From: Lytechinus pictus
Taxonomy: Eukaryota
Length of the DNA stretch: 64,000 bases
Assembly: GCF_037042905.1 (NCBI RefSeq)
Contig: NC_087254.1
Coordinates: forward strand, 3,720,001-3,784,000
Reading direction: 5' to 3'
In this document: in pieces, positions 1-64,000 of the stretch
Position numbering within the stretch: the stretch's first letter is position 1
Layout: the number at the start of each line of letters is the position of its first letter
Position numbers and translations under genes: made by a program
Notes under the pieces: model-generated
The model's input: the letters and a program-made list of their open reading frames with translations, nothing else
The model's database searches: none
What the model was told of the DNA's origin: nothing

Positions 1-526
1 AAGCCAAGGAGTTTTAATGGATGGAGAACCATCAAACACATTTTCCTTTAAAGTCGCTTTGACACCACGGGCATGACAGGCGCAAATATGCCCGGCATAT
101 GTTTCATTGGATTTTCGTTGCTGATTTTTAACAAAATAAAAGTGGAGTTATATTCCCAATTATCTATTTTCAACCCTAATTACTTTTCAGTTTTCCTATG
201 AAACTGGCGGCATCACAGATAGTCACCAAAGGCCGCAGTGCACCTGTGTATTCTTTTGTACTTCTTTAGAAATTGAAAGCTACGTGAATTAATTTTCATT
301 TCCGTTGTCACCCTAATGACCTATCCCTTTTACCCTTATGGTCAAGCCAAACATCGAAGTTCCTTCATGTCTTTCGCGAGGAACTTGATATTACTCAATT
401 AATCATCAAGAATACTTGCTGAATTTCACAGTGAAATTACCTCCCTCCGCTTTCCTCTAATTTTTTAGCAAACACCAGGAAAATGGCGAGGCATTCACTA
501 AATTTCGCAAATCTTGAACTTCTTAA

Positions 527-1113
527 AGGAGAATGAAACCTTTGGAACAAGATAGCTTGTGTGAAAACAGAAAAATCAAAGAAACAGATCAACGAAAGTT
601 TGAGAAAAGTTGAATGAATAATGAGAAAGTTATGAGAATTTGAATATTGCGATCACTAATGCTATGGAGATCCTCACATGGGCAATGCGACAAAGATGTG
701 TGATGTCACTTGTGAACAACTCTCCCCATTACTTTAGTATATATATTTCACTTACACTGCCTCTTTTATCACTTCTATCAGTAGATTATGTGTTCTTTCT
801 ATAGGAGGGCATGTAATACAGATTAAAAAAAGATACATCATGGATAAAGAGTTTGTATCACCTTAAGAAAAAGCAAAAAGAGACATTTTGGGGGTATTTT
901 AGAGTCCATCAAAGGGAAAGTAGTTCACATGTGACATCACACATCCTTGTCGCATTGCCAATAGGAGGATCTCCGTAGCATTAGTGATTGCAATATTCAA
1001 ATGCTCATAACTTTCTCATTATTTATTCGATTTTTCTCAAACTTTCTTTGTTCTTATTCTTTGATTTTTCTGTTTTGACACAAGCCTATTTGTTTCAAAG
1101 GTTTCATTCTCCT
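527..1113. mobile_element. Kolobok-like palindromic MITE
   Basis: TTAA|AGGAGAATGAAACC...GGTTTCATTCTCCT|TTAA; long inverted arms. Confidence 0.85.
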
Positions 1114-1610
1114 TTAAGTTATCACATGCCTAAAATATTTCCCATAGACTCATGTGTTAAAGTGGCACTTTAAACTAAAATCGTGAAAAATAAGGAGGAA
1201 ATTCGAGGGTTGAATGTTTACTACCAGTGGATAGGATATATGTCTGACATTCCATATCTGACCAGAAAAGGGTACCTCGACCGGCTCATTTTAAAAATAA
1301 ATCGGTATGTATGGAGACTACACCTGACAGGATCAAATTCATCACTTGGGAGAGTAAAATGGCCCTAATTCTTCCGCCAGTAAAACAATAGTTCCAAAGT
1401 AGTGAAAAATCTTTCCAATTTGGAAAAAAGGTCGTTCAGTAGGTACCCTCTCTAGAATCAGTATTATATTGTTAATCATATTCATTCAATTTTGTCAATC
1501 AGCAATATCAAATGTAAAAAATGAGAATGGGTTGGCTCGAAAGAATATCTCTTGCCTGCCAGTTGTAATTATGCCCGTGTAACCTTAAAATGCCACGTCC
1601 TAAATCCTTA

Positions 1611-4600
1611 TAGACGGGCCAACTTACGACCAAAAATACCCTTACCCGGAACAAATTGCAACAAATGATTTTTCAACGGTTTTTTGTAAAATTTGACCTC
1701 GGGAATAACATACTAAAAATCTACCAAAATCTGCATCCGGGAAAGTGGTTATTTTCAAGATGGCGTCCAAGATGGCCGCCGTTCACTGAAAATTGATACA
1801 AGTGTCTTATTAAGGGCTTATTATCCACCCTAGAATCCTATTTCGGTTCATAATCTATGGTCTAGAGGTAAAAAAAAATGTTAATAAAGGCTAAAGTGAA
1901 TTATAACCCCTCCAGTGTACCTGGCAAATCCAAGATGGCGCCCAAAATTGCTGCCGTAGACTGAAAATCCATAATTCATCTAAGTGGCTTTAATTTGGTT
2001 TTTATTCAATGGTTTTTAGGGTGAAGTAGTACATTGGAACAAGTTACAAGGACAGCCAGTGGTCTAGTGTATCCAAAAATTCAAGATGGCTTCCAAAAAT
2101 GGAGTTTAAAATTGCTGTTGATAATTAAAATGGACATAGTTCATTTCATATCCGCCTGGGACATAATGATTTTGGTGTCTATACCATGTTTTCAATGGTC
2201 AAATAAGACATTGGGACAAGTTACAAGGACGGTCAGTGGTCCGTTATGTTCAAAAATCCAAAATGGCTTCTAAAAATGGAGTCTAACATTGCTGTTGCTA
2301 CTTTAAAAAACCCGACATAGTTTGTTCAATATCCAGAAATATGATTTTGTGTCAATGCCACGGGTAAATGGGTCTAATAATACATTGGGAAAAGCTACAA
2401 GGAAATTCAGTGGTCTGGTATGTGCAAAATCCGCGATGGGTTCCAAAAATTGATTTTGAAATGGCTGCTAATACTTAAAGCGGACATAACTCATTTCATT
2501 TTGGCCTGAGAGATTTGACTTCAATGTCTAAACCACTGGGTACAAGGGTCAAATAATACATTAGGATAAGTTACAAGGACAGTCAGTGATCTGATATGTC
2601 CAAAAATTGGAGATGGCTTCCAAAAATTGATCTTAAAAATAGGCTGCTTATTCTTAGAGCGGACATAGCTCATTTCATCACGGCCTGGGAGATGTGATTT
2701 TGGTGTCTAAACCACTGGTTTCAAGGGTCAAAATAATTCATTAGGACAAGTTCTACGGAAAGTCAGTGGTCTGGTATGGCCAAAAATCCAATATGGCTTC
2801 CAAAAATTGATTCTAAAATGGCTGCTGATACTTAAAAGTGGCATAGCTCATCTTATATCCGCATGTGATTTGATTTCGGTGTCTAAACTATAGTTTTAAG
2901 GGTCAAATCATATATTAGGACAAGTTACAATGACAGTCAGTGATCTAGTATGTCCAGAATTCCAAGATGGCTTCCAAAAATGGAGTAAAAAAACTGTCTG
3001 ATGTTGATTATAAAAGGACATAGTTTGTTCAATATCTGTCTGGGGAATATTAGTTCGATGTCTAAACCATGGTTTAAGGGGTCAAGTAATACACAAGGGT
3101 AAGTTACAAGACCAGTCAGTTGTTTGTATGTTTAAAAAAATCCAAGATGACTTCAAAAATGGGGTGGAACTTGACTGTTGTTACTTAAAATTATACATAG
3201 TTTATTAGAAATACACCTAGGAGTATGATTTTACTGTCTACACTAGAGTTTAAAGGGTCAAGTAATACATTGGGTTAAATTGAAAGGACAGTCAGATGTC
3301 AGGTACGTCCGAAAATTAAAGATGGCTTTAAAAAATGGGGCCTTAAATGACTGTTGTAACTTAAAATTGGATATAGAACATTACAAATACACATTGGGGA
3401 TTTTATTTTGGTATCTACAGTAGGGTTTCAAGGGTAAAAAATACTTTGTGACTGGTTACCATGATATGCAGTTATCCATTTTGCCTTAAAATCTAAGTTG
3501 GCTGTAAAAATGGGTTTTAAAGTGACTGCTGTTACTTAAAAATTAACATAGTTCATACAATATCCACCTGTGAGAAATAATCTTGGTGCCTACAGTTAAA
3601 TACATGGGGATAAATTATCGTATTGTTTCATGAGTTGGTAACAGTATCCATTTTTATGAAATTTTAGAATCCGCCATGGAATTTTTAGACAAAATGGAAT
3701 ACTAACCATCCTTGTTACTAGTCTGAATGTACCATTTGACCCATAATACCCAAATTTAACCACCAACATTATTTCTTACAGATAGATATGGCAGAACTCT
3801 AATCATTATGATGTGATATGTGACATGAGTCGTTTTAGATGCTTTTTTTGAAAACCCTCTTGGACAACTGCATATCCATGTAACCAGTCCAAACGTATTA
3901 TTTCAACCATGAAACCATAGTGTGGACACCGAAATCATATCTCTTTGGTGGATTTTAAATGAACTATGTCAATTTTTAAAGTAACAGCAGTCATTTTGGA
4001 CTCCGATTCTTTGGAAGCCATCTTGGAATTTCGACATACTGGACAACTGACCGAGTGTCCTTGTAACAATTTTTTTGACTTTTAAAACCATGGTAAAGAC
4101 ATCAAAATCATATACCCTTGATGGATATTAAATACCATGGCTAATTCATACTATTTTTTAAGCCACTAGCTGTGGACTTTTGGACACACGTGACCACCCA
4201 TCGTCCTTATCCTTATCCCAATGTATTATTATGCAAAAAAAAATCATATTCCCGGATATTGAACAAACAATGTTGTTGTTTTTTTCTTAAGTAGAAACAG
4301 CATTTTTTAAATCCATTTTTGGAAGCCATCTTGGATTTTTTAACTAACTGGACCACTTACTGTCCCTGTAACTTGTCCCAATGTATTATATGACAATTGA
4401 AAGCATAGTCTAGACACCGAAACCATATCTCCCAGGTGGATATTATATGAGCTATGTCAATTTTAAGTATTAACAGCCATTTTAAAATCAATTTTTGGAA
4501 GCCATCTTGGATTTTTGGACACACAAGACCACTGGCTGTCCTTGTAACTTGTACCGATGTACTACTTCACCATCAAAACCCTTGAATAAAAACAAAATTA

Positions 4601-4975
4601 AAGCCACTTAAGTAAGTAATAGATGATTTTTTTTTTTTTTTTAGCCTCCGGTAGCCATTTTTGGCGCCATCTTGGAATTTCCTGGTACCCAGGAGTGCTA
4701 ATATTCACTCTAACTTGTATCAATAAATTCGTTTACCCACTGGACCATGGAGTATGAACCCAATAGGAGTCTAGGGTGGATAATGAGTGAGTTATCCATT
4801 TTCAGGTAATGGCGGCCATCTTGGACGCCCCGGCATCTTGAAGATAACTACTTTCCCATATGCGGATTTTGGTAGATTTTTAGTATGTTATTCCTGAGGT
4901 CAAATAGTACAAAAAACCGTTGAAAAATCATTCGTTGCAATTTGTTCCGGGTCAAACCATATATTGACCCGTCTA
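1611..4975. mobile_element. 3.4-kb non-autonomous foldback DNA transposon (Academ-like) with internal ~177-bp tandem repeats
   Basis: Termini TAGACGGG...CCCGTCTA, TTA on both flanks, long imperfect inverted arms; superfamily is inferred. Confidence 0.8.
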
Positions 4976-5034
4976 TTAGTTCAATTGGTGTTCGTGAATT
5001 ACAGAAGAGTGCTTACCCTTACCCCATTAATGTT

Positions 5035-5312
5035 ATAATAATAATAATAATATAGGGTATTTATATTGCGCACATATCCACCTTGTTAGGTGCTCAAGGC
5101 GCTCCTATATTAACCGGCTAAGCTAGGCGTTCATAGCGCACACAGCTTTTTAAGGAATTACTTCCTACCGGTACCCATTTACCTCACCTGGGTTGAGTGC
5201 AGCACATTGTGGATCATTTTTTTGCCGAAGGAAATTACGCCATGGCTGGGATTCGAACCCATGACCCTCTGTTTCAAAGTCCGAAGACTAATCCACTGGG
5301 CCGCAACGCTCC
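5035..5312 (-). mobile_element. tRNA-derived SINE
   Basis: A/B boxes (GGCCCAGTGG...GGTTCGAATCCC), shared body, (TTA)n tail; related copies at ~9680-9815, 40235-40513 and ~44380-44629. Confidence 0.85.
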
Positions 5313-6532
5313 ACAGACCATAAGAATAAGACGCACTACAAAAGCGTTTACGAAAAAATAACTCAATAGACCAGTTCATAGTTCCCTCATGGGCAGGTAT
5401 GTTCAAATGACCTTTGCTTACTTTCAATGTGATAAGCAAATTTCAAGCATGCCTTACATAGCAGGATGTATAAATTGAATAAACCAGGTGACAAGAATAA
5501 CACTTCAATGAACACTTTATGAAGGTGTTTGTTGCATTTCTACTTTGAATGCCTTTATAACGTTTGTCTGTTTGTAGCATGTTGCTATTACAATAAACTT
5601 GGCCAACCCTACCAGTCGCTAGTACAGTTGACGCATTTAATATTGCTTTATTGTGGATTTAATGAAGAGCTCAATTTAAAAGATATATGAATAATCAAGA
5701 CATCACAGTTGGTGCTTATCTAATTGAATGTCAAGCCACTATGCCTCTTGAGTAGAAATGACCTTCTTCTGATCGTGCGCAGAATGGAACTATGAACTGG
5801 CTTATTGAGTAAATTTGATGCAATAAAACTAATGGGCTGTCAAGAAAACAGGTGAATTTTCTTTGAATATTTGAAAGGAAAGTATTACATGTACTAAGAA
5901 AATATGAAGGCAATTTCATAACTTAATAATATATTTTTTTACGTTGTATGTAGTAATCTTCAGGACCGTGATCATGGTTGTGGTGAAGCTTGCATTAACT
6001 TTTTTTGGGAAACTTTGGGTATGTTCTATGCCATTTAACAACCTAAAAACTAGTAAAGAAAATAAATGGGTTAATTTAAGTGTTTGAGTGGAGCTAATTC
6101 CATTTTATGATGCCTACTCACCGCAGTAACAAACAGCATTTGTTGTCCTTTTTTTACCGGGTTTATGCGAACACGGTATGATGAACTATGCCCCGGCAGG
6201 TTCATCGTTTGTAAACTTATTGAAATATGAATATTAATATAGACAGACATTAAACACCAGCCGCCGTATTTACGCTGGGCACTCGGGCGTGTCGAATAAA
6301 TACACACTCTATACAAACAAGTGACGTCGTATATGCCACACCAACACAGCTTTTGTGTTATGAAATTTACAATAAGTTATCTCTGCACGTAATTTTGTCC
6401 GATATCATTCTTTCGCTCTGATCACGGACTACCTGCGGTGCCAACCGGTTTCTCTCTAAACCGTTCGTGCTGATAAGTCCTTGTTATAAGGCAAACTCTA
6501 GCTGCAATTTAAGTCTTCGAGGAGTTTACAGG

Positions 6533-6612
6533 ATGGTTACCTTAGCCAATGAATCATCTGGACCATGCCTGACATGGTGGTTGGTTTTAGCTGTAGTGAC
6601 GTTGCTGATATT
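6533..6612 (+). CDS. CYP exon 1 ([26 protein letters not shown])
   Basis: ATG, hydrophobic anchor, GTAAGT donor; phase 2 matches exon 2. Confidence 0.85.
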
Positions 6613-9600
6613 GTAAGTGTTAATAAAATTACAATAAAAAAAACAGGGTGGGTGCAGATCAACAACCTTCAACATTATATCATTTTCCAAATTCAGAAAA
6701 CATCAATAACGTGAACGTGGATTGAATGCGAAATAGTGAATAATTCATCAATAATTAGAGAGACAAAAACTAAATCCTTGGGGATGGGGGGGGGGGGGTC
6801 ACTATTGGACAATGGACAGTATCCGCGAAAGAAAAAAAACGCGGAAAAAAGTGTTTTTGTAGGTAATGGCCACGTGCCGAACGCGAATTGAATAGAGTGT
6901 AAAAAACGCAAAAATGAGAAAGGCCCCCTCACGATGGCTTAACACGATAATAGAGTACTGTTAAAATCATTTTAAAAACGCGGTCTACCATGTGAATCGC
7001 ACAGTAGTTGTTTAAACAGGTTAAAAAATTGTTTAAAATCTTAAAAAACTATGCTTAAATTATTGATAATTAAATATATCAATTTAAACTTTGTTGTTTA
7101 AGATTTTGTTTAAAACTACTGTGCGATTCACATTGGAAACAGAGTTGTTGAAATTATTTTAACAGTGTAACTTTATTACTAGCATGACCATTGCACAAGT
7201 AACCAGCATTTGCAATGGTCGTATAGACATTTTACTTTTGCTATGGAACCCCCTTATATCCCGTATGTTCCATTCCATCAAGTTAAACGCCATCCTGACT
7301 TTTTAAACACACTTTACAAAATTGGAGTTCATTCGCCTTAAAAACATAATTCAGTTAATTTTTTTTTCTTTCTTCAGGGAGGTTCACCGTGTATGAGATT
7401 CAAAAGAATCAACGTACTGTACGATTATAAAGTATTTCCATTGAATCAATGGAAATGTATATATATTGGCAATACCACAAGCCATTCTCTCACTGTACAT
7501 GATCTATTATAATTGTGCATTCCATTGATTTTGGGTTTTTTTCAGAGAGGAGAAACTTAAGTATTTTTTTTCTCGACTTGTGCCTAAATTCCAATTATAG
7601 GTATTGTGCTAACACATGACTTCCTTTGATTTTAGGAAAAATCTTAAACCACGAAGAGTTCAGAATACGGGCCTTTGTGTTTACTTATCATGTTGTTTTT
7701 GTTTTCTCCTCATTAGATATCTGACATGGACTTACACGTACTTTCTCCGCAGAGGTATAAGGGGCCCTCTGCCCCTCCCAGTCTTCGGCAATGTCCTTGG
7801 ATGGAGAGAGGTGTGGTGTGCTCTGATATTTCTTTAAAAAATATATATATATAGAAAATAGGGGTGACAAGAAACGCCCCGCTATAAAGGGCAATTATGT
7901 ATACCCATAAATGAATACGAAAATATGTCTGTACTTTGTTCGCTCACATTCTCTCCCTGATAACCCAACATAATAACGTGATCACAATGGTACATTATGA
8001 TTTTACATTCGTTTAAAGTAAAGATCATAGTTTATTCGAAGTGTTTACTTCTTATTCAAACGCTGATGACCTGACTCTAGCCCCTGTCGTTTGTCCCTAA
8101 CCCACGATTCACGGTATGTTCCTACTACTGGCTAAATATGACTGATAATTTTTTTTTTTGGGGGGGGGGCGTGAATAAAGCTGTTAAATCCAAGAGATAT
8201 ATTTTTCTTCTTTATTTAAAGGGGAATCCAGCCTTGGCCATAGAATGTTGTGTTGGGAAGGAGAAAAATAAATTAAACAGAATGGTGAAAGCTTGAAAGA
8301 AATCGGACAAGCAATAAGAAAGTTATAGCTGCGTTAAAATTAAGATCACTAATAGTACGTAGATTTCAAATTGGCAACTGGGTAAGTAAATTATGACAAG
8401 GGGCAAGGACAACTTTCCCATAGGCCATGTACATTTATCAGGGATTTGTGGTTTTCTCCTAAGTACCCATTCCCCTGGGGCAGTAATCTAAATATAACCC
8501 AGGTAGTATATTGTTTAATGTCCTCATGAATGAAAAATATAATTTGAAATAAAACTTTTGGGAAAAATGACATTTTAGCCATAATATGTATTAGAGTACA
8601 TGGAAGAGTAGTCCTTGCCTTACATCACTATGACATCCCGTATGCGGCCAATTTGAAGTCTCCATGAGCATAGTGATTACCAATATTTACAACTTTTAAA
8701 AATTCATAACTTTCTTGTTGTTTGTCCAATATTGTTCAAACTTCCACCTATCAATTTGTCTGATTTTTCTTTTTCTTATAAAAACAAGTTTTTATTTGGG
8801 TTGGATTCCCCTTTAATGTATTAAAAAATAATAATTTGAAACTATCAGCAGACTAGATGAGTAAAAGTACACATAAAACATGAGTGACACAAGGCGTCAG
8901 TCTAATGATCACCTTAAAGAATGTAATGGCTCTTCGCATTATCGTTTAGAGGCAATTTAAACATATAACGTGAATTATGTATTCTTAGTGGGAAGTGTAG
9001 AAGCGTACATGAGTATGCACTTTTGGTTCAGTGTCTGATGCCAAATGCGAATTATGCCACAAACAGAAAGCAGGCAACCATGGCCTCTCCCTTTTGTGTA
9101 CTGCATTCTGACATTGCATATTTTCATGATTTGCCATTTTTCACCTGTTAGAGCCTCGTTTACTTTATTACAGGGCATACAGTACGCGATGGACGACTAT
9201 ATCAAGAAATATGGAAACTGCTGTGGGTAAGAAATTATGCAAAATAAATAAATACACTGCAGATAAAAGGTAGCCAATAGATTTAAAAGTTGTGATTTGA
9301 TGTTGATTAAAGCCAATATTCGTGTTTACTTAAGAAGCATTGTCAAACATAAAATAATTGAGTGATCGTTTTTGTTTGCCTAAGCTCTTAACGATCATTA
9401 TCAATAGAACGTGTTATATACAGAGTCTTATTCCAGATTTTTATTCCTGCTTCTATTATTTTCCTTCAACATATTTCTTAAAATAACATTGTAAGTTTCG
9501 CGACGAGCTCGACCACTTCACCCCCTTGCTTACGTACGGTTTCGAACAACTGCATGTATTCCCGCTCACCACCCCCTCCCCCTCTCCCCCTGGAAAAATG

Positions 9601-12600
9601 TCTCTGTATGGAGATGGTTACTATAATGAGTAAAAAAAAAAAATCCCGATAGTTAAATGATAATAATGATATGATAAATAATATAGGATTTGTTAGGAGC
9701 TCAAGGTACTCTTATTACCCCGGCTAAGCTAGTCTACCTATTTTGGTGCTCGTTGAGTCTTTTGAGGAATTACTTCCTGGCGTTACCCATTTACCTCACC
9801 TGGGTTGAGCCTACATATTAAACGATGTGGATAGATTTTTTTTCTACTCGTCACTCACTGGTCACCAAATTGCCAATTTCATATCTGCATCGGCTTATCG
9901 ATCTGATTTTTTAAACGACCGTATATACATGTATATATATTTCAAATTCCTTGTCCATTATTTTATGTCTCAAAACTTCACTACTATTCTTTTATTTTTT
10001 TTATTTTAGACAAAATATTTTTATTACCACGATTAGATTTATCTTTAAGAATGAATTTTCATTATCTAAATATTAAGATCGTGGGTATTCTTGTTTCTTT
10101 CTTTCTATGTTTTGTAATCTAGATTTTACCAGTTCTTATCACCGGCTATTCTTGTGTCTGATCCCGATATGATCAAACAAATAATGGTGAAGCACTTTGA
10201 TCGGTTTCACAACAGAATGGTAAATATATGATTTCGGAGTGGTTTTCACGAATCACACATCGAAATCTGTCAGAGATAATTTTAAGAAGAAACATTGTTT
10301 ATCCATGATGAACACTATATACCTTTTCAAATGTGGATCAAGCGCCGACAAGAAAATTATTAGATACCCATGCAGTGTAATGAAAGAAAAAGGGAGATAA
10401 TAAGTATCAGCCATGGAAGGGAACGTATGCCTATGTAAATCATTTTGTGAGCTCACAAAGTGAGACCAAATTGATTGTTAGTACACATACTTCATTTTGC
10501 GCAATTATAGTTAGTAATTGGTGCGAGAGTATAGTCACACCTGGGGCCCGTATCTGCGGCAAAGTTTTATGAAACGGAAACTTGACGCTGTTTTAAGATT
10601 TGCCACAGAAACACAGATTTGCCGCAGAAAATGGGAGATGCCGCTGCGGCAAATGTTTTATGAAACGGGCCCCTGATGACATGATTTACGTTTTAAAGGT
10701 CAGACAGTATTGTGTGTAAAATATCACAAAGCATGATCCACATGATTATAATATATGCATAATATATGTATTATAATATATATATATTCAGTCAAACATA
10801 ATTTGTGCTTTATCATTGATGTTATGTTATGTTATGTTTATATACCGAGGTTTTTTACCTGACTGCTAAGAAAGCACGAATGCCTGTGAGCAAGCAACCA
10901 GGGGACCGACGGCTTAAAGTCCTCTCCGAGGGACCTGGTAATGAGGATAAATTGATGATAGTGACATTGCCTGTAATACAAAAACATAAAATGATGAAGA
11001 AATTCCTGTTTCTCGTAATGAGTACATTTTGTGTACAAGCATATTCACTGACTCATAGAAAGTTTCATCATAGTTCATAGCATTATAATGAAAATTGTGT
11101 TGTGTCTATTGCAGTTTATTCCTATTGATAGTCCATTATTGAGTAAGGCCTTGTTCATCAGCCGTGATGAGCAGTGGAAGAAGCTACGGCATACCCTCAC
11201 TCCGGCATTCAGCGGTAAAAAGATGAAACTGGTTAGTGATTCTTGTTTTGTTTCATGGTGTTAATTCGAAATTGTTAATTTCTTCGATTTCAATGAGGTA
11301 CCAATGCAATATTTGAGTGAAATCTCAATCTAATGATAGATTAATGGATTTTGCTGAAAACATCATGTCTTGCAGTACTCCTGTACACTGCAAAAACTCC
11401 GGTGTTGATTTAACACCAGCCCGAAATCTATATATGGCCACACCAGAGAAGTATTGAAACAACACCAGTTTGGAATCATGCTGTTTTAATACTATTTGGT
11501 GTTGTATAAACACCTATCTGGTGTTAGACCAAAACGATACTGGTGTTGTTTAACACTTCTCTGGTGTGGACATAATAGATTCCGGGCTGGTGTTAAATCA
11601 ACACCAGAGATTTAGCAGTGAACAAAATCCGAAAATCGAGGAGGAGGGCACCCCAACCCCTCTCCCCTCATCGAGATCGCCGCAAATGCATTGATCACAT
11701 ATACTTTTTTTAAATGTACTGGTGCTTCTTCGGGTAATGGGGTACTGGGGCTGATCAAGTCATATAAATCAATAGGAAATTACATTCCGATAAAAATAGT
11801 TACCAGTCATAATACATTGGTAGAAAGACAATGGATGGTTGGTTACTAATAAATCGTTAAACTATCAATCACTGTACTCAGATGTCAGAGATGGTCAAAG
11901 AACCGGCAAGCAGACTCGTTAAAAATTTGATGGAAGTGTGCGGTGAAGAAAAGCAAGGCACGATCGATTTGAAGGAGTAAGTACATTGTCCACAATCATC
12001 GGATCCACAAATAAATAAATAAGTAAATAAATAATAAATGAATGAACAGATAAATAAATATATAAATGCAATAAATGAATAAATATATAAATAAATAAAT
12101 AGATGAATAAAAATATATATGAATGAATAAAACTCGCAATTTCCAAAATCAGTATAAAAATAATAATATGCAGTTTTAAAGCGCAAAAACTATTTCTATA
12201 TAGATTAGATTTTAGATTTAGATTGATAAGAGTACAGTCAAATAAATGTTCAAAATAATACATACAGTTCAATTATATTTCATATATTCTATTGCGCTGC
12301 AAGAGCTTCCCAGATGCTGTACATACTACTGGAATAGATAGGTTTTTAATTTGAAATTATGTAAATTTGTTGAATTCCTAATGTCGAGGGGAAGACATCA
12401 GAAATTACCTATCTCCTAGTGTTGCTTTAATCTTGTGTGAGGGTACTTGCAGTGTGAGTGTATCTTGTGAGCTACGAAGATGATGGTCATGAGATCGGGA
12501 TTTAAATTTCAAGAGATCTGAGATATAACTATACAAATAAAGACAAAATAAAATTAAAATTAAAGTGGAAGAATAAAAAAAAGATGAATGAATATATAAA

Positions 12601-15600
12601 AAAAGTACACTGAAAACAAATACACGACTGAAAATAAAGGTAAAGTGAAATAAAAATTTTAATGAATAAACAAAGTCGTTTTTATGACTCTGGATAACCT
12701 CTGGCAATCACAATTTCGGACACGACCGCACACCAGAGGGCATTGGATCTCTACTGTGAAAGCCATCTAGTCAAGCTAGTCCTGTTAGGTTGTCCTAGGA
12801 TTTAGATGATTCCATCATATTCCGTGACATGAAATATTGGAAGTGTGGACAATTCTTCCAGGTACAACGAATCGCCCCTTTTTATAAGCAAGGCACTGCC
12901 GTACAAATGGGGGTACATGGATCACACACACAAAAAAAAGGTTCACGACCAAAAAAAAAAGGAAATGAAAGAAACAACAATGAAGTGATGAAATATGATA
13001 CTATTTTCTGACTAATATGTCGAAATCTCCATATTTGTCCTATAAAGGCGAAGAACTCAGTTTATCGCCTTTATGGGACAAAAAAAGAACAGAAATAGCG
13101 TGCCATATTCATACGTCATGTCCGGCCTCCTTAATGTTGTTGGCTCATTTCACAACTGAAACCACTTATATTAGGGAAAGGGGACAAACCTTCTTTATCA
13201 TCATTCTTCTAATTTCAGATCGTTCGGCGCATATATCATGGATACGATAGCATTGTGTGCGTTTGGATTGAACGTGGATTCACAGAAAACCAAAGACGAC
13301 CCCTTTGTCCGCAATGCCAAAAGGGTTTTCTCTAGTCTTGACTTTACATCACCGGCTCTGATTATATACATGCTTGTAGGTAAGCCACTTCGGCACAATG
13401 TACAGAATATCATTCAAATTTAATCTACAGGGTTGTCGCCACAAGTTACTCAACGCCCTTTCACACGGTTAAAAAAAAGATCGTAATTTGAATGATAATT
13501 CCATTGAAAAATTAGGCTAATGACGAATATTTAGCTCGTGTGAAACCAAAGTGGGACGTGATTGGAATCACGAATGCTAATTACAGTCAGGACTACAATA
13601 GCAATCAACATTACGATGATGATTTAAGATTCACGTGTGAAAAAGGCCCTAAATTACCGTTTATGAATTCCCAGATTCTTGCCCGGTTTTTAGAAGGAGT
13701 TTGAATAGATTGGAGCCCTATATCCATTCGTAAATAAGCGAAAGACAAGGGTGAACGTACATTGTATTGCTGTTGAGGAGATCCAAATTCCTCCGGTCAA
13801 CTCAGGACTTTAATTCACAATCGTTCATTTTCTGTAGAGTTTATGTTCCTATTTCAGTAACACCAAGCTGGACAACATGACCACTTGCAAAGGAAACAAT
13901 TTACGTCCTTGTTAATCTATCACAGTGGTTTACCTTACAGATGACAAAAAATACTATCGGGCCTTCTTTTTTTTAATTAAAGCGGAGATGATGGCCGAGT
14001 GGGGATTCGAACTCACAACCTCACGATCATGAGATCAGTACTCCAACCACTTTATCATACAAACCCTTTTATTCATTTTCCATATCCGTTTATTTCTTGT
14101 TATATTAGGAGTGTGTCTTAAAACAATATATTTGATATTTGCCACCCCATAACCAGCAAGTAATCATCAGCATGATCAGGGAAATTATCTGTAAATATAG
14201 TTGAAATTGTCATTTCAGAGCCGTGCACTGCCATAAATATGGAGTCTTTTACCCAAAAGCCATGCAAATCTTGTACCATGGACAGGACTTGTGTCGTGAC
14301 CTGAGGAGAAGATGAAGAACGTAAAAAGACAATAAGAAATTTACCTAATCTGACTTGTCCGAAAAAGTAATTCTTATTCTTCCTTCTGCCAAACTTTGAT
14401 GTTCTGTAGTTAAATAAAATACAAGATACAAGAGCTTATTTGATATAATTTTTTCGGACTGCTTAAAAGTTTCTCCAAGATTGTACAATGTGCACACCCC
14501 ATGCTCTAATTATTCTCGAACTTTGTTTTTTTCATATTTTTTTCGGCTTTAACTGGGTACTTCATAACTTCTGTATGTTGTGTGGAATATTGTTGATCGA
14601 TTTTGACAAGTTATATATCATTTTGAAGCTTATAGAATCTGCTTTTTAAGCTAAAAAATCAATCCTCAAAATTTATTTTGGGCGACGTATTGTTGGTTTT
14701 GTGATGGCAGGTCCGAAATTGAAAATCGACATTATTTTTGTTTCCACCAGGTAGGATCCCAGGAGTATCGGGACTGCTAAGGCTTTTGGGACTGAATGTG
14801 TTCCCTGTTGACACCTTAGAATTCTTCAAATCGGTAATAGATAGAGCCATTGAACACAGGAGGACAGACAAATCTACAAAGGTTATTTATTTATTTTCGA
14901 TATTTATACAGAATATTATTTTTACGTGGAGGTGGTTGTGTCAGAATTATGTTGATATCTCGACATCTTTAACAGGGGCGGTTCCGAAATGCCACCCCCC
15001 AAAAAAAAAAGGGGGAGAAGATCGAGGGTAAAAGTATAAAACTGATATGCCCTCTCCCTCAAAGAGTTATTGAACACATTAGGGCAAACTAATCTACAAA
15101 TATTTGGCAGATTTAAGTGAAGAATGTGTCACAATTAACTTGAAATCTTTATATCGTTAAAAGGTGCTGAACCAAATTGCAAAAGAAAGAGAAAGTGGGA
15201 ATAAAAAAAAAATATGACAAGTTCTCCCCCAAACGTTATGAAGACCTGGGGCCCGTAACACAAAGCTTAGCAATGATCGTACAACAATTTTCTACGATTG
15301 ATTGCATTGACTATAATGTACAATCAATATTAAAAATCAAACGTACGATTGATCGCTAACCTTTGTGTTACGGGACCTTGATCTTCTTTACACCCCTGTC
15401 ACTCCCTCGCCCACCCCCCCCCCCGCCCCGCCCTGGATCAGCATAGAGTAAAGAGGTTTCCTGATCCATTGGACCCACAAAATTGTTTTACTCACTCTTG
15501 AATATGCGTTTATAACGCATGGATTTATTGTTTAGCAGAATGTAACATGGAATGATCAGAGGATCATTATTCACACTGCCGTGCAAATGGGGGGGGGGCG

Positions 15601-15630
15601 CTGGCACCCGAAAGTTTCACAACCAAGAAA

Positions 15631-15670
<40 letters not shown>

Positions 15671-18600
15671 AGGAAAGAAAAGGGAAGGGTGTGGAATATG
15701 ACATTTTTTAATAGTATATGTTCAATTTTTTAAAGAAATTATCTTTTTGTATTAAAGGTCACATTTTTGTTCGCTTGCTTCTCTCACTAATATGTCACAC
15801 ATGCCTCCCCCCTCAATTTTTGTTTACTCGTTACGCTACCGAATATTTATGTTTTGTTTGTCCATTAATCAATTAGCTATTTGATTTCATGACCATCAAA
15901 TGATGATGCATTGAATACAGGGGCGGATCCAGGGTTTTCCAAGGGGGGGGGGGGGGCACATTTTCCCGAGGAAAAAACTGACAAGCAAAAAACAAAAACA
16001 AAAAAACAAAAAAAGGTCTTCACTTTCAAAAGGGGAGCACACTTCGGTTTTAACGGCATTATTACATTACACATTTTAACTGTGCATCTCCGCCAGTGAT
16101 CAAATCAGAGATTCAAAATGATGGTATGAAAGATCGTACGAATACACATTCACCACACTGCAAAAACTCCGATGTTGATTTAACACCAGTCTGGAATCTG
16201 TATATGTCCACACCAGAGAAGTGTTAAACAACACCGGTTTGGTTTTGGTCTAACACCAGATAGGTGTTTATACAACAGCAATTCGTATTAAAACAGCATC
16301 GGTTTGATTCCAAACTGGTGTTGTTTCAATACTTCTCTGGTGTGGACATATATAGATTCCGGTCTGGTGTTAAATCAACACCGGAGTTTTTGCAGAGTAC
16401 TGATCTCAATCTTTAACACTCCATTTTTACCGTCTCTTGACAGAACATTGACTTTCTCCAGCTCGTGCTAGATTCTACCAAAGACAACGAAGGCGAGAAC
16501 GACGATGACGACGACAGCCCTCCTGCCAACCACACCAACGGAATGTCATCGTCATCATCCGGTAAGACGGACACAAGGAGAAACAGACAACCGTTAACAC
16601 GCTTAGAACTTACAAGCCAGGTATATATTGAGTCAGATTACGAAATGAAATTATTTGTGGCACTGATGGATCCAGGGACACCCCCCCTTGCTACCCTGGC
16701 GGATAAAATATGAGCTATTAAAGACAAGAAAAAAGTATGTGATTCATTTGTCCCTTTGCGTCGAGGGAGAAGGGGGAAGAATGGTAGGTGGGGGAGGGTG
16801 ACTGTAGTTACTTTATCCCCCTTCTTATAGCCAATTTTGGATTTGCCGGTGATCATGTTTGGGAGAAAGGAGATACGGTAATTTTATTTAAAGTAAAACT
16901 GTGAATTTAAAAGTGAATTGGAATTTATTCAGTGATAACANNNNNNNNNNNNNNNNNNNNNNNNNNNNNNNNNNNNNNNNNNNNNNNNNNNNNNNNNNNN
17001 NNNNNNNNNNNNNNNNNNNNNNNNNNNNNNNNNNNNNNNNNNNNNNNNNNNNNNNNNNNNNNNNNNNNNNNNNNNNNNNNNNTCTCGCCTTCTTCGTAGC
17101 TGGGTATGATACGACTACAACTGCATTGACCCTCACAGCCTACCTCCTCGCCACCAATCCAGATCAGCAAGATCGGCTCATTGACGAGATCGACAGACTG
17201 GCGCCCACGGCAGAGGACATCAACTACGAAAGCCTCAAGAAATTAGTCTCTCTCGAGAATTTCATCAGCGAGTCACTTCGGTTATACCCACCCGGTGCCG
17301 TGTAAGTGATAAGACAAAGCCTAAGTTCCTCAGTATGGAGGACAGTGACTATAACTTTGTTATTAATTTTTAGAATTGCTTATAATCATGTGGTTAATTT
17401 GTTAAAATCGCAGTTCTATTACATAGTTCACTGGCGCATAGATGGGGGCATTGGCCGTAGCCCCCCCCCCCAAAAAAAAAAAAATCAACCATCAAGGAAA
17501 ACAGAATGAAAGAGATTAAAAGGAAAAGAACAGGGTTGAAAATACATTTTCAAAATATATGACAAAGTCAGCCTTTCTTATCAAAAAGGTCAAAAGTTTT
17601 GCTTGTTCGTTTCAGTCGATCGCTCGCCAATTTTGGGACAATTTTCCCCAAACATCATGGTTGGTCTCCAAAGTTTCCGATGCATCTTTTCCCCATTTCC
17701 TCTGTTCCTCTTTCTCCTCGTTCTACTTCTTTTGCACTTACGCATAGTGGCGTACCAAATCATAGCCATTATTATGTTTTATTGGCTGTTCGTCTTTTGC
17801 CTTGGGACTATTATACTATATATTTCTATTTCCTTTATACTTCATTTTCCTTTCTCTTAACCGCTTAGAGGCAATTTTGCGATTTTGCGGTATATAAAAT
17901 TGTTATAGTATTATTATTATACACATATTATTTTAAATATCATTCTCATTTTCAATTATTATACTTTGTGCAAAGTTATGTGACCATTTGATAGTCAAAA
18001 TGTCAAATTGAAAGAAAATGAGTGTTTATTAATTTTGAGCTTGAACTGAATTGATTTTTCAGAATTGATAGAGTCTGTAACCAAACAACTACGATAAACG
18101 GTCACGAGTTTCGAGCAGGGGACTCCGTCAGCATCCCGATATGGAGTGTGCAGAGGGACCCAAATCACTGGCCTAACCCAGAAAAGTTTGATCCAGACAG
18201 GTAGAAACAGGGTGTAATATAAACGGTTGCTTTAAAACATGAATTGATTTAATCGCTAGAGGGTATTCATTTGTCTCGCAATCTACTATGGTCAACAAGG
18301 AAATTCGTGATCACTCTCGCAAAAAGTGTTCACTAGCTTTTTAGGAAATTCGTGATCACTCTCGCAAAAAAGTGTTCACTAGCTTGTTGACCATTAGTAG
18401 ATTGCGAGACAAATGAATACCCTCTAGCGATTATTTCATTCCGCAATAATGAACCTATTGAGTATGAATTGATTTATTTCAAACTTAATATGAGGATCAT
18501 AATGGACAGGAAATCTCAAGAATTTCCTTTGATATTGAGTTCACTAAAGGGTCTATTGATACCTGAATAGAATAACTGGTAACATACCATGCCATTTCGT

Positions 18601-21038
18601 TGGTAAAGCTTGTCATTGATACATGTACATTTTGAAGCTTCACGAAAAAATATCTCGAGTAAGGAGTAAGACCTTATTGCATTATATCACTGAACTCACA
18701 CGTGATCATCAATTTTTATTTTTCAAGTTTCCTTTATTTCATTTCGACTCAACATTGCACAAATATGAAATAATAACCATACAATCGATACAAGGGAATA
18801 TACAATGGGAGCAATATAACCATACAATGGAAGTAGATAAATGTTTTCGGTAAGCATTAAACAATAATGATAAATCATAAAATGGTACATACAATGAGGG
18901 TGAAACAAAATGAAACAATTTTGAGTAAACATCTGCAAGGCTATTTTTATTTATCCTTTTCAATAACATAAAAGTTGAGGAAATGAATGGATCTATTTTT
19001 TTTTCAAAAACACCTTTCAGCGCACATTTTTCATTTTGTTTTCAAATTTCAATTTTGAAGTAGTGGGATCTTTCGAAAATGCAACCTAAGTCCCGTAACA
19101 CAAAGATTAACGATTAATCGTACGCTTGATATTCACGATTGATCGTAGAAAAATGTTCTATATCGGACCACTGCTAAGCTTTGTGTTACGGGCCCCTGGG
19201 CCCCGTTACACAAAGGTAAGTGATTAATCGCTAATTTGAAAGATCAATTCTGATTGGTTCCTAGTCAGTCTACTGAGCAACATATGCATGCAACGATGAT
19301 CTTGATAGGCCATTTTATTTAGCGATTAATCGCTAATTTGAAAGAGCAATTCTGATTGGTTCCTAGTCAGTCTAACTGAGCAAAGTGCGCATGCAACGAT
19401 GATAGGTCATTTCAGTTAGCGATTAATCGCTAACCTTTCTGGTACGGGGCCCAGGTCCGCGACCCCCACCCTGCCAATTAACATGCATGGTATTTCATGA
19501 TAATTGAATGCTTCTTTTTCTTTTGCTCAAAATAACAATTACTCATAGTTTTTTTTCTTCAAATAATTACATAGGCCTACATTTGTATACGAATATCGCA
19601 AGAAACGGGGGGGGGCATTAATGAAACATAATTGATGTTCTAAATTGGTAATGGTTTCATGAATGTCTTTAATAGCACTTTAATAGGTGAGAATATCGCC
19701 CCTTCTTTTCTTAGATTCAATAAGGAGAACGCAGCCGGTCGAGCTCCCTTGGCCTGGCTTCCATTCGGTGGTGGCCCTCGCTTCTGTATCGGGCTCAGGT
19801 TTGCTATGATGGAAATCAGAACGGCACTGGTGATGTTACTGCAGCAGTTCAGACTGGAAGTAGCCCCAGAAACCGAGGTAAGGATAAGGGTCCTGTTTCA
19901 CAAAGGCCTTTAGTGATAACAAGTTTACTATCAGCCAATCAAATAGAAAGATTTCAGTAGCTTTTAACTGATTATGCAAATGTGTTATTTATAACATGCT
20001 TTATGAAACGAGACCCATATCTTTCTTGACAATACTTCCACTCATTTTAATCGCGTTTCCTAACATGCCTTCGAGCAATTTATAGTATGCATTCCGTATC
20101 TGAATCCTGAATTAAAAAGAAATGTAGAATGTAAAATCCCTGGGGATAAGGGGGGGGGGGGGTTCAGAATACTCCGTCAAGCAAGAAAAAAAGTATCCAG
20201 TCTTTACTCCCGAAAGAAGAATGATGGTGGTTTAGGTAACACAAAATCTGATCCGGGGGGGGGGGGGGCAGTCAAATATACTGCTGTACACACGCGTGAC
20301 CAAGACATTTCCAAACACCCCCTAAACGAGTTATTCTCTGTGTGCAAAATAACCCCCTAAACAAGTTTTTCGCGGGCTTTATTTACACATTTTGGCCCCT
20401 AAACAAGATGTCGCCAAAATATGACCTCGGGATAAAAGCTTGAGAAAAAAACATACCCTAAACACGTTTGTCTAGTCTTAAAAAAAAAGCTTTGGGGGAA
20501 AAAAACATACCCTAAATACGTTTGACCCCGTGATTGACCATTGACCAGTCTTTCAAAACCACCCTTTTTCTTGAAAATCTGTGTTTTTGATACCTTTTTT
20601 TGGTCACGCGTGTGTACAGCGATATATTTGACTCCCCCCCCCCCCGGAATCTGATCTTTACTTGCGCATCCCGCCATTTTCCACCACAATGTTTTTTATG
20701 GTTCTCAAAAGGGGGCACGGGTCGTATGTGTACCCTGGATTAACCATTGGCTTTGCTGATTAATGCCTTTTAATATGTGTTATCTCACCAATATGATTTA
20801 TTATTTAACACAAATTATGAGATCAACGATTGTAATGTGAGTATTATAAGGTGCTTCAAAGGTGTTCCAAAATTTGCTGAGCATTCTCACATTACTTTGA
20901 CATCCTTTTTTAATATTGAATGAAAATGAATGATGTTTTTTTTTTTTTTTTTTTTAGATTCCGCCTGTTCTCGGGAAGGCAGGATTCATCAATCCTCCTA
21001 ATGGCGTCACTCTCCGGGTCGTGGAAAGATCTAAATAA
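6533..21038 (+). CDS. Cytochrome P450, clan 3 (CYP3A-like / TBXAS1-related), 13 coding exons, ~535 aa
   Basis: Exons with GT-AG and consistent phases: 6533-6612, 7717-7810, 9174-9226, 10123-10219, 11115-11231, 11882-11976, 13219-13379, 14751-14881, 16444-16620, (gap)17083-17301, 18063-18200, 19715-19877, 20958-21038. Motifs: N-terminal TM anchor, GPLPLP, WKKLR (C-helix), AGYDTT (I-helix), ESLR (ExxR), FDPDRF (PERF), [10 protein letters not shown] (heme). Exons 2, 3 and 12 (94, 53, 163 nt) equal the vertebrate CYP3A exon sizes as I recall them. Confidence 0.95.
6956..7167. mobile_element. Short MITE with (T/C)ACTGTTAAAAT termini
   Basis: TACTGTTAAAAT...ATTTTAACAGTG; internal inverted GTGAATCGCACAGTAGT. 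Confidence 0.6.
7717..7810 (+). CDS. CYP exon 2 ([31 protein letters not shown])
   Basis: Proline-rich hinge; 94 nt; AG/GT. Confidence 0.93.
8220..8812. mobile_element. Kolobok-like MITE
   Basis: TTAA|AGGGGAATCCA...TGGATTCCCCT|TTAA. Confidence 0.85.
9174..9226 (+). CDS. CYP exon 3 ([18 protein letters not shown])
   Basis: KKYG motif; 53 nt; AG/GT. Confidence 0.92.
10123..10219 (+). CDS. CYP exon 4 ([32 protein letters not shown])
   Basis: DPDMIK..VK.F..F.NR clan-3 motif; AG/GT. Confidence 0.93.
11115..11231 (+). CDS. CYP exon 5 ([39 protein letters not shown])
   Basis: WxxxR C-helix; AG/GT. Confidence 0.94.
11386..11620. mobile_element. CACTG-terminal (CACTA/CMC-like) MITE
   Basis: CACTGCAAAAACTCCGGTG...GCAGTG; an inverted sibling at 16156-16397 and a degenerate one at ~32010-32250. 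Confidence 0.8.
11882..11976 (+). CDS. CYP exon 6 ([32 protein letters not shown])
   Basis: AG/GTAAGT; phases fit both neighbours. Confidence 0.88.
13219..13379 (+). CDS. CYP exon 7 ([37 protein letters not shown]...)
   Basis: AYxMDxI..AFG..DS...DPFV clan-3 motif. Confidence 0.94.
14751..14881 (+). CDS. CYP exon 8 ([43 protein letters not shown])
   Basis: F/G-helix region; AG/GT. Confidence 0.9.
15248..15378. mobile_element. Harbinger-like MITE (GGGCCC termini)
   Basis: GGGCCCGTAACACAAAG...CTTTGTGTTACGGGACC; relatives at ~10543-10673, 19088-19196, 19198-19452, 35231-35374, 37855-37982. Confidence 0.7.
16156..16397. mobile_element. CACTG-terminal MITE, sibling of 11386-11620
   Basis: Same TIRs, internal sequence in the opposite orientation. 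Confidence 0.8.
16444..16620 (+). CDS. CYP exon 9 ([11 protein letters not shown]...acidic/Ser-rich insert...LTRLELTSQ)
   Basis: DFLQL motif; AG/GT. Confidence 0.9.
16941..17082. other. Assembly gap covering the acceptor of CYP exon 10
   Basis: N-run. Confidence 1.
17083..17301 (+). CDS. CYP exon 10 (5' end in assembly gap): I-helix to K-helix
   Basis: FFVAGYDTT...ESLRLYPP; GTAAGT donor. Confidence 0.95.
18063..18200 (+). CDS. CYP exon 11 ([46 protein letters not shown])
   Basis: Meander/PERF region; AG/GT. Confidence 0.95.
19088..19452. mobile_element. Two adjacent Harbinger-like MITEs; the second has an internal ~104-bp tandem duplication
   Basis: CCCGTAACACAAAG-type TIRs; duplicated GATTAATCGCTAATTTGAAAGA... 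Confidence 0.7.
19715..19877 (+). CDS. CYP exon 12, heme-binding
   Basis: [15 protein letters not shown]; 163 nt. Confidence 0.96.
20253..20647. mobile_element. MITE with CCGG(G)n termini and 8-bp TSD
   Basis: TSD AATCTGAT on both sides; TIR containing GTCAAATATA..GCTGTACACACGCGTGACC. Confidence 0.85.
20958..21038 (+). CDS. CYP exon 13 ([26 protein letters not shown])
   Basis: Poly-T acceptor, CYP3-like C-terminus, TAA stop; AATAAA at 21158. Confidence 0.9.
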   Translation: MPPVLGKAGFINPPNGVTLRVVERSK

Positions 21039-21255
21039 CCAAACCTATACTCATCTTCTTAGGATGTTACCAAATGCACCTTTGAACGCACTGCAGTGTG
21101 CTTCTTCATTTCAGCATTCTAATCTGCCTCTCATGAAAATTACATACGCAAAGAGGAAATAAATAGAACATTGGTTTGAACATACACTGACGACGATTTT
21201 ACAGAAAAACCCCAAATACATAATCTTTTTGTGCATTGTTATAACTGCAAATCTT

Positions 21256-21824
21256 CTGGAGCAAGTTAGCTTTTGTGAAAGCAGAAAAATCAAAGAATAA
21301 GATCAACAAAAGTTTGAGTAAAATAGGACTAGCAATAGAAGAGTTATGAGCATTTGAATGTCGAGATCACTAATGCTATGTAGATCCTCCCATTGGCAAC
21401 GCAACCAAGATCTATGATATCACAGATGAACAACTCTCCCCTTTTGGACACTGAAAATATACCCCAAAACATATCATATTGCTCATTCTAATCATATGAC
21501 TAACGATTCATCAATGATATATTGTTGTGAAACCTCTGTACTTGTCCTCTCATAAAGAGAACACCTCACCTAGTGATAGATTCTATAAAAGTGAGAATAT
21601 AAGTGAAATAAATACTAAAGCAATGAGGGAGTTGTACGTGTGTGACATCACAGATCTTGGTCGCATTGCCAATGGGAGGGTCTACATGGCATTAGTGATC
21701 TCAATATTCAAATGCTCATAACTTTCCTATTATTCATTCAATCTTCCTCAAACTTTCAACAATATGTTTCTTTGATTTTTCTCTTTGATATGGATTCAGC
21801 TGGTTTCAAGGGTTTCATTCTCCT
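21256..21824. mobile_element. Kolobok-like palindromic MITE, same family as 527-1113, left end eroded
   Basis: Shared arms; right end GGTTTCATTCTCCT|TTAA. Confidence 0.8.
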
Positions 21825-24800
21825 TTAAGCATAACAGGTGTGTCTTTAAAAAAGGAAAAGTTTTATTTAAGGATATTTGTAGGGTCTTACACCCCATATA
21901 CCAATTTGCTGTATATAATTTTACACACTATATAAGATAACGTGTGTTCTCGAGCCTTTGCTGCAGGCACTTCTGGGTGTTTCTAAGGAGAAACAGTGAT
22001 ATAATCTGTCCAAGTTTGTCCATTGTCCAATAGTATTTTGTATGAGAATGCAAAGTACACGATAAGATAAACATAGCACCTCTTGCAATGACAATGACAT
22101 GAATGAGAGCCCCCTTTTGTCTAAGAGGTGCAAAATTGAACCCTTGAAAGTGATAATGCAAAAGATCAAAGGTGCAAAGATAGAACCGTTTAAAGATGCT
22201 CCCGATGTTGTATGAAGTTTGATACACATTCTAAATGTGTAAAATTTATTTATTTTTTTGTAGAGTGTATTTTTTATAAAGAGAAAGATGAATCAGAAAA
22301 AACCATAGAAAATAAAGCAGAATCTTGAAGCTACAATAAATTGTAAATCAATATGATATTAAAAAAATATATTGTGTGCTTGAGTAGGACGACTTCACAT
22401 GAGACTTATGAAATAAAGAACATGAATTAAAAAATGATATAATTACATTTATCACATTGATAATATGTCTGTTAATTAAATGACTTATTTTTTACATCAC
22501 TGTTGTAAATCATGTATTCAAACTCAAAACGCATTATAATTATATAATAATTCTTTCTTTGTAATGAGTTTTCATTAAAATATATTTTGGTTATGAAGCA
22601 ATAAAGGCATTATTTTGAGAAAATTTTCAAAAAAACATTACAGCTAAGACGTTCTGTATTGAAAATTGAAAACCGTGAATAAAACTTCGTTCAAAGGTGT
22701 CTTTTGATGTAATTTATAAATGTTAGTTATTATTTTCACGCAATATCGAAAAGATTGTAAACAAAGGCGAACTCAATATTTATGAATGAAGTTTCACATT
22801 TTGTTTATTAACCATTAATTATTTTTTTGTGTGAAAGTCCAAGTGGTCCTTGTGTAAAGCAATTTGTTGCTTTTTTATGGAAATGTGGAAATAATTTGCA
22901 CTTCGATATAACTCTTTATTCTAAAATAGAAATTTATGTATGGCAAGTGAACCATACTGTATACCGCGGATGATAGAATTGGAAACTTAAGTGTGTGTGG
23001 GGGGATTCAAAGGTGTAAGTAATATGTAAATCTGCAAATAAGTTTATGAAGGTACAAAAATATTGCAGAAAGTTTTTTTGCACATGGATAGTTGTTTTAT
23101 CTCACCATGTATATCATGTGTACTGTTTGAGAGATTAAGAAAGCGCATTTTCCATGCAAAGCTCGCTCTTTTCATGGACCAATAAAATCATACTTATGTT
23201 TCTTAAAGTGGAATTTCCTGAGACTTTAATATTCCATTTTCACAATGACTTATTAAAAGGTCAAAGGGTAATTGAAATGTAATTCAAAATGACACACGCT
23301 TTATGCTTGCAAGAACGGTTGTGTGTGTGTGTGTGGTTGTGTGCGTGCGTTTGTATCCATTGTATTAAAAAAAAAAGTATTCATCCACAAACGAGGACAC
23401 CACTGTATAGTTGTAGGGAAGTAGTATGAAAATTAAAAGTGGCACAAGTAATATTCGGGAAAGTGTAGATACGATGATGATGATGATAACGATGATGATG
23501 ATGATTATGATGGTGATGTAATTAATTAAGGAATGTGTGTAGACCCGTGTACCCACCAGAGAGAATATAGCGATGGTGTGCGTTGTGGGTGTGAGGGTGA
23601 GTGTGTGTGTGTGTGCGTAAGAGCGAGAAAGACGGATATATAGACACACATAGAGAGAAGAGAGGATATATCCCAAATAATATAGAAAACAGGTCTACTA
23701 TAGGGGAAAAACCGGCCTAACAAGAGGCAGAATATAATTATAGAGACGGGGCCAGATTGATATTATAGTTGATCAATAATAGCTATATATAAAAGCATGT
23801 AAATCCTTTTCCTCAAGATCACAACTCCTCATTATTTGGGCAATTATGCATATGTTGATGTCATATAACTGCAAAATGAAAATCACCGGCATGATTATAC
23901 AGCCCCCCCAAAAGTTAATAATTAACCCAAACCAGACGACCTTAAGTATATATTTACCAAGTGCAACGCGGAGCTGTAGAACCGTTCAGCGAAGAGACGT
24001 TCTCGCAAGAATTGGTAACTTCGTGTGCATTTTGTACACAATGACTCAGAGGTGTTTTAGATTCTGGTTACATTAAGGCATCATGTTTGTAATCCGGAAA
24101 TATGTCCGTTATGGAACCTACATAAGCAGAACAGGTATGTCAACAATTGCGAATTAAATTATGATATTTTCGTCATTACAAAACGTCGACTATCCGTATA
24201 GTACAATAACATTTCTCAGCAGATCTGCTTTTAAAGCATTTCGACGATTGGTGCGTGTACCAGTTCATCCTGATTTAACATCATGGCCTGACACTCTGAC
24301 ATTTATTCTATACATTGCAATTTTAGTTCCTTAGTTTTGGAGAGTAGCCCACAATTATCATGATTATATTATTAGAGTAAAATATAGAATAAATTAGCTT
24401 CAATTTACTTTTACGTATGATCACCTTGTATATATATCACAAACGAAATGTTGTTAAGACTGATTGAAGGCTGCCTATAGGTTATATTGAACACAAAGGA
24501 AAAGATTATGATCAAACCTAGAAATTCTGATAGATAATTACCATTTTATGTCATAATAAGATATGAGCCAAATTCAATATCTCCTTAGGTATACATTTCA
24601 GGTTACATGAGAAAGTGTATATAATATGTACATAACAAGCAATAGGATTAGTTTTCTATTTATCAACACTGTTGATGCTGTGTGATACAGTATAGACTCT
24701 GTGTATAAAGTCGGATAATCACCTAGGTATAGAAGCTTTTACCCCAGACCAGAAATGCTGCCATTGGTTATTTACATCTACTACGTCGAATTCCAATGGT

Positions 24801-25308
24801 CACTATAAATAGAGGTAAATTTGTATTGCACATAAAATTGAAAATGTAATGAAATTGAGCGTTTAATGCGCATAATTGAACATTTTACCCACATCTCTGC
24901 ACTGTTGCTGCCCTATATACCTTAGTATATTGCTTACACTTTGATCATGAATATTGATTTTGGAGGCTGCATTCTACAAACTCGGCTTTTTACCAACCTG
25001 CAGCATAATCTTGTCTATATTCAGATGCTGTACATAGTTCCTCCTAAATGTTTATGTTAAGATGTTCGACAGAGAATGACTTTTGCAATTGTTGGAACGG
25101 AAACAAACGAAATGAAATAAAAACAGAAGATCTAATAAAACCTAGCAGAATGTCGTTTCGTCAGTGGAACCAATAGCGAATACACATCATAGTTTACTCA
25201 CCATTCGGAACGGTTTAAAACACAATTATTTCATATTTTAATATTGCTGTTAAAATACAGGCTAATATACGTGTTTTCGCTATTTTTCCAGTTTAAGAAC
25301 ATCTCACA

Positions 25309-27964
25309 ATGGTGGTAACGAATCAACAAGGTCCAATGGCTCGTAACAAGGTGTTCGCCAGTGTCTGTCTTGTCCTGTCCGGGATGGTAGCTACCTATGT
25401 CATACTATCTGAAATACATCTAACGAGAGAATGCCATTATTTCTGCACAAGGTACTATAATTCATTATTGCATTCTTATACTTAGCACGATATACTTTAA
25501 TTCCCAGAGCACCATATGCATTCTATATCCTATTCTTAATGCTATAAAAGATACCACTCTATCCTATCTTTGATGCCATCCTAATCCTTGACATCGACTG
25601 TACGTCAACTCACTATGTCTTGTTTGCTATTCCTATCCATAACACTGTTGATGTTACTACACTCTTCTCAATTTTAATACCTTTTTTGTTCCATAATTGG
25701 AACCTTTTAAGGTTCTACAAAAACAGAAATGGTTCTGATCAGTCCTTGAGAACCGTTTTTTACCCTTCAAGGTTCTTTATACAAACTGTCGAGTTCTGGA
25801 TGGTGAAAGAACCCGAGCAAGTTTGTATAGGATTCTTGATACAACCTACGGGATGACGGTCATATTCTCCGGGTCAGAGTAGAAGTTTGATGGAAAAATT
25901 GATGAAAAAAATCACATTACACACTACAAACACAAAGGAAACTATTAGTTTGGATTACTCTCGGCTCCCCCATTTTAATAACACTCTGGCTTTACTTGTA
26001 ACATTCACATTATCTATACGGTGAAGTCGCTGTATCAACCCCGAAGTGTATGTTTTAAATGTTTATCCTTATCCTTGATGGTAGGCTTATTGTCAGCCCT
26101 ATATGCATTTGTAGTTCCCTTTAATTTGAAGAAATACCTTCAACCTTGGTGCCACTGAACTCGATACATTGTGACCTTTGAGAGAGAAAGGTTCCCCGTA
26201 CAACTGTGTGTTGTCTTCTAAAATTCATATTCGGTCAAATTATACATAACTGGTACTGGTTCCAGCAGGATTAAGTAAGCCATTGGTCTATCCGCTTTTC
26301 TCCTCACACAGTGATGACCTTCCGGTGTGTTACCTTCGGCGATCAGCCGTGCTCATCTACGACCAGGACGTCGCCGCTCACGAGATGAGTTTTTCACAGA
26401 ACACACATCCACGCATCAACCTTGCCAACTACGCCACGGAGGTCGCATCGGGACGGTACTTCGACATCAACTGCCCCGTCAACCACTATTGGCCTCGCGT
26501 CTCCACGCTCGATCGCCGCAACAGTTGCGCGGTGGTCGGCAACAGCGGGATTCTCAGCGGATCCCGGTGCGGAAGAGTTATCGATAAACATGATTTCATA
26601 ATACGAGCTAACCTCGCTCCAATCGAAGACTATACCACCGATGTCGGTCAGCACTCCAATCTCACAATCATGAACTTCGAGACACTGTTCTACTTGCATA
26701 ATAACCTCACACAAACGCCTCCAGACACATTCTGGCATCGGACTTATGTCGAGAGATTAAGATACCTGAATGATTCGATCCTCTGGTACTCAAAGTCGAC
26801 TTTGCAACGGAACAGTAGCTTTCATCTAAAGGATGTGGTTCATGTTCTTAAGGATTATTACCACCTACCAATCCAGTTAGCCTATAGCTGGAGACCAGTG
26901 TCTGTTGAAAAGTAAGTTGACATGTAATACGAAGCTGTCAAACACGTCTGTGTACAATAGAAAAAAACATTCAAATTACGTCATTAAACTTCTGAAGGTC
27001 AAAGTGGTAAACTCCGATGATGAAACATTAGTTTTGAATTCGAAATATAATTCATTTTATTGTTCTATTTAAGAAAAAAATGCAACTATACGTCCCATTT
27101 GCATTATCTGCTTATGCACTTTGGTGTATATAGAATTAAAATGCTGTATAATGGTTAAAGACTAAAATGGTTTGAAAAAAGAAGAGGTAACATAATTGGG
27201 GAAGTTGAGGATTCCTAATGGTCAGTCAATTTCATTAGATCAAATTTGTCTGACTTAATTTACTATGAAACTTTGCTAAGTTTGCTTCCTATTTTTTTTT
27301 CAATTTTCAATGCAGGTTTCATGGTCTAAGACACTATGCAACAACCGGCTTCAATGCTGTCATAATTGCCAAGACTTTCTGCAATCACGTGACACTGTAT
27401 GGTTTCTATCCATCCAACGCGGCAGAAAATGGTTACCATGTCAACCACCACTACTACGAAGACGTCGAGTTCGACTACGTAGGCAGCATCCATAACTTCA
27501 AACAAGAGTTCACCAAGCTCAAAGAGTTTGAAGAGAAGGGGGAGATCACCATCGTAACCGATCTCTGCCCCGGGGGAAGGCGAAAGAAGGTGACCGACCA
27601 TGTCAATATGGCGGCCATGTTGGACACCAAGTTTGCTTTCAACTTGAACAAAGACAGACTTAAGGAAATCTTCGAACTGTCAGATGATACTGATGACCCT
27701 GACGGTGACGAGAAGGAGCGAACTGTTGCTCGCATCCCCAAGGACACTCCCCAGCAGTTTCATGTGAATCCGGAAGTAGATTCGGAGCAGGTTATCAAAG
27801 ACATTCAGCAAAGTTCTGAAATATCGAGGACTGATGGCGAGGCTGATGTAGGCCCAGTTATTTCTAGAAGTGATGTTGATATTTCTCGTAAAGACAAAGC
27901 TATGTCTGCAGATGGAGCACATAGATATAAAGGGAACTATGGAAGTATTGTTCAGCAGAAATGA
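25309..27964 (+). CDS. GT29 sialyltransferase, ST8Sia (alpha-2,8)-like, 3 coding exons, 463 aa
   Basis: Exons 25309-25451 (type II TM: KVFASVCLVLSGMVATYVIL), 26312-26911 and 27316-27964, with consistent phases. Sialylmotif L (CAVVGNSGILSGSRCG..ID.HDFIIRANLAP...DVG), motif S (TTGF...C.HVTLYGFYP), motif III (HHYYE), VS (HNFKQE), and the ST8-type C-terminal Cys (ITIVTDLC). Confidence 0.92.
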
Positions 27965-30074
27965 ATTATATATGAACACAAACTTGTGACATTGTCAAAA
28001 GCTAGTTGCGACCCCTTGAACAGTTGAACATCAAGTCTCATTGTGAAATAAAAACGGTTATGGTTGTTGGAATAGGTTGGCCATTATGGCTTCTTCCTGA
28101 GTATATAGTGATTGTTATACCCTCTCCATTTCTTTATAAAAAACACCATCTTGACTTATTGGATGTTGGCAAGAAACTTCAGGTCCCCAAATCAACTGAA
28201 AGTCATGCATTTCATTGCAAAGTTGCAATTGACTGAAGTTCTGCTTCTTGCATCCACCAACAAACCTAAGTTGATTTGCTTTAGTTAAAATTGATCTATC
28301 ACTTGTTAATTTGCATCTGAAATTGTAATTGATTGTACATATTTTCTTGCAACATCCCCTTAGTATTATTTAGCCAGCCTATTTATGTTTTACAATAAAA
28401 AATAGAAGAGAAAGGTACTTTTTTTACTGGACACTGTTTTTGAAATTTAAATGGCAATGTGTGTATTTAGGATGGTTGACTGTAATATGCAGCTGAAATG
28501 TGTATTTTTACGCAAAATACAGGCCCGTAGTCAGGGTTTTGTTGTTGTTGTTGTTGTTTTTTTTTTTTTTTTTTTTTTTGGGGGGGGGGGGCAGCCGCTT
28601 TTCTAGTTCATGATCAGGCTAGGTCCGAACGTACCTCAGTTCCGTTACTTCCCGGGGCGTATCCAGCTTTCCCTCATAGGAGGGAGGCGGAACCCCCCCA
28701 AATGTTATGGATGCTGCAAATGTTATGCAACAACCGGCTTCAATGCTGTCATAATTGCCAAGACTTTCTGCAATCACGTGACACTGTATGGTTTCTATCC
28801 ATCCAACGCGGCAGAAAATGGTTACCATGTCAACCACCACTACTACGAAGACGTCGAGTTCAACTACGTAGGCAGCATCCATAACTTCAAACAAGAGTTC
28901 ACCAAGCTCAAAGAGTTTGAAGAGAAGGGGGAGATCACCATCGTAACCGATCTCTGCCCCGGGGGAAGGCGAAAGAAGGTGACCGACCATGTCAATATGG
29001 CGGCCATGTTGGACACCAAGTTTGCTTTCAACTTGAACAAAGACAGACTTAAGGAAATCTTCGAACTGTCAGATGATACTGATGACCCTGACGGTGACGA
29101 GAAGGAGCGAACTGTTGCTCGCATCCCCAAGGACACTCCCCAGCAGTTTCATGTGAATCCGGAAGTAGATTCGGAGCAGGTTTTCAAAGACATTCAGCAA
29201 AGTTCTGAAATATCGAGGACTGGTGGCGAGGCTGATGTAGGCCCAGTTATTTCTAGAAGTTATGTTGATATTTCTCGTAAAAACAAAGCTATGTCTGCAG
29301 ATGGAGCACATAGATATAAAGGGAACTATGGAAGTATTGTTCAGCAGAAATGAATTATATATGAACTCAAACTTGTGACATTGTCAAAAGCTAGTTGCGA
29401 CCCCTTGAACAGTTGAACATCAAGTCTCATTGTGAAATAAAAACGGTTATGGTTGTTGGAATATGTTGGCCATTATGGCTTCTTCCTGAGTATATGGTGA
29501 TTGTTATACCCTCTCCATTTCTTTATAAAAAAACACCATCTTGACTTATTGGATGTTGGCAAGAAACTTCAGGTCCCCAAATCAACTGAAAGTCATGCAT
29601 TTCATTGCAAAGTTGCAATTGATTGATGTTCTGCTTCTTGCATCCACCAACAAACCTAAGTTGATTTGCTTTAGTTAAAATTGATCTATCACTTGTTAAT
29701 TTGCATCTGAAATTGTAATTGATTGTACATATTTTCTTGCAACATCCCCTTAGTGTTATTTAGCCAGCCTATTTATGTTTTACAATCAAAAATAGAAGAG
29801 AAAGGTACTTTTTTTACTAGACACTGTTTTTTAAATTTAAATGGCAATGTGTGTATCTAGGATGGTTGACTGTAATATGCAGCTGAAATGTGTATTTTTA
29901 CGCAAAATACAGGCCCGTAGTCAGGGTTTTGTTGTTGTTGTTGTTGTTTTTTTTTTTTTTTTTTTTGGGGGGGGCAGCCGCTTTTCTAGTTCATGATCAG
30001 GCTAGGTCCGAACTTACCTCAGTTCCGTTACTTCCCGGGGCGTATCCAGCTTTCCCCATAGGAGGGAGGCGGAA
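27335..30074 (+). repeat. Tandem duplication, period 1389 bp (27335-28692 / 28724-30074), with a 31-bp junction insert
   Basis: Direct comparison of the two copies. Confidence 0.95.
28724..29353 (+). pseudogene. Duplicated terminal exon of the sialyltransferase (lacks the native acceptor and first 19 nt)
   Basis: Near-identical to 27335-27964 (5 substitutions seen); open frame, extendable to an ATG at 28610. Confidence 0.8.
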
Positions 30075-33000
30075 AACTATTTTAATCCACATTTTCCCCG
30101 ATCGGCGGCTAAAAATAACTGGAATAAAGGCTGAAATTTCAGTGCATCTTAACTTTTTTTTTTCTTACGAACAATAATGTCATAAAGCATACTATGTACA
30201 CAAATAATGCGCGCGACATGTGCGAGCCGAAATTTGTAATAGGCCTTAACTGACATGAAGGCCAATTAAGGACTGTTAGCAGCGGCTCATAAGCAAGAAA
30301 CGGGAGCTGAAAGGTTTTTTTTTATATTCTGACCTGAAAATTTGTCATTCTTAGCACTAATCATAATCAGGATGGTTAGTGCTATAGACGTGAGCGACCA
30401 TAATTAAGATGGTTAATGCCAATCAATAGGCGTGAGCGCTAAGCGCGAGATAAAAACATTGATATTCCGGCCTTAAAACTGGACAGTTTGAGCACATTTT
30501 ATAATGGATTATAAAGATTGGGAATATGAGCGCGAACTGAAAATTTTGGCGAATAACAGGGGCCGTGGAACGGTTTTCAAAGTGGGGTGGGGGGGGGGGC
30601 TGACCATGCAAAAACACAGTCCTATGATCATTTTTCATTTTGTACACGGTTTTGAAAAAAAATGAGGGGGGTTGGACCCCCCCCCTGAATTAGACCTAAA
30701 ACGGGTCATTTAGGCAGCTTCTGTAATTCTTAACAGGATAAGTATCTGATTCAATAATATGTAACAATTTTTTTTATTCCGATTTGAAAAATTGACAGTT
30801 AATTAATGACGTTTTTAATACAGAACAATATATATATATAATAAATACTTTTTAAACATCATTTTTTACTTCTTTTTTATTTATCAATTAAGTAATTTGC
30901 GTTTTTTTTTTTTTTTTTTGGGGGGGGGGTTGTTGGCAAACAAGGATCCCCCCGTCTGAAATAAGCTCTTATTTTAATTACCACTTTACCCAATCTGACT
31001 CAATAACAGCATTTCAAATTTGACACAATTTATGCAATATATCAACTTCATTCCTCTCCCATCTTGCAACTGCCCCCCCCCCCAAAAAAAAAAAAAATAT
31101 ATATATAATTGAAAAAAAAAAACTTATAACTTTCTGTGTGATTTGTCACATGAGTAAAAACGGCAACGAGCAAATGGCCTCTATTTACTATCGCCCTTTC
31201 TCTTTCTCTCTTGACTTTCTTCCTTCTTTCTTTTGAGCTCATCCTCTTCTTCAGATCATTTTCTACATTTGCAAATGTTACCTAATTGCATTCATTTGGT
31301 GTTTTTTTGGTTGCTTCTCTTCATCCCTCTTTTTTTCCTTTCATTTGGTATACTTCACACATTTCTCTCTCTCTCTCTTCCTATTCACCCTATCTTTTAA
31401 TGATATCATTTCAATGATAACACTTGCAAACAGTTTTTTTTTACTTTTTCGAGTGTAAAAAATCAAAAATCTTTTTCTTCTTTAATTAGAATCGTGAAAC
31501 AATACCTTTAAAATCCACAAGTGAAGTGACAATATTTCTTCCCTCTCTTTCCGTATAATTACAACAACTAGAAAACAGATACACATCTACAATCACAAAA
31601 CAAACATCACTGTCCACCATGGCGTCTGAACTCCATTATTATATGGTTCCATACCTTAACTAATCTCAACACATACCTTCATATCAAAAGCGGTGTTTAA
31701 AATTGTAAGCATGTTGTTTAAGCCTGTCCCTGTATTCACTGTTGTGAAAAGTTTTACAAGTTGTTTAAGATTTTTTTAACAATTATTAAAAAAAAATAAA
31801 CTTCTTGTTAGAGTGACAGGCATCGACAATATGCTTATTCTGTTTTACTGTGTATAACTTCACTTCTTAACTCACAGACAATATCCATAATTTGTGTGTT
31901 TCATAATATGAGCTGGCAAGTTGGGCCCAAATTGTGCCGTCACGCATAAGCGTTAATCCGGATTGGTCGACCACTTTGTACTCAACACCATGCAATACTC
32001 ACTGTGTTTCTCTACAATAACACTGGTGTTAATTAAACACCAGCCTGGTGTCTCTATTGGAAAACACAAGAGAGGTGTTGAAACATCACCAGACTGGTGT
32101 TAGGCTAACACCAGATAGGCATTTAAGCAACAGTCAGTGTTAAAACAATATCGCTTTGATTCTCATCTGGTGATCTTTCAACACCTCCCCGGTGTTTTCC
32201 GATTTAGATACTACGTTGGTATTAAATAAACACCTGTAGTTTTGTAGTGCATGTGATTTAAAACCTTGGCTTATCGCCAGGTTTCCTAGAATCCCGCTGC
32301 TAGTTCAACTGATTAACACTTATTTTGTCCCTGCCCTTGGAATTCATTGACCAGTGAAATATCAATTTCATTTTTCAATTCTTACACTCGGTCCGTTATC
32401 TTGCATGTCATTAGTGGTCAACCCGTAAACGTTCCAAGGCATGTATTATGAAGCGCACAAATTGCAAGGCAGTCCAACCCCATTTTCATTTCATGAAGAC
32501 GACATACACTATTAACTTATTGTGCATCAATAAATGGAAACATAAATGAATATTTTATGATCTTCTTTAAATGATGGGAAAAATTATGCGTGTTGCCTGT
32601 AAGTCTTCATAATATTTTATAGAAGGAATTAGATTTAAACAACAGATCCAATTGGCATCAATAGATATATGTGTAGGTATTGAAACAATTCTCATAAAAA
32701 TGAATGGAATTCTAGAAGAGCATTTATACATTTACAATGAAATTTGCTGTATGAGAAAATTAACTGGAATAGGTCTCACTCCTAATATACTTTTATTCCT
32801 CCAAGTGAATTCATGGCATTACATGTCGATGTGAGGTATAAAACTTACACTTCAATAAATTACATAAACTCTGTTTGAATGCACCTAAAACAAGATTCCA
32901 AACAGAAAGTAAAGATAAACCAAACATTGTTTATCAGACATGTATATTCCCAATTCATTATAATAAGAATGGAAATAATTAGATATCCACCTTCATATTT

Positions 33001-33989
33001 TGGCAAATTCTGAGGCGTTGCTGCAAAAGTAGAAGGATTAGCATGTTTCCCCTTCATTGATGCACAAATAAGACATCCATGTCATTACCAATAAAATTGA
33101 AAGTACATGTTCTACATGCTATGCATTACAACAACATGTCTTAATATATGAAACACAAACAGTATACCTAACCTAGCTACATCAACTTAGTATTGCTGTA
33201 TTGGTTATCAACTTATAGGAAAATTCAGTATTTAAATATAAACACAAAACTGAACACAAATCTTCAACATATAACTCTGGGACACAAATACTAAACACAG
33301 AGCACATAAATACGTGTAGCTTGTACAAGCCCGCATACAAGTGTTGTGTGTTGCTAGGTGCATTGAACAATCCGTTTGTGGTAATTACCATGATGGTAAC
33401 ATTGATCAGCCAAAATAATTAATATTTAGGATGAATTTACCACACATCACATCATACTGTAACCACTGACAGTAGCTATTATCATTCTATATGGTATTTT
33501 TGATACTGTTGTAACGACGGTCCCTATTTCATTTCTCCATGCCGCACCAAGCCTGCTATTATTGAAATAAAAGGTTTGGCATGTTATAAATAATTCATTC
33601 TAAAATTCAGCATAAAGCAAAGAAATATGAACATGATTCAGTAGTTTGACATTGTTTACTTATTAGATATCACATATGACATTTAATTCATTGTATAAGC
33701 ATAGTTTGGGTCAAATGACTTGTAGTGACAATGTTTAATACACCTTAGTTCTTAGGAAAGATGGGAGTTGTAGTGTGTAGAATACTGTGTAAAAACATTA
33801 TTTTTATGATGAGTATTGGATTCTTCAATAAGTTTTGTCTTTTGTGATATGAAGCCTACAAGTGCATCTCTCTGCAGTTAATCCAAATTTATTTAAAACG
33901 CACTTGAAATGTATTCATGGTGTATTAATCCCTGACTTTCAATCTGTTGAATTATTATTCATGAAAGAAAACATATTAAAATACTATGT

Positions 33990-34620
33990 TCATTGACCAA
34001 AAATAACTTTTGACCTTGATGTGACCTAAGACTTGTGCCAAACAATCACTGATACTGATTACCCTTATGTGTATGTTTCATGCAACAGATCCATAATCAA
34101 TCTTGATCATGTGATCAGAAACTCGCACAGGATGTTCAGGGATACTTGATTGCTCTTATGTCCTAATTTCATGAACTAGATCCATAAAATTAGTTATGAC
34201 AATTCAATAATTACCTACGTAGACACTAAATGACATTTGACCTTGGTCATGTGACCCGAAACTCAGACAGGATTTCTAGTGATACACCATTACCCTACAT
34301 GTATGTCCAGGTTTCATTAACTACATACATAAAAATTTAAAGTCATGACATTCCAAACAGTTAACCTTGGTTACGATTTTGATATTGGTCTCTTTTAAAT
34401 GACTCTAAATGACAGTTGTCATGTGACCTGAAACTCAGGCAGGTTGTTCAGTAATACTTGATCACCCTTATGCCCAAGTTTCATGAACTAGGTCCATATG
34501 CTTTCTAAGTTATGATGACATTTCAAAAACTTAACCTTAGGTTAAGAATCAATGTTGACGCCGCCACTGTCGGAAAAGCGACGCCTATAGTCTCGCTCTG
34601 CTACACAGGCGAGACAAAAA
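33990..34620 (+). mobile_element. Helentron/DINE-1-like non-autonomous element with a TGACC-repeat core
   Basis: Degenerate tandem units; 3' hairpin GTCTCGC...GCGAGAC followed by an A-run. Confidence 0.6.
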
Positions 34621-37600
34621 AGGGTTACCATCATCTTACAGCTATAAAGTCAAGTTTTTTTTTATGAACACTCTCTTATCCTATTTCTGAATAAATTACA
34701 TGAATTCATTCAAAAATAAATTCCTTGTATATTCAATCATGTTTGATCACAAGCTTCAAATTAACTGAACATATATGGCTATCATGATAAATTACCAAGG
34801 AGGGGGGGGGGGGCAAATCAAGAGGGTTTTTTGTCCACCTACATGTAGATGTATAATTGGAAATATACTTTGAAGCAATATTGCAGATTCTAAATGAAAA
34901 GCGCCACCAACATGCCTAACTTCAAAGCTTATTAGCTAATACCTCAATCATCAAGATAAAAACCACAAAATCAACTCAAAGCTAAGAATAAGACAAAAAT
35001 GATTTTAATTTAATGATTTTAATTTAATTTTTACATAACCCATATACAGTTTGAACTGTGACTACATGTAGCTATCCAGATTTAATACTTTATATCAATA
35101 AAATGATCTCGTTTCGTATCTTTTACAGTTCCCCACCTGAAGTTTTAAAAGACATGTACATAATATAATTTGAGTAATGAGGTAACTTGACTTGGCTAAA
35201 TAGAAACATGATCTAGCATTGATGTAACCAGGGCCCGGTAACACAAACATTAGCAATTAATTGCTAAATGAAATGGCCTATCAAGATTGCAGAGTGTGCA
35301 TTTTGCTCTGTAGACCAATTAGGAACCAATTTTTAAATTAGCGATTTATAGCAAACCTTTGTGTTACTGGGCCCAGATGTGAAAAAAGCTTTGGTTAACG
35401 CAGAAAAATTCATATCTGGGCCGTCTCCCAAAGAAGTGGGTTAAATCTATTGTAACTCGTTTCTTCGCCAATTTTACCATTATCATAATGATCATTCCAT
35501 GTTACTGTTGTATATATATATTGGATGATTTTATGATTGAAATGAATAAATTAAGATCGTTGTTGTATGCACACATTGTTCAACACACTGACGAGGATCC
35601 AAACAGAATTGCTCTTTACATTTGCAATCCATTGCAAACCTTTGTGAAACTTGGATATAATCTGTATACATGTACATTCAAATACTTAATTTACACTTGT
35701 ATAAGTTACCACTTCTACTGCTTTCTACCAAATGGTTAACATGAAGAAGGAAAACGAATGATATTTCCTTGCGAAGAGAAGAACTAAGTTTGTACATTAT
35801 ACAAAAACGATAATTTTTTTTAATAATATCATTTGCTTTCTGCGTGTTCATTAATGAAACATTAACATACCTAACAGGAGCTACTAAAGGTTTGTGATGT
35901 GGGTGGCCTTTATATTACAATGTGCAATGGAGGAGATATTAGTTTTGGCAGTAAATCTTAGTGTATATTAATTATGTGCACATGTTCAGTTAGATTACAT
36001 AAATTACTACATAAAAAACAACATACTTAAGCAAATTTGACAAGTTTACCAAGGGTCGCCCTATAGAAATGTAGCACATGCTGTTATTTATTTGACAAAT
36101 GACTGAATCCATAATTAACCCAATCATTTAGTGATTTCAAACTTTTGAAATTATGCAAATACCAACACATTTTTATGATCATTTGATTAGTATAGAGAAT
36201 ATGAAGAGAGAGTATGGAAGAGATGAGTATGAAATTTACGTGTGTGTTAGATCTTAAAAGACAAATATCATTCAGGTGGGCGTGTCATACAGCTGCTCGT
36301 AAGATTAGAGCGACGTTAACGACAGCTGAATTCAATACAAGGACATGGTATCTACATGTATTCCACCAAATGGAAACATGTTCTATAATAAATACCAAAT
36401 AAGTTTGAACACAATGACACTCAATTTCAATATCTATTATTTCATTCAGTACTCCTGTATTTTCCTCACTACAAAAGACACTAATTTTTCACAATTACGA
36501 CCAATATACATTGCTCTTTACAGATTTACATATAGGAAGCAAATATTTTTAAATCAAAATAAGACTTGGTCAACACATACTTATTACCCCAAATCTTAAA
36601 CATGTACACACACTTATACGTATTATGAATTTCATGTAATATAAAATCACTATCGTTGTAATATTAAGAAATCTATACAAATTTAATAGATGTTTAATTT
36701 CCTTCCAAAGTAAAATAAACGATAGTAGGTCATTGAAAATCAAACACGGCATTTTTAAATGATTATTGATCTACATATATGGAGACGTTAGATATAAAAT
36801 GGCATAAATGGTGCTTCTTGCCACATATACCAACATCAACAATCGTGAACCTCATCTGAAGCAAAAGTTTGCTCTTCACATACCTGTCATTTTAAAATTC
36901 ATTATCCAAATTTCAGCTGTTGTTTTCATATTTCATTCCTAACCATGCTGTGACATGCCAGATGCTCCAAAAACAATACCTTAATCATGATTCATTCATA
37001 CCATGTTACATCTCCTCCTAATGTATCTAAAAAAAGCAAAACACTATTTAAACATTAATATAATGAAAGAAAGAATGCTGTTGAATTCAATTGTCATGAC
37101 AATTAAATGAAAAGGAAAACATCAGAAACCACATCTTACGATGCGGACTGGAAACTCCTAAACTAGACCAGTGATGAAGCAAACACGTTTTGTTTCATTA
37201 CCTCATACATGGCAGCTTACATGTGGAGTTCCACAGGGCTCTTAGGGTGGACCCATCCTGGTTAAGTACAATAATATTCTGCTATGAGCCCCACACTTCG
37301 TCTACTTCATAGTGTATACCAGCCGGAAAAATAAATTGAAAGAGTATACTCATCACGAAATTTGTAAATACTAGTCTTTATGAGTTCAACATTGAACTAT
37401 AGAATTGAATATGTCCAAGAACATGTACTAGCACTTACGAGGCCTACACGTTGCTTACACGGGCAACCTAGTGTGTACATATACACATATCATTGTATGA
37501 GTTTAACATATATATTGTGACAGTAAACTGATCAAAATGTAAAGATGAAACATGTGAATGGAAGGAACGCCTGTAATATTTCGAGGATTGACAAAATAGG

Positions 37601-38332
37601 CATATGATTATATAAATGTGGGTGATACAGCAGGGTAATAAGCAACATAAAATTCTGAGACATGTTGTGATACACAAGGACATTATTGTAACGGTATAAT
37701 CATTTCAATCACAAATGGGCACAATTCTAGAGATAAAAGGATAGAATATGGACTCCATCCATCCATTTACTGTACAATACATTATTGCATACGTACTATA
37801 TCTCTCCATTGACATATTTACATTCGGAGCTATACAGAGACTTTGTGTCCAGCGCCCTGGAACATAAACATTAGTGATTGATTTTAGGGCTGATTCCTAC
37901 GATTGATCATACACAAAAGTCAATGTAACCAATCATAGATATCGTCATCACGATCAAACACTAACCTCTATGTTACATGGCTGGTAACAATCTATTCAAC
38001 ATCTTCCATAGATTTTTAAATACACTAAGAAAAATGAATAGAAATTTTCAGAAGAAAACATAAAATATCTAACTCTATGTTCCTATTTCTAGGAAAACAC
38101 ACTAGATCAATAGTCGGTTTATTCACAGGGAAATAAAGGTTTGGCATTACTCATGATTGTAGCGTCTTGAATAAGGTATGTCATACAATGACACATCACA
38201 ACAACGTGACAATTAATAATATATGTAAACTTCATTATTCTACTTCATTTGAGATAATCAATGTTTGTATGACACAGCCGATTCAAGCCCGCTTTCCCGT
38301 CCATAGTATATTCTTTTTGTGAATTTATAGAG

Positions 38333-38755
38333 ACAATGCCCGACCTCATCACCAGGTTCGAGTAGCTACAATGCCAACCTCATCACCAGGCTGAAGGTAC
38401 TGCTATCCTCATCCTCATCACCAGGATAAGCAACTTAAAACACAACCTCATCACCCGGTGATGCAAACACAATCTTCAACCATATTCAGCAGGCTGAAGG
38501 AACTACTATCCTCAACTTCATCACCAGGTTAAAGCAAGTACAATCACCAACCTTGTCACCATGCATGCTGAAGGAACTACAACCCCAACCTCATCACCAG
38601 GTTGAAGCCACTAAAATGCTTAACCTAATCACCAGGTTGGAGCAACTACAGATGGCAACCTCATCACCAGGTTGAAATGAAATACACCTTCAATCTTATG
38701 ACCAGGTTGAAACAAGTACAATACTCAACCTCATCACCAGGCTGAAGAACTACAA
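38333..38755. repeat. ~35-bp minisatellite (core AACCTCATCACCAGG), ~12 units, just downstream of the PDPK1 stop
   Basis: Repeated core visible directly. Confidence 0.85.
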
Positions 38756-38958
38756 TTACATCACATATAATCTCTCTCCAAATCAGCAACCTCAACATAC
38801 CTTTCATGTTAGGTTGAATCATAAATAGCATTTTATGATAAGAAGTATACAATACCATTGCAAACATCACACATAACCATCGATGGACAAAGCGAAGGGG
38901 GCTGATCCTCCCACTGGTCCACAGAATGGAGCAGGTAGCGGAGGATGATGGCGATAGA

Positions 38959-39060
38959 TTAAATAGACTTTTGGTACGTATGTCTGTACATCTCTTTGAT
39001 TGCTTGACACCACTCAACTGCATCACTCTCTGGGTCAATAAGGTAGTATGTCCGATTTGG
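38959..39060 (-). CDS. PDPK1: PDPK1 last coding exon
   Basis: [33 protein letters not shown]. Confidence 0.95.
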   Translation of the reverse strand, partial: PNRTYYLIDPESDAVEWCQAIKEMYRHTYQKSI

Positions 39061-42000
39061 CTGGAAAAAGAAAAAATACACACAAATTCATGTTATATTT
39101 TGTCAACACAGTCCATATGTCAATAAGGTTGCACATACCTTTTGGCAGATGAGTAAAATAGATTATAGAAATGTCATATTCCGTTGACACAATCTATAGT
39201 TTAACTTTGAGAATATAGATATATATGACAGATTCGTATGACAGAACCTCTGGGTCCATTAATAAGCATGTCCACTTATTTTTCATGTATGTCAAATAAT
39301 TGCTTAAGTTGAGAGATTAAAATTGTACATGTTATATGTTTTTTCAAACAATCTCTCTCGACTAGTATTGTGCATATGTGTCAAATTTGACAAGGGAGAA
39401 AAGATCACTGAAATATAAATGTCACATTTCATTTTGACAGTATCATTTATTGAACTTGTACACTTTATCCATCTTAAAAAAATGCACCTTATAAAAAGGA
39501 AAAAAAGGGTCCCATCCCATTCCATCTCAAAGAAAAATATGGAAGGAGTATTACAACCAATTTTAAAACTCTGGGATGTACAAATCAGAGTAGAATTTGT
39601 GCAATACATTTTTCCATCGTCAACTCACATGACATAAATGATCATTTTGCAGCAACATTTCAGAGCACATATCAGGAAAACCTTTTTATACTTTGTACAG
39701 TAACAACGAAGGATGTGACTGTTTACTTACTGTATGCACAAAATATGTCTTGAAATTCTTAGCTTCTACTTTCAGTTGCGGTGACCTGAAAAGGATGGAT
39801 AACCAGATCATATGAGAATTACTTCCACAATAATTTTTGCAGATTTTTTTTTAAATTGAACTGAATACCAGCCCAGAAACATTGCATTAATGGCTCCGAA
39901 TAGAGTGATGCACTCATATTTCTTTTATGAGCATCTTTATAATATCCACATTTTCATGTGCAATATCAATTTTTATACATATTTTAACATTTTTATACAA
40001 TAAATAAAATAAACCCCCCCCCCGAAAAAAAAAATCCTGAAATGTATTTCTTGTCAATCAGTTGGAGCAGGGTTACTGGTTTCAATTGATAAACCTCATG
40101 CATTAGGTTAAATAAAAAAAAATGTACACAAAGGCTTAAAAGCATGCAACTGAAAAATAAATACTCATGTAGCATTAAATGGAAATGGTTTTTCACACTA
40201 AAATCATAAACGTTGCATTCGTGGCAATAAGAATGAGGGTGTTGTAGCCTAGTGGTTAAAACTCTTGTCTTTCAATCTGAGGGACATGGGTTCGATTCCC
40301 AGCCATGGAGTGTTTTCCTTCAGCAAAAAATTCACCCACATTGTGCTGCACTCAGCACAGGTGAGGTTAATGGGAACCGGCAGGAAGCAATTCCTCAAAA
40401 AGATGTGAGCACCGGAACAGGTAGACTAGCGTAGCCAAGTTAATATAGGAGCGCCTTGAGCACCTAGCAAGGTGGATATGTGCGCTATGCAAATCCGATA
40501 GAATAATAATAATAGTTCCATTTATATAGCACTTATTACACTTTTTTCTAAGCGCTTTATATTGCAATTATTATTACCCCGGTCATCGGATCCTGACATG
40601 CCCACACACAATGTATGCACTTTCTCCACTCCCTGGGGAGCATTCCAACAAGAGTTCCAAGACTCAATTGCTAGGCATAATACAGGTACATAGGCTTTCG
40701 CATTCTACAGGGTACCCATTTAACACCTGGGTGCAGAGTGGCAAAGTGTGGATTAACGCCTTGCCAAAGGACGCTAGGCCGTGGTGGGATTCTAACACAC
40801 GTCCCTCTGATTGCAAGGCGAGAGTCAGAACCGGTACACCACAAGGCTTCCATAATATTATTATTTAATCAGGAACAATCGGAAACCCTGCTTTATTTGT
40901 TAAAAATTGAAGATTAGTTTATCTCACCATGGTATTTCTCCCTTGAGGACCATATTTTCAGGATCTACATAATACAAGTGGGGGCCTTCCGTTAGTAGTA
41001 ACATTCTCCTCCTGGCAAACAAACCCTGCCGTGTGCAAATGAACAAAATTCATAAAATAATCAAATCAAATACGCATCCATATATACCGCTTTACACGTC
41101 AATCGTGAAGAGTAACGATTTTTTAAACACCAAACTTTATTATGATCATAGTGTGGTTCGTATTGCGCGCACACCATCCAAAGACACTCATGGCACTAGC
41201 TCAGCAACAGTTCTTTGATATATGAACAAGCTACAAATATAAACACATTCAATTACCCTAAAATCCTAAGAAATGACACATTGCCATAAATAAAAGCATG
41301 AGTTTGTATATCAAATTTGTGTCACTTGTCAAAACTGTATCCCGACGGGGTCTGGTACCCTACTTGCTACCCCGTATATAGTATATGATTCGATCATTTG
41401 TCACAAAAAGATTTTTAAAACGAAATGGATATCAACTTTAATACTGCATTAGCACAGAAGCGAATGCATTTCATAGGTTAATACAGCATGGTAGCCTTTT
41501 AAAAAGTCCTGGTGATCTCACACAACTATGTTGTTGTTGTTGTTATTTTGAATAGGCAAACTAGTCAGTTTTGACTATTGTTGCCTTGTAAAAATGCTTT
41601 CCTTTTTGTTTTCACAACTAGAAAATTTTATTCGTCTTCCAGTGATAATGATGAGGTACGATACCATACATGTTAATGTTTAGAAATGGAAAATTCTACT
41701 CTGATTGCGCGATAGCCAATTTTTTTTTTCCTAAGATGCTGTCCAGGCAAGGGCGGCATGCTGTCGCCTAGGGCTCCTAGTAGGGGCCATGGGCGAAGCC
41801 CCGGCAAGGTTCAGAGGGCCGAAAAGTGATTACACTTCTCTGCCAACACAGAGAAGTGTATTACAATTGCTTTGTGAAACTACCCCTACGTCTGATACCA
41901 ACCTTCCTCTTATCCACCCAGCCATTCTTGAGTATGAGATTGCCTTCCACAAACCGGTGCCATTTGTTCTCCTTCCGTTGCCTCTCCAGTCTCTGCTTGC

Positions 42001-42142
42001 GTTCTCCCGGGGTAAAATCTACAACATATTTGTTATCCCTGGTAGGACTATGGGCGCGGTCGTGCGTCTCGATCCTCTTCAGGTACTCACTTAAGCTGGT
42101 AGGGTTCAACTCCAAGTCAAAATCATCAACCTATGTGGAATG

Positions 42143-42178
<36 letters not shown>

Positions 42179-45100
42179 TAATCAGTTTTTAAACAGCACA
42201 CAGTACAATGATGTCTCTTCCTGCTTTGAAATAGAAAATGAATCAGAAGGTTGAAAAAGAAAAAAAAACAATCATAGTAATTGAGCCTTTCAATAATCAT
42301 AAAAAGATCTGAGACTAGGAACTACATGTACTTACGATGCATATTGAGCAAGGAAAAGTTAAAGCCATCATCTGTAAAAGCTAAGACTTTACACATGTTT
42401 ATTTTCAAGAGGTACATTGAGGAAGTTTTTCTGTAGTTGAAATGATCTTTACCTGTATAATATCGTGGAAGCATGGGGGGGGGGGTAAACAACTTTTTGG
42501 ATTGAAACAAAGATGTTTTATCAGATGGTAGTCATTGAGAAGCTGTTGTAAATAAAAGAGGGCCAATCAATCCTAGCATTTGTAAAAGAAACTGATTTCC
42601 GAGATAATATTTAATTCATTTTATGGATACATGTATATAGCATGAAAGAAGAATGACGTTACTGAAAAGGTGCCGATTTGCATTTTGATACATTGAATTT
42701 GTTGTTTTATCATGTTGCCAATTTACAGTGTGTAATGATTACCTCAAGTTAAACAGCTTTAATTATGGAACGGCACCACATACAGTACTGGAAATGGTAT
42801 CAAGTTTTTTCAGTATATTTTTCTCTTACTGACCTAGGGTTCCCAGCTTTTCAAAAAAACAAAATTTTCCCTGATGAACTTTAAAAATTTCCCTGATAAT
42901 TATTTAAACCCATTCCCAGTTGTGCATGTTTTCTAAGTTGTTGCAGTGAATTACACATATTTTCAGTATAAAAACAATAATGCAAATCTAATTGGTACCA
43001 CCATAACCAGTCATTCAATGGAAGTTGTTTTGATATGCTACAAAATATAACAGAGTCAGACTGACTACCCTGCTTTCGACTTTTGGGCCGATCAAAATTC
43101 CCTGATTTTTCCCTCGTTTGAGGAATTTCCCCCTGATTTAAGGTATTTTTTTAAATCAAATACCCTGATTTTTTCCTGACTGGAAAAACTCATTTTAGAA
43201 ATAATTTTCCCTGATTTCCCTGATGGGCTGGGCCTGTAACCAATACTCCATCTGTAATTATTAGCATTCAGGATATTGATAAACTGCAAAGTGTCTCCTA
43301 TTAAGGTCTAAAGACACTTTACCTCTATAGCTCATTTTCTGAATTTTTGTTTCATTTAAACTCTGGTCTATAAAAGTTATGGTTTGATTATGGAAAGCCA
43401 ATTGTGCAAGTACAAGTTATATTTCCCAGCTCATTGACAATCAAATAATTTTTGTTTCTGTTTGTAACTTGTAATTTGTAACTGACTTGGAACAGTTTAC
43501 TGAAATAGTAATCTTCATCAATAAAACATGAGGGAAGAGGCAAGACAAGAACAGGTAACATATGAAAATATGCTTTTAAAAAAAAATTTGGCTTCCCATA
43601 ATTTTTTACAGAGTTAGACCATGGGCCTGAGTTAACCAGTGCCGGCCACACAGAAATGTTTGTTAGCCTAAACAGAGCGCTAAAAGTAAGCCCAGTCACA
43701 TCTTTTGGATTGTGAAGTCAAAACATTTATTTAAATGTGTAAGTATTAAATGCATTGTTGTAACATCCGGCATCGCTGGTCTATTGCCGGCTGTAACAGG
43801 GCCTCTGTTAGCGCATTGTTTATAGCGGTAACAACGTTTCTGTGTGGTCAGTACAGGATTTCAGAATACGGGCCTATGGTCAGGCGAGGGCGCTGTGATA
43901 CTCACATAGTACTCGCTATGGATCTCTTCCCCATCGACCACTGTGCATGGTTTGAGTACAGGTGCCTTCTGCTCGTGGAGATTGTCCCAGTCCACGTCAT
44001 CTAAGAATGGATGTGCCTTCAGGGCAGGGTACCCGCCACACTCGTCACAGCCTAATCTTTTGAGCGGATCAATAACCTACAACAGCGAGGCAAACAAAGA
44101 ATTCTCAACTAACTACCGGTACATTTAGCAGGGGTAAAATAAAATTGGGGGCTGGGGCCATCTGACTCCAAGATGCCTCAAAATGCCTCCTCAGCCCTGG
44201 AAAACGAACAAAAAAAAAAAACCCTAAAATTTTTGTAGGGTTCAATGTAAACTGGAATACAATAATGCAAATCAAGATAGTGGCAATCTCAGTCAGTATC
44301 ACCCCCCCCCCCAAAAAAATATTTCCTTGTCAATAATATAGCCTTTGAAATAACAACCATGAATATATATACTCAGTGATTATAATAATAATAATAACTT
44401 CATATCCATCCAGGTTAGTCACTTCTGTTCTGAAAACTGTTCTCCCGGCGGGCCCTGCTTTACCTGATAATGTTATTATTACCCCAGCTTTAGCGAGGCT
44501 ACCTTAATCGGGCGCTCGAGCATTCAAGGAATTTCTTCCTACCAGGTACCCATTCACCTCACCTGGGTCAAGTGCAGCACAATGTGGGTAAATTTCTTGA
44601 AAGAAAACATGCCATGGCTTGGATTCGAAGCAACCAATATGCATTTATATATAATGAACAAATTTAGACCTTGGAACCAACTTGCATATATAATGAGCTG
44701 TGACCTTTGACCTGCAGACTCCGAATTCGAAATTAGCCAGTATTTTGGTGTCATCTACCTACTCACCCAAATCTTTTTAAATCTGTTGAATATTTCATAA
44801 ATTATCATGCAGAAACCAACTCGCATATTTAATGAGCTGTGACCTTTGACCTGCAGACTCCGAATTTGAACTTAGTCTGTATTTTGGTGTCATCTAGCTA
44901 CACAACCAAATTTTTAAAAATCTGTTGAACATTTCATAAGTTATCATGCGGAAACCAACTCGCATATTTAATGAGCTGTGACCTTTGACCTGTGGACTCC
45001 GATTTTGAGCTTCCCCTGTATTTTGGTGTCATCTACCTACACACCAATTTTTTTTTTTAATCTGTTGAATATTTCATTTCATAAGTTATCATGCGGAAAC

Positions 45101-48100
45101 CAACTCGCATATTTAATGAGCGATGACCTTTGATTTGCGGACTCCGAATTCGAACTTAGCCTGTATTTTGGTGTCATTTACCTACACACCAACAATTTCT
45201 AAAATCCATCAAATATTTTTCGAGTTATTGCGTGGAAACCAAGTGGGGGGGACGAACGGAAGGATGGACAGACGGACAGGGGAACGCTTAATGCCCCCTA
45301 CGGACTTCATCTGCGGGGGCATAAAAAAAGCCTGTTTACAGTGACTTCTCCATACTGGATTTACTACAGTAACCATGCCCCTGTAAACTGTGACCCCATG
45401 ACTGCTAGATTCTAATTTTATATAGAAAGAAATAGTGCACTTACAAGAAGTTTTGAGACCAAGTCCCGTGCTGTCTGAGAGAACCCATCTGGAAAGTCAT
45501 ACTCTAACTTGATTATTTTCTGGAATATCATATACTCATTGCTGTTGAGGAAAATGGTATGAAAAGACAACGTTATTACATAGTACAAAATGACCAAAGC
45601 ATTTTGACATTGTCAGTCGAACAAGATCACTGCCACATAAAGAAAGCTAAACAACATCAAAAGGCATCTATCAAAACACCTATTTAGCTGGGCGTTGTGG
45701 CGTGCGCCTGTAATCCAAGCTATGTGGGGAAGTTACAAATTGATGCAGAGGTTCGAGGTTTGAGCCCTGGTCACGTCTTTCGGATGGTGACGTTAAAGGT
45801 CGGTCCCAGACGTAAATAATCATATCTGATTGATACACGTCTGACAAAACTCAAATACACACACACACACACCTATTTCAGTGGGTGACTTCAAGTTCAG
45901 TGTTGACCTTTTGGCGTTGGTGTTAGGTGTTAGATCTTTAACATACCAAACATAAAATGACGATGGTCCGAAAAGTCACTTTCTATTTGTTGTCTTGTTG
46001 AGATGTCAATAATGTGATCTGGATCAATTTTACAAACTCTGAATAAGTTTTGGAGCTAGGGAAGCAATCCAAATTTCAACACCAACACCGGACTTGAAAT
46101 CACCCGATATTCGTTAAAGATCTATATACAGCAGAAACCTTTTACATTTAATTATGTACAAATGCATTATTATTACAGAATGTTGCAGATGAATATGGTC
46201 CACTGCAAAATGCAAATCTATAAATCTATCATACACGTTTTGAGACCAAGTCCCCTGCTGTCTGTACGTTTGAACAATGCTCCATTGATCAACATTTTAC
46301 TTTTTAAAGTCCTTTTTATTTTTTTTCCTGGTATATCTTTTATGTGTAATATGATAATCAATCGGTCATATGTTTGCTTAAAATACATCATTATGAATAT
46401 ACAGTTTTGCCAGTTTTCTTGATTGACTACTACTACTACTACTGCTACTGCTACTGCTACCGCTACCACTACCACCACTACCACTACCACTACTACTACT
46501 ACTACAGTTTTCTTAATTGACTACTACTACTACTATTACTACTACCACTACAANNNNNNNNNNNNNNNNNNNNNNNNNNNNNNNNNNNNNNNNNNNNNNN
46601 NNNNNNNNNNNNNNNNNNNNNNNNNNNNNNNNNNNNNNNNNNNNNNNNNNNNNNNNNNNNNNNNNNNNNNNNNNNNNNNNNNNTGTGAGAGATGCCTTTC
46701 ACAATTGGCTATCCATAGTTAAACTGCAACTTCAGACCAGAGTTGAAAATAAACCCGTTTAGAATATGAGCCACTGTGATTTCACAGATCAATGAGGATC
46801 AGCAAAATGCAGACAAGCTACAATTGTGACTTGCCACCCCAAAACCAACAATGTTGTTCAAAATGAATATGTAATTGTTATTGAGTTTGAAAAAGCACAT
46901 CATAAGCATTGAAATGATATGATTAACAATACCAAATACAATTAATTGATTAAAAAGTAGAATAAATGCAGCGAGAGCTTTAAATGAAGAGAAGAAAACA
47001 AGGTTTGAAATTTGGAGTTCTCTTTGAAATGAGATGTGCTGCAATCGTGCCCAAATATCCAAGTGTCCTGGAAAAAATTGTGTCAAAGAAAGTCTTATAT
47101 CCTGTCTTTTATTTAACTTTAACAACTTCAAATTTTGGCAGTAGTACTTAGAAGAATTACTCTTTCAGAAAAGATAATTTTCTAATTTGTGCTTTTTTAA
47201 GATCAAATTATTGTTTTGCTTTATATTCACAGAAAACCTTCCCTGGAGACTTACTATTGGATTTTGGGTAGCAGGTCAAAAGGTCAGAATTGATCACATA
47301 ATTCAATTTTTATCAATTTGGCTGCAAAATTCTAAGTGCTTGGAATAAATCATTTCTTTTTACAAAATAATACATTATGGTAGACCATGCGTGACTATAT
47401 TCAATCAAATAGCTCATTCAGTTCCAAAAGATTAATATAAATCCCAATAACATGTTTTCAATTTCACATAGAATGCATTCAATCCAGCACAAGTTAATAG
47501 TAAACATGTTTTTATTATCAAGTTGTACTGCCAATTAAAATCAAGGTTTTTTTCATTAAAGGACAAGAAGACCTAAAAAAAATAATAGGGCAATTACAAA
47601 GAATCCGTACCTTGAAATACATACATAGTATTCATTCAAGTTTTTACGCATAGCGGGATATATTTTTGGAAGTATGGATAAAAAGACATGTATACTGCAG
47701 CCAAATGTAAGATTGCTCTCTCATCTATTAAACTGTAACAAACATCCTCTCTTAGAAATAAGTTCCCCAAAACAAGCAATTCGAGATTGAATTTACCATT
47801 CTACTATTTGAATTTGATGTAAACAGAGTAAGAATAGTCAGTGTTAATTCATTGAATTAGCACGATGTAAAAACTTTCTACTATTGTTTATTTTGTGGCA
47901 ATTATAGGCCACTATTCATCATTTCATGATGGCATCATCAGGCCCAAAGAATGATGTTTATACAAGTACATCTAGGAGCAACATGTACATGTAGTATGTA
48001 TGTGTGTACACGTGTACCACTATAAAAATAAGAAGTTGACTTTTGTACAGTGGTTAAAATTTATAGACTACATGTATGGTTGCATTTCATGCACTTCCTT

Positions 48101-51100
48101 TCCTCTTAAAATGAATTACACCGAGATCAAGTACTGCATCGTTATTTTATAACAAATGAATGCTTATTTCCATCTCTGGGGAAAAAAATATGATAAAGCC
48201 AATGAAGCCTGCTTAACATCAAACCTAGAAATTGCTTCTTAGAAGGATACAGTTCAAGTGTATTTCTACACAGGTACAGCGTTATACATGTAGCTATGGT
48301 GGTTTAGCACTGGTACAGATTTCTGACCACATACACTGCTTCCTACCGCCACTAATATCCAAATTAAAAGTATTTCATTCACATCTTCTTGCAAAGAAGA
48401 GTAGTACTTGCATTTAATTATGTCTTTCAATAGCATAATAAAAAAAATACTGTATATTTGATTCTTTCGTTATAGAGGGCTCAAATTAACCCAAGGGAAA
48501 CTATGGCCACTGAGTAGTCTGATGGGCAAAGTCTTCACTCGAGTTAAGGGTCTGAATTGCAGCCTACTCATGCCTTGTGTACTGAAGGCCCTCTCGCTCG
48601 ACAGCATGTTTTGTACGTGCTAGTCTTTGCGTGGAGACACACTTGTTGATCAAAGTTTCAATCAGGGTCTGTGCCTGCAGACTAGCCTCTGATGACATCA
48701 GAATGAAATTGATGCCCTTCCAAATACGAGCAGTTTTGATCGACGCAAGACCAAAATAAACACCCTTTTTGCCTGAAGCCTTGGTGCCCTGCAGTTATGA
48801 AGTGCGAGTGTTCCATTGAAAAGTACAATACCATTACTCAGACAGCCTCCAACACCAGAGTACCCGTTAAATTACAAAAACTTAGAAAATATCCGATAAT
48901 TATTTTCCGCATTCATATCGCCCTGAAGCACACCCTTTTGGGGTATTAAAGTTTCCAAAGTTACTGTACGAGCGTGCGAAGTACGGTCTGATTAGCAGGC
49001 GAGGCCACGGTGCTCACGCCCACCAGCTCGCTGGATGGAGAAAGTTCTTGTAATTTGCTTTCACGCTGCCAAAATCCCCACGACCGTGGAAAAATCCCTG
49101 CCAAAGTTTTTTTTTGTAATTTTGGCAAGTACCTACTACTTAGCAGGTATTTTCTGTCGGGGATATTTCACACTTAATTTGCTTTCACACTGCCACAAAT
49201 ATCTGGTAATTTCTGATCGGGGTAGATCAGAGAATACAGTATCTAGAACTGACGCACTTCAAGGTGGTCTGAAAACGTCTATGGATGCCCTTTTTATGAC
49301 CTTTGATGCCCCTAAATTGAGCAACCTCCTTCCCTTTCCTTTCTTTAAGTGCCATATTAAAAAAGGCCTTGCCCCTTTGAATTCTTAATTTGAGCCCTGA
49401 CAATATTAGACTGTGTCAAGGCAGTGACACTAGATACAGTGCCTCCGTGCCAAACATGTATAGATTAAATGTTCTCTTCTTATTTTTAATATCATATAGT
49501 AGGCATTGCACTATATTTCCCTGTCAACAAGCAGCAAGAATTACACTAATACCAGCATTTTTCTTTTATTCCAGACAAAATATATTTCCTGATGTTTAAA
49601 ACTTTATGCATGGGATCGGTTTCCAGGAAAACTACTTGAATTTCATCCGTGGACAAAAACAATCATGGCATGGAAACTTAACTTGCTCTAGTATCTTTAA
49701 TAAACCTCAGCTAATTCAAAGTATCAAGACTAAATAGACTGGTTTGCATCCTCTGTTTTTTTTACTGACTGCTTGGAATAAACATACTAAAAGATAATGT
49801 GGAAAATGAATATTTACCGGGGTAATCATTCATGCCCTTTAGATGTACTACATTTATGTTTGTCTTTTTTGTTCATGTAGGGGCGGTGATCCTGGGGGAA
49901 GGGGGGGGGGGTTGGGGGGCACAGCGCCTCCACTTTTTGAAGCACTGAAAAAGTGCCCTTTTCTTACCCAAGAAAAATGCCCCTCACAAACATGCACTGT
50001 GTCCCTTTCACAAGAGGAGGACCCGTTTTATGTGTTACCAAGTGCCCTTTCTCGTATCAGTGCCCCTTTTTTACCAAAGGAAAGTGCCCCTCACAAACAT
50101 GTTCCTTGCCCCTTTCATAACTGAGAAGGACCTGGGGAGTGTTTCATTAACATTTCCGTCCGACAAGTTGTCAGACCTGACAACTTTCCTTGATTCTGAT
50201 TGGCTAAGAAGCACTGTTACTATGGTGACTGTCGGATAAAGTGGGACTTGTCAGATAAAACGTCCGACAAGTCCTTTCATGAAAAGCTCCCCTGTTTGAT
50301 GTAGTTATCAAGTGCCCATTTGCCTTCTTATAGGTGGCCTTTCTCTTATCAGTGCCCTTTTTTACCCAAGAAAAGTTTCCCTCACAAACATGTTCAGTGC
50401 CCGTTTTACCAGAGAAGGACCCATTTTATGTGTTAACGAGTGCCCCTTTGCCTTCTCATAGGTGCCTGTTCTTCATATCAGATAAGGTGTCCTTAACAAC
50501 CACTCTTTTCCGCCCAATGAGTGCCTGGTTTCTTTATTTAGCATTCTACTTTCTTCTGCAATTGCATCCTTTCATCGCATAATCCCCATCAAAATATGAT
50601 TTGCCCCTTTCGCTACTACTTTTTATGATAATGGAATTCTTCCCTTTAAATCTCTAATTAAATGCCCTTATTTACGTTTGATAAATGCCCCTTTTCTTTT
50701 CTAGTTTGTTAAAAATGTTCTGTTTTGTTAATGTTCTGATGGCGTCCCTTTTCCTTTGGAACAAGTGTTCCTATATGATTCTGGAAAAACACATTTTAAA
50801 TTGATGAATCTCAAATATAGTTATCTTGCGGAATACGAGGCTGTTGCTAATCAAAACAAGAATGTTCAGAGAAAAAAATAAAAATATTGAATAACATTTA
50901 TCAAAAAGATTTTTAAACATTATTCTTGATAACAGGTGCTTTAGTATAAATACAAATTTCACTTTCAATCAATCAAAAATATTTTTTTTTTCAATAACAG
51001 AACAAAAGCATAAAAACAAAACTAAAAAAATATTATTTTGCTACCTTGAGCAGAGAAATATATAATAGTTTTGACCATAAATGATCACTGAATTTATAAC

Positions 51101-53517
51101 CTTCAAGTGGAGAAGTGAAAATAAATGTAGAAAGTTTATCACCTTGCTCTAAATGGAGGTAGCCCTGCTTGTAGTTGATACACTATGCAGCCAAGAGCCC
51201 AGAGGTCCGAGCTAAATAGAGGATGGTATAGAGACATGGTTCCAGAAAGTCAATAATATTACTAACCAAACTTGACAAATGACCAAAAGTTGCATTTAAA
51301 AAAAGATATTTTAAGACTTTCAATTATGAATTTAAATAATCAAATAAATAATATTAACATAATGTAATAACATTGAATAAATTACTGTAAAAATGTTTTT
51401 ATAAAAAATAAATACACATATTTTGTGCCAATCTGCAATGAAAACTGAAAATAACATAGCCATATAATATTTGACAATCTTTACCATGTACATGTTTGAG
51501 CAACATCAAGTATAGGCCTACTGTATACCTATATATGTTTATTAGTTCCATCAAGAAAATGGTCTCTCCCCCTCTCTCATTCTCTCTCTCTCTCTCCACC
51601 TGAGAAAAAATTGAAAAGACTGATGCAAGTGTACATGTAAAAAAAAATGTTCTAAATGACATTATGAACAAGATCTTGAACCAATAATTACCTTTTCGTT
51701 GCAGATTTTTCAGTGAGTAGCTCCGGGGACACATATTGAGCAGTACCAACAAATGAATTTGCACGAGCTACAAAAGAAAACATTAAATGTTATTTATAAT
51801 ATAATATCTGGCTCAATCAACACGATCCACAAATTCAAAACAAGAACAGATAAAACAATCAACAGGAAATTATACACATGTAATAGAGGATATGATCAAG
51901 AGAATCAGGTGCGTTTCTATTTTGATAGTTGGATTTAATTCCTGATTTTGCTTTCCTCATTCTACTTGGGACTTCATTTTATGTTTAGACGTAAATCCAA
52001 CATCCCACTTCAAATGAAATACCGGTAAGCTAGATTAAGGTGGCATATCACAATACTTTTCTCAGTGCCTTTCCAATCAAAGAAATAGTCTATACAAGGA
52101 CCCGTGGAGGATCCAGGATTTTGAGATGGGACGGGGGGGGGGCTCAATAAGAATCTCATAGACTTAATAGCTACATGTACATGTGCATATTGATGTGTTA
52201 CATGTATGTTCAATGGGCAATTCTCAAAATATACAGAGGGCATGCGCCCCTTGCATCCTGCCTGGATCTGCTACTGGCTAACACAAACAATTATCTTAGA
52301 AATTATGTATGGCACTTTATTATATTTCATTCAATATTTTATAAATGATTGATTTCTGTTCCTTTCAAGAATATTTCGGTACTGTACAGACTGTTAAAAG
52401 TAAAAACGAAATTAATGCACAAAGTTTCTAAAAAAGTATTAATAACAAAATCAAATCATATTCCACTTTTACTTATCGATACCCGATGGTAATGTGTTAG
52501 GATTAAAGGTATTATTTAACTTTGTGAGCAGCCGATTTAAAAAAATTTCAAACCAAGATGAAACATGTGTACAAGTACTTGTATTAGAACCAAAAATCCC
52601 TGAAAACAACCATTATTGAGAATGAAAAGCTAAAAATACAAGGCAAAACCCAATTTTGTAATTAGGCGTCTTAAAGACGCTTAAATAGAACACATAAGTG
52701 TATGGGATGAAATTAAAATGGTGTTTCCGGTCACTTTATATTTCACTTTTTTAATCACTAAATAATGATTTCCGGACGCAATTTTTTCTGGGCTACATTT
52801 TTGTAACATATCACACACACAGGTGACAAGTGTGACCTTCTAGCTCAGATTTTTTAAAAGTCAAATCAATGTTAGCCAATCACTTTAAAAGGGTGAAGAC
52901 TACCCTTTACCCCCCCCCCCTCCCTTGAGCCTTTTACTTTTCTACCATGCTAACTTCCAACTTCCAAACGTAGAGGGGGAGGGGGAGGGGGTCATCTTCG
53001 TATCGTCACAATGGATGCTTGGAACATAGCACAATAAAGGGTCATGAGTAGTGCGTAAAATTGCTTCATGAAATACCTGCTTGGGTATACCAAATAGTGT
53101 CATATATATATCAGGGCCCCATCTTACAAAGAGTTACGATTGATCCAATCAATCATAACTCTATGAAAATCCAACAGTGTCATAATTTTTTGTACAGGAA
53201 ATTTGCAAAATGTCCTCTGTAAACAAAGGAGAACACACTAAATCGTCAAGAAATCATTAGATTTATGGATATACATTCATATCTATAATTTTTTTTGAAC
53301 AAACATGCATTTTATATGTTGACTTTGCTGGCTTTCCATAGTTGCGATTGATCGGATCAATTGCAACTCTTTGTAAGACGGGCCCCAGGAATGAAACACA
53401 AGTAACTTACATGACCCATCCTTCTTATCATCAGTCCCTATAATCTTGGCTGTTCCAAAGTCTGTGATTTGTATGTGCATCTTCTCATTGAGAAGAATAT
53501 TTTCCGGTTTCAGGTCT
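38959..53517 (-). CDS. PDPK1: 3-phosphoinositide-dependent protein kinase 1 (PDK1), 3' part; upstream exons lie beyond the window end
   Basis: Exons 53517-53411 ([18 protein letters not shown]), 51767-51692 ([17 protein letters not shown]), 51211-51143 ([21 protein letters not shown]), 45541-45445 ([17 protein letters not shown]), 44076-43906 ([18 protein letters not shown]), 42130-41903 ([19 protein letters not shown]), 41025-40928 ([30 protein letters not shown]), 39785-39731 ([12 protein letters not shown]), 39060-38959 ([10 protein letters not shown]...stop); all GT-AG and in phase. Confidence 0.97.
39731..39785 (-). CDS. PDPK1: PDPK1 exon, PH domain
   Basis: [18 protein letters not shown]. 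Confidence 0.95.
40235..40513 (+). mobile_element. tRNA-derived SINE, same family as 5035-5312
   Basis: A box TAGCCTAGTGG, B box GGTTCGATTCCC, shared body. Confidence 0.85.
40518..40851 (-). mobile_element. tRNA-derived SINE (second family), tail-to-tail with the previous copy
   Basis: Head GGAAGCCTTGTGGTGTACCGG...GTTAGAATCCC; CCCAGGTG..AAATGGGTACC core. Confidence 0.75.
40928..41025 (-). CDS. PDPK1: PDPK1 exon, PH domain
   Basis: [33 protein letters not shown]. Confidence 0.96.
41903..42130 (-). CDS. PDPK1: PDPK1 exon, linker and start of PH domain
   Basis: [30 protein letters not shown]. Confidence 0.93.
42836..43230. mobile_element. MITE with TTTCCCTGA repeats
   Basis: AGGGTTCCC terminus; clustered TTCCCTGA motifs at both ends. 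Confidence 0.55.
43906..44076 (-). CDS. PDPK1: PDPK1 exon
   Basis: [39 protein letters not shown]. Confidence 0.94.
44660..45329 (+). mobile_element. Helentron-associated (HINE/DINE-1-like) element, 4 x ~140-bp tandem core
   Basis: Tandem units, GGAC microsatellite, 3' hairpin ATGCCCCC...GGGGGCAT followed by an A-run. Confidence 0.75.
45445..45541 (-). CDS. PDPK1: PDPK1 exon
   Basis: [32 protein letters not shown]. Confidence 0.96.
45686..45868 (+). mobile_element. 7SL-RNA-headed SINE with Meta-like body and (CA)n tail
   Basis: Head GCTGGGCGTTGTGGCGTGCGCCTGTAATCCAAGCTA; 10-bp TSD ACACCTATTT at 45676-45685 and 45869-45878. Confidence 0.8.
45884..46105. mobile_element. Short MITE
   Basis: GGGTGACTTCAAGTTCAGTGTTG...CAACACCGGACTTGAAATCACCC. 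Confidence 0.65.
46425..46553. repeat. (ACT/ACC/GCT)n microsatellite abutting the gap at 46554-46683
   Basis: Seen directly. Confidence 0.9.
48475..49399. mobile_element. hAT-like non-autonomous element
   Basis: AGGGCTCAAATTAA...TTAATTTGAGCCCTG TIRs; TSD not preserved. Confidence 0.6.
49877..50710. repeat. Element with clustered GTGCCC(T)n motifs, interrupted by a nested MITE (~50133-50292, GGGGAG...CTCCCC)
   Basis: Motif array and TIRs seen directly. Confidence 0.6.
51143..51211 (-). CDS. PDPK1: PDPK1 exon
   Basis: [22 protein letters not shown]. Confidence 0.96.
51692..51767 (-). CDS. PDPK1: PDPK1 exon, activation loop
   Basis: [24 protein letters not shown]. Confidence 0.96.
52507..52884. 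mobile_element. Kolobok-like MITE
   Basis: TTAA flanks; imperfect AG...TAAC TIRs. Confidence 0.55.
53114..53385. mobile_element. Harbinger-like MITE
   Basis: GGGCCCCATCTTACAAAGAGTT...AACTCTTTGTAAGACGGGCCC; CAG flanks. Confidence 0.75.
53411..53517 (-). CDS. PDPK1: PDPK1 exon, catalytic loop/DFG
   Basis: [24 protein letters not shown]. Confidence 0.95.
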
Positions 53518-54100
53518 CTGTTGGACACACATTGGAAGAAAACAAAGTATTATTAAAACACACATGTATGCCCATTAATTTTCATCCGATGCTGGTCTTT
53601 GAACTCGGCATCTCTGTTTAAAAATAAACTGACAGTAGAAGTATGATAATGATTACGATAACTAGGAGCTTTTCATGAAGTTTTGTCAGTGATTTTTCAC
53701 CGACTGATGTAAAAGCTACCGGGAATCCTTGAGTTCAATTGGTCGAGCACAAACTAGCCAGTGAGAGTCACTGAAACTTTGACAGAACTTTACATGAAAC
53801 CATGGAGCTATTTGTTGATAGCGCCATGATGAAACTATCTCCGGAGGATGTTTCCATGAAGATCGAAAGAAGCGGAAAAAGTAGAAATCCCTATGGCTGC
53901 AAAGTAAGATTTATTGTGCAATAAAAGTTTTAACACTGTGGTTGATTAAAAGCAACTCCAAACCGGGGAGGGGCAGGAGATTGAAGGAAGTAGAATTGAT
54001 TTCAACACATACATATATAAAGGCAAGAAAGGTGTGATCAATGCGTAAATGTTATGTACATCAATCATACTATGTACATGTAGATGAACATGCACATAAA

Positions 54101-54753
54101 CCCTAAAAGGACTGGGGGGGGCATGATGGCCCCCTCTCAACATCAAAAAGATAGCGCCGCAAAATTTTATGACTTTTTTCTTTAAAGTCTCACTCAACTT
54201 TTGAGACCAATTTTTTGACATACGGGTATAGCATCACGACGCCATGTGACTTTTTACGAGACAATGTCATGCCGAAAATAGCTCATTTTTATAATTTGTG
54301 TATAAAGTCTATGGGAGATGAAATTCATAAAAGGGTAATTATTTTTTGTTTTAATTGGGCTGCTTTATAATTAATTTAGGGTTTAATTTAGTTGTTAAAT
54401 AGTCTGTAATAATTTTCATTGAAAAAAACAAAAAACAAAAGATAAAATAAAAATAAAAAAATACATAAATTTTGGGGAAAAAATTGGCTTTCGAAATTTT
54501 TCTTTGTGGAAACCTTTCAATTAGTGACATCTGGATAAAAGAGAGAAAATTTAAAGTGAAATTGGGTGTTGAATATGCAAATAATAATTCTTTTCAGAAT
54601 TTTTCTTTATACTGGCTTGTATTTTATGTGGTAAAGAATGTGCGTGCCAAATTTTGGCGCGATCGCGCGAACGACAGCCAAGATCAGAGGGGGGCCATCA
54701 TGCCCCCCCCCCCCAGTCCTCAATACATCTCTAATAGCCCAGTCCTTTTAGGG
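54101..54753. mobile_element. piggyBac-like MITE
   Basis: CCCTAAAAGGACTGGG...CCCAGTCCTTTTAGGG|TTAA; left flank TAAA. Confidence 0.8.
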
Positions 54754-55045
54754 TTAAAGGAGGGAAGGGAGTAGAAAAGTTAGAGAATGTGGAGAATGGA
54801 TAATTAGTGTAGAACTTTGGATAAATAAAACAGGTTTCGAAACACAGTATGTAAATAGTGAGGAAACACCCTAAATGACACCAATGAAGACTGAAAAGCT
54901 TCTAAAAACAGAAATTTATGGAAGAAACAGAAAACTAAAAAAGATGACAAACTGCTCTAATAGAAAAGAAAAGAAAAATCTGAAGCAGGTGATGATTGTG
55001 TTATTAGAGGGAATACAGAAAAGCAAACAAACATAACCAGGATAT

Positions 55046-55857
55046 GAAGAGCTCACTTGTAAAAGGGATTATGTCCATTTTTCATCTAATTTGATTTTTT
55101 GGTCTCAATGTATAGATTTTTAGTAGCTCTATAAGATGATACAAAAGAAAATTTGAAATTCCTATTAAAAAGTGAACTAAAATGGCAAAGAAAAATAATC
55201 TTTTTTTCAAAAAGGGTTAGGTCCATTTCAGTTTGGTTGCAAAAGGGGTTAGGTCCACATTTTTTTAAAAATATGAAGACAGGTAGATTTCTTTTATACC
55301 CAATTTTATAATTTCATGGTAGGTTATCATGAAAATTTAGTTTCATATAAGAATATTGCAATATGGGAGAATAACAAAAATGATGTTCTTGGAGTGGACC
55401 TACATGTAACCCCTTTTTCAGCTTCTGAAGAGCTGATTTGTCAAAAGGGGTTTGGTCCATTTTTCATAAATTTTATTGTTTTCTGTCTCAAAACCTCTAA
55501 ATTTGTAGTCGCTTTGATGATACCAAAGACAATTTGAAATTCACATGAAAACGTGAATAAAAGTGGCAAAGAAAAATCACTTTTTTAATCAAAAGAGATT
55601 GGATTAATTTCAGTTTGCTTGCAAAAGGGGTTACATGTACTGTAGGTCCACAATGATAATTAAAAAATATATATATAGAGAAAAAAATTGAAGACAGGTA
55701 GATTTCTTTTATACCCAATTTTATGTTCACATGATAGGGTAGTCCACCATGGCAATTTAGTTTCTCATAAGAATATTGCAATAAGTGAGAATAAAAAACA
55801 TGGTTTTTCTCAGAATGGTCCAAAGTGGACCTAACCCCTTTTGCAACCAAACTCTTC
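55046..55857. mobile_element. Two tandem copies of a GAAGAG-terminal (Sola-like) MITE
   Basis: GAAGAG...CTCTTC termini; the second unit begins at 55427. Confidence 0.65.
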
Positions 55858-56495
55858 ATTACATAGAGAAGATGAATAGGAAGATGGAAATAAAAACATG
55901 GATTTGAAAACTGAGACAAAACAACCTGTACAATAAAGCTAAAAAGAGGAAGTTTGGAAGTGAGAAATAAATACCACTGTGATCGATGTAGCAAACCAGG
56001 AAAAATGAAGAGAATGGGATTATTGGTTTTACTGGATGTTTACATACATGTACATGTAGATAATATTCTGATATATTAAGATTAGTCTCCAGGCACAGAC
56101 CCTTGGTTCTCACAATTCGCTTAGTGCATAAAGCAGAGTCTGAAGAAGTGAGACTAGATTCACTTTATTGTACTGTGGCTGGCTCTACCATTTGAAAGAG
56201 ACAGAGTTTGGCATCTAAGTACATAGTATGAATTACCGGTACTCCAGACTATCATAAGACATGGTAGAATTGATTAAAGCGTCAAATATGAGTCTGTTCT
56301 TGCAGACTATTATGTAGTATAAGATTCCTGTTGCATACATGTAGGTCTACATGTATGTACTTTAATTGGTCTGACCAAGTTGGGAATTGCCCCATCCCAA
56401 CCCCCACCCACCCATCCCACCCCTGACCCCCCCCCTTTTTTAAACAATCACTGCTCAATCCTGGATACACCCCAGTGTGTACCCAGGAGAAGGGT

Positions 56496-57076
56496 CCCGG
56501 GGGGGGGGGGGGGGGGCACTTACATTGAGTCGTGGATACCATGCGCGACCAACAAAGCATAAAAAGGATGTAAAAAGGTAAAAAGGATGTATTATTCAAG
56601 ATAGGGCACGTTACGTACGTAACGTAATAAGGGTGTCAAAAACACTAAAATAATGAAAAAAGGGTATCTATTTCGCTAGGAAAGCTACGTGTTTAGGGTC
56701 AAATTTGCGAGGGTATAAACGATCAAGACTAAAATGTTTTATAAAGAATGTACTTTTTGCCCCAGGAGTCAACACTACTACATGTACATGTTTAGTGTAC
56801 GATTTGGGCTGTACTAAACCCAATGATGTAGGTAGAGGTAAAACCGACGACCGACGTCCTTGATTGAAATATCGCTGTACTTGTTTAGGGGTTCAATTCA
56901 GGGAATACTTGCCAATTGTATCATTTTGTTTCCAATACTTGTTAAGGGTAGGGTTTCACACGCCAATAAGGGGTGCATTTTCAGAATATCGAAAATATGT
57001 GTTTAGGGTGCTTTTTGAGATCTCATGGTCGCACATGGTATCCACCCGTGAATGGAAGTGCCCCCCCCCCCCCCGG
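56496..57076. mobile_element. CCCGG(G)n-terminal MITE, 8-bp TSD
   Basis: TSD AGAAGGGT/AGAAGGGC; inverted sibling at 59807-60400. Confidence 0.85.
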
Positions 57077-58119
57077 AGAAGGGCAGACAGAGGCAGAGAG
57101 GGGAGGAACCCGGGGGGGGGGGTACTAATGTATAACATGACAGAATCTCGTTCTCTACTTTTATCGCTCGATCATTCTGTAAGATGGCGCTATCGCGGAT
57201 ATGCACAACATTTTTGTATACTTGTGCCCGTTTGGCTCGCTTTTCAATTTCCACTTCTGTTGCAACAAACAAACCACTTCAATGATACCCAAATCACTAC
57301 ATTCCATGATATACTGGGTTTTTGTTTTCATGCAACATCCTATTTAGAGTGATGATTACATATACACTACATGCATCGTCAAGTAGACAAAAATAGAATG
57401 CTATACAAAACTCCTTTCTAACACCTGCTTTAAATATCCATTACTATTTACATCATTCGTCTCTCTGCAATTAATAAAACATTTTTCCTTGTTCATTTCC
57501 TTTTGCAGCTCACTCTCCACACATATATCTACCATTATGTATCTTGAAAAACAAAGGCGGCTCAAAGTGGGATAAAGAAATATTTGTTTTGCATCTGTAC
57601 ACGTTACTTCATACATGTGTATAGCTTCAGTAATCAGTATACATGTACATTTACAGTGTACATGTGTATGTAATATTGTTTAAAGCTGAATCATGAACAC
57701 AAGTCTAAGGAAGTACATGTATTTAATAGTAAGGTCTGAAGTTGCCATTAATGCCAAGATATCAGAAAAGACCTGCAATTGATTTTCCTATACATGTATG
57801 TACACATACAGAACATCTGCATATTTCAAATGACATAGCCTTGGAAAAATGAACCCCCTGTAAAGCCGGAGCACATTTGTAGCGTCAAAGACACATTCAG
57901 ATAGAATTTGATCCATTTAATTCATTATCAATATGCTATCATTTGGCAGGCGCATAACTGGGGGGAGGGGGGGTCGCCACGCCAAACGTCCCCAGAATGA
58001 AAAAAAGGAAAGGAAAAGGGAGAAAATGAAGCGAAGGGAGAATAGAAAAGAAGGGCATAGCTTTATAAGTTTATTGTTTTCCTTTTTTCCCCCTATTTTT
58101 GTCAAAAGAATAAAAACCT

Positions 58120-59207
58120 AAAACGAGACGTTCTTCTCTCTTCTCTCAAAGGCGAGCATATAATACACCCGCCTGTAACATGGAAAATGGAGTTACTGGT
58201 CAAGTAAGAAACGTGGAAGGTGGCAACTTCACCTTTGACCTTCTGACCTCAAAATCAAAAGAATTGCTGGGATCTACAGATGCTAGTATCAAACATGTAC
58301 ACACCAAATTATGAGCCTGGGTTAAGTTCAACTAAAGTTATCGCATAATTGAAGGAATTGAAAAGGGTAGATGAAAACATGTCACTGTGATCGTGACCTT
58401 TGACCTTTTGACCTCAAAATCAATAGGCTTCCTGAGATCCATGCTAGTATCATAAAAACCAAATTATATGAGCCTGGGTTAAGTTAAACTAAAATTATCA
58501 CGTTTACAAGGACTTCAGAAGGGTAAGATGAAAACAGGTCACTGTGACCTTCACCTTTGACCTTTTGGCCTCATAATCAATAGGCTTCCTGGGATCCATG
58601 ATAATATCATACACGTCAAATTATATGAGCCTCGGTTAATTTAAACTGAAGTTATCGCCTTTACAAAGACTGCACAAGGGTACATGTAAGATGAAAACAT
58701 GTCACTGTGACCTTGACCTTTGATCTTTTGACTTCAAAATCGCTTGACTTCCTGGGATCCATGCTACTATCATACACACCACATTATATGAGCCTAGGTT
58801 AAGTTAAACCGAGGTTATCGGGTTTAACAAGGACTGCAGAAGGTTAAGATGAAAACATGTCATTGTGACCTTGACCTTGGACTTCGAAATCGTTAGGCTT
58901 CCTGGGATCCATACTAGTATCACACACACCAAATTATATGAGCCTAGGTTAAGATAAACTGAATATCGCGTTTATAAGGACTGCAGCAGGGTAACCGGTA
59001 AGATGAAAACATGTCAGTGTAACCTTGACCTTTGGACTTCAAAATCAATAGGCATCCTGGGATCCATGCTAGTATCATACACACCAAATTATGAGCCTAG
59101 GTTAAAGTCAAACTGAAGTTCGCGTTTACAAGGAAAAGTTAACGGACGGACAGACAGACGGACATACGGACGGATGGACACTGTGGTCCCGTCTAGGACG
59201 GGACAAA
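58120..59207 (+). mobile_element. Helentron-associated (HINE-like) element, ~6 x ~160-bp tandem core
   Basis: TGACCTTGACCTTTGACC units, GGAC microsatellite, 3' hairpin GTCCCGTC..GACGGGAC followed by AAA. Confidence 0.78.
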
Positions 59208-59806
59208 TCAGATGAGTAACAGCAATTTAAGGTTTCAGAGAATTTTCAAAATTTCAGAGTTTCAGTGCTATACGCCGAAGGAATATCTCCTTCCTGCACA
59301 CCCATCTTCTACTCTGTTTTGCGAGCTAAAGATAGGTAATGTGGCTAATTTATTTTTTGCTTTCAAATCTGATCTGACCATGACAGGCATTCATACATGT
59401 ACCAAAGTTGGCATTCTATACCACTCAATGAATGCCCTTTTCTGTTCTCATTTTTTTAATAAGACGTTTTTAGCTTCTGCACTTCGCGTGGGAAAAGGGA
59501 TTATTTTGAATGTTGGACGCACATAATTTCTTTCGAAAACAATTTTTCTTTTGAAATCACAGCAAGTCAATTGAATTGAGCCAATAAGGGAACTAGAGAC
59601 GCAAGAGATGTCTTCTTTTGATTTGAATTTGATGAGACACCAAACACTTTACGCTGAGCCAGGGAGGGGGGAACCTGCCCTCTCCCCCTAGGGATCAGAG
59701 CGCGCTTTGCGCACTCCGAGTGTTGGCACATTTCGCATGCACTTACCGCCCCCTCCAAAATTAATTCCTGGTTACGCTGTCATCATTAGACATCGTATGT
59801 ATTTAC

Positions 59807-60400
59807 CCCGGGGGGGGGGGGGGGGGCACTTCCATTGACGAGTGGATACCATGCGCGACCACGGGGTCTCGGTAAACACCCTAAACACGTATTTTCCATG
59901 TTCTGAAAATGCACCCCTTAACAAGTATTGGCGTCTGAAACCCTACCCTTAACAAGTATTTGAAACAAAACTATACTCTTGGCAAGTATTCCCTGAAATG
60001 AACCCCTAAACAAGTATACAGCGATATTTTATCATGTTCATTGTTGTGTCACGGGTCCGTCGGTCGTCGGTTTTACCTAATTTACACACCATTTGGCCGT
60101 GTAGTACGGCCCCACCTTCCTCACCTCGCGCAAATCGGGACTCTAAACACGTAGTGTTGGGGCAAAAAGGACATCCTTTTTTTCATTTTAATTTTGTTTT
60201 ATCATTTCCGCAAATTTGACCCTAAACACGTACATGTAGCTTTCCTAGCGAAATAGATACCCTTTTTTCATTATTTTTGTGTTTTTGACACCCTTATCAC
60301 GTTACATACGTAACGTGCCCTATCTTGAAAAAGACATCCTTTTTACGTGTTTTTTGGTCGCGCATGGTATCCACTCGTCAATGTAAGTGGCCCCCCCGGG
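59807..60400. mobile_element. CCCGGG-terminal MITE, 8-bp TSD
   Basis: Perfect TSD GTATTTAC. Confidence 0.88.
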
Positions 60401-60660
60401 GTATTTACACGGCAAAGTTAGAGTGGTACACTAGCATTACCAAATATCACTTCATGGCTGCTTTTCAACATAAATTAAATTACAAAATATCAACACGATG
60501 CAGGGTTAATCACCCCTTGGGAGTCTCCCACTAACCCTGCTGGCTGAAGTTAGCATGCTGAGTACAGCATTGCCATTCATTCATCATGTAGGGTAGCTTC
60601 AAAGATTACATTATACATATATGTAGAACCCACTGAACAAGTGAAAGAGTCTTATACTAA

Positions 60661-61268
60661 AGGGGTACTCTGGGCTGAAATTAATTACATCGGAATAAAA
60701 AGAGTAAAATTAACAGAGCAAAAATGCTGAAAATTTCATCAAAATCTGATAATAATGTTGCTATTGAATTTTAAAGTTTCATAGTAATATTTTGTGAAAA
60801 CAGTTGTAAGCATGCCATCATGAATATTGATTTGGTAGGCTGATGATGTCATGTCCCCACTTTAATTTTTCATGTTTTTACATGAAATCACAATTATTTT
60901 ATGTTTTTCATGCCTGTTTGTATGATGTGCCTCCCTTGCAACAAAAATGTATGTTGCAGCAATAAATACCTTGTGCATTATTAAAAACAGTTATCAACCC
61001 AATTATTTTCATTCTTGGTGAACAAAATTTGAATATTAAACATGAGTTCATATACTGTAATAAAATACAAAATAATAAGTGGGGATGTGACATCATCAGC
61101 TTGCTCATTGCATATTAATTAGACTAGAACAGGCATATAACTTTTTTCCTGAAATAATCAAAGCTTTAGAATGTCATACATGTAACTTTGTTATTCCTTG
61201 TCCGATTTGATGAATTTTTCTTCAATCCTCTAATAAAAATCATGTCATTTTCAGCCTGGAGTACCCCT
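60661..61268. mobile_element. Kolobok-like MITE
   Basis: AGGGGTACTC...GAGTACCCCT; degenerate TTAA flanks. Confidence 0.7.
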
Positions 61269-63708
61269 TTATCATACATGTAGCTAATATTTAATGTGAA
61301 TCAGACTGTATATGCACAATTACATGTATACAAGGGCGACACTAAAGGGGGAGGGCAAGGGCCACCTCCCAGGATTTTTCATGTGTAAAAATCAAGTTTA
61401 TAGAAACTATGTAGATTTGCAAAGTCAGCAAGCAGTCAAAATTTATTGTCACTGCCAGATCAAAGATATACATGTACATGTACATGAATTACACACCTAC
61501 AAGTAACTTCTGAAATTTGGAAATGATGACCTCTGTGACTTTTAAACATTTGACCTTTGACTCTGATCATATTCGCTATAAAAGTTGAAGTTGGTCGTGT
61601 CAGTGCAAAAATGCCCTTTAATAGCAAAACATTTTTTAGCACCGCATCGGTGCAGAAACGCCCTTACGCATGCTGCTACAGGGGCAATTTGAACACATCA
61701 TGACATGCGATGCGCCAAAATGTGGTGTTAATAAAGGGCATTCTTGCGCCAACACGATGGGCTGATCCCTCAAATGGTTCTTCAGTTATCAAGAGAATGA
61801 GATATTTTCAGGTATAACCATTGTGAGATATGACCTCCTGACCAAAAGACTAATCAGTCCATTGTCACTCCTACAGTGTACATGTACATCATAAAATGAT
61901 AATAAGAATGAGAACAAAATAGACAAACAGAAAACATAGTGTACATTATCCCCCCCCCCCCTACTACCTAAAGGTGGGCAAAAGATAATTAAAAAGAGAA
62001 TGGAGTTGGGAGAATAAAGAAGTAAAAAGATGCACACTTTTATAGACCCTGCTCTCATCTACTTTCTAATAAACCAGTATTTAGGAAACCAGTCTTCGCT
62101 AGCATCTTCATCAACATCTGAACTGGTTCCCAGAACCACTCCCCTAGCCTACACATGTTTCGCATGAAATTTGATACCGTAGACTAGGCATTCAACACAC
62201 AGAGTGTACCAGGTTGCGCGCCCAACAGTCTTTTGCATCCGTGCGAAGATCGCTTGTCCGATAACGGTTGTGTCCTCACCTACAGTTTAACCAGTATAAC
62301 AAGGCAAAGTGGTCTTGAAACCACATCATGAGGTGGTTTTTCTAACCTGGTTTGGGAGACCACTTTAATTAATAAGATCGCTTCCAAGACTGCTTCAAGT
62401 GTAGTCACTACATATGTAAAGCTAGTTTCCACTAAACTAATTTTAGGAAAAACTATAGATGAGAATGGGGTTTTACATGTAGATTCTCGGGAATACTTTA
62501 TTGATTTCCCGGAAATGCATCAACTACATGTACAATGTATACATGTAATTATGGAAAACAATTAGTATCGGATGACTTCACAAACATATTATAGATTCTT
62601 ATATAATTGTGTTTATAAAACTCATACAAAGATTCTTGTAATTTGATTGGCTGAAAGCCATTCAATATTTGATCCATTTTGTGCTGCATGCAAATTTTAT
62701 TTTCCATCGCACGGCGACCGTGCATTTTTTATTTTTCCATTGCACGGTTGAGCTTCCTCCTCTAGTGTGTACCACTAAGCATGTGTGTACTTACATTTTG
62801 TATACATGTGTGTGTGTGTTTGCGCGCATCGAAGTATTAAAGCACATCAACAAGGCTGACTGTGCGCACTCAGATTCATGAATCAAAGTGCGTCACAAAA
62901 GAACAAAAACAATTAACTGCATTCATACACCGGGAAAACAAAAATATTTTCAGAGGAAATGAATTTTAAGACAAAGGCAAAATATGTATTAACTCCATCT
63001 GCTTTTGTTGATTTTTTTTCTCTCTATTGTCAAATCATAAAATCTAGAAAATGTTTTATAGCAATGTTAGCAAAACTGGAAATTATCGAACATACAATAC
63101 AGTAAATTGAATGTAGGCCTGTATGTACATGTATATTAAACATCATAACAAATATTGCAGCCTACATAAAGTATATTTTTACAGAACTTTCAGCAATTCA
63201 TAATGAAAGAGTATCAAAATCAAGCTGCATACACTACTCCTGTATATTAAATAAACATTATAAAAAAGTACAATAGATGCTAAGAAAACAGTATTAGTAC
63301 AGGTTATTTGAGCTGCAATCATCTATTATTAAGAGTAGAATGTAGAATTTTTTTGTAAAGGGCTCAATCGCATTTGAGGCTCATGCTCTGATTTTTTAGG
63401 AAGAATTTTTTTTTTTTATAAATATTTCCCAAAAGCAAAAAGTTTGTGAAAATTGATAAATGTCCTCTTCCAACTTAGACAGACTGTACCAAGTTACAAA
63501 AATACAGTCTAATACAGAAGAATCGTGCTCTTTGAACAAAAAAGTTGAACCTTGGTAAAAGTTACATCTTTAAAAATTTTAATTTTTCATAATAGTTAAA
63601 CCCTTATAGTCATAGGGAATTTTAAGTATTGTCGTTCCCGCGGGGAGGGGGGGGGGTGGTGGCGTGCCATAATACCTGCCTCCACCCCCCCCCCCCAAAA
63701 AAAAATAC

Positions 63709-64000
63709 ATATGTAACCAGCCACCCCAAAACCAACGAGCTGTTTGAGATTTTATTGAGCTTGGAAAAAAAACATCTTAAGCTTTAAAATGATCTGCAAT
63801 ATAACTAAATAAAATAGTGTCAAGAAAATACTATTTTCAACTTTAAATTTTGTATAAAGTACGAGGAAGAATGGCTCTTTCAAATCTATAAGCTAATTTT
63901 AAAATGTTTGCTTTTTGAAGACAAAAATTACAATTTTGGCTATTTTCAACAGAGAATCTTCCTTGGCGACTTTTATCAGTTTTGGGGTGGCTGATCATAT
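63709..64000. mobile_element. Short TIR element
   Basis: ATATGTAACCAGCCACCCCAAA...TTTGGGGTGGCTGATCATAT. Confidence 0.6.

Follow-up and report, generated by a model that had tools for sequence, protein, structure and literature searches.

We report that the eight-letter palindrome TACATGTA is strongly overrepresented across the PDPK1 transcription unit of the sea urchin Lytechinus pictus, and that it originates as a six-letter insertion at TA and not as a deletion. The best explanation, to which we assign a probability of about 0.65, is that these words are excision scars of the Tc1 type whose long-term build-up was restricted to a gene body that is transcribed and methylated in the germline. 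The window, i.e., the whole stretch of DNA analysed, comprises 64,000 nucleotides of the forward strand of NC_087254.1 (assembly GCF_037042905.1, positions 3,720,001-3,784,000), and our data concern this single locus with one edge of the TACATGTA field inside the window. In the literature searched we found no description of a +6 TA footprint that occurs more than once per kb and ends at the end of a transcription unit, and a search with TACATGTA as a word returned only primers and unrelated motifs. Excision footprints themselves are textbook knowledge.

The window contains 40 copies of TACATGTA vs 1.79 ± 1.39 expected from 100 dinucleotide-preserving shuffles (largest value 7), with 37 copies at 32.8-64 kb vs three at 1-32.8 kb (binomial p = 8.5e-9 for 3/40). 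These counts agree with an earlier sequence-only reading of this DNA, which had noted by eye about three copies in the first 32 kb and more than 30 across the PDPK1 part, and the excess persists when dinucleotide composition is preserved. A first-order Markov model predicts 0.8 copies in the first half and 1.0 in the second. The core ACATGT is present six times in the first half vs 74 times in the second, the halves being matched both in GC content (0.367 for 1-32000 and 0.362 for 33000-64000) and in the number of TA sites (2574 and 2536, respectively). TACATGTA is the only outlier when all TA-N4-TA words and palindromic 8-mers are compared. Its density is 1.19 per kb in the field vs 0.09 per kb to the left of it, which corresponds to a ratio of ~16 once chance is subtracted, and the density of ACATGT has its change point at 32800 (support 31900-32800). 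Moreover, one-mismatch variants of TACATGTA number 53 in the field vs 21.8 expected, i.e., an excess of ~31, while 1-32800 shows no excess (13 observed vs 18.6 expected); the presence of such decayed copies in the field suggests long accumulation. The outer positions of TACATGTA are ~3x more variable than the inner positions, which simple decay does not explain.

Table 1. Features of the PDPK1 region and of its control stretch, in window coordinates
Feature	Position	Strand	Description
TACATGTA field (putative scars)	32821-64000	.	37 exact sites; extends past the right window end
Exact TACATGTA sites, field part 1	34296, 34840, 35063, 35667, 36353, 42323, 42628, 47986, 48069, 48285, 51632, 52172, 52199
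Exact TACATGTA sites, field part 2	54075, 55401, 55632, 56045, 56051, 56336, 56348, 56779, 57640, 57714, 57791, 58681
Exact TACATGTA sites, field part 3	59394, 60231, 61177, 61275, 61321, 61469, 61475, 61879, 62474, 62525, 62540, 63126
TACATGTA outside the field	5886, 9926, 18620		three copies
Putative scar in 3' UTR region	34296-34303	.	one of three repeat units; both sisters CT-TA-TG
Putative scar in inverted-repeat motif	55401-55408	.	GGACC-TACATGTA-ACCCC vs GGACC-TA-ACCCC at 55832
Putative stacked scar TA-CATG-TA-CTG-TA	55632-55644	.	+11 bp = CATGTA + CTGTA; sister GGGGT-TA-GGT
Putative scar with polarity	58681-58688	.	+6 in a single unit of the 157-bp tandem array: GGG-TACATGTA-AGATG
Second insertion type, TAACCGGTA	58991-58999	.	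same TA in another unit of the 157-bp array; +7 vs sisters
Putative scar	60231-60238	.	in one of two inverted copies of a ~570-bp G-run-ended repeat
Putative double scar TACATGTACATGTA	56045-56058	.	exact-word positions
Other doubles or near-doubles	61469-61482, 47981-47993, 52172-52185, 56779-56792
PDPK1 coding exons	38962-53528	-	tblastn with P0061; Pfam Pkinase, PH_3
PDPK1 exons, part 1	53528-53439, 51768-51694, 51213-51145, 45552-45442, 44076-43909	-
PDPK1 exons, part 2	42004-41885, 41031-40927, 39784-39722, 39075-38962	-	stop codon at 38,962
Probable PDPK1 3' UTR	32775-38961	-	end uncertain, ~32.8-33.9 kb
Boundary zone	27600-32800	.	CpG o/e drop and onset of strand asymmetry
Assembly gap	46554-46683	.	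PDPK1 intron, directly after a (CTA/CTG)n run
Control stretch without field	1-32800	+	cytochrome P450 gene ~14.7-19.9 kb; sialyltransferase gene 26.3-29.4 kb

The direction of change can be read from sister repeats. At all five informative TACATGTA sites, i.e., all those with an alignable sister, the sister repeat has plain TA, and therefore TACATGTA arises as a +6 insertion at TA; three of the five have at least two sisters, which establishes polarity. Specifically, the sister units of 58681 in the 157-bp array (58355, 58512 and 58833; three to four units) read GGG-TA-AGATG, alignment of 60231 with the reverse complement of 56686 leaves a clean 6-bp gap, and at 55632 a two-nucleotide form and a three-nucleotide form are combined at one TA. 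For 61177 no sister copy is present within the window. The 6-bp indels between repeat copies are all of the TA-insertion type in the field, vs 0/4 in the first half. The sequence-only reading had proposed an insertion origin from sister copies at 55401, 58681, 60231 and 34296, and had suggested a tally of indels at TA among repeat copies; the four comparisons and the tally both bear it out.

Companion footprints expected of the same ends, i.e., three-letter and half forms, are also present, and their excess is confined to the field. TACAGTA and TACTGTA together were observed 15 times in the second half vs 4.5 expected (p = 7e-5) and five times in the first half vs 3.7 expected, and TACATA/TATGTA 47 times in the field vs 28 expected. 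For TACCGGTA the numbers are 3 vs 0.16 expected in the second half and 1 vs 0.21 in the first, while TAGGCCTA is not enriched (1 observed vs 0.28 expected in each half). Thus, with respect to the companion words named from the sequence alone, TACWGTA is in threefold excess rather than occurring "many" times, TACCGGTA is indeed in excess, and TAGGCCTA falls away.

The sites also tend to stack, as indicated by 14 copies of ATGTACAT vs 1.2 expected. Gaps of less than 100 bp between neighbours number nine vs 3.6 expected (p = 0.007), and the sites are unevenly distributed at the 2-kb scale. A single hexamer unit is present at 30 of 35 loci and the longest run has ~3 units; arrays of several units in varying number, as in a hexamer microsatellite, were not found in the window. 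In the flanks, A at position -3 has a frequency of 51% vs a background of 32% (p = 0.004; a modest sample of 53 flanks after removal of stacked flanks) and T is depleted at position -1, a pattern similar to the ATATATAT target preference known from Sleeping Beauty (PMC7077980).

The part of PDPK1 within the window corresponds to the kinase C-lobe to the PH domain, and residues 1-195 of the amphioxus orthologue fall beyond 64000. PDPK1 is a broadly used gene, and no scars were found in its coding exons in the window. The two exons that flank the assembly gap, 51213-51145 and 45552-45442, encode adjacent residues (amphioxus PDPK1 aa 257-279 and aa 277-313, respectively), so the gene order is continuous across the gap, and the motif counts are independent of it. 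Strand-specific total-RNA reads (first mate on the plus strand) cover 37.0 down to ~33.0 kb with none at 32.6-33.0 kb, and AATAAA is present on the minus strand at 32792 and 33888, a number that equals chance expectation. No Rfam match was obtained in the window.

Low CpG o/e was used as a proxy for germline methylation and strand asymmetry as a proxy for germline transcription. CpG o/e has a change point at 30600 (support 27600-32700), where it falls from 0.72 to about 0.51-0.52; for comparison, GpC o/e is 0.99 on the field side vs 0.93, and the CpG depletion is seen at equal GC content. Asymmetry of G/C and A/T is absent in 1-32800 (p = 0.46 and 0.62, respectively) and present in 32801-54000, where G exceeds C (p = 1e-7) and T exceeds A (p = 2e-4) on the sense strand of PDPK1, an asymmetry to which repeats in one orientation could contribute. 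The ACATGT change point coincides with the drop in CpG o/e, the onset of asymmetry and the end of RNA cover at ~33.0 kb. The neighbouring P450 and sialyltransferase genes in the control stretch (Pfam p450 and Glyco_transf_29) are without scar excess, CpG depletion or strand asymmetry. Inside the field, the correlation between scar density and CpG o/e is uninformative at the 2-kb scale. Also in the first half are a tandem duplication with 98% identity (27.3-29.4 kb) and, at 1.9-4.7 kb, a foldback array.

The agent would be an element of the Tc1 family with 5'-CA(G)...(C)TG-3' ends that inserts at TA and duplicates the TA. On excision, its transposase would cut the non-transferred strands at a distance of two letters from the element ends, on the inside, and end joining would leave TA-CA-TG-TA, a net gain of six, while three-letter cuts or loss on one side would give the rarer TAC(A/T)GTA and TACATA/TATGTA; the retained letters CA+TG and C(A/T)G are compatible with the CAG...CTG ends that Tc1-like elements typically have (PMC6943129). 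The TAs of the scar itself would be good targets, such that scars would stack. Confinement to the field would reflect germline chromatin, and two sub-mechanisms fit the evidence about equally well. Either (a) integration would be tethered to gene-body chromatin, or (b) insertion would be unbiased and elements in methylated gene bodies would, like Tc1-like elements of the IR/DR type, excise far more readily and hop locally until they land outside methylated gene bodies. For HIV integrase, gene-body targeting is achieved with LEDGF/p75, an H3K36me3 reader that acts as tether, and the pogo-derived PogZ also binds LEDGF; tethering of this type would limit integration to transcribed gene bodies and would stop at the transcript end. 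We know of no Tc1/mariner transposase with a tether of this type. With regard to (b), CpG methylation raises the excision of Sleeping Beauty, Frog Prince and Minos more than 20-fold, as measured with plasmids in human cells, whereas Tc1 itself showed no response to methylation in the same study (PMC3680223). This >20-fold effect is of the same order as the ~16-fold contrast between the field and its CpG-richer neighbour, and in sea urchins methylation is found on a subset of expressed genes (PMC9246332). Since Sleeping Beauty integration is close to random (PMC8151067) and Tc1 is insensitive to methylation (PMC3680223), neither sub-mechanism has a direct precedent for an element with a two-letter stagger. 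Repair-pathway choice, with homologous repair favoured in H3K36me3 chromatin, was rejected as an explanation for the field, since gene bodies would then be expected to carry fewer scars.

The Tc1 footprint interpretation in the sequence-only reading thus gains from the insertions at TA (5/5) and from the minor forms, but the window offers no donor element. Specifically, we found in the window no element with inverted TA-CA..TG-TA ends (pair scan and inverted self-BLAST), no transposase reading frame among all open frames of at least 85 aa, and no site still occupied by an element, and this counts against excision scars of the Tc1 type. Inverted-repeat matches at 2030-4561 were considered as donor and rejected as they are internal sub-repeats of the foldback array. 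The gene-body bias that was also claimed holds insofar as the excess is confined to the CpG-depleted, strand-asymmetric PDPK1 unit; "targeting" of insertion is only one route to it, because easier excision in methylated DNA gives the same picture (PMC3680223).

Tc1/mariner footprints consist of the terminal 2-4 letters of the element, and those canonical for Sleeping Beauty are TACAGTA and TACTGTA (PMC6943129, PMC8151067). Like these footprints, the words reported here have TA as target, a duplicated TA and terminal letters kept after end joining, and the seven-letter Sleeping Beauty-type forms are also in excess, one of them stacked on the eight-letter scar at 55632. In contrast, the main form here keeps CA+TG (two letters per end) where Sleeping Beauty keeps three with one overlap, and the scars constitute a fixed genomic record whereas footprints of Sleeping Beauty and Tc1-like elements are seen in assays. 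In Caenorhabditis elegans, the 5' cuts of Tc1 and Tc3 were reportedly mapped by van Luenen, Colloms and Plasterk (1994) to two letters inside the element; with CA...TG ends, a stagger of two letters would yield exactly TA-CA-TG-TA. No element of this kind was found in this window. In the genome-wide catalogue of DNA-transposon excisions in rice, too, excision sites are regarded as persistent origins of small indels that can be recognised in genome sequence, but only 8/94 excisions there were tidy, most excisions involved deletions or filler DNA, and a field structure is not reported (PMC4423477); in our window a single tidy form predominates and is limited to a gene body. As excisions in rice are mostly untidy (PMC4423477), such uniform scars would need very stereotyped repair. 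The internal eliminated sequences of Paramecium are, as the scars here would be, TA-bounded, Tc1/mariner-derived and located inside genes, but they undergo precise somatic excision with no CATG left and represent a different phenomenon (PMC3464196).

We also propose, tentatively and at somewhat less than even odds, that germline gene-body chromatin (5-methylcytosine and/or H3K36me3) gates a sea-urchin Tc1-family transposon, either at landing or at leaving. If so, the scars would be a permanent, sequence-only map of DNA that was germline-transcribed and methylated over millions of years, and would, within such DNA, form a sizeable class of indels, with a rate per TA site of approximately 5% of that of substitutions per base (a rough estimate). 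Should the restriction prove genuine and widespread, then, with respect to integration-site choice, a Tc1-type element would have a chromatin preference not shared by the near-random Sleeping Beauty; germline chromatin states might be read from DNA alone in species without epigenomic data, and the bodies of housekeeping genes, 3' UTRs included, would carry a distinct transposon-driven indel signature.

Other explanations account for parts of these data. One or a few elements near PDPK1 might have hopped over short range, with the overlap with the gene being coincidental and chromatin irrelevant; reinsertion close to the donor is known for cut-and-paste elements (PMC7827188), and both the clustering within 100 bp and the unevenness at the 2-kb scale are in keeping with this. 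Local hopping alone is nevertheless unlikely, given that the reported windows span 100 kb to 15 Mb without sharp edges (PMC7827188), whereas the edge of the field matches three independent changes (CpG o/e, strand asymmetry and RNA cover), and that the decayed copies suggest long accumulation and not a single episode. We consider it quite unlikely that the words arose without a transposon, through (TACATG)n hexamer slippage or another sequence-specific insertion process at TA. The five hexamer doubles and one near-triple would fit slippage; however, most sites are single units where the sisters have only TA, and hence no local template, long arrays are absent, and slippage accounts neither for the five-letter (CTG/CAG) and half forms nor for the other kind of insertion at the same TA (58991), while the -3 flank preference fits a transposase.

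Scarring may in principle have been even, with the first half being younger or having lost its scars, such that the contrast reflects age or retention. The 98%-identical duplication and the foldback array do make the first half partly young, but it also has P450 introns and intergenic DNA of ordinary composition, equally numerous TA sites and no excess of decayed variants, which renders uneven survival very unlikely. That the palindrome has been kept as a PDPK1 RNA or DNA signal, e.g., a protein-binding site, would agree with its confinement to the transcription unit, 3' UTR included, and yet appears highly improbable: +6 insertions at TA are not a product of selection, the sites lie within decaying repeats and MITE-like copies, and one-mismatch copies are about as many as intact ones, as under neutral decay. 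An assembly or sequencing artefact is hardly credible even though read depth at the sites is too low for a site-by-site check, since contigs from independent RNA runs (two studies) contain 0.93-0.97 of the 31-letter words of 31500-39100 (five sites), the same word is present on an Illumina-based contig of another species, and the insertions are exact and always at TA.

Reads from total-RNA runs over 31001-37000 had a depth of 0-6x outside repeats, which is too shallow for letter-by-letter or polymorphism scoring. The contigs of a relative over the same interval are 8-10% divergent and fragmentary; for one contig across 36353 the gap total is incompatible with a 6-bp loss, though as evidence this is weak. 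Among the best 120 matches in a search with amphioxus PDPK1 for an echinoid orthologue only chordates and hemichordates were found, and searches with the exon and with the 3' UTR open frame gave no further orthologous locus. The exon search of a representative library returned only an 80-aa fragment on 1-kb contigs of a more distant echinoid, with introns that do not align. Finally, the Illumina-based contig of another echinoid that includes the orthologous PDPK1 exon carries TACATGTACATGT in its intron.

We report that the 8-letter palindrome TACATGTA is present 40 times in the window compared to 1.79 ± 1.39 times (largest 7) in dinucleotide-preserving shuffles, and that, of every TA-N4-TA word and palindromic 8-mer, it alone is a large outlier. 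The copies divide into three in 1-32000 and 37 in 33000-64000 (binomial p = 8.5e-9), while the two halves are alike in GC (0.367 and 0.362) and in TA dinucleotides (2574 and 2536). The exact counts thus bear out the sequence-only reading, which had noted scarcity in the first 32 kb and more than 30 copies across the PDPK1 introns and 3' region. Under a first-order Markov model 37 copies were observed and 1.0 expected in the second half (3 and 0.8 in the first), and the core ACATGT occurs 74 times in the second half vs 6 in the first. Copies of TACATGTA read as excision footprints at TA are referred to as scars, and the scar-dense stretch (approximately 32.8-64 kb) as the field. Two scars, 9926-9933 and 42628-42635, lie within short (TA)n runs; the field has only about half as many such runs as the rest (TATATATA, 7 vs 15), which on one reading may be due to scars interrupting them.

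Judged from aligned repeat copies, TACATGTA is an insertion at TA, as had been proposed. Every self-alignment in the window spanning a TACATGTA site was considered; a sister copy (another copy of the same repeat) exists for 6 of the 40, five of them informative, and in all five the sisters carry plain TA and never the long form. Specifically, TA is present in both sister units at 34296, in three or four further units of the 157-bp array that contains 58681, and in further copies of the inverted-repeat motif in which 55401 and 55632 lie, while 60231 compared with its inverted copy at 56686 gives a clean 6-bp gap. The insertion at 55632 is +11 bp, i.e. CATGTA plus CTGTA, and in the 157-bp array another insertion, TAACCGGTA at 58991, occupies the very TA at which a sister unit has TACATGTA. 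For 61177, also cited in the sequence-only reading, no sister copy is present within the window. When indels separating repeat copies were tallied without bias, all 6-bp indels in the second half were of the TACATGTA type, vs none of four in the first half. The two ~570-bp repeat copies compared at 60231 and 56686 start with a run of ~17 G and end with a run of ~14 C, each is bounded by inverted ends, and together they may form one composite unit.

A CA...TG element that leaves two letters of each end behind yields exactly TACATGTA. Tc1 and Tc3 were reportedly found by van Luenen et al. in 1994 to cut two letters inside the element. A Tc1/mariner footprint generally consists of the outermost 2-4 letters of the element with a TA on either side, and the canonical footprints of Sleeping Beauty are TACAGTA and TACTGTA (PMC6943129, PMC8151067). 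These two words were observed 15 times with 4.5 expected in the second half (p = 7e-5; first half 5 and 3.7), TACATA plus TATGTA 47 times with 28 expected (30 and 24), and TACCGGTA three times with 0.16 expected (p = 6e-4; 1 and 0.21), the excess of all three forms being confined to the second half. TAGGCCTA, with 1 observed and 0.28 expected (first half 1 and 0.24), is not enriched.

Several independent shifts coincide at the edge of the field. The density of ACATGT changes at 32800 (2-lnL support 31900-32800), and CpG o/e is 0.72 before and 0.51 after a change point at 30600 (support 27600-32700), while GpC o/e is unchanged. Composition is symmetric in 1-32800 (p = 0.46 for G/C, 0.62 for A/T) and strongly asymmetric on the PDPK1 sense strand in 32801-54000 (G>C, p = 1e-7; T>A, p = 2e-4). 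Strand-specific total-RNA reads in the minus-strand-RNA orientation cover 37.0 down to ~33.0 kb at 1-10x, with none at 32.6-33.0 kb, and 0.93-0.97 of the words of 31500-39100 recur in contigs assembled from RNA runs that come from two studies. AATAAA is present on the minus strand at 32792 and 33888, as often as chance predicts. The end of the RNA cover and the ACATGT change point place the start of the field, at the one edge that the window contains, no more than a few hundred bases from the 3' end of the PDPK1 transcript. The field takes in the 3' UTR as well as introns, with no scars in PDPK1 exons. Confinement of the words to an expressed gene body, as earlier suggested, holds at PDPK1; the P450 gene body has one TACATGTA site in 5 kb, so genic status alone is insufficient. 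The TGACCTTTGACCT-motif repeat within the 3' UTR is covered strand-specifically at 1,000-6,000x by two RNA runs depleted of rRNA (surrounding 3' UTR 1-10x), shows many 'goes back' joints of the kind that tandem arrays at other genomic places give, and looks like a highly, asymmetrically transcribed satellite.

Features of the window
Feature	Position	Strand	Basis or remark
PDPK1 coding exons, nine	53528 down to stop codon 38962	minus	tblastn with protein query P0061; Pfam Pkinase and PH_3
Cytochrome P450 gene	~14.7-19.9 kb	plus	Pfam
Sialyltransferase gene	26.3-29.4 kb	plus	Pfam
Assembly gap	46554-46683		within PDPK1 intron, just past (CTA/CTG)n run
Second assembly gap	16941-17082		inside P450 gene, between frames 16.4-16.9 kb and 17.08-17.3 kb
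Sialyltransferase last-exon region, tandem copies	27269-27961 and 28607-29350		spacing 1389 bp; ~98% identical
Foldback-type structure	1902-4703		seven to eight direct 177-bp units opposite inverted units, same family
~570-bp repeat, two copies	56503-57074 and 59813-60397		inverted orientation, 2.7 kb apart
TGACCTTTGACCT-motif tandem repeat family	34000-34600 (related array 58235-59140)		~140-170 bp

The segment for the first ~195 PDPK1 residues lies past 64000, and a single long intron therefore occupies 53.5-64 kb. The exons flanking the gap in PDPK1, 51213-51145 and 45552-45442, align with amphioxus PDPK1 aa 257-279 and 277-313, respectively; gene order is therefore unbroken across the gap, and the reading frame is not in question. 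The tandem sialyltransferase copies give two open frames, 231 and 248 aa long, that carry the C-terminus of Glyco_transf_29. The foldback structure, whose outer arms show 87% complementarity across 199 nt, lies in the scar-free part.

After dropping flanks that are themselves scar parts, A is present at -3 in 51% of the remaining flanks vs 32% at other field TAs (p = 0.004), and T at -1 is depleted. This pattern resembles the Sleeping Beauty preference ATATATAT (PMC7077980). Each scar itself supplies the favoured A or T at its two TAs, which would explain stacking: 14 of 80 flanks end in ATG, ATGTACAT was observed 14 times with 1.2 expected, and five double scars are present. Beyond stacking, nine neighbour gaps are <100 bp (3.6 expected, p = 0.007).

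One-mismatch variants of TACATGTA number 53 in the field (21.8 expected) and 13 in the first half (18.6 expected). Scars with one hit are thus about as numerous as intact ones, which indicates that the process is old; by our rough calculation, assuming steady accumulation, the ratio corresponds to ~0.2-0.4 substitutions per site. The lack of excess in the first half argues that it never was a field. At least ~70 events on ~2,500 TAs in that time put the rate per TA, as a very rough estimate, at a tenth of that of substitution per base, for which nothing exotic need be invoked. Variation at the outer T and A is approximately three times that at the inner letters; this is not accounted for by simple decay, and some primary products may be imprecise at TA.

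The reading best supported by these sequence patterns is that Tc1-type elements repeatedly inserted and excised, and that scars would have been fixed over a long time only in DNA with signatures of germline transcription/methylation. Sea urchin methylation is found on a subset of expressed genes (PMC9246332). As to the cause of the confinement, we infer that it may lie in landing or leaving. Integration might be tethered to gene-body chromatin, which would be new for this superfamily because Sleeping Beauty integrates close to randomly (PMC8151067). Alternatively, excision might be gated by CpG methylation, which raises excision >20-fold for the IR/DR group of Tc1-like elements, although Tc1 itself did not respond in the same study (PMC3680223); the contrast between field and non-field is ~16-fold with chance subtracted. 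Given local reinsertion, known for cut-and-paste elements (PMC7827188), an element would hop on within a methylated gene body until landing outside, and then stay. Repair-pathway choice was set aside because it predicts the opposite pattern. A scan for TA|CA...TG|TA ends and an inverted self-BLAST revealed no donor element in the window, the open frames of at least 85 aa across it include no transposase, and no scar site in it was seen still occupied.

Among other explanations, local hopping alone would give no sharp edge at the place where the DNA changes in three further respects. For hexamer slippage a plain TA offers no template, and the 5-letter and half forms are left unexplained, while selection for the motif creates no insertions. 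The idea that the first half is merely younger DNA conflicts with the absence of decayed copies from it. An assembly or sequencing artefact is unlikely in view of the independent RNA-run contigs above and because, in another echinoid, a contig has TACATGTA next to its orthologous PDPK1 exon.

How such footprints form is already known, and excisions have been surveyed across whole genomes, with tidy scars rare in one survey (PMC4423477); in the literature that could be searched, no account was found of a single footprint forming a dense field limited to a gene body. In the other echinoid (L001, a Logan contig from run SRR28370573) TACATGTACATGT is present at 787-799, in the intron by the orthologous PDPK1 exon, a hint that the same gene may be scarred in a distant relative; this exon is 88% identical to that in the window and the introns are unalignable.

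Follow-up and report, generated by a model that had tools for sequence, protein, structure and literature searches.

A SINE whose head, as judged by its sequence, is derived from the 7SL RNA of its own host is found in the sea urchin Lytechinus pictus. All positions given here are those of the window, the whole stretch of 64,000 nt that was analyzed (GCF_037042905.1, NC_087254.1:3,720,001-3,784,000, forward strand). Very probably, the copy in the window belongs to a recently active, non-autonomous sea urchin retroposon, in which a 7SL head is joined to the B-box end of a tRNA-type head, a core, and a LINE-type hairpin with a (CA)n end.

Structure of the Copy in the Window

From inspection of the letters alone, a preliminary description had reported an insert of about 183 bp bounded by a 10-bp target-site duplication and ending in (CA)n. 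Such an insert is indeed present at 45686-45868, with ACACCTATTT on both sides, and is composed of the following parts.

45686..45868, + strand: entire SINE copy, 183 bp, of the doubled-B-box subfamily
45676..45685, + strand: 5′ copy of the target-site duplication, ACACCTATTT, read from the sequence
45869..45878, + strand: 3′ copy of the target-site duplication, ACACCTATTT, read from the sequence
45687..45733, + strand: 7SL-derived head, 5′ Alu domain (helices 2, 3, and 4 plus the UGUAAU turn), corresponding to host 7SL nt 1-45
45692..45701, + strand: candidate 7SL-type A box, by position, homologous to human 7SL nt 6-15
45734..45749, + strand: linker from the 7SL head to the B box, no significant 7SL similarity
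45750..45767, + strand: two overlapping tRNA-type B boxes, GGTTCGAGGTT then GGTTTGAGCCC, by sequence motif
45770..45807, + strand: conserved core GTCACGTCTTTCGGATGGTGACGTTAAAGGTCGGTCCC, nearly invariant against metagenome relatives in a four-way alignment
45807..45843, + strand: 3′ hairpin, CAGACGT/ACGTCTG with an inner AATCA/TGATT stem, by ViennaRNA
45844..45868, + strand: tail ACAAAACTCAAAT then (AC)n, read from the sequence

The A box was placed by transferring the position known for human 7SL (PMC7245038) through the Rfam Metazoa_SRP alignment. The 3′ end of the insert reads ...CTCAAAT(AC)n, and since the flanking ACAC continues the (AC)n tail, the real length of the target duplication may lie in the range of 7-10 bp. 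A copy on C8 matches the window copy at 100% identity across 181 bp, and dozens of others, spread over every large scaffold, match it at 98-99%.

The 7SL-Derived Head

The region 45687-45761 is recognized by the Rfam Metazoa_SRP model with 27.8 bits (E=6e-5 in a 1.5-kb search and 0.0025 in the full 64-kb window), a score below the gathering score of 70 bits, as expected for a head that covers about 48 of the 299 model positions. Neither the Rfam tRNA model (no match at E<=10) nor ARAGORN finds a tRNA in the head region, so the head scores as SRP and not as tRNA. The genome harbors seven full-length 7SL genes (272-283 bits), to which the head can be aligned with 40-41 matches over 47-48 columns. 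Furthermore, the first 30 nt of the head are identical (30/30) to the 7SL paralogue on C12, including its helix-2 variant ACT...AAGT. Local alignment of the head with host 7SL scores 60, a value reached by 0 of 500 shuffles (15.5 +/- 2.4). The likeness to the 5′ Alu domain of SRP/7SL RNA noticed in the preliminary description is thus borne out by the Rfam match, the comparison with the species' own 7SL genes, and the shuffle test, and the element has the 7SL-derived 5′ part that characterizes SINE1.

The SINE begins within 1 nt of the 7SL 5′ end, and the 7SL-derived head occupies element bases 2-48 (47 bases). Some stretches of the body resemble helix 5 or the S domain by eye; their derivation from 7SL was rejected, as an alignment of bases 48-183 with host 7SL scores 15 on each of the two strands, at the chance level given by shuffles (15.3 +/- 2.0). 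The 3′ side of helix 2 marks the precise end of the retained piece, and therefore the complete three-helix 5′ domain is kept together with the UGUAAU turn. The 3′ terminal region of 7SL is absent, and the SINE does not carry the complete Alu domain of SINE1 lineages; to our knowledge, all other known 7SL SINEs, which are SINE1 lineages, keep the 7SL 3′ end in addition to the 5′ end.

Within the kept domain, one of the two loop cytosines that make tertiary pairs in SRP Alu RNA is replaced by U in the SINE head. In an older subfamily, the loop and one base of helix 4 are altered with pairing kept (UCC/GGG instead of UCC/GGA). An apparent compensatory change of helix 2 from ACC/GGU to ACU/AGU was discarded as an event within the SINE: the pair is inherited, because the C12 7SL paralogue already has it.

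B Box, Core, and 3′ End

The B-box-like stretch that had been noted behind the head appears in the family consensus as the tandem GGTTCGA-GGTTCGA-GCCC, whose second box, GGTTCGAGCCC, fits exactly what we take to be the B-box consensus, GGTTCGANNCC. In the window copy, the second box carries a C>T change (GGTTTGAGCCC) relative to this consensus, and a subfamily with a single B box (176 nt) is present as well. The candidate Pol III promoter of the SINE would accordingly combine a 7SL-type A box, assigned by homology, with a B box assigned by motif. A B box is also located just downstream of the host 7SL terminators; it was rejected as the source of the SINE B box, the flanks not being significantly alike (p>=0.1).

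Relatives with other heads were found in metagenome contigs. In three of these, L107, L109, and L105, the region from B box to tail is nearly base-for-base as in the SINE, the B-box stretch being homologous, while their heads differ and are not 7SL-like. The L107 and L109 heads have tRNA-type A-box and B-box motifs, and "tRNA-like" refers here to these motifs alone, as Rfam and ARAGORN found no tRNA in the heads of the metagenome relatives. From the three contigs sharing B box to tail behind non-7SL heads, we infer that an older SINE with a tRNA-type head had its front exchanged for the 7SL piece, in line with the chimera suggested by the preliminary description; hagfish SINE1 arose as the same kind of chimera (PMC7245038). 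The linker at 45734-45749, which is weakly like the same stretch of L107, may be what is left of the tRNA-type head's anticodon or variable-loop region. In the L. pictus genome itself, a search with the L107 head gave no match, and a tRNA-type head was found on 0 of 20 sampled tails. The body shows no similarity to the tRNA-headed SINEs present in the 64-kb window. RNA runs labelled "sea urchin metagenome" or "echinoderm metagenome" contain part of the SINE body.

The core motif is also found in other metagenomic repeats (L104, L108, and L110), where a putatively Deu-like motif set lies in a longer shared domain, and in decayed form in a foldback repeat at 43691-43722 of the window. The preliminary description had called the body Meta-type, but the core GTCTTTCGGATGGTGACGTTAAAGGTCGGTCC appears closer to the 5′ part of Deu/Nin-DC than to Meta; the series ...CTTTCGGATG-GACGTTAAA....GGTCC... 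is presumably the 5′ part of the Deu domain, and serves as a lead.

The 3′ hairpin (consensus 118-165) is predicted by ViennaRNA to fold with -13.0 kcal/mol, z=-4.2 against dinucleotide shuffles, and in L105, L107, and L109 the stems are retained with a variable loop. The hairpin is followed by ACAAAACTCAAAT(AC)n and there is no poly(A), so the tail is not of the Alu/B1 type. A resident LINE sharing this 3′ end was found neither among the 30 best RT loci of the genome, none of which has similarity to the SINE tail, nor by filtered tail searches, and a DNA query with the tail only gave no match. The filtered tail pattern has 69 matches, all of which are variants or truncations of the SINE, including copies with indels, and a shared AAGGCACT junction occurs only twice. 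Two candidates for the partner were rejected. The LINE beside the SINE copy of L105 ends in its own (CATTGT)n tail, about 150 bp upstream of that copy, and not in the SINE tail, and a 37-nt tail fragment is a truncated SINE within another repeat.

Proposed Mobilization and Role of the Head

Pol III would initiate at the 7SL +1 position through the 7SL-type A box and the tRNA-type B box, the latter located about 65-82 nt into the element, near the position of 7SL's own B box. The 3′ hairpin and tail of the transcript would be bound by the reverse transcriptase of a "stringent" LINE, and the (CA)n end would prime on the nicked target DNA. Target duplications of short and variable length, frequent loss of the 5′ end, and insertions within the tails of copies already present could result from such priming. 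As for the exchange of heads, the reverse transcriptase might have switched templates from tRNA-type SINE RNA to 7SL RNA, or a truncated SINE might have been inserted inside a 7SL gene. By analogy with what has been proposed for Alu, the Alu-domain fold may recruit SRP9/14 and thereby bring the RNA to ribosomes translating the LINE. This binding may be weaker or absent, because only the 5′ Alu domain is present and other 7SL SINEs keep the 3′ end.

Possibly, though on balance we doubt it, the 7SL piece of the same element is only a promoter and start site that supplies an A box in place of the lost tRNA-type front, with SRP9/14 uninvolved. The 7SL A box does lie inside the retained piece (human 7SL positions 6-15; PMC7245038), the Alu domain lacks its 3′ half, and the same body and tail serve relatives that have tRNA-type heads and no 7SL sequence. 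However, what is kept takes in, beyond the A box, the UGUAAU turn and all three helices of the 5′ domain, the older subfamily alters its loop and helix 4 in a way that preserves pairing (UCC/GGG), and the independent 7SL SINEs of hagfish and mammals likewise retain the fold.

The element can be regarded as a natural deletion experiment: it keeps a minimal 5′ Alu domain and owes its B box to a tRNA-type SINE, so that two roles of the 7SL piece, that of a promoter and the proposed one in SRP9/14 binding, are separated. If the element is an independent 7SL lineage of an invertebrate and its minimal domain binds SRP9/14, docking at the ribosome would be a general, repeatedly discovered route of SINEs to LINE proteins, and no peculiarity of L1 and Alu.

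Family Size and Retroposition

The family is young and comprises about 1,400 elements. The genome contains 1,358 occurrences of a 25-mer covering the 3′ arm of the hairpin and the tail (<=2 mismatches) and 774 of the head/body junction, while the reversed-pattern controls gave 0 in both cases. A single-copy chimera, named in the preliminary description as the outcome that would speak against a family, is not what is found: the 774 identical junctions show one uniform chimeric structure, unlike 7SL retro-pseudogenes. A first look at the genome gave at least 1,748 candidates, and the 46 scored were 91-100% identical. The mean divergence from the consensus is 1.6% for 13 full-length copies picked by the tail alone. 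Since divergence is this low and near-identical copies are numerous, it should be possible to recover active source genes, insertion polymorphisms, and the partner LINE in a laboratory model sea urchin. The genome also contains a bindin gene (236.7 bits), which marks it as echinoid, and an SRP14 exon.

The family shows the hallmarks of retroposition: dispersed copies, duplicated target sites, and 5′ truncations combined with a constant 3′ end. Among 34 independent full-length copies, 26% have flanking repeats of >=6 bp and 15% of >=7 bp, compared with 4.1% and 1.0%, respectively, in mismatched-flank controls. Seven of 20 random tail-bearing loci are 5′-truncated, each with unrelated upstream DNA. 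In one case, the 37-nt SINE fragment is inserted inside another repeat with the duplication AACGA, and the empty site is found in 11 paralogous copies of that repeat. It is very improbable that the copies are instead dispersed satellites or segmental duplications and that the flanking repeat in the window is coincidental. Head-to-tail dimers and one tetramer do exist, a repeat of >=3 kb spreads the element to six or more loci, and many copies are without a clear target duplication. Against this, most copies have unrelated flanks and are distributed across all 19-21 large scaffolds, target duplications are about six times as frequent as in the control, the 5′ truncations share the constant 3′ end, and the 11 paralogous empty sites exist for one insertion.

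Independent Origin and Comparison with Known SINEs

7SL-derived SINEs are regarded by specialists as extremely rare. That the L. pictus head is a diverged tRNA- or other small-RNA-derived sequence resembling 7SL by chance has next to no probability: the Rfam score does fall short of the 70-bit gathering threshold and a tRNA-type B box lies downstream of the head, but the 30-nt run identical to a host 7SL paralogue, the alignment score attained by none of the 500 shuffles, and the lack of any match to tRNA models (E<=10) or by ARAGORN all contradict it. Because of the same identity to the host's own 7SL paralogue, the origin of the head is independent of Alu/B1 and of the hagfish SINE, as had been proposed.

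In the searchable literature, 7SL SINEs are listed only from supraprimates, hagfish, and the shrew mole. The list in the preliminary description, Euarchontoglires and hagfish, can be extended by Urop, the shrew-mole 7SL SINE reported in 2024 (doi 10.1101/2024.08.25.609555). According to a survey of the same year by the authors of SINEBase, 7SL SINEs arose three times independently, always in vertebrates, and the searchable literature holds no report of a 7SL-headed SINE outside vertebrates. We tentatively suggest, holding it nearly as probable as its opposite, that the sea urchin element is the first invertebrate 7SL SINE lineage, a fourth independent origin, and the sole one in which a 50-nt 5′ Alu domain alone sits on a SINE of tRNA-type head origin with a stringent-LINE tail. 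With such an echinoid lineage, the 7SL route would prove accessible to invertebrates and not restricted to the LINEs L1 and RTE.

The closest parallel is SINE1-1_EBu of the hagfish Eptatretus burgeri, in which a 7SL head is likewise fused to an older tRNA-derived SINE (Kojima, 2020; PMC7245038). Both are young, number a few thousand copies or fewer, arose independently of Alu, and end in a microsatellite other than poly(A), with a stringent LINE rather than L1 as the presumed partner. SINE1-1_EBu, however, keeps both 7SL ends and has a bipartite RTE tail with (AAC)n (PMC7245038), whereas the sea urchin SINE has only 7SL nt 1-45, retains a tRNA-type B box, carries a hairpin with (CA)n, and resides in an invertebrate.

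In Alu, B1, and FLAM (Euarchontoglires) and in Urop (shrew mole; doi 10.1101/2024.08.25.609555), the 7SL 5′ Alu domain is likewise placed at the extreme 5′ end, and these elements also have presumed internal Pol III boxes and a proposed route to the LINE machinery through SRP9/14. They consist of 7SL sequence only, 5′ and 3′ ends with a central deletion of about 183 nt, end in poly(A), and are mobilized by L1, while the sea urchin SINE has a foreign body and tail. Tu-type SINEs of tree shrew and GarnAlu of bushbaby (PMC7245038) are, like the sea urchin SINE, composites of 7SL- and tRNA-derived modules. In those, whole monomers that descend from the one 7SL SINE of supraprimates are fused, unlike in the sea urchin SINE, where a 47-nt 7SL piece replaces the front of a tRNA-type head inside one monomer.

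Other SINEs of sea urchins, SINE2-3_SP (Deu) and SINE2-1_SP and SINE2-2_SP (Meta), share the arrangement of B box, core, and LINE-type tail but have full tRNA heads (PMC4824008). In the MetaSINE superfamily, the 66-bp Meta-domain lies right behind the tRNA-derived promoter (PMC4824008); in place of that full tRNA head, the putative promoter of the L. pictus element consists of the 7SL piece and a B-box remnant.

The insert and its 7SL-derived head

Reading of the sequence places one direct repeat on either side of the insert in the window:
45676-45685 and 45869-45878: ACACCTATTT, bounding the insert

The insert between the two copies is 183 bp long, starting with AGCTGGGCGTTGTGGCG and ending in CTCAAAT(AC)n, just as the preliminary description had it. 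The 10-bp target duplication reported there is present on both sides; because the AC repeat of the tail merges with the ACAC of the flanking repeat, the true duplication may be 7-10 bp.

In a search of all Rfam families against 45000-46500, Metazoa_SRP matched 45687-45761 (27.8 bits, E=6e-5) in an alignment that spans helices 2-4 together with the UGUAAU turn with high posterior probability. The sole other match of comparable strength in this region was mir-1268, which we take to be an Alu-derived miRNA family, and which therefore mirrors the same 7SL/Alu similarity. No tRNA model was found there at E<=10, and ARAGORN gave none either, so that the head is 7SL, as proposed, and not tRNA. Seven full-length 7SL genes scoring 272-283 bits are present in the host genome, on C10 (n=3), C1 (n=3), and C12 (n=1). 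The head matches them in 40-41 of 47-48 aligned columns, and its local alignment to host 7SL scores 60, compared with 15.5 +/- 2.4 in a test of 500 dinucleotide shuffles. Over its first 30 nt the head is identical (30/30) to the C12 paralogue (L037, C12:4895279-4895577), including the helix-2 variant ACT...AAGT, which gives a U-A pair where the other six genes, with ACC...AGGT, have C-G. L037, the closest match, is thus likely to represent the source type. The 5′ end of the SINE lies no more than 1 nt from the 7SL gene start, and past base 48 similarity to host 7SL falls to the chance level of the shuffle test on both strands; judging from these alignments, the part taken from 7SL is the 5′ Alu domain only.

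A hagfish family was the first evident SINE1 outside Euarchontoglires (Kojima, 2020; PMC7245038), and three independent origins of 7SL SINEs, in supraprimates, shrew mole, and hagfish, have been listed (Kosushkin et al., 2024). Our literature search, which covered molluscs, sea urchins, and invertebrates in general, returned no 7SL SINE.

The host 7SL loci have features of their own. In six of the seven genes (L031-L036), a canonical B box, GGTTCGAGTC(C/T), lies 15-45 nt past the T-run terminator, in flanks that are diverged elsewhere; the C12 gene has no such box. The arrangement resembles the downstream B box of yeast SNR6. An origin of the SINE B box from this downstream box is not supported, as the sequences flanking the two show no significant similarity (p>=0.1). 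Furthermore, each of the three C10 genes has an old SINE copy (~90% identical) upstream, ending 33-35 nt before the gene:
L031:1291-1464, old SINE copy
L035:1295-1467, old SINE copy
L036:1316-1467, old SINE copy
At these loci the SINE separates a conserved CCCTCAATA.GACAATAAA from the -30 element CCTTAATTTCGC, an arrangement that is uninterrupted in the C1 paralogues L033 and L034; the insertion is therefore older than the local triplication.

A young family

A genome search yielded at least 1,748 first-look candidates. Of these, 46 were scored; they show 91-100% identity and are distributed on all large scaffolds. With up to 2 mismatches, a 25-mer of the tail occurs 1,358 times genome-wide and a 28-mer of the head/body junction 774 times, each reversed-pattern control giving 0, which makes the element a family and not a single-copy chimera. 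For an unbiased sample, 20 loci on contig C1 were picked solely by a perfect tail: 13 are full-length with the 7SL head, 7 are 5′-truncated at consensus 80-91 (n=5), 38 (n=1), or 147 (n=1) with unrelated upstream DNA in each, and none of the 20 carries an alternative head. The 13 full-length copies diverge from the consensus by 1.6% on average, and the family is young. It comprises two young subfamilies of 183 and 176 nt, differing by a 7-nt GGTTCGA repeat, and an older form, ~90% identical, in which the loop and linker are shorter and the doubled box is kept.

Probable replacement of the head

Seven public metagenome contigs matched in a scan for the core motif. Three of them, L107, L109, and L105, align with the window copy at almost every base through the B box, core, hairpin, and tail, and their 5′ parts are unlike 7SL and unlike one another. 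In L107, an A-box-like CTTAGTGGTTA is accompanied by a perfect B box, GGTTCGAATCC, and L109 has a stretch, GGTCGAGCGGTAA, of class-II tRNA appearance. Since Rfam and ARAGORN make no tRNA call on these heads, the term "tRNA-like" rests on their promoter boxes. L109 probably comes from a related echinoderm, because its flanks share other short repeats with the host genome at 80-88% identity. These relatives, which join the same B box-to-tail body to non-7SL heads with promoter boxes, bear out the suggestion of a chimera between a 7SL piece and a tRNA-type SINE.

The simplest reading would be that 7SL nt 1-45 replaced the front of the tRNA-type head of an older SINE, whose B box was retained. The event would be like the 7SL/older-SINE chimerism of hagfish SINE1, for which Kojima inferred a head replacement of the same kind (PMC7245038). 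Either a template switch to 7SL RNA or insertion of a 5′-truncated SINE into a 7SL gene would yield the observed structure, and neither is preferred.

Possible promoter and SRP9/14 roles

The retained piece includes the 7SL A box (human 7SL positions 6-15; PMC7245038) as a putative promoter element. The B box of 7SL itself (76-86) is absent, and a tRNA-type B box is found at SINE 65-82, at a near-equal distance from the start. Transcripts are predicted to end in flanking DNA, since no T-run of >=4 occurs within the element. The 3′ strand of helix 2 is precisely where the retained piece stops, and we take this piece to be the 50-nt 5′ domain crystallised with SRP9/14. The older subfamily differs in its helix-4 loop and in one pairing base, with pairing kept. 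The genome contains an SRP14 exon. By these sequence features, the head would contribute to the promoter and may bind SRP9/14. A bindin gene (236.7 bits) marks the host as an echinoid. RNA runs labelled sea urchin/echinoderm contain a few words of the SINE body, a faint hint of its presence in RNA.

Retroposition

Target duplications were assessed in 34 independent full-length copies as repeats abutting both ends, with paired flanks of different copies as control. Repeats of >=6 bp flank 26% of the copies versus 4.1% in the control, and those of >=7 bp 15% versus 1.0%. Short and variable, the duplications frequently start with CAC or ACAC as in the tail, which suggests microhomology priming. 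At L053, a copy of a different repeat carries a 37-nt SINE fragment flanked by the duplication AACGA, and the empty site is intact in 11 paralogous copies of that repeat. Head-to-tail dimers are common, consistent with insertion into the (CA)n tails of resident copies.

Such dimers and one tetramer, with joints of 0-3 nt, are found at C19:10865242-10865949, at L039/L040, and as pairs on C8, C2, C4, and C7. At six or more loci, the SINE is carried, as dimer or monomer, by a repeat of at least 3 kb; L039 and L040 are 97% identical over 3 kb. The truncations at consensus 80-91 lie immediately 3′ of the B box and form a cluster of 5/20 random loci (L051, L052, L054, L057, and L060), and a second one at 143-147, within the 3′ hairpin, accounts for 6 of 69 filtered tail matches; both may be sites of reverse-transcriptase stalling or RNA processing.

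The 3′ hairpin has stems of 7 bp and 5-6 bp (z=-4.2) and is followed by ACAAAACTCAAAT(AC)n, presumably the layout recognised by "stringent" LINE reverse transcriptases. No partner LINE with the same tail was found among 30 RT loci or in the genome tail-pattern search (69 filtered matches). The LINE adjoining the SINE relative on L105 (L105:215-3190; 835-aa ORF with RT, RVT_1, 124 bits) was rejected as the partner, its own A/T-rich 3′ UTR ending in (CATTGT)n.

The core and other repeats

The core of the body, first described as Meta-type, contains GTCTTTCGGATG..GACGTTAAA....GGTCC, which we take to be the 5′ (Nin-DC) part of the Deu domain. In the metagenome contigs L104, L108, and L110, the core motif is embedded in a longer, shared domain. 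A Deu/Nin-DC identity of the core is a lead. Among sea urchin SINEs, SINE2-1_SP and SINE2-2_SP are MetaSINEs and SINE2-3_SP is a DeuSINE (PMC4824008). An unrelated tRNA-headed SINE with the B box GGTTCGA(T/A)TCC occurs at three places:
window ~40230-40440, + strand, B box 40289-40299
window ~5180-5335, - strand, B box 5249-5259
L011 ~2930-3150
It continues 3′ of the B box with CAGCCATGG...TTCCTTCGGCAA...CCAGGTGAGGT, and the profile of the 7SL-headed SINE has no match to the bodies of the two copies in the window; it may be of the sea urchin MetaSINE type.

A foldback/MITE-like repeat (window ~43610-43860; L025 ~1220-1440) has at its centre, 43691-43722, a CpG-decayed SINE core, AGTCACATCTTTTGGATTGTGAAGTCAAAA, so that in this genome the motif also occurs outside SINEs. 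Two further features of the window are:
~46520-46700, run of Ns (assembly gap) next to simple repeats
53283-53528, - strand, ORF resembling an exon, with subdomains VI-VII of a protein kinase (DLKPENILL...DFGTAK)
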